From positions 57,854,218-57,918,217 of the forward strand of contig NC_057725.1 of NCBI RefSeq assembly GCF_004010195.1: DNA of 64,000 nt, written 5' to 3'. The DNA is from Chiloscyllium plagiosum (taxonomy: Eukaryota). Below, piece after piece: positions 1 through 64,000 of this stretch. The position numbers and the translations under genes were made by a program. The notes under the pieces were generated by a model that worked only from the letters and a program-made list of their open reading frames with translations, did no database searches and was not told where the DNA came from. Within the stretch, counting starts at the first letter, position 1. The number at the start of each line of letters is the position of its first letter.

Positions 1-385
1 GGCAGGGTTAGGCATGGGTGCGGAGATAGGCGTGGGGGCGGAGATCGGCGTGGAGGCATGGTCAGGCGTGGGGGCAGAGATCGGTGTGGGTCGGGGATCG
101 GTGTGAGGGCGGGGATTGGTGTGGGGGCGGGGTTCGGCGCAGGGGTGGAGATCGGCGCGGGGGCGGAGATGCATGCGCCGTGGTCATTGTGCAGGCGCGT
201 GACGTCACTGGGGGCGGACGTAGATGCGGCGATGGCAACTCTGGGGGCAGACGTGGCTGTGGCGAGTGCAGAAACGATGTTGTTCCCGGTGGTTGTGGAC
301 TCCGTGGAGGCCGTGAATCTGTCACCGATGGTCTTCCTGGCGATCGTGGAGGCAGTTGTCTGGGCGGCGATCGCTGAGGCTGCAG
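1..385 (-). repeat. GC/CpG-rich degenerate 18-bp tandem repeat (unit CCGATCTCCGCCCCCACG on minus strand) plus Thr/Ala-rich region, probably an inverted 5' portion of a Penelope-like element
   Basis: GGGGCGGAGATCGGCGTG-like units recur in 1-170. The minus strand reads as low-complexity PISAPT/TA peptide, CpG content is high, and the block directly abuts the PLE terminal repeat. Confidence 0.5.
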
Positions 386-712
386 ATTTCTCCAGCTTCC
401 TCATTTCCCCTCCCCCCATCTTTTCTCAGTCCCAACCCTCGGACTCAGCACCGCCTTCTTGACCTGCAATCTTCTTTCCGATCTCTCCGCCCCCAACCCC
501 TCTCCAGCCTATCACCCTCACCTTAACCTCCTTCCATTTATCGCATTCCCTACGCCCCTCCCCCAAGCCCCTCCTCCCTACCTTTTATCTTAGCCTGCTT
601 GGCACACCCTCCTCATTCCTGAAGGAGGGCTTATGCCCGAAATGTCGATTCTCCTGTTCCTTTGATGCTGCCTGACCTGCTGCGCTTTTCCAGCAACACA
701 TTTTTCAGCTCT
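386..712 (+). mobile_element. Penelope-like element 3' region / pseudo-LTR, family A
   Basis: A pyrimidine-rich tract is followed by CCTGAAGGAGGGCTTATGCCCGAAATGTCGATTCTCC...GCTGCCTGACCTGCTGCGCTTTTCCAGCAACACATTTT, the same unit seen at 2116, 4180, 8121, 26449 and 49394. Confidence 0.8.
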
Positions 713-1327
713 GTCACTTTAAGAGGCTGCCATAGAGATGGTTGCCAAGAGGAGCTGGTCAGAAGGCCTGTCTCGGTGATCTGAGACCCTGGTGCAGTTT
801 TAGAAAAAGCTGTCAGGCCCTCATTCCCCAGCTACACCACCTATTCCCTGTTTCTCCCCCATACCCACCCTCATATCCCCATGCCATCTGCATTTAATCT
901 TGTACCACTTATACCATCTCTGTTGTCACTTAATTTGACCATGCCTTCTCAATTGTCACTCATCTAGTATCCACTGCAGGCAGACCACAGGAGACACATG
1001 GAGATGAAAAGAAACTAACCATCTAATAGAGATACAAAATTGATACAGAACAAAAATAAATCGCATTCATGAAACCCATTTTAGGTATTAAGAACCCTCA
1101 AGTTCTAAAACAAGCAAACCTCCAACTGATAACCAAATCAGTAACAGCTAATCCTTCAAAAACCTTTTAAGATTTTCAATTAGAAGGTGAACTCAGCTTC
1201 CCCTGTCCCCCACCTTCACCCACGTTGTGAGATGTGCTTTGGAGATTTACTCAGTCAAATGGTCAAAAAGCACTTAGCTCTAATAACAGCCATTGGTGCT
1301 GAAACTGTAGGAGCTGATGGTATTTTT

Positions 1328-1413
1328 AGAGTCATAGAGATGTACAGCACTGAAACAGGCCCTTTGCTCGAACTCGTCCATGCCGACCAGATATTCCAAA
1401 CTAATCTAGTCCA
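1328..1413 (-). mobile_element. CR1/HER1 LINE extreme 3' tail fragment
   Basis: AGAGTCATAGAGATGTACAGCAC..AAACAGGCCC, matching the tail at 19412 and 63200. Confidence 0.75.
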
Positions 1414-2115
1414 AATACAGCTCAAGATTGTTGGAACTCGTCACAGTCATGAAAATGTTAATAAGATTCTCACCTGATAAAATCCAGTTATTAACTAACA
1501 CTTCAAGGCACTGCTCATTGGAGGGAGAGAATTCTTTTTCAATAATGTGTTAAGCTAAGTATGACATAAATGTAACACAAACCTTTCTTGATTGTGCTAT
1601 AAACAGAAGCGGCAGGAGGTATTTGGCATTTCTTAAAAATTCAACTAACCTCATGGCATAAATTTGGTCACACAGATTTCAAAGGTCGAGGAACAAGTCA
1701 TCTGAATGATTTAGAACTTCTGATGTATGCATTACTCAGAATTAATTTTCTTAGACTAATTCAATTACATATTACAAAAGAGACTTGATTTGGCAGGAAA
1801 ATGCCTGGTTTTAGCACACTTGCAAGAAATGGGCACATAGCCTTCTCCTTACATTCAAAATATAGAAGTATCAAATGTAAATAGATGATAAAATGAATGA
1901 TAAATGTTATAAGTGGATCATTCTTTCATGCAGCCTATGCCTAACAACAGGTCCTTGGCTCATTGTCTGCTAATTTTGTCAGTGGTAGTTGGTCACTGCC
2001 TTTTTGATTCAGAGGCAGGGCAAGGAGGCAAGCATTCATCTACCTCAGCCAGAATAGGGATCCAACCCATACCATTGGCACTATTCTAGACAACATGCCA
2101 GCCATGAAGCCAACT

Positions 2116-2275
2116 GAGTCAAGAGTGTGTTGCTGGAAAAGCACAGCATGTCAGACAGTGTCCGAGGAGCAGGAGAATCGATGTTTCGGGCAAAAGCCCT
2201 TCATCAGGAAAGAGGCTTGTGATTCGAGGGGGTGGAGAGATAAATGGGAGGGGGTGGGGCTGGTCGGAGGTGGTG
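2116..2275 (-). mobile_element. Penelope-like pseudo-LTR, family A
   Basis: GTGTTGCTGGAAAAGCACAGC...GGAGAATCGATGTTTCGGGCAAAAGCCCTTCATCAGGAA followed by a purine-rich tract. Confidence 0.8.
2180..2207 (-). ncRNA. Minimal hammerhead ribozyme motif (family A)
   Basis: Minus strand reads CUGAUGA-A-GGGC-UUUU-GCCC-GAAA-CA-UC. The core is intact; the helix III palindrome ACGU has decayed to ACAU. Confidence 0.65.
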
Positions 2276-2899
2276 GTGGAGTAAGCCAATTGAGCTTATT
2301 AGCCCCAGTATGAGGTAGGAAAAGAAAGATATTGACTTCAGACACCCCCCCCCCCCTCACCTCCCAAGCTCTGAATTATTTATGTGGCTGTGGTGTTTAC
2401 ATTAGTCAACAGTGTCAGGTTTGCACCAGTATGAGTCCAGCTGCATAGGTCTGAACGTGACACTGAAAAACATCTCATCAAACCAATACTTCAATAAATC
2501 TGGCATTCTCAAGCCATTAAAACTCTCAGAACACGCAGTTGAGAATCGCAGTCGGGCACGCCCCAAGTAAAATTGTGGGAATTTTGGACACGTTTCACAG
2601 CTAGCCTCAGAAGAGGCAACATATTATTGAAAGCTGTAGTATTGAAGATTTTTAGGACATTAAGGGAAATACTGTACTCAAGTGCCAATTTTATTGTCCA
2701 TATTAAAGTCTGTCATCAGAACATTACATAATGTAGTTTCAGAATACCTTTTAAAGAAATTCTGGCATATGAATTCTGACTGCATTGCAATGAGGCAATT
2801 GAAGCAGTGCCACTTTGCAAATCCGGGAGAGAAAAAAATATTTCACACATCTAAGACAGCTCTACAGATTTGGTGCATGTTTCCAGTATCCTAGGATTT

Positions 2900-3375
2900 C
2901 TCAAATTGGGCACAGAGCACAAGAGCAAGCAAGTTATGTTACACGTTTGTTTAAAAACTGATCCAGCCTCAATTGGAATACTGCATCAAATTCAAGGCGT
3001 CAATTCAAGAAAGACGTGAAAGCATTAGAGAGAATGCAATAAAGTTTTACCAGAAGGGTTTCAGGGATAAAGAAATTCAGTTACACTGAAAAATTGGAGA
3101 AGTTATGAGTGCTTTTCTTGGAGAATGTTGGAATGAATTTGACAGAGGTATTCAAAATAACATGGAAGCTGGACGGAGTAGATGGGGGAGAAAATCTGAA
3201 ATATATTGCCTGCGTGCACAGTGGAAGCAAGTTGAGACATTCAAAACTAAATTATTAGCTAAAAAGCAAGTATATGCAGATTTATAGGAGAAGGTGAGGG
3301 AATGGTACGAGGTGAACTGCTCATTTGGAGAGCCAGTGCAACCAACATAGAAATGGCCTCCTTCAATGCTACAAC
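2900..3375 (+). mobile_element. Old CR1 LINE 3' fragment
   Basis: Degenerate match to the CR1 ORF2 C-terminus (LEYCIKF...KDVKALER) and 3' UTR. Confidence 0.6.
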
Positions 3376-4179
3376 AATTCTCTTCCTCTGTTACTTAAGA
3401 TTCTGGAATTTCACATAAGTGCTGTTCATCTAATGTGAGACGCTCTTGCTTTACAATCTACACCAATTGATCAATACTAAGTGTTTAAAAACTTCAGATC
3501 ATGATATTTAAGCTAATCTTATTCTGACCTTCAAGATTATTTATGTCTTCTCTACCAATTTTTGACTTGTGGTTCAAGGCCCTTGAAATTGCCAAAATTG
3601 AGTCTGTTTGAACTCACAACCTATTTCAAATGCTAACTTCTAGATCACACCTGTTGTGATTCATGCCTTGGCAGCCAAAATTTCATTTGCTAAAATGTGA
3701 AGGCAGGACTTCTGCACCTGCGATCTACCCCACTTCTTTCTTAATCTAAGGCCTCCGGAGTCAGATGGGCTCTACAAAAGCCCAGCCCATTGTTCCTGGA
3801 CTGAGGAGGAAAGAAACATCAGGCAGGATTCATTACCACCAGCTAGTAGACCATCCTGCAAAGTACATGGGTAAACATCACGTTCTAGGATGCGTGTCCT
3901 CTACAATTGATTACTATGCTAATATGCACTTCAACCAATATACTTGGCCTGAAGTGGGACTACCACAACTTCTCTATTGTTAAATCCACTTTCTAGAAAC
4001 TTGGTTTCCCTTCTTAAGCCAATCACTTCCTTCTTTCACCCAGTAAGAAGCAATCTTTCAAAGTTCCCCTTCTGCTCCTGATCTTTCTCATTACATTGCA
4101 ATTTCTCCACTTTAGTGAACAGTGCAATTCACTCATAAGATCTGCCTGAGCTGGAGACCTGAACATTACAACTGCCTAG

Positions 4180-4304
4180 GAGAAAGTGAGGACTGCAGAT
4201 GCTGGAGATCAGTCGAGAGGGTGGTGCTGGAAAAGCACAGCAGGTCAGGCAGCATCCAAGGAGCAGGAGAATCGACATCTCGGGCATAAGCCCTTCATCA
4301 GGAA
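4180..4304 (-). mobile_element. Solo Penelope-like pseudo-LTR, family A, with TSD
   Basis: GAGAAAGTGAGGACTGCAGATGCTGG...AAGCCCTTCATCAGGAA, flanked by CAACTGCCTAG (4169-4179) and CAACTGACTAG (4305-4315). Confidence 0.85.
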
Positions 4305-4364
4305 CAACTGACTAGTCCATTACATCATCTAGCCAACAACTCCTTGACCCTTCTCAGTCATTAA

Positions 4365-4640
4365 TTGTGATGGACAATTAAACAACTCACTGGAAGACGA
4401 CGCCACAAAACATTACGTTCCTCAATGATGCAGGAGTCCAGAGCATCAACGCAAATGTAAGGCTGAAGCACTTGCATTAATCTTCAGCCAGAAATGCAGA
4501 GTAAATGATTCAATTCAATCTCCTCCATAAGACCCATCATGAATGCCCATCTTCAGCCAATTCAATTCACTCCCTGTAATACAAATAATTGTCTAGAGGG
4601 ACTGGATACTGTGACGGGTCTGACAACACTCCGGCAATAC
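4365..4640 (+). mobile_element. Old CR1-group LINE ORF2 fragment, interrupted by an HE1 SINE
   Basis: TGGACAATTAAACAACTCACTGGA...CTTCAGCCAGAAATGC...CTTCAGCCAATTCAATTCACTCC resembles shark CR1-group ORF2 (from recall, not aligned). Confidence 0.55.
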
Positions 4641-4643
4641 TGT

Positions 4644-4957
4644 GGGCGGCACGGTGGCTCAGTGGTTAGCACTGCTGCCTCACAGTGTCAGAGACCTGGG
4701 TTCAATTCCTTCCTCAGGCAACTGTCTGTGTGGAGTTTGCACATTCTCCCCGTGTCTGCCCGGGTTTCGTCCGGGTGCTCTAGTTTCCTCCCACAGTCCA
4801 AAAATGTGCAGGTTAGGTGAATTGGCCATGCTAAGTTGCCTGTAGTGTTAGGTGAAAGGGTAAATGGGTCTGGGTGGGATGCGCTTCGGTGGGTCGGTGT
4901 GGACTTGTTGGGCCGAAGGGCCTGTTTCCCCACTGTAAGCAATCTAATCTAATCTAA
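4644..4957 (+). mobile_element. HE1-type tRNA-derived V-SINE
   Basis: tRNA head with A box TGGCTCAGTGG and B box GGTTCAATTCC, V-domain TGTGGAGTTTGCACATTCTCCCCGTGTCTGC, CR1-like tail GGCCGAAGGGCCTGTTTCC and (AATCT)n. Confidence 0.9.
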
Positions 4958-5074
4958 TACTATTGAAGAAAAGCTCCACAACGGGTAGAATCTTATAGAG
5001 TCCCGAAAAATGTAGACTACAATGTGAAGTCTGGGAGAATCACAGGAGAAGTGGGCACCAGAGTTCAGCAAAAA

Positions 5075-5510
5075 TTGAGTTCCTCAGAAAGGGTATGGAG
5101 GAGTTTTATCTGGATGTTACAGCTGATGATGGATTCCAAGCTGTGCCAAGAGGTTGAAAGTCTAGGTCTGATCTTTTTGCAACAGAGAGGATCGAGATGT
5201 AACCTAATAGAGATTTCACATTGAAAGATATTGATAGAGTAAATGGAGATAAACCACCCCCACTCTCCAATGGTTAAAGATTAGAGAGTTAAAACAGTGG
5301 TAAACTATCGAGCGGAGGGGTGGGGGAAATTATTTTAACTCAGACACTTGCTGAGATCTGGTTTGAAAAGTGGTGGAAGCTTGTTCCATAAGAACTTTCA
5401 AAAGTAAATTGTGTGCAGGTATTTAAGAAACAAAGTACGGATGAGTCAAGGCTAGACATGATGTTTCTTTCTTAGAGGTAGTTCAGACTTGTTGGGTTGA
5501 ATGGCCTCAT
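5075..5510 (+). mobile_element. Old CR1 LINE 3' fragment
   Basis: Degenerate ERV.RSF..ML and ..RCNLIE.. region plus TGGGTTGAATGGCCTC tail. Confidence 0.55.
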
Positions 5511-5514
5511 CATT

Positions 5515-6420
5515 AGGGTGTAGGTTTGCTCGCTGAGCTGTAGGTTTGATATCCAGACGTTTCATTACCTGGCTAGGTAACATCATCAGTGGCGGCCTCC
5601 AAGTGAAGCGAAACTGTTGTCTCCTGCTTTCTATTTATATCTTTCTCCTGGATGGGGTTCCTGGGGTTTGTGGTGATGTCAATTCCTGTTTGTTTTCTGA
5701 GGGGTTGATAAATGGTATCTAGATCTATGTGTTTGTTTATGGAGTTGTAGTTGGAGTGCCAGGCCTCTAGGAATTCTCTGGCATGTCTTTGCTTAGCCTG
5801 TCCCAGGATAGATGTGTTGCCCCAGTCGAATGGGTGTTTTTTTTTAGCCGTGTGTAGGGCTATGAGGGAGAGAGGGTCATGGCTTTTTGTGGCTAGCTGT
5901 GTTCGTGTATCCTGGTGGCTAACTTTCTTCCTGTTTGTCCTACGTAGTGTTTGTGGCAGTTCTTATATGGAATTTTGTAGATGACGTTGGTTTTGTCCAT
6001 GGGTTGTACTTTTAAGTTTGTTAGTTTTTGTTTGAGAGTGTTGGTGGGTTTGTGTGCTACTAGGATTCCGAGGGGTCTTAGTAGTCTGGCTGTCATTTCT
6101 GAAACTTCTTTGATGTATGGTAAGGTGGTTAGGGTTTCTGGCTGTGTTTGGTCTGCTTGTCATGGTTTGTTCTTGAGGAATCTGCGCACTGTATTTTTTG
6201 AGTATCCGTTCTTCTTGAATACGTTGTATAGGTGGTTCTCCTCTGTTTTCTGAAGTTCATCTGTGCTGCAGTGTGTGGTGGCTCGTTGGAATAGTGTTCT
6301 GATGCAGCTTCGTTTGTGTGTGTTGGGATGGTTGCTGGTGTAGTTAAGTATTTGGTCAGTGTTTGTCGGTTTTGTTTGTCGGTTTTCTGTATACATAGGT
6401 TTGTAGTTCTCCGTTGTCCT
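5515..6420 (-). mobile_element. Penelope-like retroelement 3' part: RT C-terminus, GIY-YIG endonuclease and pseudo-LTR (family D), frameshifted
   Basis: Minus-strand peptides KPTNTDQILNYTSNHPNTHKRSCIRTLFQRATTHCS (PLE thumb region) and NVIYKIPYKNCHKHYVGQTGRKLATRIHEH (GIY-YIG). Confidence 0.92.
5553..5592 (-). ncRNA. Minimal hammerhead ribozyme motif (family D)
   Basis: Minus strand reads CCA-CUGAUGA-U-GUUACCU-AGCC-AGGUAAU-GAAA-CG-UC-UGG. All core nucleotides are present, with a 7-bp helix II, ACGU palindrome and 3-bp helix I. Confidence 0.8.
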
Positions 6421-7519
6421 TTCTTTCATCATGTGCTTTAAGTTTCTATTTTTTCATGGTTCTATAGTATTGCATCTCCAGGAGTGTTTTATACAGATTA
6501 GATGCTTCCTGAAGCTTCTTTAAGAAAACAGCATATGACACACATAAACCCTTGCAGAGGGAACGGTCATATATCCACGCAGATGAGCCAACTCACAATG
6601 TGAGCAGCCAAGCAACATTCCAGCAAGGAAATCAAAATTGAATTGAATAAAGAAAAGGTGAATAATTCAACAGGAGCAGTTTTTACCCCTGGGTTTAATT
6701 TGCCTCTACCACACACATATATCAACATATCTCAGTCGTTTATGGTGCTTGCATTTCGTTTTTCATTCTGAAATTGCCCACTAGCCATTCAAATCAAATT
6801 CACCTGCACATTATTAAATTGTGCAAAATATGTATTTTGTTCTGGGAGAGAAGTGATGTGTGAAAACATTTCGTTTTTTTTTTAGTAATTTAGTTCAGGT
6901 TCACACTTCCGTGTAGGAACCCTTGAGGCAGCAGTTACATTCACTCAAAGAGGTTTGTAAAGAGTTCAGGTTAAGGGTTTGCAAATTTACATTTCTCTCA
7001 AATCCTAGACAGCCATTTATCTTTTCAGTATGCAGGACCATAAAGCTTCACAATAGCAATTAAGTGAAGCATTGACGCATTAATAAACTGATGGTCCCAC
7101 TCCTGGAATGGACTGAAATTTGTACAAAATCCTTTAGAAATGCCAGTTGCTTTTTGTCTGCAGTGGTGGTTTTGAAATTATTTACATTTTCAAAGCCCCT
7201 TCAGATGGATGTCCTTTACACCAACAATAAATACTGTACAGCCGAGCACTGCAATCCATTTGATAGAATTTTAAAAATTAAATAGAACCTCAGGTGAAAG
7301 AAGTTCTTTTTAAAAAAATGGTTAAATCTGAAGAACAAAAGCCGGTAGGTGGGGATGACATTATGGCTGAAAATAGCAGGCAAGAAGATTAAATAAATCC
7401 AATGATGCTAATTAGCTGATACCAAGCTTGGACCTTTGTTTTAAAAAGGGTACATGTAGAAACAAGGTAAGACTGATGGAAATGCCATGAATTTCAGATC
7501 CTGGGGAGAACTGAGACAT

Positions 7520-7627
7520 TCCTGAAACGTCAATTCTTCTGCTCCTCGGATGCTGCCTGGCCTGCTGTGCTTTTCCAGCACCACCCTCTCGACTCTGATC
7601 TCCAGCATCTGCAGTGCTCACTTTCCC
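7520..7627 (+). mobile_element. Penelope-like pseudo-LTR fragment, family A
   Basis: GAAACGTCAATTCTTCTGCTCCTCGGATGCTGCCTGGCCTGCTGTGCTTTTCCAGCACC...CTCCAGCATCTGCAGTGCTCACTTTC. Confidence 0.8.
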
Positions 7628-8120
7628 CAAGACTGAGATAGAGTCAATCCTAAGCTTGATACTGTCAGGAAGTGTGAAGAAAGATTTCGAAAGCAAACAT
7701 CAATCCAGGAGACAATCATATTGCAAGGCATCCTCTGATATAACTTGACACTAGAATCTTCCATTGAGTATTCCAGTAAGTGATTCACACTGGTGTTCTG
7801 GACTGGGCAGTTACCAGCAAACAGCAACCAAATGTATTTAAAATGAGGTGCCAACTCTTCTTGTTGGCAAAATTGCTTCCCAGGCTGCCCTGTGGATTAG
7901 GTGAGTGAGGAAGCTTGGTGGATGGCCCATTCCTGTTGAAGCTTTACTCCTCGACAGCATGAGCTGAGGATCCATACCTTGAGGTATGTCATCCGCTCAG
8001 TAACAGTCTCTGAATTAATGGTCCATTTGTAGACGTTTTGAAAGCTTCCGTAAAATTTATTTTCCATCTTTTAACTAATTTATCATTAAACACACTTATC
8101 CTTGACTCCTTTCTCCCAAA

Positions 8121-8341
8121 GGAGAAGGTGTGACTGCAGATTCTGGAGATCAGAGTCTAACAGGGTGGTGCTACAACAGGTCAGGCAGCATCTGAGGAGC
8201 AGGAGATTCGACCTTTCAAGCATAAGCCCTTCATCAGGAATTAGCTTATTCCTGATGAATGGCTTTTGCCCGAAACACCGACTGTCCTGCTCCGCAGATG
8301 CTGCCTGACCTGTTGTGCTTTTCCAACACCACATTCTCGAT
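8121..8341. mobile_element. Inverted-repeat dimer of family A pseudo-LTR with 14-bp TSD
   Basis: Two opposed arms meet near 8245; TCCTTTCTCCCAAA at 8107-8120 and 8342-8355. Confidence 0.85.
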
Positions 8342-8544
8342 TCCTTTCTCCCAAACCCTATCACCCTGGGTTCCCTCGCAACCCTCTCCTTCCCCCAACT
8401 TTGCACACACCACCACAGTGTTAATCACAGCTTTACCCACAATCATATCATCCCTGGCTCTCCACTCGAGATCGGCTCCTCCCCTCCCACCCTGGCAAGC
8501 CAAACATTATACAATGTTCAGCATGATTTGCATCTCCTCAGATA

Positions 8545-9372
8545 CTGAAGCACTCCATTTTCAAATGCAACAAGATCTGGATAATATCCAGGCTTGAGCT
8601 GACAAGAGGCAAATAACCTTCACACCAAGCAAATGCCAGGCAATGAACATCTTTGGTAAGAGATAATCCAACCACTGCCCTTTAACATTCAATGGTGTTA
8701 TCATCACTGAATCATCCACTATCAACATCCTGGAGTTACCATTGACCAGAAACTCAACTGAATTTGCCAAATAATGTAGTGGCTGCAAGAGCAGGTTAGA
8801 GGCTAGACATACTGAGGAGAGTAACTCACCTCCTGAATCCCTAAAGCCCAATCATCATCTGCAAGTCAGGAGTGTGATGGAATATTCCCCACTTGCCTGG
8901 ATGAGTGCTGTTCCAACAGGAAGCTTAACACCATCCAGGACAAAGCAGCCCACTTGATTGACAACACATCCACAAGCATCCATTCTCTCCACCAGCTGCG
9001 CTCAATAGTAGCAGTGTGTGCTATCTACAAAATGCACTGCAGAGATTCACCAAAGATCCTCGAACAGCACCTTCCAAACCCATGATCACTGCCATCTGGA
9101 AGGACAAGGGCAACAGAAACATGGGGACACCAGCATCTACAAATTCCTCTCCAAGCCACTCACCATCCTGTCTTGGAACTGTATCACTGTTCCTTCACTG
9201 TTGTTGGGTTAAAAATCTGAAATTGCCTCCCTAAAGGAATTGTGGGTCAACTTACAGCACATAGACTTCAGCAGTTCCAGAAGGCAGCTCAACACCACCT
9301 TCTCAAGGACAGTTAGGGATGGGCAATAAATGCTGGCCAGCCAGCAGTACTAATGTCCAGGAGTTAAAAATA
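8545..9372 (+). mobile_element. CR1-group LINE 3' portion (older family)
   Basis: MQQDLDNIQA.ADKRQITFTPSKCQAM (RT C-terminus) and 3' end GGGATGGGCAATAAATGCTGGCC. Confidence 0.75.
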
Positions 9373-10760
9373 AATCTGATTAATTTGCAGCAAATATCAT
9401 GACTGAAAGCATTATTGATCTAATTTAGAAGTGCTTAGGATATATGCGTATAACACACTTATAACAGAGAGAAAGATTTGGCAAACATGTTTTCTCAAAG
9501 GCAATATGGATAAATTTAATTCCTCACTGAAACAGGTGATGCTCGGGTCAGGTGGAAGTAAAAATGTTAAATATTTAAGATGAAAGTAAACCAATCTCAA
9601 ACCAATCACTGCCAATTTTGATGGAGAAAAGACAAGGGTCGAGTCACTATTCCACTCACAGGGATAGGTTGGTTTATCAAGTTATTTTAAAGTGATTGCA
9701 TGCCTTCATTTTAGTAAAGTTTCCATGTTCGACAAGCAATGGCCAGTTTTTCTGGACCCCTGGAAAAGTGACGTATATAAGGTGGAGAGAAATGTTGGAT
9801 CAATGATGTGACTGCTTTCATAGCACTGCTTAAGGCCCAAAGGCAGCAGAGGAATTTTCTTCAGCCAAGCAGCCTATCCTCACCATTTCAATCTGCCGCC
9901 TCCACCCCTGGATCACACCCTTATCTCCCACATCACTAACTTTCCCTCCAAAAATCACCATCTCCTAAACCAAAGCTTCCCGAACTAATCTGCCTCATGA
10001 CCTGTCATTTTTTTTGACACCATCCATTTGCCCCTGGTTATTAACCCACTGCAAACTTTCCCTCTGCCATCTCTGTCCTGTGACTGCGTTCTTTTGTGAA
10101 GTCTTCCCTATCCAACAGGCAGCCAAGCTTACAATGGAAGTTTCTGGGGAGCTGGAAAGAAAAGCATTGGGCACACGTCGAGGTTTAAACTTGACAACCT
10201 TCGGGGAAACACACACTTCTGGGTTCCTCAAGCCTGATCCACACTGGATCCCGGCATCCGGCACTCTCTGAAACTCTGCCTTAAAGGGGCCAAAGTTACA
10301 TGTTTAAAAACAAAGGGGGCAAAACAAAAGGAAGGGGTGTTGGCAGCATACAGGTTACATAGCTATGGAGTCACTGAATGGATGATAATGGCAGTGTGGG
10401 CAGAGGTGAGCTGCAAGTGGATACCTGCAGTGACAGTAACAGATAGGCAGGGCAAGCAGGAAAGGGAAGATTAACAAATACACTGCATCGAGCAAGGTGG
10501 AGACAATAGCACTGTATAAATATTTAACATCTAGTCTATAAAAAGCTCTTAAATATGATCAATGCCCAATCCCTGACGAGTGATTATTTGTATTTGCAAA
10601 GCTATTTAGTTTCTTACAATGGAAAAAATAGGCAAAGTAAGATAGTGTTCACCTCATCACAGCACCACATAACCGAAACTACCTTCAGCCTGCGTTGGAA
10701 GTCCCATTACCAAGGTCCTAACAATGCCAGAAAGGTAGGGCAAAGAAAGTTGCACTGACT

Positions 10761-11392
10761 TAGAATCATAGAGATGTACAGCAAAGGAAAATAGACCCTT
10801 CAGTCCAATTTGTCCATGCTGACCAGATGTCCTAAATTAATCTAGTCCTATTTGCCAGCATTTGGCCAATATCCCTCCAAACCCTTCCTATTCATGTACC
10901 CATCAGATGCCTTTTAAATGTTGTAATTGTACCTTGCTCCACCACATCCTCTGGCAGCTCATTCCATACACATACCATCCTCTGCGTGAAAAGGTTGCCC
11001 TTTTATGTCCCATTTAAATTGAGCATATCTAAGACTGAGATAGAGAGGTTCTTGAGTATCAAGGGGATCAAGGCTTTCAGGGAGAAAGCGGGAGAATAGG
11101 ATTGAGAAACTTATCAGCCATGATTGAATGGCAGAGCAGAATCAATGGGCTGAATGGCCTAATTTCTGCTCCTATGTCTTATGGTCTAAATGTTTCTCCT
11201 CTCACCTTAAACCTATGCCCTCTAGTTCTGGACTCCCCTTCCCTGAGGAAAAGACATTGACAATTCACCCTATCCATGCTCCTCATGATTTTATAAACAT
11301 CGATAAGGTCACCTCGCAGCCTCCGACATTCTGGGGTAAGCAACCCCAGTGTATTCAGCCTCTCTCTATAGCTCAAACCCTCCAACCCCGGC
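10761..11392 (-). mobile_element. HER1/CR1 LINE 3' fragment containing a nested opposite-strand CR1 tail (about 11020-11186)
   Basis: Minus peptide LPGLEGLSYRERLNTLGL..RRLRGDLIDVYKIMR; the nested piece ends GGGCTGAATGGCCTAATTTCTGCTCCTATGTCTTATGGTC. Confidence 0.8.
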
Positions 11393-11402
11393 AATCCCAT
11401 AA

Positions 11403-11541
11403 TAGCAAAATACCACAGATGCTGAAAATCTGAAACAAACACAGAGAATGTTGGAGAAACTTAGCAGGAAACTTAGCAACTTAGCATTTGTGGAGACAGA
11501 AACTGAGTTAACCTTTTGTGTCTGCATGTCTTCTTCAGAAC
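11403..11541 (-). mobile_element. Degenerate Penelope-like pseudo-LTR, family C
   Basis: CAGATGCTGAAAATCTGAAACAAACACAGAGAATGTTGG...GAGTTAACCTTTT...TTCTTCAGAAC. Confidence 0.6.
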
Positions 11542-11823
11542 ACTGATTACATACTTGGTTTTATATTAAAACCAATCAAAGCTGAAAATGATTCACATTC
11601 TGTGATGATTTTGATAGGCAGGAACAATAATTTTTCTTTCTGGTCTAATTGTTCATTGCCAGTATTTTGTGTGGCATTTACCGCATTTGCATAGCTACCT
11701 TTCAACCTTTCTCCATTGAATTTGGCTACATAACAGGAAGGAAAATACAACAGCCGTGTTCCAGTAATCATCATGATAAGGATCTGGAAGCTTTTGGATG
11801 GAGCCATTGTTATTTAATAGCAA

Positions 11824-12020
11824 CAAAAACAGAAACTGCTGGAAAAGCTCAGTCGGTCGGGCAGCATCTGTGAAGAGAAATCAGAGTTAACGTTTCGCGT
11901 CCGGTGACCCTTCCTCAGAAACTTTCTCTCTTCACAGATGCCGCCAGATCTGCTGAGCTTTTCCAGTAACTTCTGCTTTTGTTTCTGATTTACAGCATCC
12001 GCAGTTCTTTTGGGTTGTAT
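11824..12020. mobile_element. Inverted-repeat dimer of family C pseudo-LTR
   Basis: Arms CAGAAACTGCTGGAAAAGCTCAG...CTGTGAAGAGA and TCTCTTCACAG...CTGAGCTTTTCCAG; TATTTAATAGCAA (11811-11823) and TATTTAATTGCAA (12025-12037) form a TSD with one mismatch. Confidence 0.8.
11889..11918 (-). ncRNA. Minimal hammerhead ribozyme motif (family C)
   Basis: Minus strand reads CUGAGGA-A-GGGUC-ACCG-GACGC-GAAA-CG-UU, with one mismatch in helix II. Confidence 0.7.
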
Positions 12021-12899
12021 TTAGTATTTAATTGCAATGTTGATGGTCACCAAAATCCACCTGGAATTCACGCACCAAGAATTTCATGTAAATGAAACTG
12101 AGTTGCGAAAGACTTACCGGTGTACAGTGAGATGTGCGGTGAACTGATAATCTCAAACTTCACTCCAGGGAAAAATGGCCGCCACTAGAACAGAGACATA
12201 TAATCAGTGAGCAGGTATAGCTGGTGAGAGATTTTTTGCCAGTGTGTCAATCACAAAGTGGGACCCCAGATGGTTACACAATTTATGATAGTAGAGGAAA
12301 TTAATTCTCTCCGCAGAAGAAGTCAAAACACTTATTTTATAAGGAAAAACTTTAATTGTTCTTTTATTTGTACTCTGCCGTAGAATTGACCTACATTTTA
12401 AAAAGCATAATAAAGCCCCTTTGTCCCTTTCACCTGGACTCACCATGGGATTAGAATAATTTCAGAAGTCCTCTGCTGTCTCATCGAGGCAATTATTTTT
12501 CATGTGTGACCCTAGCCACTAGCGTGGCAACATTATTAATTTGTGGAGGACCCCAGATAATTCAACCCTTGTCTTTATCCAATATTCAGCTGCATGTGCT
12601 TTCTGTTAGGGGTTCAGAAGATAATTAGCAGGAGTGGAATCCCTGCCTTAGAGCATGGGACCTGGCAGAAATGATTAACTCTGCCTATATTCAGAGACTA
12701 AATGGTTAATCAAAACCTCAACACATTAGCCCATCAATCTCATCTACATACTACCAATCACCCATAACTCAGATTAGCAATATTAGCAGGGTTAAAAATC
12801 AGATTTATCACATCATACTTAGAAAGTAACTCTAGAAAATTGGCACGAGTCATTACAATTTGGAGAGATTATTTTGCAAATGTTATTACAAAATAGAAT

Positions 12900-13050
12900 A
12901 AATAATTACATTTAATCAGCATATCAACACATTAAAATCCCAAGATGCTTCAAACACAGTGAAGCACTTTCGAAGTGTAATAACTAGTGTTATGTGGACA
13001 AACGCAGCACTTTCACATTAGTATCCCATTCACAAAAGTGAGATAAATTG
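12900..13050 (-). mobile_element. Deu-domain SINE (SacSINE1/AmnSINE1-like) 3' relic
   Basis: CCCAAGATGCTTCA..CAGTGAAGCACTTTCGAAGTGTA resembles the Deu-SINE tail (from recall). Confidence 0.5.
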
Positions 13051-13059
13051 ATAGTTTTG

Positions 13060-13136
13060 GGGCTCTTTTGGTACAGTGGTAGCATCCCTATCTCTGAGCT
13101 GGAAAGTCCAGGTTCAAGTCCCACGTGCTCCAGAGT
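13060..13136 (+). mobile_element. Short tRNA-derived SINE head
   Basis: A box TGGTACAGTGG and B box GGTTCAAGTCC; a similar head lies at 49304-49380. Confidence 0.55.
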
Positions 13137-14694
13137 CAGATATATTCTGGGGAGGGAGCTGATAGGGGTGAAATCTGGGGTAGGAAAGGCCAGAGATGGG
13201 GTAAATGCCAAACTGGTAACACTTTGTTGGATGTCCTCTGTTGAGGTACCTGAACCCAGCTTAAGCGACCATCAGCCCCTCCCAGTGAAACATGGAGGCT
13301 GGACACATGGTGCTGACCTCTCACCATCGGAGAGAAGATCCCAAGAATGGTGGGAGGAATCCTTTATAATAGGCACCAATTTGCTCAAGGGTGGGCAGGC
13401 CAACCAATGCCATAAAAACGTAAGATGCAGGAGCACATTTAGACCATTCGGTCCACCTAGTTTGCTCCATGATTCGATCAGGCTGAATAGACTGGTTAGA
13501 CTGTGCCAGGGAGGGCACAGGCATAACATCCATGGTATGCTGCAATTTTTAGAATCTTCCCCGCCTGCCAAACAACTCCCTGGGACCATGAAATTCAACC
13601 CATTGTCATGAAGCCATTAACGTTAATGGGTTATTTATACATGAGAGGTAATGTTGCAATGTATCCTTTAACCAGCACTGCTTTCAGTTTCTTTACACAG
13701 TCATGTCAAAAGAAATCAATTGGTTTTACGTTTCTTAGAAATATTATGTGGTCTTCAGAGGCATTTAATAATTGGGAAATTACTCCGTCCATGTATATTC
13801 ACCAATTTGCCTTCACTGGTGTTGCCAGAAACCAGAGAAATGTAAGTGGCTCAGTCTGGTAAACAAGCCCAGTTCACCTCACGCCCAATGACCGGAAACA
13901 GCCTGCCTGGCTCACCCACAATGGTGGGGCACTATCGATATTTGCTAAAACATGCCACCTTCCTTGGAATATAGCACGCCGGCTTGCAATCAGCCTTCAG
14001 AACATCCTCTTTATAGCCGTAAACACATTCAAAGAGAAACAGAAGCTCAGTCCAACAGCAACAACAAATATTGCACCACTCATCCGACAGCCATTTCAAT
14101 GAGGTCTCCCTTTGAAAGCCTGTTCATACATTCCAACCAACAGTAAAGAAGTAGGGAACTTTACAAAGGCTTCCTTTGTGAAGAGAATGCAGTTTTGTAA
14201 ACATTACAGTGCCAGACCTCATTTGATTTCAAGTCCTTGCATTCTTCCTCCTGTATGGTTTAAATGTGACAACTTTACTAGGGTACAACAGACTATCTGG
14301 AGCAGATTTCGAAGAGAGTCTCTAGGGGCAATGCTACAAATCAACAGCAAACACACTGTATCACTGCCAAACAAACAGCTTTTGAAAGGTGCACTTGATT
14401 TCTGACAGGTAAACCTAAAAGCTGTATTGGAATTTGCCTTGACCCTTTAGGGAAAAAGAAACATATTTTCAGGGGAGGAGCACAGCTAAATGCCCCAACG
14501 GGAGAATGATAGCTTCAAATTAAATGTCTTCACCCTAGAGAGAATGAAGACATGTCTATGTGCTGTTTGTCTACAATTTTATTTCAGAAGATTTTCAGCA
14601 ATTTTATTTGAAGCTTGTACTTTTAATAATTTGGTTTGAACCATTTGAGATCAAAATACAGCAAGATCTAAGTACATGGAAAATGGCGAATATT

Positions 14695-14905
14695 TAGAAT
14701 CCCTACAGAGTGACAGCAGGCCATTCAGCCTATCAAGTCCACACCAACCCTCTGAAGAGCATCAAGGAAACTGGAGCACCTGGAGGAAACCCACGCAGAC
14801 AGGGGGACGATGTACAAACTCCACACAGACAGTCGCCTGAGGATGGAATCGAACCTAGGCCCCGGTGCTATAAAGCACCAGTGCTAACCACACAGCCACC
14901 ATGTC
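14695..14905 (-). mobile_element. HE1 SINE, internally deleted
   Basis: GGAAACCCACGCAGACA...CAAACTCCACACAGACAGTCGCCTGAGG..GGAATCGAACC...GTGCTAACCAC. Confidence 0.8.
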
Positions 14906-15269
14906 CTTAAATACTAAAAGGCAGTGAACTATTTCCTGCCGAATTTTGCAATCTTTTGCCAAACTTATTAAAGGCAGCACACATTCAACTGGGTTATTAT
15001 AAAATAATCCTGAGGTGTGTAAGTAGCAGCAGGGCCTCACAATATTTCCGAGAGGTAATAGCAACACAATGGCCAGATTTTAACTCTGTAAGTAAATGAG
15101 TAAGTTAAAATGTCTGAGGTTTTTTTTAAAGTATCACACACAAGGTAAATCTGAGGTACAAAAGTGAACTACTGCATTTGCACACTAGCCTGATTTCTAT
15201 AAAGACAGAAATGTTATATAGTTGCCATTTGAACACATTGCTAATTAAAGAGTGGATAGGAAACTAAAC

Positions 15270-15545
15270 ATTTATAACGTCAAACTGAGGCCCTCTCTTT
15301 ATCTTTCAAGAGCAGAAGAAAAGCAAGGAAGCTACTGGTCAATTGGTCTTGACCAATCCCTCAACTAAGATTCACCAAACCAGATTATTTGGTGGTTTAT
15401 CAAACTCCTCTTTGTGGAGCCTTGTGGCTACCACATTTTTTACATTATAGCAGTGGTACTGTGTAAGCACATAATTGTCTATGAAGTGCTTCTAGCTATC
15501 CTGTTCACCATGACGGACTACATAATATAAACGCAAGTCTTTTTC
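15270..15545 (+). mobile_element. Deu-domain SINE relic
   Basis: GACGTCAAACTGAGGCCC-like segment, ATCCCTCAAC..CACCAAACCAGATTATTTGGT and AAACGCAAGTCTTTTT tail. Confidence 0.55.
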
Positions 15546-16719
15546 AAAACTGTAGGTCAAAGGAATCAAGTATGGAAAGGGGCAGGCAGGAAAGGCCACA
15601 AGCAGGTCAGCCATGAATGGTGGAATGGGCTTAATGAGTCCAATGGACTGTCCTGCTGCTTTTTCTTTTGTTATATTTGCATGTGGAAATCAGGAAATGG
15701 CTACTGTGTGGCTTATTTTCTGAGTGAGCATGTGCCAATCATATTGACATGAACATTGCCTTTGGTGGTGAAGGAATGAAGCTCGCTGTTCATTACCCTT
15801 ACAGTTTCCTGGTCTTTGTATCAATTGTTGAGCGCACAGTCCATGATTACTACACACCCTGGAGTTCTGTGGTGTGCACGTATTAGAGTAAGTAGCTATG
15901 TATCTCTTCCAGCAGTCACATGGATGAGTCCTCCCAGATACATTGCACATTAAAATAGGCTCAGTACTTTGGATGATCTCAAATTTGTGCAGATATGCAC
16001 AAATTTTTATTGTAACTTACATTGTGTGTAACCCTGGTGCAGATGATGTCACTAACAATTGCCCTAAATGTGTTCCTCAAAGCCCATGATTGTGATATAT
16101 CAGCAAGGCAGATATATCCAAGTATACTCTCAATTAACCTGCTGGAATATATCTTTGTGAACAGAGGGCCCAACTGATGACTATTGGAAACAATACTAAT
16201 CGATGGCATCCTACATGTAATGGGGTTCTTCTACTAAATGAACAGACTAGTCTCCATGCTTCAAAGTGAATTTGGAAAAGAATCTTCTGACAGAAAAAGG
16301 TAGTGTTTAATTCTTCTAGCAGTGATAATGTGTGTGGACATCTTTTAAAGGTTGAAGTGTCGTGGATGCAAGTATTCTCTTGTAGTAGTTACATTTCATA
16401 TCAAGGTGAGATATAAACCAGTTCAGATTGCCCAACGTACACAAAGGTCACAATATTCCTCTTGAAGTAAATTTGTATTTACTGACGCCCACCACCTTTC
16501 ACGAAGTCCAGAAATAAAGCAACAGCCAGTATAATCTTTCCAGAAAAGCATTAGAATCCAATTCAGATAATCCAGCGATGTAATGCCTAATACCATCTGT
16601 AGAGTCCTGGAGCATTGGAGTGCTGGGCTTGCATTTTCATCAGTGGGTTTTTGAAATCTATAAGTCCTGAATTTTCTGAAGGCAAGGAAGGACTATATGA
16701 TTACTGTTGGGCTCTAATG

Positions 16720-17015
16720 GATGATCCAGCACTCTGGGATTGCTGGTAGATTCTATCAATGAAGATCTGGCACTGGGATTAGTGCCAGTTGCAAGCAGTC
16801 AGGATCCAGCACTGGGAATATTATTGGCCTGTGAATGACAGTCCAGCACTGGCAGTATTGCTGGATTTCTCCAATAGAGAATTAGCACTGACATTATTGC
16901 CGACTGCGATCAATACAGACCCTGAATAGGAATACTGCTGACCTTAAAGTGAGGACCTGGCACTGGGAAGACTGCTTCCCTTTGAACGGGAAAAAAAGTA
17001 CTCAGCATTGCTGGT
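16720..17015. repeat. Degenerate minisatellite, about 8 units with a period near 38 bp
   Basis: The motif (GAT)CCAGCACTGGGA(A)TATTGCTGG recurs at about 16726, 16767, 16806, 16843, 16882, 16920, 16957 and 16996. Confidence 0.7.
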
Positions 17016-17681
17016 CAGCTCTGTGCCATTAAAGCTACAAAGTTTCCCAAAACTTTGTCTTTAAGAAGTTGAGAATTCTGCATGCTGTTCCCATCCTGGC
17101 AGGCACGACTTTGGATAAAGCTTACACATTTCAGAAAGAGCTCATTCCATTCACACACATCATCAATCAAGAACAAAATCAGAACGGCCTTTCATTTCCT
17201 TCTACTGAGAATAAAAGTTCTGTAGCATATCACAGTGGAACACAATAAGGGTATGTGCAGGCTGAAAAGGAAAGAATCCCTGGTTGATTGTAAAATGCAT
17301 TCTGCCTGAATACCTCACAGCATGGTTCAGTCTATAGATCATGCTGAAAGGTGTAACAACTGCATGCAAAGTTCCTTTGCCAAATCCATATATCAAACAT
17401 TTGTGCCTGCCATTCTCCAGGCACCAGAATTCAAACACTGCACTTTCATGACACAGGGAAAAATTAGTCAATTTGCAATTACGTTCCTGACAAAGATTTG
17501 CAGCAGCTTGTCAATTGAAAGAGAAACAGCACTGCCTCAACTGACCTCAGGATATCCTCATTGATAGAAATTGAATAGTCTGGCCTGAAACAGTCTCCCT
17601 TAGCAGCAGAGCATATTCTACATTATACTATACAATACTTTGGTTCTCACAAAACAGTGCACTCACTGATGAAAAAGACAT

Positions 17682-18125
17682 GAGGGGCAACTATTTATTG
17701 CACAGAGAGTGGTTTGGGTATTGAATGAACTTCCAGAGGAAGTGGTGGAAGTGGGTACAGTTACAATGCTTAAAAGACATTTAGATAAGTACATGATTAG
17801 AAGGTTTAAAATCACATAACACCGGGTTACAGTCTAACAGGTTTATTCAGAGGCAGCTAGCTTTTGAGGTGCTGCTTCTTCATCAGGTGGTTGTGCAGTG
17901 CTTTGAAAGCTCGTGCTTCCAATAAACCTGTTGGACTATAACTTACTGTTGTGTAGTTTTTAACTTTGTCCACCCCAGTCTAACACCGGCACCTCCAAAT
18001 CATGAAGAGGAAAGGTTTGGAGGGATATGGGCCAAGCATAGGCAGGCGGCACTAGTTTAGCTTGGCATTATGATTGGCATGGACTGGTTGGACCGAAGGG
18101 TCTGTTTCCATACTGTATGACCCAC
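17682..18125 (+). mobile_element. HER1/CR1 3' fragment interrupted by a PLE dimer
   Basis: GGGGCAAC..CACAGAGAGTGG...GGACCGAAGGGTCTGTTTCCATACTGTATGA. Confidence 0.8.
17806..18003. mobile_element. Inverted-repeat dimer of family B pseudo-LTR
   Basis: AAAATCACATAACACCGGGTTACAGTCTAACAGGTTTATT...TTCATCAGG and GAAAGCTCGTGCTTCCAATAAACCTGTTGGACTATAAC...CCCCAGTCTAACACCGGCACCTCC. Confidence 0.8.
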
Positions 18126-19411
18126 TATGGTAATTTGCTAACATATCTCCAAATTTTGTCATGTACAGGGGAAGCTTTCAGAATGCATTTAATGGATTTT
18201 TTTCTCAAGCTCAGGAAAGGTCTCCAGCTTACTCAGAACAGCACCAGAGCTGCAGTTCCAAAACTCCCACCCATGAACCCAGTGCCCACCATTTCTGTTA
18301 ATGAGGTGGGGAGTGTGGTGAACAAACAAGGGTGCATCATAATTTACACATTTGATACTGACAGAGGCAGCTGCAAATGTGAGAGTAGAGCTGCCTTCAA
18401 ACTGAGTCAACTTTCATGACAGGATCCAAAACATGACAGGGGTGGCTTCAGATATTTGACTAAACATATAAAGCTTCAAGAGAGTAGGGTAACCTTTAAG
18501 ATAGGTCCAAGGCACCTTTTGGAGAACCAAGATGCACCCTGAGAATGGTAAAGAGCCCTTTAGAAACCCTTTGAAAAAAGTAGATATGAATGTTTTTTTT
18601 AAAGAAGTGAATAGGCTATGTAGACCTGTCATGATTTTGAAGCATTTAAATCTCCTGCCATTTAAATCTAAAAAGACTATGGTTAAGAAAAAAAAAACAT
18701 GCAATTTCATTGTCTGTTGTTATAAGTCTGAGTGTTATCATTGTATGATTAATTCTGCGTAACTTATCCAGTGGGGAATCTGTCACTGAACCTTTTGATT
18801 GTCAGCTCTAAGTAGTGATAAAGGTTATAATGTGTGGTATGAATACAAAACAGTATCTTTCTAAAGTTTGTGGAGTTCTATAAAATGTTTGATTTTGTAA
18901 AGGATTAAAAGTAGTTGAAGGAATTTTCAGGCATTGAATGTGTCTTTGTGAATATTTAATTTACAAATATAACGTTTGCAACAGACACTTAGAACGTTGT
19001 TTCATTTCAAGCTCAGCTTGGCTCCTGACATCCGGCCATGAAGGAGTTGACATGCAAGATCTAAGGACAGTAAATGGTGAGTGAGGAACATGGGTTGGCA
19101 TGAGTTGGCACTAATTTAGCATAGGCTTATGAGGGTCATAGTTGGGTAGAGAAAAATTGGTTGGCACAGTGAGGATGAGGAGCACTGAGAGTTGAGTAGA
19201 GGGGTTTTGGTTGGCATGGGATATGTAGGGAAATGAGAGGAGGGTGGGTTGCATAACATGACAAGGTTAGGGAAATGAAAGAGCTGAAATGATCTTAGTG
19301 TCGAAGAGTGGAGTTTCTTGCTTTAGCTTTTTCTTATACATCCAGAGCATTGGGGTTGACATGTAGCTGCCATTCACACTGTTTAGGGGACTGGGCAAAC
19401 CAGATTCCTGG

Positions 19412-19742
19412 TCATAGAGTCATAGAGATGTACAGCATGGAAACAGACCCTTTGGTCCAACCCGTCCATGCTGACCAGATATCCCAACCCAATCTACTCC
19501 CACCTGCCAGCACTCAGTCCATATCCCTCCAAACCCTTCCTATTCATATACCCATCTTAAATGTTGCAATTGTACCAGCCTCCGCCACTTCCTCTGGCAG
19601 CTCATTCCATACACATACCACCCTCTGTGTGAAAAAGTTGCCCCTTAGGTCTCTTTTATATCTTTCCCCTCTCATCCCAAACCTATGCCCTCGAGTTCTG
19701 GACTCCCCAACCCCAGGGAAAAGACTTTGCTTATTTACCCTA
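19412..19742 (-). mobile_element. HER1/CR1 LINE 3' fragment
   Basis: (TCATAGAG)2 tail, then ATGTACAGCATGGAAACAGACCC and a segment nearly identical to 63200-63540. Confidence 0.88.
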
Positions 19743-20769
19743 CACCCTCCTCAAATCAAAAATCAGATCACCCAGGTAGTTCCTCAGAAACAAGATTGGA
19801 GGAACCAGGAAAGTACTGGACCCTGTGTTCTTCACTTGAGAGTAAAAATCTATGCCTTAATTCAATTTCTGCTCACACAAAAATTTCTACTACAGCTGCA
19901 TCCAGTACACAAATGTCTGCCTGGTTATTTATCTAAGTTTCCAATGAGCTACCTGTCCTGTGTCCCCAGTGATAATTGCTAGCTAAGTGCAACTACTGAT
20001 CTGATTTAACAGGCATTCTGTTATCATACAATTTGCCAGCCACATTTTATGATACTTTGCAAAACTGTGGAATCAGTGAGATAACTGAACAGACAAATGG
20101 TTTTCAAGAGAGATTGAAGAGTAATGAGAAACAGGAACTGTGCTTGTGCTGTTAGACTGTTGGCTAAGGACACAAACATTTACCTGACCTGCTGTGCTTT
20201 TCCAGCACCACACTTTTTGACTATAAACATTCACCGCCAACTCCCGAAAACCACCAACCTCCCATCTCAGGTACTTGGAGGCCAAGATATATGTTAGAAT
20301 ATTCAGAAGACATACAATCATAATGCATAGCTGCCCAAATCAGATTCACTGAATCCATAAATTAACAAGACCATATAGATGTGGCCATGCCTTCAAAATG
20401 AGGATGGCATTTGCTCTTGGCAAGAAACTGAGCATGGAGTCTTTTATCATGGGGATGTTGTTGCACTGCAGATACCACCTAACTCTATCTGACCAGGAAA
20501 GTTTCTTACTTAATGCTCAGCACATTTAACTGATTATCAACCTACCTGACCGAGATGTGACTCAACTTCTACTACCCCTCAAGCTGAAACCCAAGCTTTC
20601 AACCCAGAGGTACGGCCATTACCACTGTAGCAAAGGACCTCCCAGTCAGTTCCCGTTTCAACCCTATTTGATAAATGCATTCAGTTGTTGGACTTACCTG
20701 ACGTCATCATAAAATCTTACACAACTCTTTGAAAGTGGTCGATTGTCACATCAAACCTCATTTAAATTA

Positions 20770-23380
20770 CTGAATTGAATTGAATTTATTGTCACGTGAA
20801 CCGAGGCACAGTGAAAAGCTTTGCCTTGCGAGCAATACAGGCAGATCATAGAGTTAAGTAGCATAGACAAGTAAATAATTGGCAAATAATTGGCAAACAA
20901 TGGCAAAAACAAAACCACAGGTACAGGCAAATGTTAAGCGTTTGTGAGTCCATTCAGTATTCTAACAACAGTAGGGTAGAAACTGTTGCAAAACCGGCTG
21001 GTGCACGTGTTCAGGCTTCCGTACCTTCTTCCCAATGGTAGAGGTTGTAGAAAAACATTGCCAGGGTGGGATGGATCTTTGAGGCCTTTCCTTGACAATG
21101 GGCCTGGTAGATGGATTCTATAGATGGGAGGTTGGCCTTTGTGATTGTCCGGGCCGAGTTCACCACTTTCTGTAACAGTCTCCGATCTTGAATGGTACAG
21201 TTGCCATACCAGGTAGTGATACATCCAGACAGAATGGTCTCAATGGCGCACCTATAAAAGTTGGCAAGGGTATTCACTGTCATGGCAAATTTCCTCAGCT
21301 CTCTGAGGAAGAAAAGGCCTTTGTAACCAATGCATCCACATGAAGAGTCTAAGAAAGCTTGTTGTGGATGACCACTCCTAGGAGCTTAACACTCTCCACT
21401 CATTCCACCTCTGTGCTGTTAATGTGTATATGTGTGTGTGTGTGTGTGTGNNNNNNNNNNNNGGGGGGGGGAAGGAAGGGGGGGGGGGGTGGGGTCAGGA
21501 GTAACATCCATCAGAAGTCAATAATGAGTTCCTCGGTTTTGCTGGCATTAAGAGCTAGGTTGTTCTCAGTGCACCATTTTTCCACCTCTCATCTATATTC
21601 TGTTTTGTTGCCATCTGAGATAGGACCGACTTTGTAATTGGCATTGGTCTGGTATTTGGCAACGCAGTTATGGATATATAGTGAGTACAGTAGGGGGCTG
21701 AGTATGCACCCCGGGGGACTCCAGTGTTGAGTGTTAGTGACAATGAAATATTGTCGCCAGTTTTCACTGATTGTGGCCTGTTGGTCAGGAAACTGAGGAT
21801 CCAGTTGCAGAGAGTGGGGCTTAGTCCGAGATCACTAAGTTTAGTAATCAGCCTCGGGAGGATAATAATGTTGAAGGCTGAACTGTAGTCAATGAGTAGG
21901 ATTATTATGTAGCTGTTCTTGGTGTCATGATGTTCCAAGGAGGAGTGAAGGGCAAATGATATGGCATCTGACGTGGATTGGTTGTTCCAATAGGCAAATT
22001 GGAGGGGATCAAGAGTAATGGGGAGGCTGGAATTGCTTAATGCCATGACCAGCCTTTCAAAGCACTTCATGACCACTGAAGTTAGGGCACTGGGCAGTAG
22101 TCATTGAGACAGGCTGCATGAGCCTTCTTAGGCACAGGGATGATTTTGGCCCTCTTGAAACAGGCAGGGCTAGTAGCCTACTGCAGGGAGAGGTTGAAGA
22201 TGTCCGAGAAGATTTCTGCCAGTTGATCTGTGCATGCTCTGAGTGCACGGCCTGGTACTCCGCCTGGTCCCATCGCTTTCCTTGGATTCACTCAAAGGAA
22301 AACTGATCTGACCGCTGATGCAGTGACTGTTGGGATAGGTTCATCAGGACTTGTCAGAATAGGTGTTACCTCTCTGCTGAAATTCTGCTCAGAATGAGCA
22401 TAGAAGGCATTGAGACAATCTGGGAGGGATATGTCATCGTCTGCTATCTTGCACTTTCTCTTTTAGAACCTGTGATGTCATTCAGTCCTTGCCATTGTTG
22501 CCGGGAGTCTGTCTGGGTCTCTAGTTTGGATCGGTATTGGTCCTCAGCTGTCTTAATGGCTCTGCGAAGGTCATACTTGGATTCCTTCTATTTGAGTGCT
22601 TCTCCTGATCTGAAGGCCTCATGCCTGGTTTTTAGCAGGTTCTGTATGTCCTGATTCATCCAGGGTTTCCTGTTGGGGAACACACGGATTAGCTTGCTCG
22701 GTATGCAGTCCTCAACACACTTGCTGATAAAGTCTGTGATACTGGTGGCGTACTCATCCAAGGTACCTGAACCATGAATATGGCCCAATCAGCCGATTCC
22801 AGACAGCATTGCAGTTGATCCTCTGCCTCCCCCGACCAGCACTGGACCTGTATCCACGAGGGGGTCTCCTGCTTGAGCTTTTGCTTGTAAGCTGGGAGAA
22901 GAAACATAGCATTGTGATCAGAGTTCCCGAAATGAGGGCAGGGGATGGAGCAGTAGGCATCCTTCACAGTGGCGTTGCAGTGGTCTATAATGTTTGAGCC
23001 CCTCGTGGGGCAGGTAATGTTCTGGTGGTACTTGGGCAACGCCTTCTTAGATTGGCTTGATTGAAGTCACCAGTCACATTAAGCAGGACCTCAGGGTATT
23101 CCGTCTCCAGGGTGTTAGTGGTCGAGTACAGCACATCCAGAGCTTCCTCAACATTTCCTTGTGGCGATATGTACACAGCAGTTAGTATAGCAGCGGTAAA
23201 TTCCCTTGGTAGATAGAAGGGGCATTTGATGGTGAGAAGTTCAAGGCTTGGGGAGCAATGACTGCCCAGGGTTGCAATGTCTGTGTGCTACAAGTTGTTG
23301 ATTAAAAAGCAAACCCCTCCACCCTTTGTCTTACCTGAGGACGCTGTACGGTCCATACGATGGATATAAAAATCATCAGC
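20770..23380 (-). mobile_element. Rex1/Babar-clade non-LTR retrotransposon, decayed, 5'-truncated within the APE domain
   Basis: APE motifs (GDFNQANL, CPTRGSNIIDHC, PHFGNSDH), RT motifs (VMKCFERLV..LDPLQFAY..STSDAI..IDYSSAFN, LCNWILSFLTNRPQSV), C-terminal FYRCAIETILSGCITTWYGNC, and 3' AATAAA plus (TTCAA)n tail. Confidence 0.88.
21430..21494. repeat. (TG)n microsatellite, 12-N assembly gap and G-run
   Basis: Directly visible; the Ns are at 21451-21462. Confidence 0.95.
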
Positions 23381-24039
23381 CTGGTATTAAACAAATGTCA
23401 ATGATAATACTATTGTATCTTCACGGTAAAATGTTCATAATTTAACTCCTTCAGTTTAAATACTTCACCTTTCCATCTCAGCATTTCCAGAAAGAACAAC
23501 AGCCTACCAGCATATTCCTGGGAGTTGAACCGTTTTGCAGACTGTGCATGACTCAGTCGGGTATAGGTATATGTCATATTTGAACAAACAGTCTTTATTT
23601 CTCTGCATCAGAGCAAGCAGAGTGTTGGAGATTAAATGCATTACCCCTCACCTCTGCCCTACTAATTCACCAAATAATCAATGCTCCTCTTGGTGTGAAC
23701 ACCACTATTTATTTAAAGGGCTGAGATCATCGATAAGGGTATTCCAACAGAGTCCTTGAAATATTCTGTTGAAGAAACACAATCTGCTTTGAATACCTTA
23801 TCACAACTTAGACATATTAGATCCCATTAACCACTTCACTTTGCAGGAGTTCCTACACCTAATGGAACACAATGCTTCACGTGATTGTTATTGAAACATT
23901 TCATCATTTGAAGACACAAGAAGAGTAAAATAATCTGAAAAAGACACCAGGTAGGCCAAAAGCTCACTTTGTTAAAAATAAGAAATTGCTTTTGACCCTA
24001 GTTGCATATAATGCTTTTGAATGATACTATTGGAAAGAA

Positions 24040-24280
24040 AGGACTTGCATTCATGCAGTAAATTAGCATGTCCTCAGAATGACTGAAAAAAACAATGTGC
24101 AGCCAAAAATTAGTTTTTGAAAATTTGTTTTGGTAGGTAAATATAGCAGCTGTTTTACATGCAGCGGGACCCTGCCATCAATAAATAAGAACAAGTGACC
24201 AGTTCATTAATCTCAATGTTTTTGGTTGGGGGATGAACGTTGGTCAAGACACAATGTGAACTCCCTGCCATCTTTGAAAA
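24040..24280 (-). mobile_element. Deu-domain SINE relic
   Basis: GGACTTGCATT...TGACCAG...TTGGTTGGGGGATGAACGTTGGTCAAGACAC..GAACTCCCTGC. Confidence 0.6.
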
Positions 24281-24324
24281 ATTCATTAAAACACAGATTA
24301 AGCCATGGCTAAAATGAAAAAAGG

Positions 24325-25012
24325 GAGTGTATTTATATTGTACCTTTCATAATTTGAGGACAGCCCAAGGAGTGAATTGCTTTGCCATGTTTTTACTGTT
24401 TTATTTCCCCTTTATTCATTCACAGGATAAGGGTGTCACTGGCTAGGCAGCATTTAGTGTCTTTCCCTAGTTGCCCAGAGAGAAAAGCTCAAGGCTGTGG
24501 GCCTGGTGTCGCACGTTGGCCTGATGAGGTAAGGATGGTAGCTTACTTCCCTGAAGGACATTAATGAACCAGAAGGTTTTTTTTTCTGACAAACAGCAAT
24601 GGATTCATGGTCACTATTAAACTCTTAATTCCAGATTTTTAAAACTTGAATTCTAATTCCATCATCCTCCATGGTGGCATTTGAATCTGGGTCCCCAGAA
24701 CAATCATCTGGGTCTCTGGATTAACAATCCAGCGATAAAACCACTAGACCATCACATTTCCTTTACGTTGCTGTATTGACAAACGGCAGTCACTTTGTGC
24801 ACAGTGAACTCCCACAAACAGCAAAGGAGATAAATGAAAAATTAATCTGGTTTGCTGGTTTCACTGAAACTTTCTGCTCTTCTTTAAACAGCATCAAACA
24901 TTCTTTTGCATGAAGCTGCACAGACAGGTCGTGCCTCCTCAACATATCGTGCAAAAGACAACGCTGATGCCAGCATTCCCTCTGATGTACTGAAAAACAT
25001 TTGCCTGATATT
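24325..25012 (-). mobile_element. Deu-domain SINE relic interrupted by a CR1-group 3' fragment (about 24410-24757)
   Basis: TGTATTTATATTGTACCTTTCA...[insert]...TTTGTGCACAG..CTCCCACAAACAGCAA...AAAGACAACGC..CAGCATTCCCTC. Confidence 0.6.
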
Positions 25013-25029
25013 ATCCAGCAAAATTAATG

Positions 25030-25322
25030 ATTAGATTACTTACAGTGTGGAAACAGGACCTTCGGCCCAACAAGTCCACACCAACCCTACGAAGAGCAAC
25101 CCACCCAGATCCATTCCCCTCCACCTAACACCATGGGCAATTTAGCATGGCCAATTACCTAACCTACACATTTTTGGACTGTGGGAGGAAACCGGAGCAA
25201 ACCCACGCAGACACGGGGAGAATGTGCAAACTCCACACAGACAGTTGCCTGAGGCGGGAATTGAACCCAGGTGTCTGGCGCTGTGAGGCAGCAGTGCTAA
25301 CCACTGTGCCACCGTGCCACCC
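25030..25322 (-). mobile_element. HE1 SINE
   Basis: Reverse complement of the 4644-4957 element, head to tail. Confidence 0.9.
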
Positions 25323-26206
25323 AAATGAGAACAATTTCGATGGTATGGTTCCAATAAGTTTGTGATCAGACTGTGGGCTTGTTTCAGACATAAAGGAGTT
25401 AGTTTATATCCATGGAAGTTGTGAGGCAGGGAATGATGTAATTTGTGACATGAATTTCTTTAATATAAGTTTGTAGCTTGATCGAAACACCTCAATATTA
25501 TCTTTTGCAGCAATACCTCATACAACTGGCAGAGTTGATCTTCGACCACAGTAAGGTTAAAGACTGAGATAGGTGGACCCTATACAAATTTGGTTGGAGA
25601 TGCCTGCTTTATAAGGTCACCACTTCTCTCGAATGAAAAACCCAAACTTTCCCAGTGTTACCTCAATCTCTTAAAGTGTACAAAACCTCCACCTTAGAAA
25701 ATACAGCTGCAGTGAGTCATTTTCTGGAGTTCCTGTGAATTTTTTCTTTCCACAGAATCAAAATCAACTTAACAATATGCTAATATACGGTATGTTAACA
25801 ACACCTTGAATGAGCTGCCTTGGGTGAGGTGCCACCATGTGATTGCAAAATACTTGGAGCCAATTAGTGCGAAATAAAGGTAAAAACGTTCCAAAAGTTG
25901 CTGATAAACTTAGCCGCAAAGCAACACTTTACATAGTGACACACCAAAATAAAAAGCATAGGTTGACGTTGCTTGGGGGTAACTCACCACCACAGCAGCA
26001 ACCTTGCTCATGATAATGAATTCTCAACCAAATTTCAAATCCTGAGACATATCAGGTGGTTTCCTAGCTGATTGACTGCAGTGACAAACACTAGACAAAC
26101 AACCAAATGTAACATTAGGTCAGTAGTGAGCTGCATGTAGCCTCTTACTGGACATGGTTGACAATGAGCCATACTGTCACACAGTAGAAGTCCCATAGCC
26201 CATTAG

Positions 26207-26742
26207 CATAGAGTTATACAACAGAACTTTAGGACCAATTCATCCATGTTGACCAGATGTCCTAAATTAATCTAGTCTCATTTGCCAGGATTTGGCCCAT
26301 ATCTCTCTGAATCCTTCCTGTTCTTATACCCATCTAAATACCTTTTTAATGTTGTAATTGTACCTGCCACGTCCTCTGGCAACTCATTCCAGACAAGCAC
26401 CACCCTCTGCGTGAAACATTTTGCCACACAGGTCACTTTTAAATCTTTGAGGAGAAAGTCAGGACTGCAGATGCTGGAGATCAGAGCTGAAAATGCATTG
26501 CTGGAAAAGCGCAGCAGGTCAGGCAGCATCCAGGGAACAGGAGAATCGACGTTTCGGGCATAAGGGCTTATGCCCGAAACGTCGATTCTCCTGTTCCCTG
26601 GATGCTGCCTGACCTGCTGCGCTTTTCCAGCAACACATTTTCAACTTTTAAATCTTTCCCCACTCACCTTACAACCAATGCCCTCTAGTTTTGGACGCCT
26701 CTACCCTGGGAAAAATACTTTAGCTATTCACCCTGTCCATGC
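26207..26742 (-). mobile_element. HER1/CR1 3' fragment interrupted by a PLE dimer
   Basis: Minus peptide FTQRVVLVWNELPEDV..TLKRYLDGY; the LINE is collinear on both sides of the insertion. Confidence 0.85.
26449..26643. mobile_element. Young inverted-repeat dimer of family A pseudo-LTR with 14-bp TSD
   Basis: Near-perfect 80-bp arms centred at about 26564; ACTTTTAAATCTTT at 26435-26448 and 26644-26657. Confidence 0.92.
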
Positions 26743-27579
26743 AGTACCGTTCGAAGAATATTACAACCCAACTAAGCCGGACATTATCCGAGCTCATTCT
26801 GGGCAACACAAAGTCTTCTACAGGGAAAAAATAAAATTGATATAATTTGCTGAGCACTTTGAGTTTTATACAGGCACACTGCACCACAGCCATAACACGC
26901 TGAGAATGGGTTATATTGTCTAATTGTGACCCTTGCTGGGGAGGGACTCCTACATGCAGGAGCTGCATGGGCTCAGCAATGGGAACTGCCAGTACTGCAG
27001 GGAAGACAGCAGGTGTGAGGAAACTCCGGCTTTGGGTCTAGGGCGTTTGGAAAGTTCGGGAGCGGGGGGAGGCAGGTCAGGGGATGGGTGTTTTGGAGCA
27101 GGTGGGTGGGAAGAAAGAGTGGAGGGATACCATTTTCAGAGCGGGTGCTCCTGAACCCTTTTATTTCTGCTATTTTATCAATTTTGTTACAAAAACAATC
27201 AGCTCGCTCTGACTCAGCTGCCAATGCCAACCGCAATTTGGCACGGGCAGTGTCTTTTTAGGGTCAATTGAGCTTTCAAACAAGATCTTGGTCATGAACC
27301 AGTTACATACATATGGAGTGCGGGCTGCCAATTTTGGCAGCCACCCAGCTGTATTATTCGGATGAGCTAGAGGGTGTTGGGAAGATGGTGAGCTAGCCAT
27401 CTTGCCTGGATTACATTATGTGTTCACCAACTGCAAAGAGGCACATAATATCCAGCCCTATATTTTGTTAACTCTATAAGACTCTTCTCATCCAGTCAGA
27501 AGCTGGCTACTGTTGCACACACTGGATCATATTAGCACCTAAGGAACCTACACACTTAAAAAACAATCTGATACACACC

Positions 27580-27766
27580 AAAAGGACTGCGGATGCTGGA
27601 AATCAGAAACAAGAACAGAATTTGCTGGAAAAGCTCAGCAACTCTGGCAGCATCTGCAGAGAGTCATCAGTTAACATTTTGAGTCCAGTGAAATGTTCAG
27701 TCCGAGTTCGCTCTGCAGATGCTGCCAGACCTGCTGAATTTCTCCAGCAATTTCCATTTTTGTTTG
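27580..27766. mobile_element. Inverted-repeat dimer of family C pseudo-LTR
   Basis: TTGCTGGAAAAGCTCAGCAACTCTGGCAGCATCTGCAGAG and CTCTGCAGATGCTGCCAGACCTGCTGAATTTCTCCAGCAA. Confidence 0.8.
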
Positions 27767-28109
27767 TACAAAAGCTCTCATGCCAACTCCCACACACAAA
27801 ACTGGAGTGCTCCCTCATCTGCATCAAAAATGGCAGAGGCCTCAAAGCACATGACTTACTATTTTAACTGTAAATATCACAGAGAGATCATGTAAACACT
27901 AAAATATTATAAAAACTAGCATGAAATCCCATCAAATCTTATATCTCTTAGCACCATAAGTTTGGATTCTTTGTTTTTGAAACCCTCCAAGGCCTTTCTC
28001 TATAAATGCTAGGATCTTCTTCTGAAGCAATGTACACCTCCTCTCTTGCTTCATTGTCCCACTGGGACCCATGTCACCAACTGCTTAGGGTTGCACTATT
28101 TGGGAATCC

Positions 28110-28225
28110 TTCTATTTCTCCATCGCAACAGTAACTACATTTCAAAACATACTTCATTAGCTGTACAGCCCCTTTGGGACATTTTGCGGTTGTGAAGAAT
28201 ACAAGAACGCCCTTGTTTTATTTTC
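28110..28225 (+). mobile_element. Deu-domain SINE 3' tail relic
   Basis: CAACAGTAACTACATTTCAAAACATACTTCATTAGCTGTA..CTTTGGGACAT. Confidence 0.55.
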
Positions 28226-30149
28226 ATTTTGTTATCCCTGTTTAAAACCAATGCCTTCAAGTTGCATTCTGCTTCTGCAATGTTGGCAATTAGTTTCCTT
28301 CTGCTTCTATGATGAGCTTTGCTACGACAAAAACACAAGCCAGTGGACGTGAGAAATGTGCGATCAGCCACACTCCTATTGATTGGCAGAATACACTTGA
28401 GGAGCCAAATGGTCTACTTCTGTTCCTATTTCTTACAGTATTATGGGACCAACTTAGTTGGAAAGGTGATACATAAATGCACATTGTGGATTTTGTTAAA
28501 ACATGAAACAAACAACTGAGGAACAAACAAAGCAGTGGCAGTATGGTGGTTGAAAGGGTCTTGCAGACATCAGAAATCTTCAGTGCAACAGAGTGCAAAT
28601 GTTCTGTATTCGTCAGCAATGCCCACATATTCCATGAATAAATTTTTAAAAACCACGGTATCCCAGCAAAAAAATTAAAATTGTGGATAGAGGCCCTTTG
28701 TAATTAAAATGTAAAAGACATCATATGAGAAATGGTACAGCTGTACAAAAAAATGCAGAACTTTTGAAACCCAACTCTTTGGAATTTTTAATTGAAAGAC
28801 CAATGCTTCAATCTCCAGTTTCCAAGGATCAAGATGGATCTAGTTGCTTGATGAATGAATTAATATTCTAACTGAATCCTAAAAGCATCCAAGGGATTGG
28901 ATTTGAATTTTGAGTTTATTACAAAGTAAAATCAAACTGATTATTTGTTCCATTTTGCCTCCTCTGGTTGTGTCTGTAATTGGTTGCCAGGAATGTTGTG
29001 TTGCAAGCAGAAGTGAAACCTGCTGAAAATTCCACAATGAGGCTTTTGTGCATTTTTATTACCTACTGATGAATACTTTAATTTCTGCCAAGACCTCGAC
29101 TTAGCAGCCTAAAATATATCCTCACGTCAGACCACCAATTAAAAAGCAAGACAATGAGATCCTGAAGAAATTTGCTATGTGGACCTCTGCACACTCAAAA
29201 TACTAGGTTAGATAAATTGGTCTTTTCAAATTTCCTTTCTTAAAAAAAAGTCCTTATTTAAGACTTATTCTTCTTTCAATATTTACTTTCTAAGTCCATC
29301 TTTCCAGAAACTTTTGACCTTGCAAATCTTACCCCCCCCGCCCAGCCAGGATGCTGAAAAAGCCTAGAAGAATTGCATTCAAAACAAAATATTTTAGGTT
29401 GATTGCTCAGGTTATCTCTATCCACTTTCCATTAAGTCAGACAGGATGGCACTAATAGAATGTCTCAGAAATCGAGGCAAAGGTTGCAGCAAAGTCCAGC
29501 TCCCAGTGACATATCTGTTGATGCCAAATTGAAATGCTGTAAGGGAGAGTGATTGAGAGAACTGAACCAGCAAATGCAGTTGATAAAGCTATGTAAGAAC
29601 ACATATGTTTGGAATAGTAAAACAAACTCACAGCACGTGTGCCTGGCATCCACCATGAGATTCCTTTGTGGCTTTATTTTTCTGTCTTAAGAACCTGAGA
29701 TTGCGCAGGTTTTGAGGTATCACAATATTCCTTTGGGCAAAAGATCTATGGCAGACAGGTTTGCTTGACCTGCCAGATATTAATATTTATTTTGCTGGCT
29801 GCACATAGCACTCTTCTTAAATCATCAGGAACCTCAGCTAGGTGAAAGTAGGAATTACTGGCATTCAGTCAGACCCAAAATACATGCCAAGTCCTTCACT
29901 GAGAAACAAATGCAATACTCAGAACCAAATAAGATTGCCTTGACTTACAGATGGGCAGTAAATGCTAAGCTTGCCAATGATGTTCCTATTCCACAGATGA
30001 ATAAAATACAAACATGCCAAATAGAATCTGTCTGCAATGGCAAAATTTGTCTTCAAAGTGAAAATGTCTTTGACAATGCTCCTTAATAGCAGCATGAAGG
30101 CAATCATTTATTAATATATGACCACAGGGTAATATTTCACCACTGACAC

Positions 30150-30492
30150 ACAGTGGCAGCAGTGTTTACTATTTACAAGATGCACGGCAGTAATTCACCA
30201 ATGATTCTCCAACAGCATCTTCCAAGTCCGTGACCTCTATAACCTATAAGCACAAGGACGGCAGATGCACAGGAGTGTCGCTACCGATAGGTTCCTCTCC
30301 AAACTGTACATGATCCTGACTGGGTCAAATCCTTAAACTCCCTTCCTAACGGTACAGTGGGTGTCCCTGCACCTCAAGGACTGCAGCAGTCCAAGAGGTC
30401 AGCTCACCACCCCCTTCTCCAGGGTAGGTAGGGATGGGCAATAAATGCTGTGGAGTCAATAATGCCCACGTCCCATGACTGAATTTAAAAAA
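30150..30492 (+). mobile_element. CR1-group LINE 3' end (same family as 8545-9372)
   Basis: CAGTGGCAGCAGTGT...AGCTCACCACCCCCTTCTCCAGGG..GGGATGGGCAATAAATGCTG. Confidence 0.75.
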
Positions 30493-31566
30493 AGGATACA
30501 CCACCTATTACACTTAAAATGAATAGCTTTCAGAAAAATAAGTGAAGTTCCCAGATTTATAGTTCTCTACAGTGAGTACTCTCTTTTGTAACTAATGGGC
30601 GTCTGCTAGAATAAGACTTTAGCGGAATGACTTTAATAAGCAACATAGTCTTCGGGTTTGAGAACTGTAACATGTTGTGATTTGAGGCAAACCAGTGAAG
30701 GAGGGTGCATTATCTGAGGATGGCCGTCTCCTTAGATTTCACTCTGCTATCTCATTAGAGATGCCTTCTGGTCATTACGATGAACAAACATTCTGGGTGT
30801 TGCATCTATTTTTAACTTAGAAATAATATAAAAAGACCCAGCGATCGCCCTACAGCTGCATGCTGTTATTCCAACTTTTTTTTTATTATTTTCGCATTCA
30901 GTTTTCCCATCCAGCAACTGTTCCATTTTGATGATTAGATGACAAATGTAGCAGCTATTATTATTCAGGAGAATCTGAATGAGGAATATCAGAAAGAGAA
31001 AAGGCAAATTGGCCTCTCAAACCCTTCAACTGGCTCCAGATTAAAGCACAATCTAACCATTATCTGTCTTTTTGTAAAATCCACTAACGAATGGTAATGA
31101 TTTTTCATTATTTAGCTTTCAAGTTTTGATAATCTCCACCAAATTGTCCTTTAACTCTGCTCTGAAAACTTCAATTTTTCAAGGGTTTCTGCAGGACTAT
31201 GACATGGCAATCCTGACAAAACTTGAGTGGATTCTCAATCCAGCTATTCAATGGCTTCCTTGTCATTCTGGCAGAAATTTGGGTCTTTTTGTCAAGGATT
31301 CTCTAAGTATGACAGTCACCTCTGTGAGTGCATCTGATAGGATAAGTACACCTCTCATGATTCAATGACCCAGAGATGCAACAGTAAAACCTTGCTCCAT
31401 CCGCCATATTCTGAATATCATACTGTGCCAAGTGATCAAGACAACTTCAACCAAATGTTAGTCCAAGAGCTTGTTCATTTTACATAAATATTATGAATTA
31501 TTTCACAATGTAAATGATTATTTCTTACTTTTATTTATGCAGCTAATAAAAGTAACAGCTCAAATA

Positions 31567-31670
31567 GCTCTTCGAACACAGGTTCATTTTTTTCTGGATA
31601 AACTATTTTAAAGTGCAGGCTCTTCGAACACAGGTTCATTTTTTTCTGGATAAACTATTTTAAAGTGCAG
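31567..31670. repeat. Perfect 52-bp tandem duplication
   Basis: 31567-31618 is identical to 31619-31670. Confidence 0.95.
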
Positions 31671-31714
31671 AAGTCTTCTATGGAGTGCAGTGGATATCTC
31701 TGAGCCAAATGTTC

Positions 31715-32595
31715 TTGGATAAATGTAAGGTATTGTATTTTGGTAAAACAAACAAGAGAGGTACTTACACAGTTAATGATCAGGCCCATGGGCAGTGTTG
31801 TAGATACAGAGACCTAGGGGTTCAGGTGTATAGTTCTTTGAAAGTTTCATAATAGGCAGACAGAGTGGTTAAGAAGGCATTGAGCATGCTTGCCTTCATT
31901 GCTCAGTCCACTGAGTATGGGAGTCGAGAGTGTGGTGCTGGAAAAGCATCCAAGGAGCAGGGAAATTGATGTTTCGAGCAAAAGCCCTTCGTCAGGGACC
32001 ATTGAGTGTGGGAGTAGGGACTTCATGGTGAGAGTGTACAGGATGTTGGTGAGGCCACTTTTGGAGTACTGTGTCCAGTTCTGGTCACTCTGTTATAGGA
32101 AGGTAATAGTAAATTGAAGAGAATTCAGAAGACATTTACCAGGATGTTGTTGGAACTGGGGGGTTTGAGATATAAGAGAGTTTGGATTAGCTAGGCCTTG
32201 TTTCTTTCACTGGAAGTTGAAGGGTGACTTTATAGAGGTTTAAAAAATCATTAGGGACATGGACAAGGTATTTGCAAAGGTGTACTACCTTGGGTAGGGG
32301 GCGTTCAAAATGAGAGGTCATAATCTTAAGGTGAGAGGAGAAAGATTTAACAGGGACCTAAGGGGCAACATTTTCACACAGAGGGTGGTTTGCATGTGGA
32401 AATGAATTGCCTAAGGAAGTGGTAGATACAGGTACAGTTACAACATTGAAAAGACAATTGGATGAAAGACATTAACATGAAAGATTCAGAGGGATCTGAG
32501 CCAAATACAGGCAAATAGGACTAGTTTAGCTTGGGAAACTTGGTTGCCAGGGATCAGTTGGACCGAAGGGATCGGTTTTCATGTTGTATGATTCT
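31715..32595 (+). mobile_element. HER1/CR1 LINE 3' portion with nested PLE fragment
   Basis: VYRMLVRPLLEYCVQFWS; tail GGACCGAAGGGATCGGTTTTCATGTTGTATGATTCTA. Confidence 0.85.
31925..31998 (-). mobile_element. Deleted family A pseudo-LTR with about 17-bp TSD
   Basis: Flanked by CCACTGAGTATGGGAGT (31908-31924) and CCATTGAGTGTGGGAGT (31999-32015). Confidence 0.75.
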
Positions 32596-34559
32596 AGTTA
32601 CACTCCTAGACTGGAGGGCCATAGAAAGTATGTCCATGGTGCAGCCAAACAAGGTCTTTGTTAACCTGCAAATCTTTCTAACAGATCTACAGCAGGCAGT
32701 TAATGTAGCATAGACTTTGGTCAGCCATACTTGATGCAGAGTGACGCCCATCAAGCTATTGTCGCTGGCTTCACTCAACTGAGCTGCTCTAGGATAAGCA
32801 AGTGATGGAAACAGTTGTAGAGGCTTCTGCTGTATGTGTCTCTATACGTGAGCAGTCTTCCAAGTCTATTCTAAACCTTTCTGGAGCCAAACAACTTGGA
32901 TGCTGCTCATTGACTTTGTGAGTTACATGAGAGGCAGAGAGAATGTTTGTACTTTGTGTCAGTGCGATGTGGTTTTGTCCACCAAATCAGCAATCCATGT
33001 CATCATTCTTATAAAATGCTTCCTCCTTTGTTCTGGGAATACAGAGCGACTAAATGGATAACACAGCTCAGGGTAGGGAGCATGGGGGAGAGAGACAACA
33101 AGGAAAGATAACAGGGAAGGGGTATTTGGAAGTGGATTGGAAGGGAAGGGAGTGTGGAAGGCAGCTGATAAGAAGAGGGAAGGGAAAAGTATCAAGTACC
33201 TTAATGGGGAGAGACTTGGAAATGTATTGCCTCACAACCCTGATGACTTTCATCAATGGGGTTGAAGGAGGAAGTATTTTGGTAGGGCAGACATTGAAGG
33301 AAGTACATCAGTGGAAGGGGCACTGCAAAATTATCTCTGGTCCTGAATGCCAAATTATATGCCACTTCTTCATATTTTTAGTAGTTAGGTAGATGCCCTC
33401 CCAAGGTAGATACCAACATAACTGAGAAGGAAGAGAAAGGCTTATCACAGCTCCATCTCTGGGTATATCGGGTATTGCAGACAAAAAACTTCTATAATAG
33501 GGTTTCCACAGAATCAGGTTGCTACTCTATCAGAGTTTTGAAAGCATCTTAAAATAGAATGCTACGGCCCACCTACGATTGATATAACAGATGTAACAAC
33601 TATTACTTTCTTTAATCTCTCTGCGGTTCATCAGTTTTGAGTACTTCACGGTCCATTACTGATTAAGTTGTACTTTTTAAATCCATGATTCCAATTGTCA
33701 CTATATAACAGCTCAAAACATGGCAAAAGAAACTGTGTGGCCCATCTACTGACATAATAAATTGGTACTGGATAATGAGACATTGGAAAATCTAGCTCAC
33801 TTATTAAATCTGGTATAAGCTCATTTTTCAACCCTCAGTTTTCTTGATTTATAATATAAATTTAATTGGTGCAGTCATAGTAATTTGACTTGAAATAGAA
33901 ACTGCAGCTGAGATGATAACATTTAAGGTATGATTAAATGTTCTTGGAGAGTTACCGTAAAGTCCATAATACAATTCAGAGAGAAGGGACCAATTAATTA
34001 TATAATGAACTTAAAGTGTGACTCACCACAAGTCAGACACCCTAAACCATTGCCCTCAGAGTAAATATTAATTAATATGAAGTTGTAGTTTCAGAAGATT
34101 TAATTAAATACAAGACATTTTACCTCTATTCATTTCACTTGAAGGTAAGTCATTGAATACTGATTAACTTCTGATCCACTCACTAGCATTGAGGTGATAT
34201 TTTCATATTAAATATCAGACAATTTTCCTTGTATTTTTCTAGTAGAGACATGTGACTGGGTTTAGAAGCACATTATCCTGCCACCTCTATAAACTGGCAT
34301 CAAATGCCCTCCTGATGGAATGGAAGTCTCTTCCCAGTGATGGGCAGATTGTGCCCTGTCTGAATTGGGAAACTCTTGTGCAAACAAAGATGCACCAGGT
34401 CCAACATAGGTCTCTCCCACATTAATGAATGCAAACTTCACCTCCAAACATTAATTAAAAAATAAATGTCATCTTTTATGACATCATTTTCCAACAAAAA
34501 AAGTACTGCCTCTTAACAGAGAAAAAGCTGAAAATTGAACTTAGAGAAAGTAATTGCCA

Positions 34560-35600
34560 CTGAATATGGATGGCTTCATACATTTTAATGAGATCACCTC
34601 TCATTCTACTATGTTTAAGAAATATAGATCCAATTTATTCAGCCTCTATTCAGGAAACAGTGTGGTGAATCCTTGTTGCAATGCTTCCAATGTAAATTAG
34701 ATTCTTCCTTAAATATGGACCAAAATTGCATATAGTACTCCAGATGTAGTCCCACTAAAGGTCCATATAATTATTATGTGATTTATTTTGTTCCTACTCC
34801 AATTCCCTTGCAACAATATACAACAATCCATTGGCTTTCCTAACTGCTTGCTATACATGCATGCAAACCTCTCATGTTCCCAAGTACACCCATGTTTTCC
34901 AAATAACATTTAAAAGATTCATACCTTTTAAGATTATTTTATATTTGTATGGCCAAAGTGAATAAACTCACACACCTCCCCACATTATACTCCATCGGCA
35001 ATCTTTTTGTCCACTCACTTAACCTGTCCATATCTCTTTCAGCTCTTTGTGTCCTTCTCACAGCCTGCATTCCCACCCAGTTTTGTATCATCAGCAAACT
35101 TCAATAAATTTATCTCTTTCTTCGTCTAAATCATGAAGCTAGATTGTAAATAGCTGAAAACCCAACACTGATCTTTGAGGTACTGCATTAATTATGGACA
35201 GCCAACTTTAAAGTAATCCAGTTATCTCTACTGTCATGACTGTTGTCCACTAACAAATTCTCTACCCATACTAGTATATCACTCCTAATCTTACCTACTA
35301 ACCTGTTGCGTTGTACGTAATTTGATGAACGCAATTTGGAAATCCAGGTATACTTCAACTATTGGTTCAACTTTATCAACTTTACTAGCTACATGCTCAA
35401 AAATGGAAATAAATTTATCAAACATAAGATCACATCAACTTGTTCAAATCATTCTGATATTTTCTTCTGAGTGCATTGTTAAGATTTCCTTAATAATAGA
35501 TTTCCCAAGCACTTTCCCAACGACTATTGTAAAACTAACTGACCTGTAGTTCTCTAAATTTTCTAACTTTTAAGGTATTGGATCAATATTTAAAAATCAT
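34560..35600 (-). mobile_element. Old CR1 LINE ORF2 relic
   Basis: Reverse-strand remnants such as GACCAAAATTGCATATAGTACTCCAG (LEYYMQFW), GTATCATCAGCAAAC (FADDT) and AAATCCAGGTATAC (VYLDF). Confidence 0.7.
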
Positions 35601-36269
35601 AGGCAGCATCAAATCTACATCCTTTAGGGTTCTAGCAAGTAGGGTATCAGATCCTAAACATTTGTTGGATTTACATCCCTTAGGTTTCTCCTGTTTGTCT
35701 TCACTGCTGCTATTAATTACCTTTATTTCATTAATCTTTAACAACCCCTAGTTGTCTCTATTTCTGATATGTAACTTGTTTTTCTACTGTGAAGACAGGT
35801 ACAAAAAACTTGTTCAATTTATGCCTCATGTCCTTTACAATTTCCCAGTCTCTGCTTCGAAGCAACTGAACACTTACTTTAGCTACTTTCTTCCTTTATA
35901 TTTGTTTGTAAAAGCTGTCACAATCTATTTTCATATTCCTGATTACTCTTAAAGTATTTTTTTCCCCCTTTTGTGTATGCAGGACTTTTGTTGATTTCTA
36001 AAATATTGGCAATCCTTAGCCACACCACTGTTCTTTGCAACATTATAAACCTCTTTGCTTAATCCAATACTTTTATTGTATTATAATATTATAGAATATT
36101 ATATATTTTGTAAAGAAAGTCAATTTGTCTTTAAAATTGACATCGCCATAAAAATGGTTCCCAGAAGTCACATGACTAACTTAGTGGACCTCAGCTGCTG
36201 CCAGCAGACAATGCTTATCTCAGGAAGAAATCATAAGAGACTATTTGAAATTCAACAAACACTTTTAAA

Positions 36270-36505
36270 ACCACCTTCAAGTTCCCTTTCCAGGCCACTC
36301 AGCATCCTGGCTCGGAAATATATCACCGTTCCTTCTCTGTCGCAAAATATGGGAATTACCTCCCTCATGGTATTGTGGGTCAACCCACAGCAGGTGGACA
36401 GCAGCAGTTTGAGAAGGCAGCTCACCACCACCTTCTCAAGGGCAACTAGGGATGGGTAATAAATGCGGCCAACCAACGATGGCCCACATCCCACAAATGA
36501 ATACA
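36270..36505 (+). mobile_element. CR1-group LINE 3' end
   Basis: AAGGCAGCTCACCACCACCTTCTCAAGGGCAACTAGGGATGGGTAATAAATGC. Confidence 0.75.
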
Positions 36506-37590
36506 CTAAAAAATACCAGCAAGAAAAAAACAGGAATTCTCTGTCAATAGTTCCCATGAACATTTAATAACTCTCCCCAAGAGGGGTAGTGTGGTACAGG
36601 GGTTGTGCCTCTATCTCTCAGCCAGAAGACGCAGCTAGTGTTGTACCTCTGAACATGCTGCACTGAAAACATCTGCAGAAAAATAATGGCAAGCATATGG
36701 AAAGGCACATATCACAATCCTCATCACTGTAATGCAATAATGGAAGCCATCCAAGCTAATGGCTGAGATAGTTAAAAGTTAAACGTCTCATCTAAAAACA
36801 AGCCCCGCATGGGTCAGCACCTGACTAGGAAGGATGATTTGTCAGTTTTAGCTTAACAGACATTTTAAGTTGATCTGCATATTGTTTGCCTACGAGTAAT
36901 CATTTTACACAGCATTCCTGAAGAATGACTGACAGACATCCTCAAAGACAGAAATCTCAGATTAAGGTAGCAAAAGCAGAAGGGAGTTCAGAAAATCAAC
37001 TCTTGGTCTGTTGAAAATGTCAACACAATCTGCATGACTAGAGAACAAAGCCTACTTTACCTACTGAAGCCACTGTATAAGTATCCTCCAACTATTCAGC
37101 TGCAAGGCCTTCACTGCTTCTGAATTCCAGCTTCAAGTTTACAATCCCTTCATCTTTGCAAGAGAAATCAAGCAAATTAACCTTACACTGATGACAGAAG
37201 CTGATCTTATTTTCATTTCTACAATAATTTCTTTTTTACCTATTTAATCTCTGTATGGATATTTTAGCGAACGACTGTAGTGTTTTCATTTAGTAACTCT
37301 TAGCCATAGTTGTGTATCTAAAGTAAACTTTATCGTGCTCAAAGCTATATTGCTAGTTCTTTTTTTTCCATTTAACTATTATCTTTTTTAAAAAATATAT
37401 TTTTATTAAGAACAAATAGATTTTTAAATATTACAACAAATACAAAACAATGCAATTCAAAACAGTACAAAAATAGGACAAAACTAAACCAAAATAATAA
37501 AAAAAATTCCCCAACCCACCCTCCTATACGAATGTATAAACATATATAGAGAAGTATAAAAATAAAAAAAAACCTAAACTAGCTATTTAA

Positions 37591-40500
37591 CTAACTAAAT
37601 AAATACCATCTTCCGCCAACCCGAAAGGCCTGGGGGGTTTTCTGATATCCAACCTCGCAAGATAGTCTTCCTTGCACAGAATATAAAAATATTGAAAAGT
37701 TTTGCCTTATGCGAGTCTGCAGGAAATACAAAAGGAGCGAAATAGGGTCTTTCTCCACCCCGATACCTAAAATCCTCTCCATTGCACCCACCACAGCGCT
37801 ACAATATGTTTGAAGCCTGTCACAAGACCAAAGACAATGGGTAAGAGTACCCGTACAGACCTTGCACTTGGGGCATGCTGAAGATACCCCTGGTTTAAAT
37901 TTTGACAAACGATCTGGGGCTAAGTGGACCCTGTGGAGAATCTTCAACTGTAAAGCAAATTGATATCTTCCTTGCATTCTCCCAAATATCCTCCCATGCC
38001 TCTGAAGAAACTTCAACACCCAGCTCTCTTTCCCACATCTTGCAGAGTCGATCAGACTCATTGGGTGGCACCCCCCAATTGGTGATATAGAGTACTGACA
38101 GAGAGTGTACTCTTAGCCCTTAGTACTCCTCTTTCTATGTCAGATTTGTAGGGACCAGTCAAAAGTGTGGTCCTTTTTTGAATAAAATCCCTAACTTGAA
38201 AAAAACGAAAGAGGTCTCTATTAGGTAACTCGTACTTCTGTACTAACTGATCGAAGGACATCATTACATCTACCTCAAATAAATCACCCATGCACAGATA
38301 TACCCCTAGCTGCCCAACATTTAAATCCTGAATCTATCATACCTAGTTGAAAACTCGGCATACCCACTAAAGGTGTAAATAAAGATGTTTTGCCAATATT
38401 ACCTTCCCTCTACCAAATTGCCCTCCATGCTTTAACAGTATTGATGACAATTGGGTTATGGCAATATTCCCTAACTGTCCTCACCTTGTCCAAAAAGAGC
38501 AAACTGGTAAGGGGGCACCTTGCCTGGGAGACTTCGATATTTAGCCATATTGAAAGAGGGTCCCCACAAACCCAATCACTTACGTAGGTCAAAAGCGAGC
38601 TTAATTGGTCATTTTTAATGTCCGGAAGGTCTACTCCCCCCACTCTGTGAGGAAACTGCAGTTTGGCTAATTTAATGAGGGGCCGTTTATGTTGCCAGAT
38701 AAAGGAGCTGAACCAACTGTTCAGTCTCCTGAGTGTTTGTTTATTGAAAATCAGGGGGAGCATCCGGATAGGGTATAGCAAATGAGGGAGAATATTCATC
38801 TTAATAAGCGCTATACGACCCAACCATGAGACTGGAAGTGCCTCCCATCTGTGGAGATCTTGTTTAATTTTTTCAAATAATTGAGCAAAATTGGCTTTGA
38901 ACAGCCAATCCAGAACTGGAGTGATGAATATGCCCAAATACACAAAACCCCCCTGTGACCACCTAAATGGGAATCTATAGTCACTCTCAAGAGCCAACTC
39001 TTTCATAAGACCACCCATAGGCATAGCCTCTGATTTAGCAAAATTAATCTTATACCCTGAAAAAGCGCCAAACGCGAGAGTGCATTGTGTCAGGCAAGGC
39101 ACTGAGACTGCTGGATTTGTCAAGAAAGTTAGAACATCGTCTGCATACAGCGAGATCTTATGTAATTTTGACCCCACTTCTGGAGCTGATATATTGCGAT
39201 CCCCACGAATGGCCTCTGCCAACGGTTCAATCACCAACATAAAAAGTAATGGTGAAAGGGGACAGCCCTGCCGGCTGCCCCTAGAAATATTAAAATTGCT
39301 TGATCGTACACCGTTGATAATGACCGCAGCGAGAGGTTCACTGTAGAGAACCTTTACCCATCTTATGAAATCTTCGCCCAGACCAAACCGGTCTAGAGTA
39401 TAGAAAAGGTACGGCCACTCAACTCGGTCAAATGCCTTCTCTGCATCTAAAGAAATCACCAATCCCTGTATTGACTGCTGTTGGCATGCTTGAATTACGT
39501 TATGCAGCTTCCTAACGTAATTGGAGGATCTGCGACCCTTTATGAAGCCTGTCTGATCCTCTGTAATAATAGAAGGTAACACAGTCTCCAGTCTTAATGC
39601 AAGAGCCTTAGAAAGGATCTTAAAGTCCACATTTAAGACCGAAATGGGCCTGTATGAAGCACAGTCTTCCGGATCCTTCCCTTTTTAAAGGATAAGTGAA
39701 ATATTGGCCTCTCGCAGAGATGGTGGGAGACAAACATGACTGTATGAATCATTAAACATATTCAGCATCGGGCCTGACAGTATACTTATAAATTCCTTAT
39801 AGAATTCACTGGGAAGTCCATCAGGCCTTTCCACTCTGAAGCTGCCTCACAGCCTCCTGCACTTCTTGCTCTGATAATGGGGCATTGAGAAAGGACTGTT
39901 GTTCAGGAGTCTCACCTGGGAGCTTCAGATCTCTAAAAAAGGCCTGCCCCTCCTCACAATTCTCAGACTGATATAATTTAGAGCAGAATCTCTGGAATGC
40001 CACATTAATCTTTTTAGAATCACATGTTAGGTTCCCAGACCCTTCCCTAATCACTGTAATGGTTTGTGGGGCACTTCTCTTTCTGGCAAGGTATACTAAG
40101 TATTTGCCTGGCTTGTCACCGTGCTCGTATAACCTTTGCTTTGCAAAAGCCAGCTTCTTCTTTGCCGTCTGCCTGAGCACGGAATTTAGTGCAGACCGCA
40201 GTGCCGTAATCCTCTGTAGTTTGACCAATGAGGGTCTGTCAAAATAGGCCTTCTCGGCTGCCTTCAACCATGCTTCAAAGAGACGTTGCTGCTCACCCTT
40301 CTGCCGCTTCCTACTTGTGGAATATGAAATAACTAACCCTCTGGCATAAGCTTTGGCAGTTTCCCAGAGAACAAATGAGCTATCAACCAAGCCAATGTTG
40401 ATGTCTAGGAATGCCCGAAATTCCCTAGAGAAATACTCCACAAACTTGCTGTCCATGAGAATAAAGGGGTCCATTCACCAGTACCTTAAATCCACTGTAA

Positions 40501-41200
40501 CATCCTTAATTTTAACCAGATGGCAATATTACCAATCGTACAGAATGCCACCAGATTCAGGGTTACCGCAGGGGTCAGAAAAAAATCAATCCTCGTGTGA
40601 CATCTGTGCAGATTGGAGAAAAACGTTAAATCCCTACCTGTAGGGTGGAGACACCTCCAGATGTCCACCAATCCTAATTCCCCACATAAACCTAATAACT
40701 GTTTAGTTTGTGCAGAGGGTATCGAGGGACCTTTAGGCAACCTGTCTACTGTGGGGTCCATGAGGCAGTTAAAATCTCCCCCTATAATGATGTGCTGAGA
40801 CTTGAGACTTATCAGTTTAGAAAAAGCATCTTCCAAGAATTTAAGAGGATGAGCTGGGGGACAATAAACATTTAAATGCCATATTTTCCCCATTTATCAA
40901 GGCTTTAAGAATTACAAACCTCCCGTATGTGTCTTTAACACATTCCATCAATTTAAATGAGAGATTTTTCCTAACCAATATAGCCACTCCCCTACTTCTG
41001 GTATTAAATGATGAAAAATAAACTCAGTCAAAGCCATTCTGCTGTAATTTCAGGTGCTCTTTGTCATCCAAATGTGTCTCCTGTAACAAAGCAATATCTA
41101 CCTTCTGCTTTCTAAGACTGAAGAGTACCTTCTTCCTCTTAATTGGTGAGTGACTTCCCATGATATTCCAGGTACACCATTTAATCAAATCATTAGCCAT
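37591..41200 (-). pseudogene. L1 ORF2p (APE endonuclease, reverse transcriptase, CCHC), disrupted by frameshifts and stops
   Basis: TWNIMG, ALLQETHL, GGDFN, TRIDFF; SLDAEKAFDRVEW, RQGCPLSPLLF, LYADDV; CPKCKVCTGTLTHCLWSC. Split over several ORFs. Confidence 0.92.
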
Positions 41201-41805
41201 AATCTTCTGCAATTACATTTAAATTCCAGAGAGGAGGAACACGAACCACAAATTGCTGAGCTTTAGTGTCGCATGATCCACCAAATATAAAAACTACATA
41301 AACTAAAACCACTACATTTAACAAACATATAAAATTATTAAAAATAAAAAACAACAAAAAACAGAAAACAAACCAACATATAAAGCACCAATAGCGCTGA
41401 ATAGGGGAACTCACCCCCTGCCCAGAGGGGGCAACTACCCGTCCCGAACTGCCCAAAAATAGGCATCTAACCATCTCAACCACCTTCACTTCTCCCAGCT
41501 AGAGCCGCATCGCAAGCACAAGCTAAAAAGAATAAACACCCCATAGAATATCAATATGAATAAAAAACATTCTTTTATTAAAAAAAGGGGGAATAAATAC
41601 CCCACCCATCCTTTGGTATGTCCTAACTTAGAAATTTAAAATGTACATCTTAACCACCGCCAGACATAGTTTGAACCAAATTATTATCAATAGAGGTAAA
41701 AAAAAGGGGAAATACAAAGCTCCAACTGGATTTCCTCCATTTCTTTTACAGAATAATAAATGCATACCCAAGCAACGATATTTATACATACTACAATTGT
41801 TTAAC

Positions 41806-42621
41806 TTAGGTTAGTTTGTCCACAAAGTCTCTTGCCTTCTCCGATGTGTCAAAGAGATGCATGGATCCATCTAAGGTGATCCGAAGCACTGCCGGATATC
41901 TCAGGGAGTACTGAATCCCAAGCTCCTTCAAACTTCTCTTGACACCATCATACGATTTTCGTTTCTGGATCACCGCTGCTGAAAAGTCCTGAAAAAACAT
42001 GATTTTAGACCCTTCGTAAATTAGGGCCTTTGGATCCTTCCCCTGGAGTCTGGAAGCCTCCATGACTCTCTCCTTATCCTGGTAATGATGGAACGGCACC
42101 AGGAAAGGACGAGGGCGTTGACCCAGACCCGACCTCCCTGCTGCGACCCGGTCAGCCCTCTCTATCTTCAATCCTCTCATGCCAGTCTCCAAGTCAAGGA
42201 ATTTCGGAAGCCAATCTTCAAGAAATTCCACAGGCTGTGCACCTTTCTTACCCTCTGGGAGACCGATGATCCGAATGTGTTTTCTCCTGCCCCTGTTTTC
42301 AAGATCATCCACTTGGTCACGCAAATTACGAACCTGCGTCTTCAGGGCTTGGATCTCTTCCTTGAATGAACTGGCATCAGCTTCCACCACTGTGACCCTG
42401 TGCTCCACCTCATCCGTCCTCTTCTCCAGGTCTCCCAGCTGCTGCTCATGCTTCTGCAGCATGAGAGAGACTGCAGCCAGCTTCTCTTCAATCTGTTTCC
42501 CCAAGATCTCGCGAGAGTTCGAGAGCTGGTTCACCAGGTCCTGGAGAGTAATCTGCTCTGAGGCTGCTGCAGGCTGAGCTGCAGGCCCGGCCTCAGATGC
42601 TCCTCCTCCCTTTTTAGGCAT
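41806..42621 (-). CDS. L1 ORF1p (coiled coil, RRM and CTD; Transposase_22-type), intact 271 aa
   Basis: Heptad-rich coiled coil, LENRGRRKHIRIIGLPEG, IERADRV, IMFFQDFS and YSLRYPAVLRI motifs. Confidence 0.9.
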   Translation of the reverse strand: MPKKGGGASEAGPAAQPAAASEQITLQDLVNQLSNSREILGKQIEEKLAAVSLMLQKHEQQLGDLEKRTDEVEHRVTVVEADASSFKEEIQALKTQVRNLRDQVDDLENRGRRKHIRIIGLPEGKKGAQPVEFLEDWLPKFLDLETGMRGLKIERADRVAAGRSGLGQRPRPFLVPFHHYQDKERVMEASRLQGKDPKALIYEGSKIMFFQDFSAAVIQKRKSYDGVKRSLKELGIQYSLRYPAVLRITLDGSMHLFDTSEKARDFVDKLT

Positions 42622-43414
42622 TTCTGAACAGCTGAAAATACAGGTAAGTCAATTTTTAAATGTTTCTTGGTGCTCCACAATCTTTCCAACACCCCAAGAG
42701 ATCCTGATGACCTGGGTTGGGTGGGTTAAAGGACTGTCCTGCTCCTGCTGCGATGCAAAGCTCTGCAGTGTGATCTTCTCAGATCGCCACCATCTTAGAT
42801 CCCCTCTAGTTCTTTTTAAAATGAAACACAAAAACTAAAAGGGAAAAAAAAGAGGTCTAAGATATTGTACTTAATGAACGACTCTGAAGAAGAATCAGGT
42901 GTGCTCAGGACAATATACTTTATTTGGTTAGTAAGGCACCAACGGGGGTCCTCCTGAATTTTGCCTGCATTTTCTAAATGTTATGGACCTTGGAATATAT
43001 TTCTTTTACTCCACCTTGGTCACCTTGTAACTGTGCCTCTGTCATTGGCAGATAAACCTGAATCATTCATTTCTATTGATGCTGCCAGTTTTTTGAATTA
43101 TTCCACAGATACTCCACACAGTCAGATAAATTGAGTTACATTTATAATTTTTAATGACTCTTCCCTACATTGGCTTTACTGTCTGATGCACTATTACCAT
43201 TAAACCTCCTGTTCCTTTTTATTCCAGTTGACTTGTTGTTACCTACATCAGTGTAAAAAGTGAAGTAAATTTGCCATACTCGCAGAGAACACTGCAGCCA
43301 ACTTAGAATAATAGACTTCCCTAAACATATTTCATCTTCACAATGAGGTGTCTGATACATTTTCTAATATGCAAAGGCTGCTTGATTCAAAGGAAATCAG
43401 GTAAGACTCTAGGA

Positions 43415-43682
43415 CAAGAGCAAATTACTGCAGATGCTGGAATCTGCACTGAAAAAAACAAATGCCAGAACCCCACCAACCTCCAGATACATCGTATCAT
43501 CCGTCGTCATGTCCGCCACCTCCAAACGGACCCCACCACCAGGGATATATTCCCTCCCCTCCCCTATCAGCGTTCCGAAAAGACCACTCCCTCCGTGACT
43601 CCCTCGTCAGGTTCACACCCCCCACCAACCCAATCTTCACTCCCGGCACCTTCCCCTGCAACCGCAAGCAATGCAAAACTTA
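43415..43682 (+). mobile_element. Penelope-like fragment: short inverted pseudo-LTR end joined to the RT/GIY-YIG linker
   Basis: PTNLQIHRIIRRHVRHLQTDPTTRDIF, then by frameshift PSPPLSAFRKDHSLRDSLV..PGTFPCNRKQCKT. Confidence 0.8.
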
Positions 43683-44399
43683 TCTGTGTAGTCAGAAGTC
43701 TAGGATCTATTCTACTCTTTACTCTTAACCTTAAACTTTACTCTTACAACTTATATCACGCAGTTTAGAACACCTGACAAAGATCTTTGCAAACACTGCT
43801 GAATGAGAATGCAATGCTGGAGTAAACTTCAGTTCAATGTCAAAAGTGACACACTCTGAACTTAGACTCACTCTTCACACTAGAGTAAAGCATTATAAGG
43901 CAGAATGTGGATGTTAATGCAGTACTGGACATCATTCATCCTTAGCGAGTGTGCGCTTATGAGACACAAAGGTACAATGTGCTTTTGCCCTCATAGAAAT
44001 TCACAGTCATGAATGACAACATAAAATGGCCATACATGTGGAAAATGAGTGAAGGAAAGGTCTGATTAGAAGGTGCTCACATTAACTTTGATATTAGTAA
44101 TCTCCTCCCAAGATACAAAGTCTTGGCTGCATCATGAACATAAAGTTTTGAAGAATGTACAAAATTTGTTGCTATCCAGGATACTTCTCAGAGATGAGCA
44201 TCTCTTGCTATTATAACTTTTACTCTCTTTGGCACATGTCAACAGATTGTTTAACTCTGCACACATATTTTCAGATGCGCTATTTAATTTAACAATGCAT
44301 TTATACCCAGGCCATCTGCTGCCCCTCAAAGGACTTTCATTCTCTTTGCCTTCCCATTATGTCTAGGTGCACAGCACAGGTTGAAAGAGCATTATCTGC

Positions 44400-46021
44400 T
44401 GTGGATGCTGGAAGATATTAATGGACGAGCCCTGGGAATTTATGGCTAGAGGGACCGGTCAGGCTGAGAGTGTCCTGCGCAGAGTCAGGCACACCTTTCC
44501 TGGCAGCAATGTCCCCAGGGTTGGGGCTTGCAAGTCGTGGGGCCAGGCACCTCTGGTGTCTACTGAGAATTCTGGAGGATCTTGATGTGGCTCGTCCTCT
44601 ATCTTGCACCAGCCTGTTCTCTGGAGAAGAAAGGACAACTGCACTGAGGTCCGGGTCTCTTACCCTCTGACGCTGTTTCTCTGCAGCGTACTGCTGGACA
44701 TAGCTCGCAATTATAACAGTTAATGGAGACAGCCATACACACGGACAATGGAGCCGACACTGGATCGGTAATGTTGGTGAACTCCTCAAACCTTCAATCC
44801 AGTTTGCTGAGTGTCTCATTGCTGTCCCTGGACCTGCTTGTGCATTTACATGAGGTTATTAAACACCGGTGCCCACTAGGTCATCTTCTGCTGGGGCCTG
44901 AGCAGAGATGCCTGGTCTCCAGCCAAGTGGCCTTAGGTGCCTTTCAACCTTGACCAGTTGCAGAGGCTGGTCCAATCCTGAGTCCAATCCAGAGAACGTT
45001 CCCATGGAGGTGAGTCTCAGAGCTGGTATAGGCCTGCAAGAGAAAAACTTGCCAGTACACTCTTTGAGGGATCGTGACTTTCTCTCTAAAAGTCGCAGAG
45101 GAATTGATGCCTGGGGAGGCAAGTCGCTTCAGGGTGGAGGCACTGTTGGTGCCTGCCTAATATAAGAGAGCGAATTAATTGTGCTACAAGGATAGAAGCT
45201 TGAAGAATAAGATCATGGTGGAGGTCATGGGAGAACAGCACAGTACAATGAGGCTTACTCGGTCACTTCAACATGGAGGTCTTAGCATCGCCACAGAAGC
45301 AGCCACAACCGCTCCAATAAGTTCAAAAGGTTTCTCATTGAGGGGGATGAGAAGAAAAATGTCGACCACCCTAAACTCCACTCCCATATTTGCCTTGATG
45401 GCCTTCATTTGGGCTTGTACTCCTACAATGATACAAACAAAGATATTAAGTGAGATTCAAGCGGTTGGAAGAGCTTGTTGGTGGTAGTTCATGAGCAGGA
45501 GAGGCTGGGCAGTGCCCCAGTGAATGAGTCGTAAGGGCAGGAAGGCCTCATAGCTTGGAAAGGCAAGATAATGAAGGTCATTGACGTCTTATGGCAGCAG
45601 TTAAGTTCCTTCCGTTCGTAGAAATAGCACTGACTCCTGGGTGGTACTATGGTCTTATTGGTAGTTCTGAGGCCTTCCCCTCCGTCCACCAGAATCTCCA
45701 CATCTCCTTCAGTGAAACAGTGTGGCAGCTTTCCTTTCTCAACTCTTTTAGAATTGCATCGAGCAGCACACTTGCAATGGTATTTCCTGGCTGGCAGCAT
45801 TTGAACTGGTCTGAAGCGGGAGTTTAGACATGGTGCCAACACCTACAGCGAGGACGTCTGTCTCTGTGACAGGATGGCCAAACAATATGGGCATCACGGA
45901 GCCTGAATGCATGAATAATGAGGCGAGTTGTGGAAGTTTGCATGAGCAAAGTCTGGATTGCCCATTGTGGGAAACTCCCTGCAAATCCCCACTTAGGCCA
46001 AAATACAGCACAATTCAGCCT
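44400..46021 (-). mobile_element. Decayed PIF/Harbinger DNA transposon carrying a Myb/SANT-like ORF relic
   Basis: Minus strand about 45590-45740 gives KLPHCFTEGDVEILVDG and, across frameshifts, VSAISTNGRN..CHK..NDL (trihelix Myb/SANT pattern). A TIR-like AATTCAGCC lies at about 46012-46020. Confidence 0.5.
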
Positions 46022-46269
46022 TCTGTGTGTTCAAGTATGAAATGAGGTCGGTGTGTTCACTAAGCCTTAACCTGTGCCTACTGTCCCTGTCAGAACCATC
46101 ACCTGGTCAGTTGCTGAGCGAAGCTAGCAAGAGATCAGATGTCCTCCATCATGATGCACTTTCCTTTAACTTAAAATTAAAGAGACAGTCCAAACAATAA
46201 TCTGTTTATAACAATGTTAGGCTTCTAACATCTCTCCTTGAAAGATCTAAAATTATTAACTTTGTTTTA

Positions 46270-46575
46270 AATTCACTCGCGAGATGTGGACATGGCTGCC
46301 TCACCAGTATTTATAGCCCGTCTGTGGTTGCCCTTCAGAAGGTGATAGTGAGCTGCTACCTTAAGCCATGTAGATGCACAATGTCCTTAGCGGGGGGACG
46401 TCCGGGATTTTGACCCAGCGGTAGTGAATTAACAGCAATACATTTCCAAGACAGGATGGTGAGAGTGGCTTAGAGGGTAACTTGCAGTTGATGGTGCTCC
46501 CAAGTATCTGCTGCCCTTGTCCTTCTAGATGGAAGTGGTCATGGGTTTGGAAGATTCTGTCTAAGGATCTTGGCA
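46270..46575 (-). mobile_element. CR1-group LINE 3' end
   Basis: Reverse complement of the 8545-9372 family tail (GTTGCCCTTCAGAAGGTGATAGTGAGCTGC, CCTTGTCCTTCTAGATGG). Confidence 0.7.
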
Positions 46576-47255
46576 AAGTAGTGATTTCTACAACAATGTC
46601 TGAATGTAGTGCTGCAAACATATTATGAACCAATTCACTCCATTTAGCACAAGTATCTCTCCCTTGTTGTCACATTTCATCATTAAACAGTCTGCCTTGA
46701 CAGCATTATAAAACTCAATCCATGCAAATCTCAGTTGACAGTTAGAACTGGAAGTTCAATTTCTATGAATTTCAAGTTTCTTCCAAATTGAAGTGAATTT
46801 ACTATACGTGACTTAATTTTCCATTATTTTCATAGTTAGCACCCTTTCTCATTTACGGTGTATTTTACAGCTTTCCCATATTCTGGGTTGGAAAATTGGC
46901 TTGGTCTGGTTAACTTTGTCAAGAACAACATTGCTGACCTTTGATAATGTCTTGGGTTTGGTGTGGCTGGCAGGTGTGAAGTGTAAACGCAGAAGACATT
47001 TTCTGAGATTGTATTTCTTACTCTCTGGATTCAGTAGCTTCTTTACTCCTCTTCAAAACCAGGCACCATTTTATCATCAATGGTTATCTTTTAACATTAA
47101 CTCTGAACAGGATGGTTCAATGACTAACTACGGATCTCTGTTCTCTTACATGGCTGCGGGATTTTAATGACCAAGTCTGTGAAGGAACTCTCATGTAGCC
47201 ATAACAGCTGAATTGTTCTCCTCCTGTTTAAATGCAGGTTTACTATTCTTCAGTA

Positions 47256-47341
47256 GTTAAAAATCACACAGCATCAGGTTATAGTCCAAAAGGTTTATTT
47301 GGAAGCACTAGCTTTCAGAGTGATGCTCCTTCATCAGGTAG
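47256..47341 (-). mobile_element. Solo family B pseudo-LTR
   Basis: GTTAAAAATCACACAGCATCAGGTTATAGTCCAAAAGGTTTATTTGGAAGCACTAGCTTTC...; TCTTCAG on both flanks. Confidence 0.8.
47309..47337 (-). ncRNA. Minimal hammerhead ribozyme motif (family B)
   Basis: Minus strand reads CUGAUGA-A-GGAG-CAUCA-CUCU-GAAA-GC-UA, with an AGCU palindrome. Confidence 0.7.
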
Positions 47342-48204
47342 TCTTCAGATGAAATGTGGTTGGGTTGCGGGGGGTGGTAATTTTTCTAGGACCATGTAAT
47401 TAATTCCACTACAATGTTACACACAAATATTACAGTACTTTAAATAATATACTGATTTATATTATTTCAAAATAAACCAGAAATCAAAACAACTTGAGAA
47501 GAAGGTTTGTTTGGAGATTAGGCATGTTTCAGCACTGGTTCCTCAATTGCTGATACATGCCCTAGTGCACCAGTATATCCATGGACAGGAGGCTTATAGG
47601 TTTCATTTTACCGAATTTGGTTTATGTAGTTTCCACGATAAATGGTACAGAAAGTACAGTTTAGATCTCTGTGAGAAGTTCTGGGAATAGTGATAACACC
47701 ACATCAGATGTATGACTTACTGCTCCTTATGATTTTAGGTGTAAACTCTAAAGCCAGTTCAGAAACAACATAAACTAAGGAAATGTGCGGGCGTTGCAAG
47801 AAGCTGGAATTATGTCCATAAACAGCAGAGGGTACTAACTGAGCTTTGTGTAGAACTAACAGAATAGATGGAGGAAATTTAGGCACCAGTCACTTATGTC
47901 TGAATTCCCTAAATTTTAAGACTAAAATTTGGTAGTTTTGACACTGAGCTTTAAGAATGTTCTGAACCATGAGGCCGAAGCCATTAAATAACCTTTTAAA
48001 ATGGTGATCAGGATCCGATTACAGGATTTCAGCCCCACTCCCAGCATTGGCAGTTTTGAAGCTTCGAGCTGTTCTGACATCACCAGCCTCACTGCAAGAC
48101 CCTGACCAATTGACATGAAGCTGGGCTAACCTTGTGATTTTTGTCAGCTCAGTGGCACCATGAACCATTGGAAAAGTGTGCTCTTAAATCAGGAACCTTT
48201 TAAT

Positions 48205-48970
48205 TTAGATAAATGTGAGGTTCTGCATTTTGCTAAGGCAAACTAGGGCAGGACTTATACAGTTAATGGTCAGTCCTTGGAGAGCGATGTCGAACAAAAG
48301 GACCTTGGGGTGTAGTTACTTGAAAGCAGAGTTGCAGGTAGACATGGTAGTGAAGATGACGTTTGGCATGCTTGCCTTCATTGGTCAGTGTATAGAGTAT
48401 AGGAGTTGGGAGGTCATGTTGCGACTGTACATTGGTGAGGCCACTTTCAGATTACTGTGTACAATTCTGGTCATCCATCAGTCGGAAGGATGTTGTTAAA
48501 CTTGAGAAGGCACAGAAAAGAGTTACAAGGATGGTGCCAGGACTGGAGGGTTTGAGTTATAGGGAGAAGCTGAATAGGCTGGAACCTCTCCCCACCCCCA
48601 TCCCGAGTGCCAGAGGCTGAGGGGGTGACCTTACAGAGGTTTTTTTAAATCATGAGGGGCATGAATATGGTGAACATTCAAGGTCTTTTTCCATGCTTGA
48701 GGAATCCAAAACTGGAGGCCACAGTTTTAAGGTGAGAGGTAAAAGATATAAAAGGGACCTGAGGGGTAACTTTTTCATGCAGAACAAGCTGCCAGAGGAA
48801 GGCTCATACAATTACAACATTTAAAAGACATCTGGATGGGCATATAAATAGCAAGGGATTAGAGGGATATGGGCCAAATGCTGACAAATGGGACTAAGTC
48901 AGATTGGGATGATTGGTTAGGACAGATGAGTTGGACAGAAGGATCTGTTTACAAGCTGTGTGACTCTATA
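48205..48970 (+). mobile_element. HER1/CR1 LINE 3' portion
   Basis: VRPLSDYCVQFWS..RKDVVKLEKAQKRVTRMVPGLEGLSYREKL; tail CTGTGTGACTCTAT. Confidence 0.85.
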
Positions 48971-49393
48971 GTTGTGATTAAGTAGCAAAATACAACTTCA
49001 ATGCATTGATGATAGTGCTTCTTTTTTAGAACATAGCCCGTTAAATTAATGAGTATTTTGAAACCAGAGATGTTTTAAGATTGTATAGAGAACATTATTT
49101 CCTTGATACAGTGCTTCTTCACATTAAATGTTTGGCTAATCTCCACAACCACTAATGAATTCAGGTCAGCAGAGTTTATTGAAATAATTATCAAGAGAAC
49201 AATGAGTTTATTCATATCAACAGTTTTATAAGTTTCTGAGAGTAATTTTTAAAAGGTAGTATTTAAATGGCTATTATTTGAATGGTTTTATAACTTCTTA
49301 ATGAGGGTCTTTTGGCACACTGGTAGTGTCCATGCCTCTGGGTTAGAGCCTCTGGGTTCAAGTATCACCTTCCCCAGACATATATCATAATAT

Positions 49394-49608
49394 CTTAAAA
49401 ATGTGTTGCTGGAAAAGCGCAGCAGGTCAGGCAGCATCCAAGGAGAAGGAGAATCGCCGTTTTGGGCATAAGCCTATTCTTCCTGAAGAAGGGCTTATGC
49501 CCAAAACGTCGATTCTCCTTCTCCTTGGATGCTGCCTGACCTGCTGCGCTTTTCCAGCAACACATTTTTAAGCTCTGATCTCCAGCATCTGCTGTCCTCA
49601 CTTCTCCT
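49394..49608. mobile_element. Young inverted-repeat dimer of family A pseudo-LTR with 14-bp TSD, inside a short tRNA-SINE
   Basis: Near-perfect 80-bp arms; ATATATCATAATAT at 49380-49393 and 49609-49622. Confidence 0.92.
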
Positions 49609-50353
49609 ATATATCATAATATGTCTGAATGAGTTGATCGGATTGGACATTCTGAAGTGATATTGGAATTAATGTCTATTTTTTGACAGTTTCATGAGCA
49701 TCTCAAACTTTTCAATGATGTATTAGGGCTCAGGAGCATGGAGATAAGAGGGGCATGGAGGACTTGGGTGAGCACAGGACTGAGGGAGACATGGGAGGAT
49801 GGAGAGGGTATTGGGATAGGTGGCAACTGAGGAGTGTGAGGGAAGTGAGGACTGAGGGGTATGGGCCCTAACACTCATCACATTGAATGGAGCTAGGCCT
49901 TTGAGACAGCCATCTTTACTAACTGCCCAACCTTTTGGAGGCAGGACTCCTATCTCTGCCATCCTAACATGAAATCAGCCTGGGCTGACAGAGGGCAGCA
50001 CTATGACATTGGGGAATCTCCCAACTTCTGTTTCCCACCTCAACGGGGACAATCTGACCTGGGACCTTACTGAGATTCAGTTATGTTGGGCCTTAAAACA
50101 GCCCTCATGTTTGATAGTCTTTTCAGCTGGATTAAAGTGAAATGTACACTGGCACAGAATCAGTTGTGGCAGCATAGTAAAATATACTGATCTGAAGGTG
50201 CCCAATAGACTATTAGCTCCTGCTAACACCAGCAGTGAGCAATCTCTCAATGAGCTGAAACTAAAAGGAATCTAAAACGTATCTAAAATCTTGTCACAAT
50301 AATTTTACTCATTACTTTAGCAGGTTTAACAATGATTCATGATTCAAAGTTAT

Positions 50354-50788
50354 TCATAGAGATGCACAGCACAGAAAGAGACCTTTCAGTCCAACTTGCC
50401 CATGCCAACCAGAAATCCTAAAATAATCTAGTCCCATTTGCCAGCACCCAGCCCATATCCCCCTAAACCCTTCCTATTCATATACCCATCCAAATGCCTT
50501 TTAAATGCTTTAATTGTACCAGCCTCCACCACTTCCTCTGGCAGCTCATTCCATACACGCAGCACCCTCTGCGTGTTAAAGTTGCCCCTTAGGTCCCTTT
50601 TAAATCTTACCCCTCTCACCCTAAACCCATTCCCTCTAGTTCTTGGCTCCCCCACCCCAGAGAAATGACCTTGTCTATTTACCCTATCCATACCCCTCAT
50701 GATTTCATAAACCGCTATAAGGTCACCTCTCAGCCTCCAATGCTCCAGAGAAAACAGCCCCAGCCTTTTCAACCTCTCCCTATTGCTT
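50354..50788 (-). mobile_element. HER1/CR1 LINE 3' fragment
   Basis: RLGLFSLEHWRLRGDLIAVYEIMRG...TQRVLRVWNELPEEVVEA. Confidence 0.88.
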
Positions 50789-52035
50789 AAAGATGATAAA
50801 TGAGCCCTGGTATTATACTAGGCTCTGAAAAGGTTAACAATGTCATAAATCCCAAACATTATCAGGAAAGCATATGACTGTGGGCAGAAGAACAAAGGAT
50901 GTTAAAGGAAGAAGACCTAACATCTGGTCTTCCTCAAAGACTCTGTAGAAAATTTATCACATCAATGTAACCTGTAACTAGCTGTTGAAATGCAGTAAAA
51001 TACATTTTGCTCACTAGTTAGGTCTGTTCAAACATACTAGACCAAATAAGTCTTGCAGTTTCTGCACTTAAAGAGGATAGTGCCGATAACTTGTGCGATG
51101 AATGGCTGCTCATACAGCATGGTGAGCTGACATGTCCATACAACATCAGAGAGGGGGATAATCTTTACTTGGATATTTTTGAACCAATGGAAGCGATAAA
51201 ACAGGGGTTGCAGTTGAAAACTAATCAAGTTTTCAAAATGTCAAAAAAAATGCAATGATGAGAGACAAGGACAACTGGGATGACTTAGCTGAGAATTATA
51301 CAAGCTGCATGACAATAATAAAATGTATTGGAGGGTTTCAATTTGCCTGGTCACATTACAGCAACATCTTCAATGAACCATTAAGCTGTTCTCCTCGTTT
51401 ATAAAACTAGAGTCAAACAGTGGTTTCCGGTTCCATATCTGCCAATTATTTAATTCTTGATGAGGCTTTTCTAAGTGTTCTTTAAAGTTCTCATGCTTGC
51501 TTTTAGCTTCTACCATGGCGACCTTGTCTCTTGTAGATCTTTGTGCTTTTGTCATGTACGTCTTGTATATTCCTGATTTTAATTACTCCCCATTGGCAGC
51601 CATGGCCTCATCTGCCCAGAGACTAAATGCTGGGATTCACTCTTTTAATTTCTTTGCCTGCTAATCTCACTCTCTCCTCCTTTAAGATGTTGTTTGAAAC
51701 CTTTTCTTAATTTTAGTTCCTTGTGGTAATAACTCCTTATATGACTTGCTGTCACATTTTGTTTGGCTTTCCTTTTGTGATGTACCATTTTATAACACTC
51801 AAAACAATATGTGAATGTAAACATCCGTTGTTTTAAAACAGTGGTCAACTGGAACTGAAATCCTTGGATGAGGAAGCAAATTAGAAGTAGATATTTTATT
51901 TAATTTAATGTAAATTCTCATACTTTTTCATTATCCAATTAAGTGCAAAGCTAATGCTACTTTCAAGTAATAATATAAGAATAAATGAGCAACTATATTG
52001 TAGTGGAGAAGTTAGGGCAGACAAATAAGGGCAGC

Positions 52036-52118
52036 ACAGCACCAGGGTCCCAGGTTCGATTCCAGCCTCGGGTGACTGTCTGTGTAGCATTTGTACACTC
52101 TCTCCGTGTCTGTGTGGA
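52036..52118 (+). mobile_element. HE1 SINE fragment
   Basis: CCAGGTTCGATTCCAGCCTCGGGTGACTGTCTGTGTAGCATTTGTACACTCTCTCCGTGTCTG. Confidence 0.7.
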
Positions 52119-52619
52119 TTGCACAGCCTCTTGTACACATAAATTCTTTAACCTTGGTAGACCTCGGTGGAGCTTGATTTGGCTGGCTCCACATAAATTC
52201 TGGGATACTGACTAAGCCCAAATAAAGACATTCCGCAAAATCCTCTGAGCCCCCAACAAGGATGATATTGAGATTATGTAGGTGGCACAAGGTTTTGGGA
52301 AGTCAATATGATAAACCTCGGAAGTAATAACACAGATCATAATTCAATGTCTAATGGATGACAAACCTCTCATGATAGCTATTGATAAGTTTCCTATTGC
52401 TAAGTGTAAAGCTTCCTGCTATTCTCTCTGTAAGCATGAATTTTTGAGAGAGACTCAGAGCTGCGATCAACTCTCTCTCTTTCCCAAGTTCAGCCACTCT
52501 GCCTGCAGTTTCCTTGTTAATAAAGACAGATTGTTTTGTTGGACTAAGTTTGATTGAACTTTTGTTGAATTTGTTTAGCTCTCAGGGTCCTATAGCTGTT
52601 TTCAATCCCTTCACCCCAC

Positions 52620-53150
52620 TCTGACATTTCAAACTCAGTCTTGAATATGTCCCAATGACACAGCCTCCACTGTAGAAGAGAATTCTAGACTAATGGTTCT
52701 CTGAAAGAACAAATTATTCCTCATCTTCATTTTAACAGACCCTATTTTAACCTGAGTGCCCTAGTTCTGAATTCCATTAGGAGGGGAAACATAATGTCAG
52801 CAATTACTCTAACAAACCCCATCAGAACTTTGTTTTCAACAAGGTCACATCTCATAATTCTAAACTCCCAGGGTAGGTGCTCAAATTTTCATCAAAGATA
52901 ACCCTTTATCCCAGTAATCAGCAAAGTAAATCTGCTTTGAACTGCTTTCAAGACAAGTAAATCCCAGCTAGGTAACGAGACAAAACAGTACAGAATACCA
53001 ATGCCATATTTGTGGCAAGACACCTTGACTTGTATAGTCCACCCATCTTGTAGTAGAAACCAATATTCCTTGTGCCTTCTTAATTATTTACTGTGCCTTC
53101 ATGTGACCGCTTTGTGATTCGTGTTCAACATACCCATATCTTTCTGCATT
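52620..53150 (-). mobile_element. Old CR1 LINE 3' relic
   Basis: Degenerate reverse CR1 C-terminus (CAATGACACAGCCTCCAC, TGCCCTAGTTCT, GAGACAAAACAGTACAGAATAC). Confidence 0.55.
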
Positions 53151-53309
53151 GCTACATTCTTGATATGAGAATTTAAATTGGATATGTATATTTTATACGT
53201 ATTTATTTTTTATGGTTCTCTAAACTACTCAAACCAATGACATTTTTGCTTTATTTTTTCTTATCTTCCTCCCCGGCTCCATCCCCAAATTGATACCTTC
53301 TGAAGATGA

Positions 53310-53589
53310 CATTCCCTACAGTGTGGAAATAGGCCATTTGGCCTAACAAGTCCACACTGACCCATTTCCCTCTGACTAATGCACCTAACACTATAGGTAA
53401 TTTTAGCATGGCCAATTCACCTGACACGCACATCTTTGGATTGTGGAAGGAAACCGGAGCACCCAGAGGAAACCCGCAGCAGACACAGGGAGAATGTGCA
53501 AACTCCACATAGATAGTTGCCTGTGGCGGGAATCAAAACCAGGTCCCTGGTGCTTGAGGCAGCAGCGCTAACCACTGAGCCACCGTGCC
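53310..53589 (-). mobile_element. HE1 SINE
   Basis: GGAGAATGTGCAAACTCCAC...GCGCTAACCACTGAGCCACCGTGCC. Confidence 0.88.
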
Positions 53590-53819
53590 GAAGATACAAG
53601 AGGCTGTGCAATCTTGTAGCTTTATTCTCTTAGTAAGTACTTGGGATCTCAACATTTGTCTACATTTAAAAAAGCTAACTGGTCCTTAGACAGGCCATAA
53701 ACATAAAGCCAGCGGCCTGGTCTGATATCATAATTAGGCTTCTGTAACTGCCATTATTTAAGTCCCTAGGTTTAGACTTACAATTCTCATCTGTGAAATA
53801 CTACCTTGTTGTGAACTAA

Positions 53820-54610
53820 AACAGAAAGATAGAAATTGCTAGGGAAACTAAGCAGTTCTGGCGGCATCAGTGGAGAGACATCAGAGACAAACTTTTGGGT
53901 TCAGTGACCCTTCTTCAGAACTGTAGCTAGACAAAGGTCGGTTTATATACACTACTGAAGATGGGGTGGGCGAAGTAGAGGGCGATAATGTAAAGGAGTA
54001 ATTGATGAGTGGAAATAGAGCCCAGATGGAGAGAAAAAGTTAGGCAGACAAAGGGATTAATAATGTAAGCCAAGGAGAAAGAAGAGCTGATAGTGGGCAA
54101 AGTGAGTAGGGGAGAATGGGTTGGCTGTGCTGAAAGCAAACCACACCATCATTGGGCCTGGGATGTGGGGATGGGGAAAGGACTTGGAAGAAGCAGTCCA
54201 GGCCCAAAAATTATTGACCTTAATATTGAGTCCTGAAGGCTGCAAGGTGCCCCACTGGCAAACGAGATTTGGTTCTTCCAGCCTGCATTGAACCTCGGTG
54301 CTGCAGGCCCGATATAGAAATGCTGGCATAGGAACACAGTGGTGCACTGACGGACAGGCAACTGGAAGCCAGGTCATTTTTATGAACAGAATGTAGATAT
54401 TCTACAAAGCTGTCACCCAGCCTCCCAAAGTAAAGATCACATGGTGAGGGCTAGATTGAGTGCAGAGCAGGTAAACAGCCTCCTCATCTGGAATGTGTGA
54501 CAGGAGCCTTGGTGCCTGCTCTCTACAGATGCAGTCAGGCCTGCTGAGTTTCTCCAGCAACTTCTGTTACTGCTTCAGATTTCCAGCATCCACAGTTCTT
54601 TGTTTTATTT
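53820..54610 (-). mobile_element. Penelope-like element (family C): GIY-YIG C-terminal relic between opposed pseudo-LTRs
   Basis: Minus peptide QCRLEEPNLVCQWGTLQPSGLNIKVNNF (PLE C-terminus); pseudo-LTRs at about 53820-53922 and, inverted, 54518-54610. Confidence 0.8.
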
Positions 54611-55111
54611 TCATGTTATAATCACTTTTACCTGGAGGACCATTGACTGTGAGATTCTAAATTAATTCTTTACCGTTACACATTACTAACTGTTCCCTGG
54701 TTGGTTCAAGGTGCATTGTTCTGAGGAACTGTTCCAAATACACCTAAGAAAATTCTGCTTGAGGTTCTTCACTAATATTGTCTAATCTATGGGGATTTAA
54801 ATCACATCAATCATTGCCATGCCTTTCATACAAATCCCAACTACTTCTTGATAGAAACAGCATCATGCAATGTAACTATCTATTGTTAGGGAATCTATAA
54901 CCTACTTTCACAATTGACTTCTTTCATTTACAATTCCTTATCCATACCAAACTGATTCTATAACTTGGTTTTTTGTACCAAGATCAGTTATCACTTACGG
55001 ATTGATCTTATTTTTTTGTTCATAAATTTAACCCAACACCCTTTCCTTCTTCCCTGTTGATCCAAAACATCAGATATCCATGAACAGTCAGGTCTCAGCC
55101 TTTCCTAGGAC

Positions 55112-56220
55112 TTAGAATCCCTACAATGTAGAAATGGGCCCTTCAGCCTAACAAGTGTGGACAAGTGTGAGGTGATACACTTTGGACGGAGTAATCGGAA
55201 TGCAAAGTACCAGGCTAATGGTAAGATTCTTGGGAGTGCAGATTAGCAGAGAGATCTCGATGTCCATGTACACAGATCCCTGAAAGATGCCACCTAGATT
55301 GACAGGGTTGTTAAGAAGGCATACAATGTTTTGGCCTTTATTAATAGAGGGATTGAGTTCCGGAACCAGGAGGTTATGCTGCAGCTGTACAAAGCTCTGG
55401 TACAGCCACACTAGGAGTATTGTGTACAGTTCTGGTCACCGCATTATAAGAAGGATGTGGAAGCTTTGGAAAGGGTGCAGAGGAGATTTACTAGGATGTT
55501 GCCTGGTATGGAAGGAATGTCTTACGAGGAAAGGCTGAGGACCTTGAGGCTGTCCTCGTTAGAGAGAAGGTTGAGATGAGGACCTTGAGGCTGTCCTCGT
55601 TAGAGAGAAGGTTGAGAGGTGACTTAATAGAGACATACAAGGTAATCAGAGGATTAGATAGGGTGGACAGGGAGAGCCTTTTTCCAAGTATGGGGAGGCA
55701 AACACGAGGGGACACAACTTTAAAGTGAGGGGAGATAGGTATAAGACAGATGTCAGAGGTAGTTTCTTTACTCTGAGAGTAGTAAGGGTATGGAATGCTT
55801 TGCCTGCAACGGTAGTAGATTCGCCAAGTTTAAGTGCATTTAAGTCGTCATTGGACAGGCATATGGACGTACATGAAATAGTGTAGGTGGGTTGGGCTTC
55901 AGATTAGTATGACAGGGCGGCGCAACATCGAGGGCTGAAGGGCCTGTATTGCAGGGTAATATTCTATGCTCTATGTTCTAAGTCCACACTGACCCTCTCT
56001 TATTTCTCTACATTTCCTCTGACTAATGCACCTAACACTATGGGCAATTTAGCATGGCCAACCCATCTAAGCTGCACATCTTTGGACTGTGGGAGGAAAC
56101 CCACACAGACACGGGGAGAATGTATAAACTTTACACAGACAGTTGCCCGAGGCTGGAATCAAATCTGGGTCCCTGGCATTGTGAGGCAGTAGTGCTAACC
56201 ACTGAGCCACCGTGTTGCCC
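55112..56220 (-). mobile_element. HE1 SINE split by a CR1 insertion (parts about 55112-55156 and 55981-56220)
   Basis: CCTAACAAGT|...|AAGTCCACACTGACCC rejoins to the HE1 sequence seen at 53340-53365. Confidence 0.8.
55157..55979 (+). mobile_element. CR1 LINE 3' portion, (TCTATGT)n-tail family, with an internal 41-bp tandem duplication
   Basis: DKCEVIHFG...EYCVQFWSPHYKKDVEALERVQRRFTRMLPG; 55536-55576 is identical to 55577-55617. Confidence 0.9.
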
Positions 56221-56844
56221 GTCTCTTTGCCTGTCATGAATCAGGTTGATGTCCTCAGTGCTACCAGTGTGGCACTGTGTAGTTCTCAGAATTGACATTC
56301 CACTCTACTTTCTCTTTCTGGTTGACCCAGTATCTTGTTTCCATATTACTTTCTTTAAGTCAGCAAAAGTAAACTCTTCCTTCCACACCAGCCTTAAATT
56401 AGCAGAGCACTTTTCTTTGCTGCTACACAGTAATGTGGACAACAGATTGACAGTTACTATGTTGTCAAAAATATCCACAATGGAGTTGAAATGGGTGGTA
56501 AATCAGGCTACGATAAGCTGTGCGCTTGGTGAAAAGTTTGTATTTTTTTCATGTATGATGTCCCCTTTAAGGCTAAAGTGAAACTGGGGAGTATTCTGAA
56601 ACAGGGTTAATTAGTTCCCTGATTATGACATTGCTAGTTTCCAACAAATGCCCATGTGAAATTCAGAACACACATTTTGTGAGTGAAAGATCATAAGAGT
56701 TAGAAACAGGAATAGGTCAACTGGCCCATTGAGCCTGAACTTGATCAAAAGTTAAGCTACCAAAAGGTAATTGCAACATTGTCTGATCCCAGCTTGTCTG
56801 GTGACTGGCAGTTCAGAATTACATGTGAAAGGAAGTTCGTAACA

Positions 56845-57445
56845 AGATCATAAGATATATGAGTAAATGTGGGCCATTCCACTCATTGAGCCTGTTCTTT
56901 CATTCAGTAACATCATGGCTGATGCGGCTGTGGCCTTAACTCCTCTCCTGCACCTTCCCCATAACTTTTAACTTCTGTATCAATCAAAAATCTATCTAAC
57001 CCAGTGCCTAGAGCTATTTGTGGAAGAGAGCTCAAAAGACTAAAACCGTTTGAGAGAAGATATTTCTCATCTAAATATTAAATGGAAGATTCTCTATTTT
57101 GATCTGTACTCCCCAGTTCTAGACTCCCCAAGATAGGAAGAATCCTTGAAGTTTCTACTCTGAGAAGCTTCCTTACATGTTTCAAAAAGATCATGTCTCA
57201 CTTTTCCAACCCAATTAATCTTTCCTTATAAGTAAACCCCTTCAACCCAGGGTTAGGCCCAGTCAAGCTCCTCTAAAATGCTTCCCAAGCAATTATATCA
57301 TTCCCTATGTAATGAGAACAAAACTGTACACAATACTCAAAAATAAGTTGCAAAATTGCTCTGAACAGTTTCACAAAGCCTTCCTTACATTTATACGTCA
57401 TCCCCCGCACAATTAAGGTCAACGTTCTGCTTGCCTTCCTAACCA
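56845..57445 (-). mobile_element. Old CR1 LINE 3' portion
   Basis: Minus peptide IFEYCVQFCSHY; tail CATAAGATATATGAG..GGCCATTC. Confidence 0.7.
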
Positions 57446-57703
57446 CTCTGGAGTAACGAGACATCAGCAGAATGTATGAAATTAATTAAATTTACTAATA
57501 ATGTTAGTGCTACATGTTGACATAGTTGGGACTGAAAGGCAACAAATGTTTTACCAAAATATTAATAGAATATTTGTGTCATTTAAGCTGTAAATAAAGT
57601 TTATTTTTAATGGAAAACACTCAGGACTTAAAAAACAGTACTGGGAGTACTACCAATCCTATCACAGTTAAATCCCATACACACAATAAAATGGCTGCTT
57701 GGT

Positions 57704-58022
57704 GGGCGGCATGGTGGCACAGTGGTTAGCACTGCTGCCTCACAGCGCCAGAGACCCGGGTTCAATTCCCGCCTCAGGCGACTGACTGTGTGGAGTTTGC
57801 ACGTTCTCCCCGTGTCTGCGTGGGTTTCCTCCGGGTTCTCCGGTTTTCTCCCACCATCCAAAAGATGTGCAGGGTCAGGTGAATTGGCTATACTAAATTG
57901 CCCGTAGTGTTAGGTAAGGGGTAAATGTAGGGGTTTGGGTGGATTTCGCTTCGGCGGGTCGGTGTGGACTTGTTGGGCCGAAGGGCCTGTTTCCACACTG
58001 TAATCTAACCTAATCTAATCTA
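57704..58022 (+). mobile_element. HE1 SINE (young)
   Basis: GGGCGGCATGGTGGCACAGTGGTTAGC...GGTTCAATTCC...GGCCGAAGGGCCTGTTTCCACACTGTAATCTAACCTAATCTAATCTAA. Confidence 0.92.
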
Positions 58023-58065
58023 ACTTCTATGAAGCAAGCAATGCTCTCCATGAATGGATCAGATA

Positions 58066-58186
58066 GGAGAAAGTGAGGACTGCAGATGCTAGAGATCAGA
58101 GTCGAACAGTATGGTGTTGGAAAAGCCCAGCCGGTCAGGAAGGAGCAGGAGAGTCGACATTTCAGGTATAAGCCCTTCATCAGGAA
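58066..58186 (-). mobile_element. Solo family A pseudo-LTR
   Basis: GGAGAAAGTGAGGACTGCAGATGCTAGAGATCAGAGTCG...AAGCCCTTCATCAGGAA. Confidence 0.8.
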
Positions 58187-58207
58187 CAGATGTCTGTTTG
58201 ATGACAA

Positions 58208-58416
58208 AGTTAAAAATTACACAAAACCAGGTTATAGTCCAACAGATTTAGTTGGAAGCACTAGCTTTTGCAGCGCTGCTCCCTCAGGTGGTTGTGGTTA
58301 AAGAAGCAGCGCTCCGAAAGCTAGTACTTCTAATTAAACCTGTTGGACTATAGCCTGGTGTTGTGTGATTTTAAACTTTGTACACCCCAGTCCAACACCA
58401 GCATCTCCAAATCATT
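58208..58416. mobile_element. Inverted-repeat dimer of family B pseudo-LTR with 11-bp TSD
   Basis: Opposed arms centred at about 58295; TTTGATGACAA at 58197-58207 and 58417-58427. Confidence 0.88.
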
Positions 58417-58492
58417 TTTGATGACAATATGACATGTCTCAGAATTGATCTCAGAATAGATCTTGGTACTGAAGCAGAACTCTGGGTACTGT

Positions 58493-59377
58493 CGTTATGA
58501 TCCCAGCTGATATTATTACTGGATAAGTCAGATCCCAGATTGAAATCTGGTTTGATCGGCCATTTTTATTTCAGATTTACCAAGGGGATATCTCACTGAA
58601 ACAAAGGCACACTACAGGTTAGATTCTGACAATAAAACTAAAGCAAATGAAGTGAAGATAAAATAGAATAATCCAAACTATTTTCATATAACACAAACTT
58701 GCAGATTTAGAAATGCAATAAGAAACAATACCATTAATTCCAAAAAAAGTACCTACAGAGATATGCATCTTCTCTGTCACCTCTATAGGGCATCAAAGGT
58801 GACTTCAACTTTTAGTCTCAAGAATCTGATAGCCTCTTCCTGAAGCCTTCCTACCTAGAGATTAAACTTTCTTAATTTCAAATAACTCCTTCAGCGCTTT
58901 AGCCAATCACTTCTGATTTGGAACTACTACTGTGCTCCTTATATTGAAGTAATGTATTGTTTAACAATTTTGAACAATCTTTTCCCTTTCTCATGATCAA
59001 CTGCTTTATACATTTTTTTTCAGCTAAGAACCCTACAGAATTGCCTAAGCTGAAACAAAAACAGAAAGATTTCTCTCAAAGTTATGGATGTTCCCCCGAA
59101 ACTAAACAAAAACTCCAAAATCTTTCACCTGAAAGCTTAATGTGCTACACTGTACACTTTGTTTGCATGTAAACTCTCCCAATGTAAACAAAATTCCATT
59201 AGTTACTGGAAGCTGTTTTAAAATAAGTCATCTTGGCTGAAGAAATACTTCGAAGTTAATAGGCCCCTTCACAGAAAATAGGCCCTGATAGACAGAAAAT
59301 TCCATATGCTACTCATTCAAAACTTAAAAGTTCATCTGAAAAATAAGTGGTACAAATACACCACACTTCATACAACA
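58493..59377. mobile_element. Probable solo LTR (885 bp)
   Basis: Ends CGTTATGA...TCATACAACA form an imperfect TG..CA inverted terminus; 4-bp CTGT on both flanks (58489-58492, 59378-59381). Confidence 0.5.
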
Positions 59378-60297
59378 CTGTGCATATTATGAAGTTGGAA
59401 AGGACAGAGAGCTGAAGACAGGAAAACAGGGCTGTGGATTAGACAAGAACCACTTTGCTCTTCCAGTTTGTCCAGAGCCCATCAGGTCAATTAAAGGAAT
59501 CAAAGAAATGGGACTCTGGGGTTCTTTCTCATCAGGAGTGCCATTGCACGAGTGACAAATGGCTCTTAGATGAACACCTTTTTGGTGTGAACTGTGCCCG
59601 TGGACTTTGGATGGAATACAGTTACTGGTGAATGCAACTCAAGAGCTTAAACGATTGACTGAAAGTGAGAGATTCTATGTAGAGCAGGACAAGTGGAAAA
59701 ATTGAGATTGCGTTTAGTGCCATGTTTGTGTGAGAAGGAATGCAATTGCTTGTGATAACATGAGGTGAACCTTTGATGTATCGCATGCTCAAAGTGAAAA
59801 TATACATTCTTATTTGAAATATCTTTTGGCAGCTATTGAATGTTTGAATTATATTTATTTTTTGTGGTTCATTTCAGTATAAGTTTTAAAATGTGAAAAC
59901 TTGTCCATTGAATTTTATTTCATTGGTGTCATGGGGATTGCTTTCTTATAAAGTTGTCAGTTTCTGTGAGGATCACATCACGAACTAATATCATTTCAAA
60001 ACAAGTTATTAATACATTAGAGTCTCCAGAAAAATGCTTCTCCATACATTTTATTTCAGTTCATTTGCCGCCGTTTTCATTTAGTGTGCTGGTCTCATGT
60101 GCTTTGTTTGTATTCTCTTAGCAATATAGGAAGAATTCATGATTATACATCAATGCACTGTGTTCTATCAATTGACATAGTTGCATAACACTACATGTTT
60201 TGAGAATAAAGTAGTTTGTCATTGGTGGGGGAAAGGAAACAAGTGATCAAAGTTATCTTTGATATTATATGTTTCCTTTGGACCTTTGAAACCAAGA

Positions 60298-60850
60298 TCC
60301 TTTATAAAATGCTAGTGCAGCCACGCGTGGAATATTGTGTACAGTTCTGGTCGCCCCATTACAGGAAGGATGTGGAAGCATTGGAAAAGGTGCAGAGGAA
60401 ATTTACCAGGATGTTGCCTGGTCTGGAGGGAAGGTCTTATGAGGAAAGGCTGAGAGACTTGGATCTGTTCTCATTGGAAAGAAGAAAGCTAAGGCGGGAT
60501 TTGATAGAGACATACAAGATGATCAGAGGATTAGATAGGGTAGACAGTGAAAAACGTTTTCCTAGGATGATGATGTCAGCTTGTACGAGGGGGCATAACT
60601 ACAAATTGATGGGTGATAGATCTAAGACAGATGACAGAGGCAGGTTCTTTATGCAGAAAGCGGTAAGGGCTTGGAATGCCCTACCTGCTAATGTGTCAAC
60701 TCAGCCACATTAGGGAGATTTAATAGATAAGCACATGGATGATTTTGGGATAGTGTAGGGGAACGAGCTGAGAATAGTTCACAGATCAACACAGCATCGA
60801 GGGCCGAACGGCCTGTTCTGCACTGTATTATTCTATGTTCTATGTTCTAT
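60298..60850 (+). mobile_element. CR1 LINE 3' portion, (TCTATGT)n tail
   Basis: LYKMLVQPRVEYCVQFWSPHYRKDVEALEKVQRKFTRMLPG...AWNALP; tail TTCTATGTTCTATGTTCTAT. Confidence 0.9.
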
Positions 60851-60959
60851 AACCTACTGTTCCTCAATTGAATATGCTTCCACTCCCTTCATTTCTCATA
60901 AGAACTCTATTCAAATTTTCAAGTTGCTCCACCTCTACCTGTTCTAGAAATCCAATTTT

Positions 60960-61330
60960 CTAAACATGCAATGTTTTCCTGTGCCCTCAAACAAGAAACC
61001 TCCTCTACTATATATGACAGGATCCTCAACTATATACATTCTATTTCCCATTCTCTGCTCTTAATCTTTCTTGCTCCTTCCAAGAATTACACTAGGATTC
61101 CCCTTATCCTCACCTTTCACCCACCACACTCCATATTCAACAGATTACACTCTGCTATATCTGCCACCTCTAAAGTAATGCCACCAGCCCTTTGTTTTCC
61201 CTCTCATCACTTTGGAGGCGTTAGCTTCTTCACAGTACTCTTGCAGAATCATAAATGACCACAATATCTCTCCCTTTGCATTGACATTTTCCCATAAATG
61301 TCCACCTCTCCCTTTGCAACACTCAAGGCT
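60960..61330 (+). mobile_element. Old Penelope-like ORF relic
   Basis: RIPLILTFHP motif and a following segment resembling 43450-43680. Confidence 0.5.
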
Positions 61331-62664
61331 GCTGCTTCAGATTCAACACTTATTGCAAACACAAGGCTTTATAAGTTGACAATGTTTTGGACTCATGGTA
61401 TAGGGGAGGAATGAAGCACATTATGTGTTCTGCTTCCAACAACAAGCCCCTGTGGTTTGGTTACCGTGGGACAAAAGGACTGAGGTGCGAGGCAATGAAA
61501 ATTCATGCATCAGATCCTATATTGGAAAGAAATGGAATAGCAGCTGTTCTAATTGTAGCCATTCGGGTTATGAACAGAGAGAGATGGGAGGCTCTTACAG
61601 AGACAAAGACTGCAGTTGTTTGCAAAAATGAGAAGGCTGCAATCCTTTGCCAGCTATGAGGCTGAATGTGGGAGACATGATGGTCCCTGATTGAAGAGAT
61701 ATCCTACGGCATTATAAAGGCGAAGCTAGGAGAAGAAGGGCCTTATTGCTGGTGATCAGTTTGAAAATCTTCCAAAAACAGAATGCGTTTTAGTGACCTC
61801 TTCACATTTTGACTTGTGAGACATGAACCATTTGGAAACTCGAGTGACTATGGATTATTTCCTATGATGATTTTAATCACAGGGAAGCATGCTGTAATGC
61901 AAGTGCCAGTAGAATGGGTGCAATGGTCATATTAAAAAGGGTCACTTTTCTGTAATTTAAGTTGATAGCTGACTTTTGGGTGATGCTTAGCTGTTTTAGT
62001 CTGTTTGCTATAGAAAAATTCTTTACTTTGCAAATCATGTGCAGTTCTTTCAAGCTGATCATTGGGAATTCAAGTCTCTTTTTACAGGCCATTGGTTCCC
62101 ATTTGGATTGTAACTTACTGATTTGTGGGTACTACTTCCAATTTAGTAAACCTGTGCTCCTCACAGAATGGTTTCTTCCATAATGGGGAGACAACACAGA
62201 CTGTGGGACTGATTTGCGGACCACCTGCCTTGACACTGCAAGCTTCCAATCACTTGTCATTTTAATTCTCCATCTCAGTCGAACATTGATGGCTCTGTTA
62301 TCAGTTTCCCAGTGTGTTCTAATGAATTTCAATATAAGTTTGAGGAACTGTCTCTTATCTTTCAGTTCAGACACCTTACTGCCTGACAGACTCAGAGCTG
62401 AGATTGACAATTCAGATCATAACATCTGCCTCCATTTTTGCAGGTGGCAACTGTTGGCATTGACTCTGCTATTTCCCCATTCATATTCCCTTTGATCATC
62501 TTTGTCACTTTATTTGTCCCAATACAATCACATTTTGTCTCACACCATCACCTCTTTTATCATTTAATCTCTCCTGCTTGCTACGCAGTTGTAGACCCTC
62601 CTTCTTTGTCCCCTATACCCAGCCATATTTTATCTCTGTTTCTTTCCACTTATGGCAAATGATC

Positions 62665-63198
62665 ACTGATTAGCACTGCTGCCTCACAATGCCAGGGACT
62701 TGGGTTCGATTCAGCCTCAGGTGACTATCTGCATGGAGTTTGCACACTCCCCCCCCATATATGTGTGGATTTCCTCTGGGTGCTCCGGTTTCTTCCCACA
62801 GTCCAAAGATGTGCAGGTTAGGTGGATTGGCCATAGATTTCAGGGATGTCATAGAGTCATAGAATCACAGAGATGTACAGCAAGGAAACAGACCCTTTGG
62901 TCCAACCGGTCCATGCCGACCAGGTATCCCAGCCCAAGGGCAACCTTTTTACGCAGAGGGTGGTACGTGTATGGAATGATCTGCCAGAGGAAGTGGTGGA
63001 GGCAAGTACAATAGCAACATTTAAAAGGCATCTGGATGGGTATATGAATAGAGTCATAGAGATGTACAGCATGGAAACAGACTATCTGCATGGAGTTTGC
63101 ACATTCTCCCCGTATCTGCGTGGGTTTCCTCTGGGTGCTCCGGTTTCCTCTCGCAGTCCAAAGATGTTTGGTGAATTGGCCATTGTGTTCAGGAATGT
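62665..63198 (+). mobile_element. Rearranged HE1/HER1 cluster (HE1 parts at about 62665-62835 and 63080-63185)
   Basis: Two HE1 bodies share GACTATCTGCATGGAG and are separated by HER1 tail pieces in both orientations. Confidence 0.8.
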
Positions 63199-64000
63199 CA
63201 TAGAGTCATAGAATCAGAGAGATGTATAGCATGGAAACAGACCCTTCGGTCCAACCCGGCCATGCTGACCAGATATCCCAACCCTATCTAGTCCCACCTG
63301 CCAGCACCCGGCCCATATCCCTCCAAACCCTTACTATTCATATACCCATCCAAATGCCTTTTAAATGTTGCAATTGTAACAGCCTCCACCACTTCCTCTG
63401 GCAGCTCATTCCATACACGCACCACCCTCTGTGTGAAAAAGTTGCCCCTTAGATCTCTTATGTCTTTCCCCTCTCACCCTAAACCTATGCCCTCTAGTTC
63501 TGGACTCCCCCACCCCAGGGAAAAGACTTTGTCTATTTATTCTATCTATACCCCTCATCATTTTGTAAACCTCTATATGGTCACCTCGCAGCCTCCGACA
63601 CTCCAGGGAAAACAGCCCCAGCCTGTTCAGCCTCTCTCTGTAGCTCAAATCCTCCAACCCTGGCAACATCCTTGTAAATCTTTTCTGAACCCTTTCAAGT
63701 TTCACAACATCTTTCCGATAGGAAGGAGACCAGAATTGCATGCAATATTCCAACAGTGGCCTAACCAATGTTCTGTACAGCCGCACATGACCTCCCAACT
63801 CCTGTACTCAATACTCTGACCAATAAAGGAAAGCATACCAAACACCTTCTTCACTATCCGATCTACCTGCTACTCCACTTTCAAGGAGCTATGAACCTGC
63901 ACTCCAAGGTCTCTTTGTTCAGCAACATCTCCCTAGGACCTTACCATTAGGTGTATAAGCCCTGCTAAGATTTGCTTTTCCAAAATGCAGCACCTCACAT
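63199..64000 (-). mobile_element. HER1/CR1 LINE 3' portion, running off the window end
   Basis: LYRTLVRPLLEYCMQFWSPSYRKDVVKLERVQKRFTRMLPGLEDLSYRERLNRLGLFSLE. Confidence 0.92.

Follow-up and report, generated by a model that had tools for sequence, protein, structure and literature searches.

Minimal hammerhead ribozymes in four families of Penelope-like elements of Chiloscyllium plagiosum and the 5' ends of their short copies

In the 64,000-nucleotide stretch of Chiloscyllium plagiosum DNA analyzed here (NC_057725.1, positions 57,854,218-57,918,217, assembly GCF_004010195.1; hereafter the window), hammerhead-like motifs recur on both strands. This raises the question of whether they are ribozymes of Penelope-like elements (PLEs) and whether their cutting takes part in the formation of the copies. 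As PLE hammerheads barely cut in vitro, their mutants insert normally and RNA ends at the cut were not found in the anole, the in vivo role of this ribozyme is at issue. This genome supplies a very large set of natural copies, whose templates appear to have been mostly uncut; one base is the probable RNA start, and U6 is joined at the scissile bond.

The hammerhead motif and its parent elements

Sequence comparison confirmed the motifs as predicted minimal type I hammerheads of a known kind, which four families of Penelope-like retroelements (A-D) carry in their terminal repeats. The layout CUGANGA-N-hairpin-GAAA-NN-UH, which a sequence-only reading of the window had ascribed to four terminal repeats, is present in all four families as the column majority. 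A strict descriptor (core, helix II of at least 4 pairs and UH, helix I not being required) matched the window 5 times against a mean of 0.05 (maximum 1) in 100 dinucleotide shuffles, and a 774,570-nt genome sample 60 times against 0-1 in 5 shuffles. All 102 strict matches from the window and samples have a single additional nucleotide separating positions 9 and 10.1 (A in 94, U in 8), the scan trying the one-base form first. The G10.1-C11.1 pair is GC in 143/182 A, 48/66 B, 27/58 C and 9/20 D copies, the remainder being mostly GU. The palindrome 15.2-16.2, with no loop 3, is kept in 72 of the 102 matches (ACGU 51, AGCU 21), and 25 of the 30 non-palindromic ones read ACAU or AUGU, the CpG decay products. 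Helix I is short (2-4 pairs across families; 3-4 bp with one mismatch in A).

The covariation proposed for helix II is borne out within families by compensatory pairs in copies unselected for pairing, namely at pair 9-20 of family C (GC 25, AU 13, GU 10, AC 2; Fisher p = 2e-4) and pair 9-18 of family A (GC 150, AU 12), and helix I of family B behaves likewise (CG 38, UA 8); these tallies count copies, not independent events. No family consensus lacks the core or the helix II pairing. The four repeats are dissimilar, as was supposed, except for A and C, which share 78% identity over 72 nt of the 3' part; their ORFs are 37-48% identical over longer matches, and on these identities A and C are sister families.

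Minimum-free-energy folds of the consensus sequences recovered helix II in A, C and D, not in B, and the active hammerhead fold was not recovered with consensus monomers or dimers; the family A consensus is able to form a small hairpin over the core. Metazoan minimal hammerheads are described as having very low cleavage in vitro (PMC4209133), and dimer cleavage of PLE hammerheads is attributed to Lunse et al. (RNA Biol 14:1499), as cited in PMC6765202. None of the 6 Rfam matches at E up to 5 was to a hammerhead family; these were microRNA families lying on palindromes, and were rejected as chance matches.

The assignment to PLEs, already made in the sequence-only reading, agrees with the published metazoan PLE hammerhead (PMC4209133) and with a link to ORFs found elsewhere in the genome, where each of the four repeats lies at the 3' end of Penelope-like RT/GIY-YIG ORFs: A in L031, L195 and L196; B in L062 and L190, near full length, with the ATG directly behind the tail; C in L206-L217, its ORF being known from decayed copies only; and D in L004, L198 and L204. 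The apparently chimeric L056 (A-type ORF, B-type repeat) was left out of the B ORF definition. Pfam placed RVT_1 above the cut-off in three of the four ORFs tested, and GIY-YIG in the fourth just under it (22.2 of 22.6 bits). Among the window ORFs, the family D remnant had no Pfam match, and the RT matches were rejected as belonging to LINEs, not PLEs.

A zinc-finger-like linker between RT and endonuclease (C-x4-C-x2-C) is found in A and B, with remnants in C; family D (L198, L204) possesses a C-terminal GIY-YIG and no such linker, and its translated open frame begins within the hammerhead. As this linker is described as a Neptune/Nematis feature (PMC8557442), A, B and C would fit Neptune/Nematis and D Penelope/Poseidon, the clade names being judged by the linker only. 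One B locus, L190, is a partial tandem of pLTR, hammerhead, tail, ATG, ORF and pLTR, a single case; among 20 long loci no pLTR was seen ahead of the ORF for A, C or D.

Copies in the window and in the genome

The profile search of the window revealed 26 family copies (A 13, B 5, C 7, D 1), of which 5 pass the strict descriptor. The earlier estimate of more than ten copies stands, but it overlooked those at 8237 and 31995, both passing. Positions are numbered relative to C3, the first C of CUGA; the minus-strand coordinates given earlier fall at or near the cleavage end, the respective C3 being 2207, 4301, 58183, 17886, 47337, 11918 and 5589.

The core had been described as kept at 2180, 5553, 11889 and 47309, which holds for the unpaired core bases of all four and fails for the full structure: only the copies with C3 5589 and 47337 combine core, helix II and palindrome and pass the descriptor. 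The former lies in a 5'-truncated family D element (5509..6427, minus strand), where an RT end and GIY-YIG ORF remnant (5576-6427; tblastn identity to D ORFs 80-93%) is followed by a hammerhead with intact core, 7-bp helix II and ACGU palindrome. The latter belongs to a family B stub (47255..47343, minus) with intact core and AGCU, in which G-U replaces G10.1-C11.1. The A copy with C3 2207 (2115..2265, minus) has core and helix II intact, the palindrome claimed for it reading ACAU. In the family C head-to-head pair 11813..12018, the minus-strand motif (C3 11918) retains core bases and ACGU, but its supposed helix II contains a G-G mismatch and it fails the descriptor.

The remaining A copies include one with about 200 nt of upstream pLTR, a decayed core (CUGAAGG) and the short 3' end (421..702, plus); a long-tailed stub beginning just before C3 4301 with GAGA for GAAA (4179..4307, minus); a long-tailed stub truncated within helix II (7520..7628, plus); a 3' box fragment (20183..20214, plus); two stubs starting at about -4, one with C3 31995, the palindrome lost (31921..31999, minus), and one with C3 58183 and a broken helix II (58066..58187, minus); and a fragment of an A-type ORF that includes the zinc-finger linker (FPC-x4-C-x2-) and has no terminal repeat (43469..43713, plus). 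Head-to-head A pairs occupy 8121..8343 (C3 8237, minus, and 8252, plus; one long and one short arm; flanks repeating CTTTCTCCCAAA), 26451..26646 (joined within helix II; flanks repeating TTTAAATCTTT) and 49400..49603 (C3 49483, plus; G12 lost; flanks repeating TATATCATAATAT). Family C adds a decayed stub (11406..11541, minus, C3 11538), a head-to-head pair with both arms truncated within the hammerhead (27574..27765) and an insertion at 53820..54604, whose minus arm holds a pLTR and a GIY-YIG-end-like remnant with a decayed motif (C3 53918), together with an inverted stub (54519-54604). Family B forms two further head-to-head pairs, 17800..18000 (C3 17886, minus, G12 lost) and 58202..58412 (3-nt core deletion in the minus arm, no CUGA in the plus arm). 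The supposed motif copies at 26564 and, on the plus strand, at 58300 contain no CUGANGA and proved to be truncated arms of these inverted pairs.

A very large genomic load had been anticipated, and an unbiased 1.16-Mb sample gave 326 copies/Mb, that is an estimated ~1.2 million copies genome-wide, of which an estimated ~240,000 pass the strict descriptor. At about one intact-looking copy per 15 kb, such motifs would swamp ribozyme searches in genomes of this kind. The statement that most cores are decayed is correct for the window and less so genome-wide, where 89/156 A and 27/57 B motif-spanning copies keep the core.

Copies occur either as dispersed stubs of 90-130 nt or as head-to-head pairs that carry a single tail and show a target duplication. 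Among 479 copies there were 110 head-to-head pairs and one tail-to-tail pair; exactly one long tail was present in 101 of the 110, and a flank repeat of at least 7 nt was common to both sides in 65/110 against 3% in shuffled pairings. Two fixed 3' ends lie about 35-40 nt apart, and the sequence behind them shows mild A/T bias and no motif. Close same-strand neighbours numbered only 4 among the 479 copies; direct tandems being almost absent, the inserted stubs offer no arrangement for dimer cleavage in cis. These counts also bear on the idea that the stubs are non-autonomous retrozymes spreading through cut and circularised RNA. Tandem retrozyme forms are reported to derive from PLE pLTRs and to be present in the only cartilaginous fish included there (10.64898/2026.07.22.740005), but the scarcity of tandems here, copies that do not begin at the cut, and ends that differ from copy to copy and fit the PLE tail signature make this reading very improbable, and it is largely refuted for this sample.

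The 5' edge before the core and the U6 junctions

The 5' ends of 201 of the 479 copies fall at -15..+5, and only 15 lie within 3 nt of the cut. In families A-C the truncation rate per nt was 0.046 at -15..+5 versus 0.0055 at +25..+35 and 0.0042 at -180..-61; family D showed no pile-up (2/22 at -15..+5). A breakpoint model of 164 A copies assigned 17% of the ends to -4 (bootstrap 10-25), 0% to -5 and -6 (0-2) and 4-13% to each of -3..0; the edge is blurred in B (-9 to -4) and lies at -5 to -2, with wide intervals, in C. Flank repeats accompanied 31/90 single copies ending at -15..+5 versus 5% in controls, indicating that these ends are primary. Since A-C ends pile up just before the core and not at the cut, most inserted templates were likely uncut RNA, which probably started there.

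Subfamily divergence upstream of the motif was rejected as the cause of the pile-up: a shared upstream flank was found in 0/36 A, 0/5 B and 0/18 C single stubs, and the inverted pairs with their target duplications show that the stub ends are physical. By eye, two or three of those single stubs belong to a divergent subfamily. A splice acceptor ahead of the motif, like that of D. virilis, was also discarded, no AG within 14 nt being conserved across A subfamilies.

It was considered whether the pairs and the pile-up come from cDNA that folds back at hairpins in or around the hammerhead and primes itself, as proposed for rotifer Penelope palindromes (PMC3846280). The hairpin possible over the A core would suit this, as does the short arm being deeper than the long arm in 37 pairs versus 20 the reverse (p = 0.03). 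Local alignment, which handles arms with indels, resolved 69 pairs: the deeper arm ended at -15..+5 in 46 and crossed the cut by at least 5 nt in 65, extra bases stood at the junction in 53, and 7 of 16 direct joins had no microhomology, with only 1 exceeding 3 nt. Such junctions, and the similar pile-up of single copies without an inverted arm (0.034 per nt), render self-priming improbable.

An RNA start just before the core draws on the base at -4, which in A and C is the A of the initiator-like TCA(T/G)TT, the initiator consensus being YYANWYY. An internal Inr/DPE promoter is described for the D. virilis Penelope (PMC2377424). In both A and C, the base at -4 also closes helix I on its outer side, forming an A-U pair in 95/113 A and 28/31 C copies, so that structure and start site are inseparable in these two families. 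The edge could instead be set by a 5'-to-3' nuclease or the limit of a protein footprint halting at helix I, or by the element endonuclease trimming the newly made DNA at an ATT immediately ahead of the core; family A reads ATT at -4..-2, the motif preferred by the anole PLE endonuclease (PMC11167929), and the excess of the additional G that copying of a cap would leave is not significant. This G occurred in 30/72 single copies versus 23.1 expected (z = 1.8), which is only suggestive, and was depleted in paired A arms (10 versus 17.2 expected). Against an edge of this origin, the mismatched helix I of A would be a weak barrier, the ends in B extend to -9 with helix I of that family stopping at -3, B and C lack ATT there, and D has the same fold and no pile-up; we consider it unlikely as compared with a transcription start. 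Reads of a single-cell polyA run, compared with two stretches, displayed no start pile at -4 or at the cut, family-derived reads being present; the library is poorly suited, and of the two target stretches one had the motif at its margin and the other only a divergent copy.

The cut itself is marked otherwise. At 4 of 40 U6 loci (L279, L296, L306, L312) the U6 T-run is joined to G28 of family A, right behind GUC; two of the four are inverted pairs, giving 6 junctions in total, while ordinary A copies starting at +27..+29 number 3/261. Fusions at the cut were confined to family A, other U6 loci being mostly joined to unrelated, ribozyme-less repeats. RtcB is known to join the U6 cyclic phosphate to 5'-OH RNA (PMC6789731), and the junctions suggest that the ribozyme sometimes cuts in vivo. 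They also weigh on the notion of a hammerhead look-alike that never cuts, conserved as a protein-binding or promoter element. The very low in vitro cleavage of metazoan minimal hammerheads, eight of nine Xenopus dimers described as uncleaved, and the hammerhead mutants reported to leave in vitro insertion unaffected (PMC11167929) would agree with it; the exact joining of U6 to the predicted scissile bond at four separate loci, and the retention of every catalytic position and of the palindrome in families with ORF identities of only 23-31%, leave it little probability.

A model of stub formation and its relation to known systems

The whole is best explained, in our opinion with good probability, by PLE stubs copied from uncut RNA begun just before the ribozyme, cutting being restricted to a minority. 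The element protein would nick the target DNA and begin reverse transcription from either of two internal sites, located 55-95 nt behind the cut; nicking and two such start sites were demonstrated in vitro for the anole PLE (PMC11167929). On the front repeat of a transcript begun about 4 nt before CUGA, synthesis would meet the RNA 5' end after ~100 nt and yield a stub; if both target strands were primed, one per site, a palindromic pair would result; and read-through transcripts used at their 3' repeat would produce longer, randomly truncated copies. Cleavage by the ribozyme is predicted to require a dimer or the element protein and likely occurs in a minority of transcripts; it would remove the first 32 nt, leaving a 5'-OH end joinable to U6. 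Most genomic copies would be dead on arrival and then decay mainly at CpG. More tentatively, and with somewhat less than even confidence, the stubs may be a million-copy fossil record of transcripts started at the first base of helix I, whose uncut leader is copied like a retroviral strong-stop product, the hammerhead acting as a protein- or dimer-gated decapping switch in the germ line and RtcB fusing the cut product to U6.

The motif itself is already known, and the families described are further members of the PLE minimal hammerhead kind. Like the metazoan systems of Cervera and De la Pena (2014, PMC4209133), which include Xena, Poseidon and Neptune elements of fish, they share the core, the extra base 9/10.1, G10.1, the palindromic 15.2-16.2 and a short helix I, with several families per genome, mostly solo copies and some opposite-strand pairs. 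The available text of that paper names no cartilaginous fish and describes no 5'-end pile-up or U6 fusion, and its supplements may include sharks. Its loads are ~4,000 in coelacanth and ~9,000 in Xenopus versus ~240,000 here, counts that are not like for like, the present descriptor omitting helix I. Neither a 5'-end pile-up at a PLE hammerhead nor U6-PLE fusions appeared in any paper of the literature searched, subscription journals, Repbase and supplements lying outside it.

The copies resemble the insertion unit described for endonuclease-bearing PLEs (5' truncation, adjacent inverted copy, one-end 30-40-bp tail, TSD; PMC8557442, PMC3846280), but here they comprise mostly the terminal 90-130 nt, and truncation is fixed at the hammerhead front in A-C. 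They share with PAc, the Anolis Poseidon (Frangieh et al. 2024, PMC11167929), two internal RT starts that define the tail, extension of both target strands, uncut RNA as the main template and a hammerhead at the pLTR-ORF junction. In PAc, cleavage is reported to be protein-assisted in vitro with uncut RNA as the dominant template, and that study found no RNA-seq reads with either end at the cut. Family D is like PAc in its open frame starting in the hammerhead, whereas the B ATG directly behind the tail differs from that of PAc in stem II (PMC11167929). Animal non-LTR retrozymes (Li, Clavereau and Pollet 2026, 10.64898/2026.07.22.740005) likewise combine a type I hammerhead, a PLE pLTR origin and many monomers, but are defined there by tandem units, nearly absent in this sample. 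Finally, the U6 fusions are akin to U6/LINE-1 chimeric pseudogenes (Moldovan et al. 2019, PMC6789731) in joining a full or near-full U6 ending in a T-run to a 5'-truncated retroelement; in contrast to those described there, U6 is fused here to a PLE repeat, at a single fixed position that coincides with the predicted ribozyme cut.

Hammerhead motifs and their surroundings in the window

The strict hammerhead descriptor (core, helix II of at least 4 pairs, and UH) gave 5 matches in the window against a mean of 0.05 in 100 shuffles, and 60 matches in a genome sample of 774,570 nt against 0-1 in 5 shuffles; the motif proposed in the sequence-only reading is thus real. No hammerhead model of Rfam matched the window. 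A profile search detected 26 copies of the four Penelope-like (PLE) families, A to D, whose terminal repeats (pLTRs) carry the motif: 13 of A, 5 of B, 7 of C and 1 of D. The core had been described as kept at 2180, 5553, 11889 and 47309; the unpaired core bases are indeed present in all four, but core, helix II and the helix III palindrome (ACGU or AGCU) occur together only at 5589 (family D) and 47337 (family B), both positions being those of C3, the first C of CUGA. The descriptor is passed and the palindrome absent at C3 2207, 8237 and 31995, and the motif at C3 11918 has a mismatch within helix II. The motif read at 26564 and the plus-strand copy at 58300 both lack CUGANGA. Nor are all four repeats dissimilar, A and C being sisters with 78% identity over 72 nt.

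The window is repeat-rich, with remnants of LINE reverse transcriptases (RT). A near full-length L1-type LINE, broken by stops and frameshifts, occupies 38410-42648 on the minus strand (ORF1-like coiled coil, 41806-42648; endonuclease, 40486-40893; RT, 38410-39684), and another LINE remnant with RT (Pfam RVT_1) lies on the same strand at 21011-23066. Other repeats are a GC-rich 18-nt tandem repeat of at least 7 units (1-182) and copies of an abundant 310-nt SINE, presumably of the shark HE1 type, at 4643-4950, 25029-25323, 53304-53588, 56011-56228 and 57703-58016. At 58066-58412, a family A stub is located 14 nt from a family B pair; one of the two may have integrated next to the other or within its flanking sequence.

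Carrier elements and insertion units

Longer copies found elsewhere in the genome tie every repeat to a Penelope-like ORF, so that the proposed assignment to these elements holds for each of the four families: L031, L195 and L196 for A, L062 and L190 for B, L206-L217 for C, and L004, L198 and L204 together with the window copy at 5509-6427 for D. In the Pfam analysis of four ORFs, RVT_1 scored above the cut-off in three and GIY-YIG just below it in the fourth. Identity between the ORFs was 31% for A-B, 23-25% for A-D and 27% for B-D. A cysteine linker, which is given as a mark of Neptune/Nematis in a passage of PMC8557442, is present in A and B, with remnants in C, and these three families resemble Neptune/Nematis, while D, having no linker, resembles Penelope/Poseidon; both likenesses rest on the linker. 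The near full-length B element at L190 is a partial tandem with an ATG directly behind the tail, i.e., the extra 3' stretch. At L056 (contig C33) the end of an A-type GIY-YIG ORF is joined to a B-type pLTR, representing either a chimera or a nested insertion of two families.

The anatomy of the insertions was analyzed in the window, its flanks and the dispersed sample (479 copies). Neighbouring copies formed 110 head-to-head pairs (two inverted arms of one repeat), 1 tail-to-tail pair and 4 close same-strand arrangements, the last number speaking, in this sample, against a reading of the units as tandem retrozymes. In 101 of the 110 head-to-head pairs, one arm has a long and the other a short 3' end, the two alternative ends lying ~35-40 nt apart. 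This corresponds to the known PLE tail, described as 30-40 bp at one end in passages of PMC8557442 and PMC3846280 and set by two internal RT start sites in the anole PLE (PMC11167929). Flank repeats of at least 7 nt accompany 65/110 pairs vs 3% of shuffled pairings. They represent the insertion unit known for PLEs, of which only the ends are left.

Covariation, decay and genomic load

Copies for the covariation analysis were picked by profile and not by pairing, and the counts refer to copies, not events. Helix II of A was paired in 165-168 of 175-182 copies per position. Compensatory pairs are present within families: pair 9-20 of C is GC in 25 copies, AU in 13, GU in 10 and AC in 2 (Fisher p = 2e-4), pair 9-18 of A is GC in 150 and AU in 12, and a helix I pair of B is CG in 38 and UA in 8. 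The variants of the helix III CG in A (181 copies: CG 98, CA 42, UG 30) are those left by CpG decay once a copy has been inserted; cells departing from the majority amounted to 412 of 1,719 at CpG vs 60 of 1,736 in the non-CpG core. Among the sampled copies, family D comprises several subfamilies, with helix II sequences (GUUACC, GUCACC, GUUGCC) that differ and keep their pairing. A young subfamily includes the window copy, which has ~95% identity to its best matches.

The load was estimated from 120 dispersed 10-kb stretches at round coordinates of large contigs (1,158,371 non-N bases; small scaffolds left out). They contained 378 family copies, i.e., 326 per Mb (bootstrap 281-375), with 14 of the 120 stretches having none, and 77 strict matches, i.e., 66 per Mb (51-82), bearing out the expectation of a very large genomic load. 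Extrapolation to the 3.56-Gb genome gives ~1.2 million copies and ~240,000 matches to the descriptor. Cervera and De la Pena (PMC4209133), whose descriptor was different, report ~4,000 motifs for coelacanth and ~9,000 for Xenopus.

U6 junctions and 5' ends

The sequence-only reading was right on motif and family, and the motif itself is of a known kind; the analysis adds an estimate of the load and a pair of features, the U6 junctions and the 5' edge, which may serve as mechanistic clues, judging from sequence. The U6 search gave 48 scored matches (best candidates only), six of which, in a cluster on contig C25, were taken for true genes and left out; the other 42 represent 40 loci. Among the matches listed, 4 of the 40 loci (L279, L296, L306 and L312) have GAUU immediately after the U6 T-run, and it is with GAUU that family A is predicted to resume past its cut. 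L296 and L306 being inverted pairs, this makes six U6 junctions, all at one base; only 3/261 ordinary A copies start at +27..+29 relative to C3. Hammerhead cleavage leaves a 5'-OH. Joining of such an end to U6 by RtcB is described in a passage of PMC6789731. U6 fusion in general needs no ribozyme, because most of the other loci among the matches listed join unrelated repeats, and none of the 40 joins B, C or D; the fixed junction position in A is indirect evidence for cutting. By eye, the sequence behind U6 at L291 and L295 resembles the middle of the endonuclease region in family A rather than the repeat, and U6 at L280 runs directly into tRNA-like sequence; in many other loci the abundant SINE comes next.

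The 5' ends of 201/479 copies fell at -15..+5 of C3 and those of 15/479 within 3 nt of the cut; the truncation rate per nt in A-C was 0.046 at -15..+5, compared with 0.0055 near the cut and 0.0042 at distant upstream positions, and D displayed no peak at -15..+5 (2/22 copies). Alignment resolved 69 pairs from the first sample: 65 of these have a deeper arm that extends past the cut, and in 46 this arm stops at -15..+5, with scant microhomology at the pair junctions. Single copies ending at -15..+5 have a flank repeat in 31/90 cases vs 5% of controls. In the breakpoint model for A (164 copies), 35% are long, 17% end at -4 (10-25) and none at -5/-6, while -3, -2, -1 and 0 take 4, 7, 10 and 13%; such a modelled edge is one-sided, which is what run-off at the end of an RNA should produce. 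Peaks lie near -4 in B (56 copies) and near -2 in C (44 copies), both with wide intervals. At -4, both A and C have an adenine that resembles an initiator and that also forms the end of helix I; the cap-G count was 30/72 vs 23.1 expected (z 1.8). In a family B copy at L060 (contig C10; 1592-1737 and 1501-1588), 155 nt of the ORF start are followed directly by a second stub, which begins ~9 nt before CUGA; this arrangement suggests that the template was switched at the 5' end of the RNA. A literature search (supplements outside its scope) found no paper on hammerhead 5'-end pile-up or U6-PLE fusions. Because the 5' ends gather at -15..+5 and the deeper arms cross the cut, most templates were probably uncut, which agrees with PMC11167929, where uncut RNA was the main template of the anole PLE in vitro.
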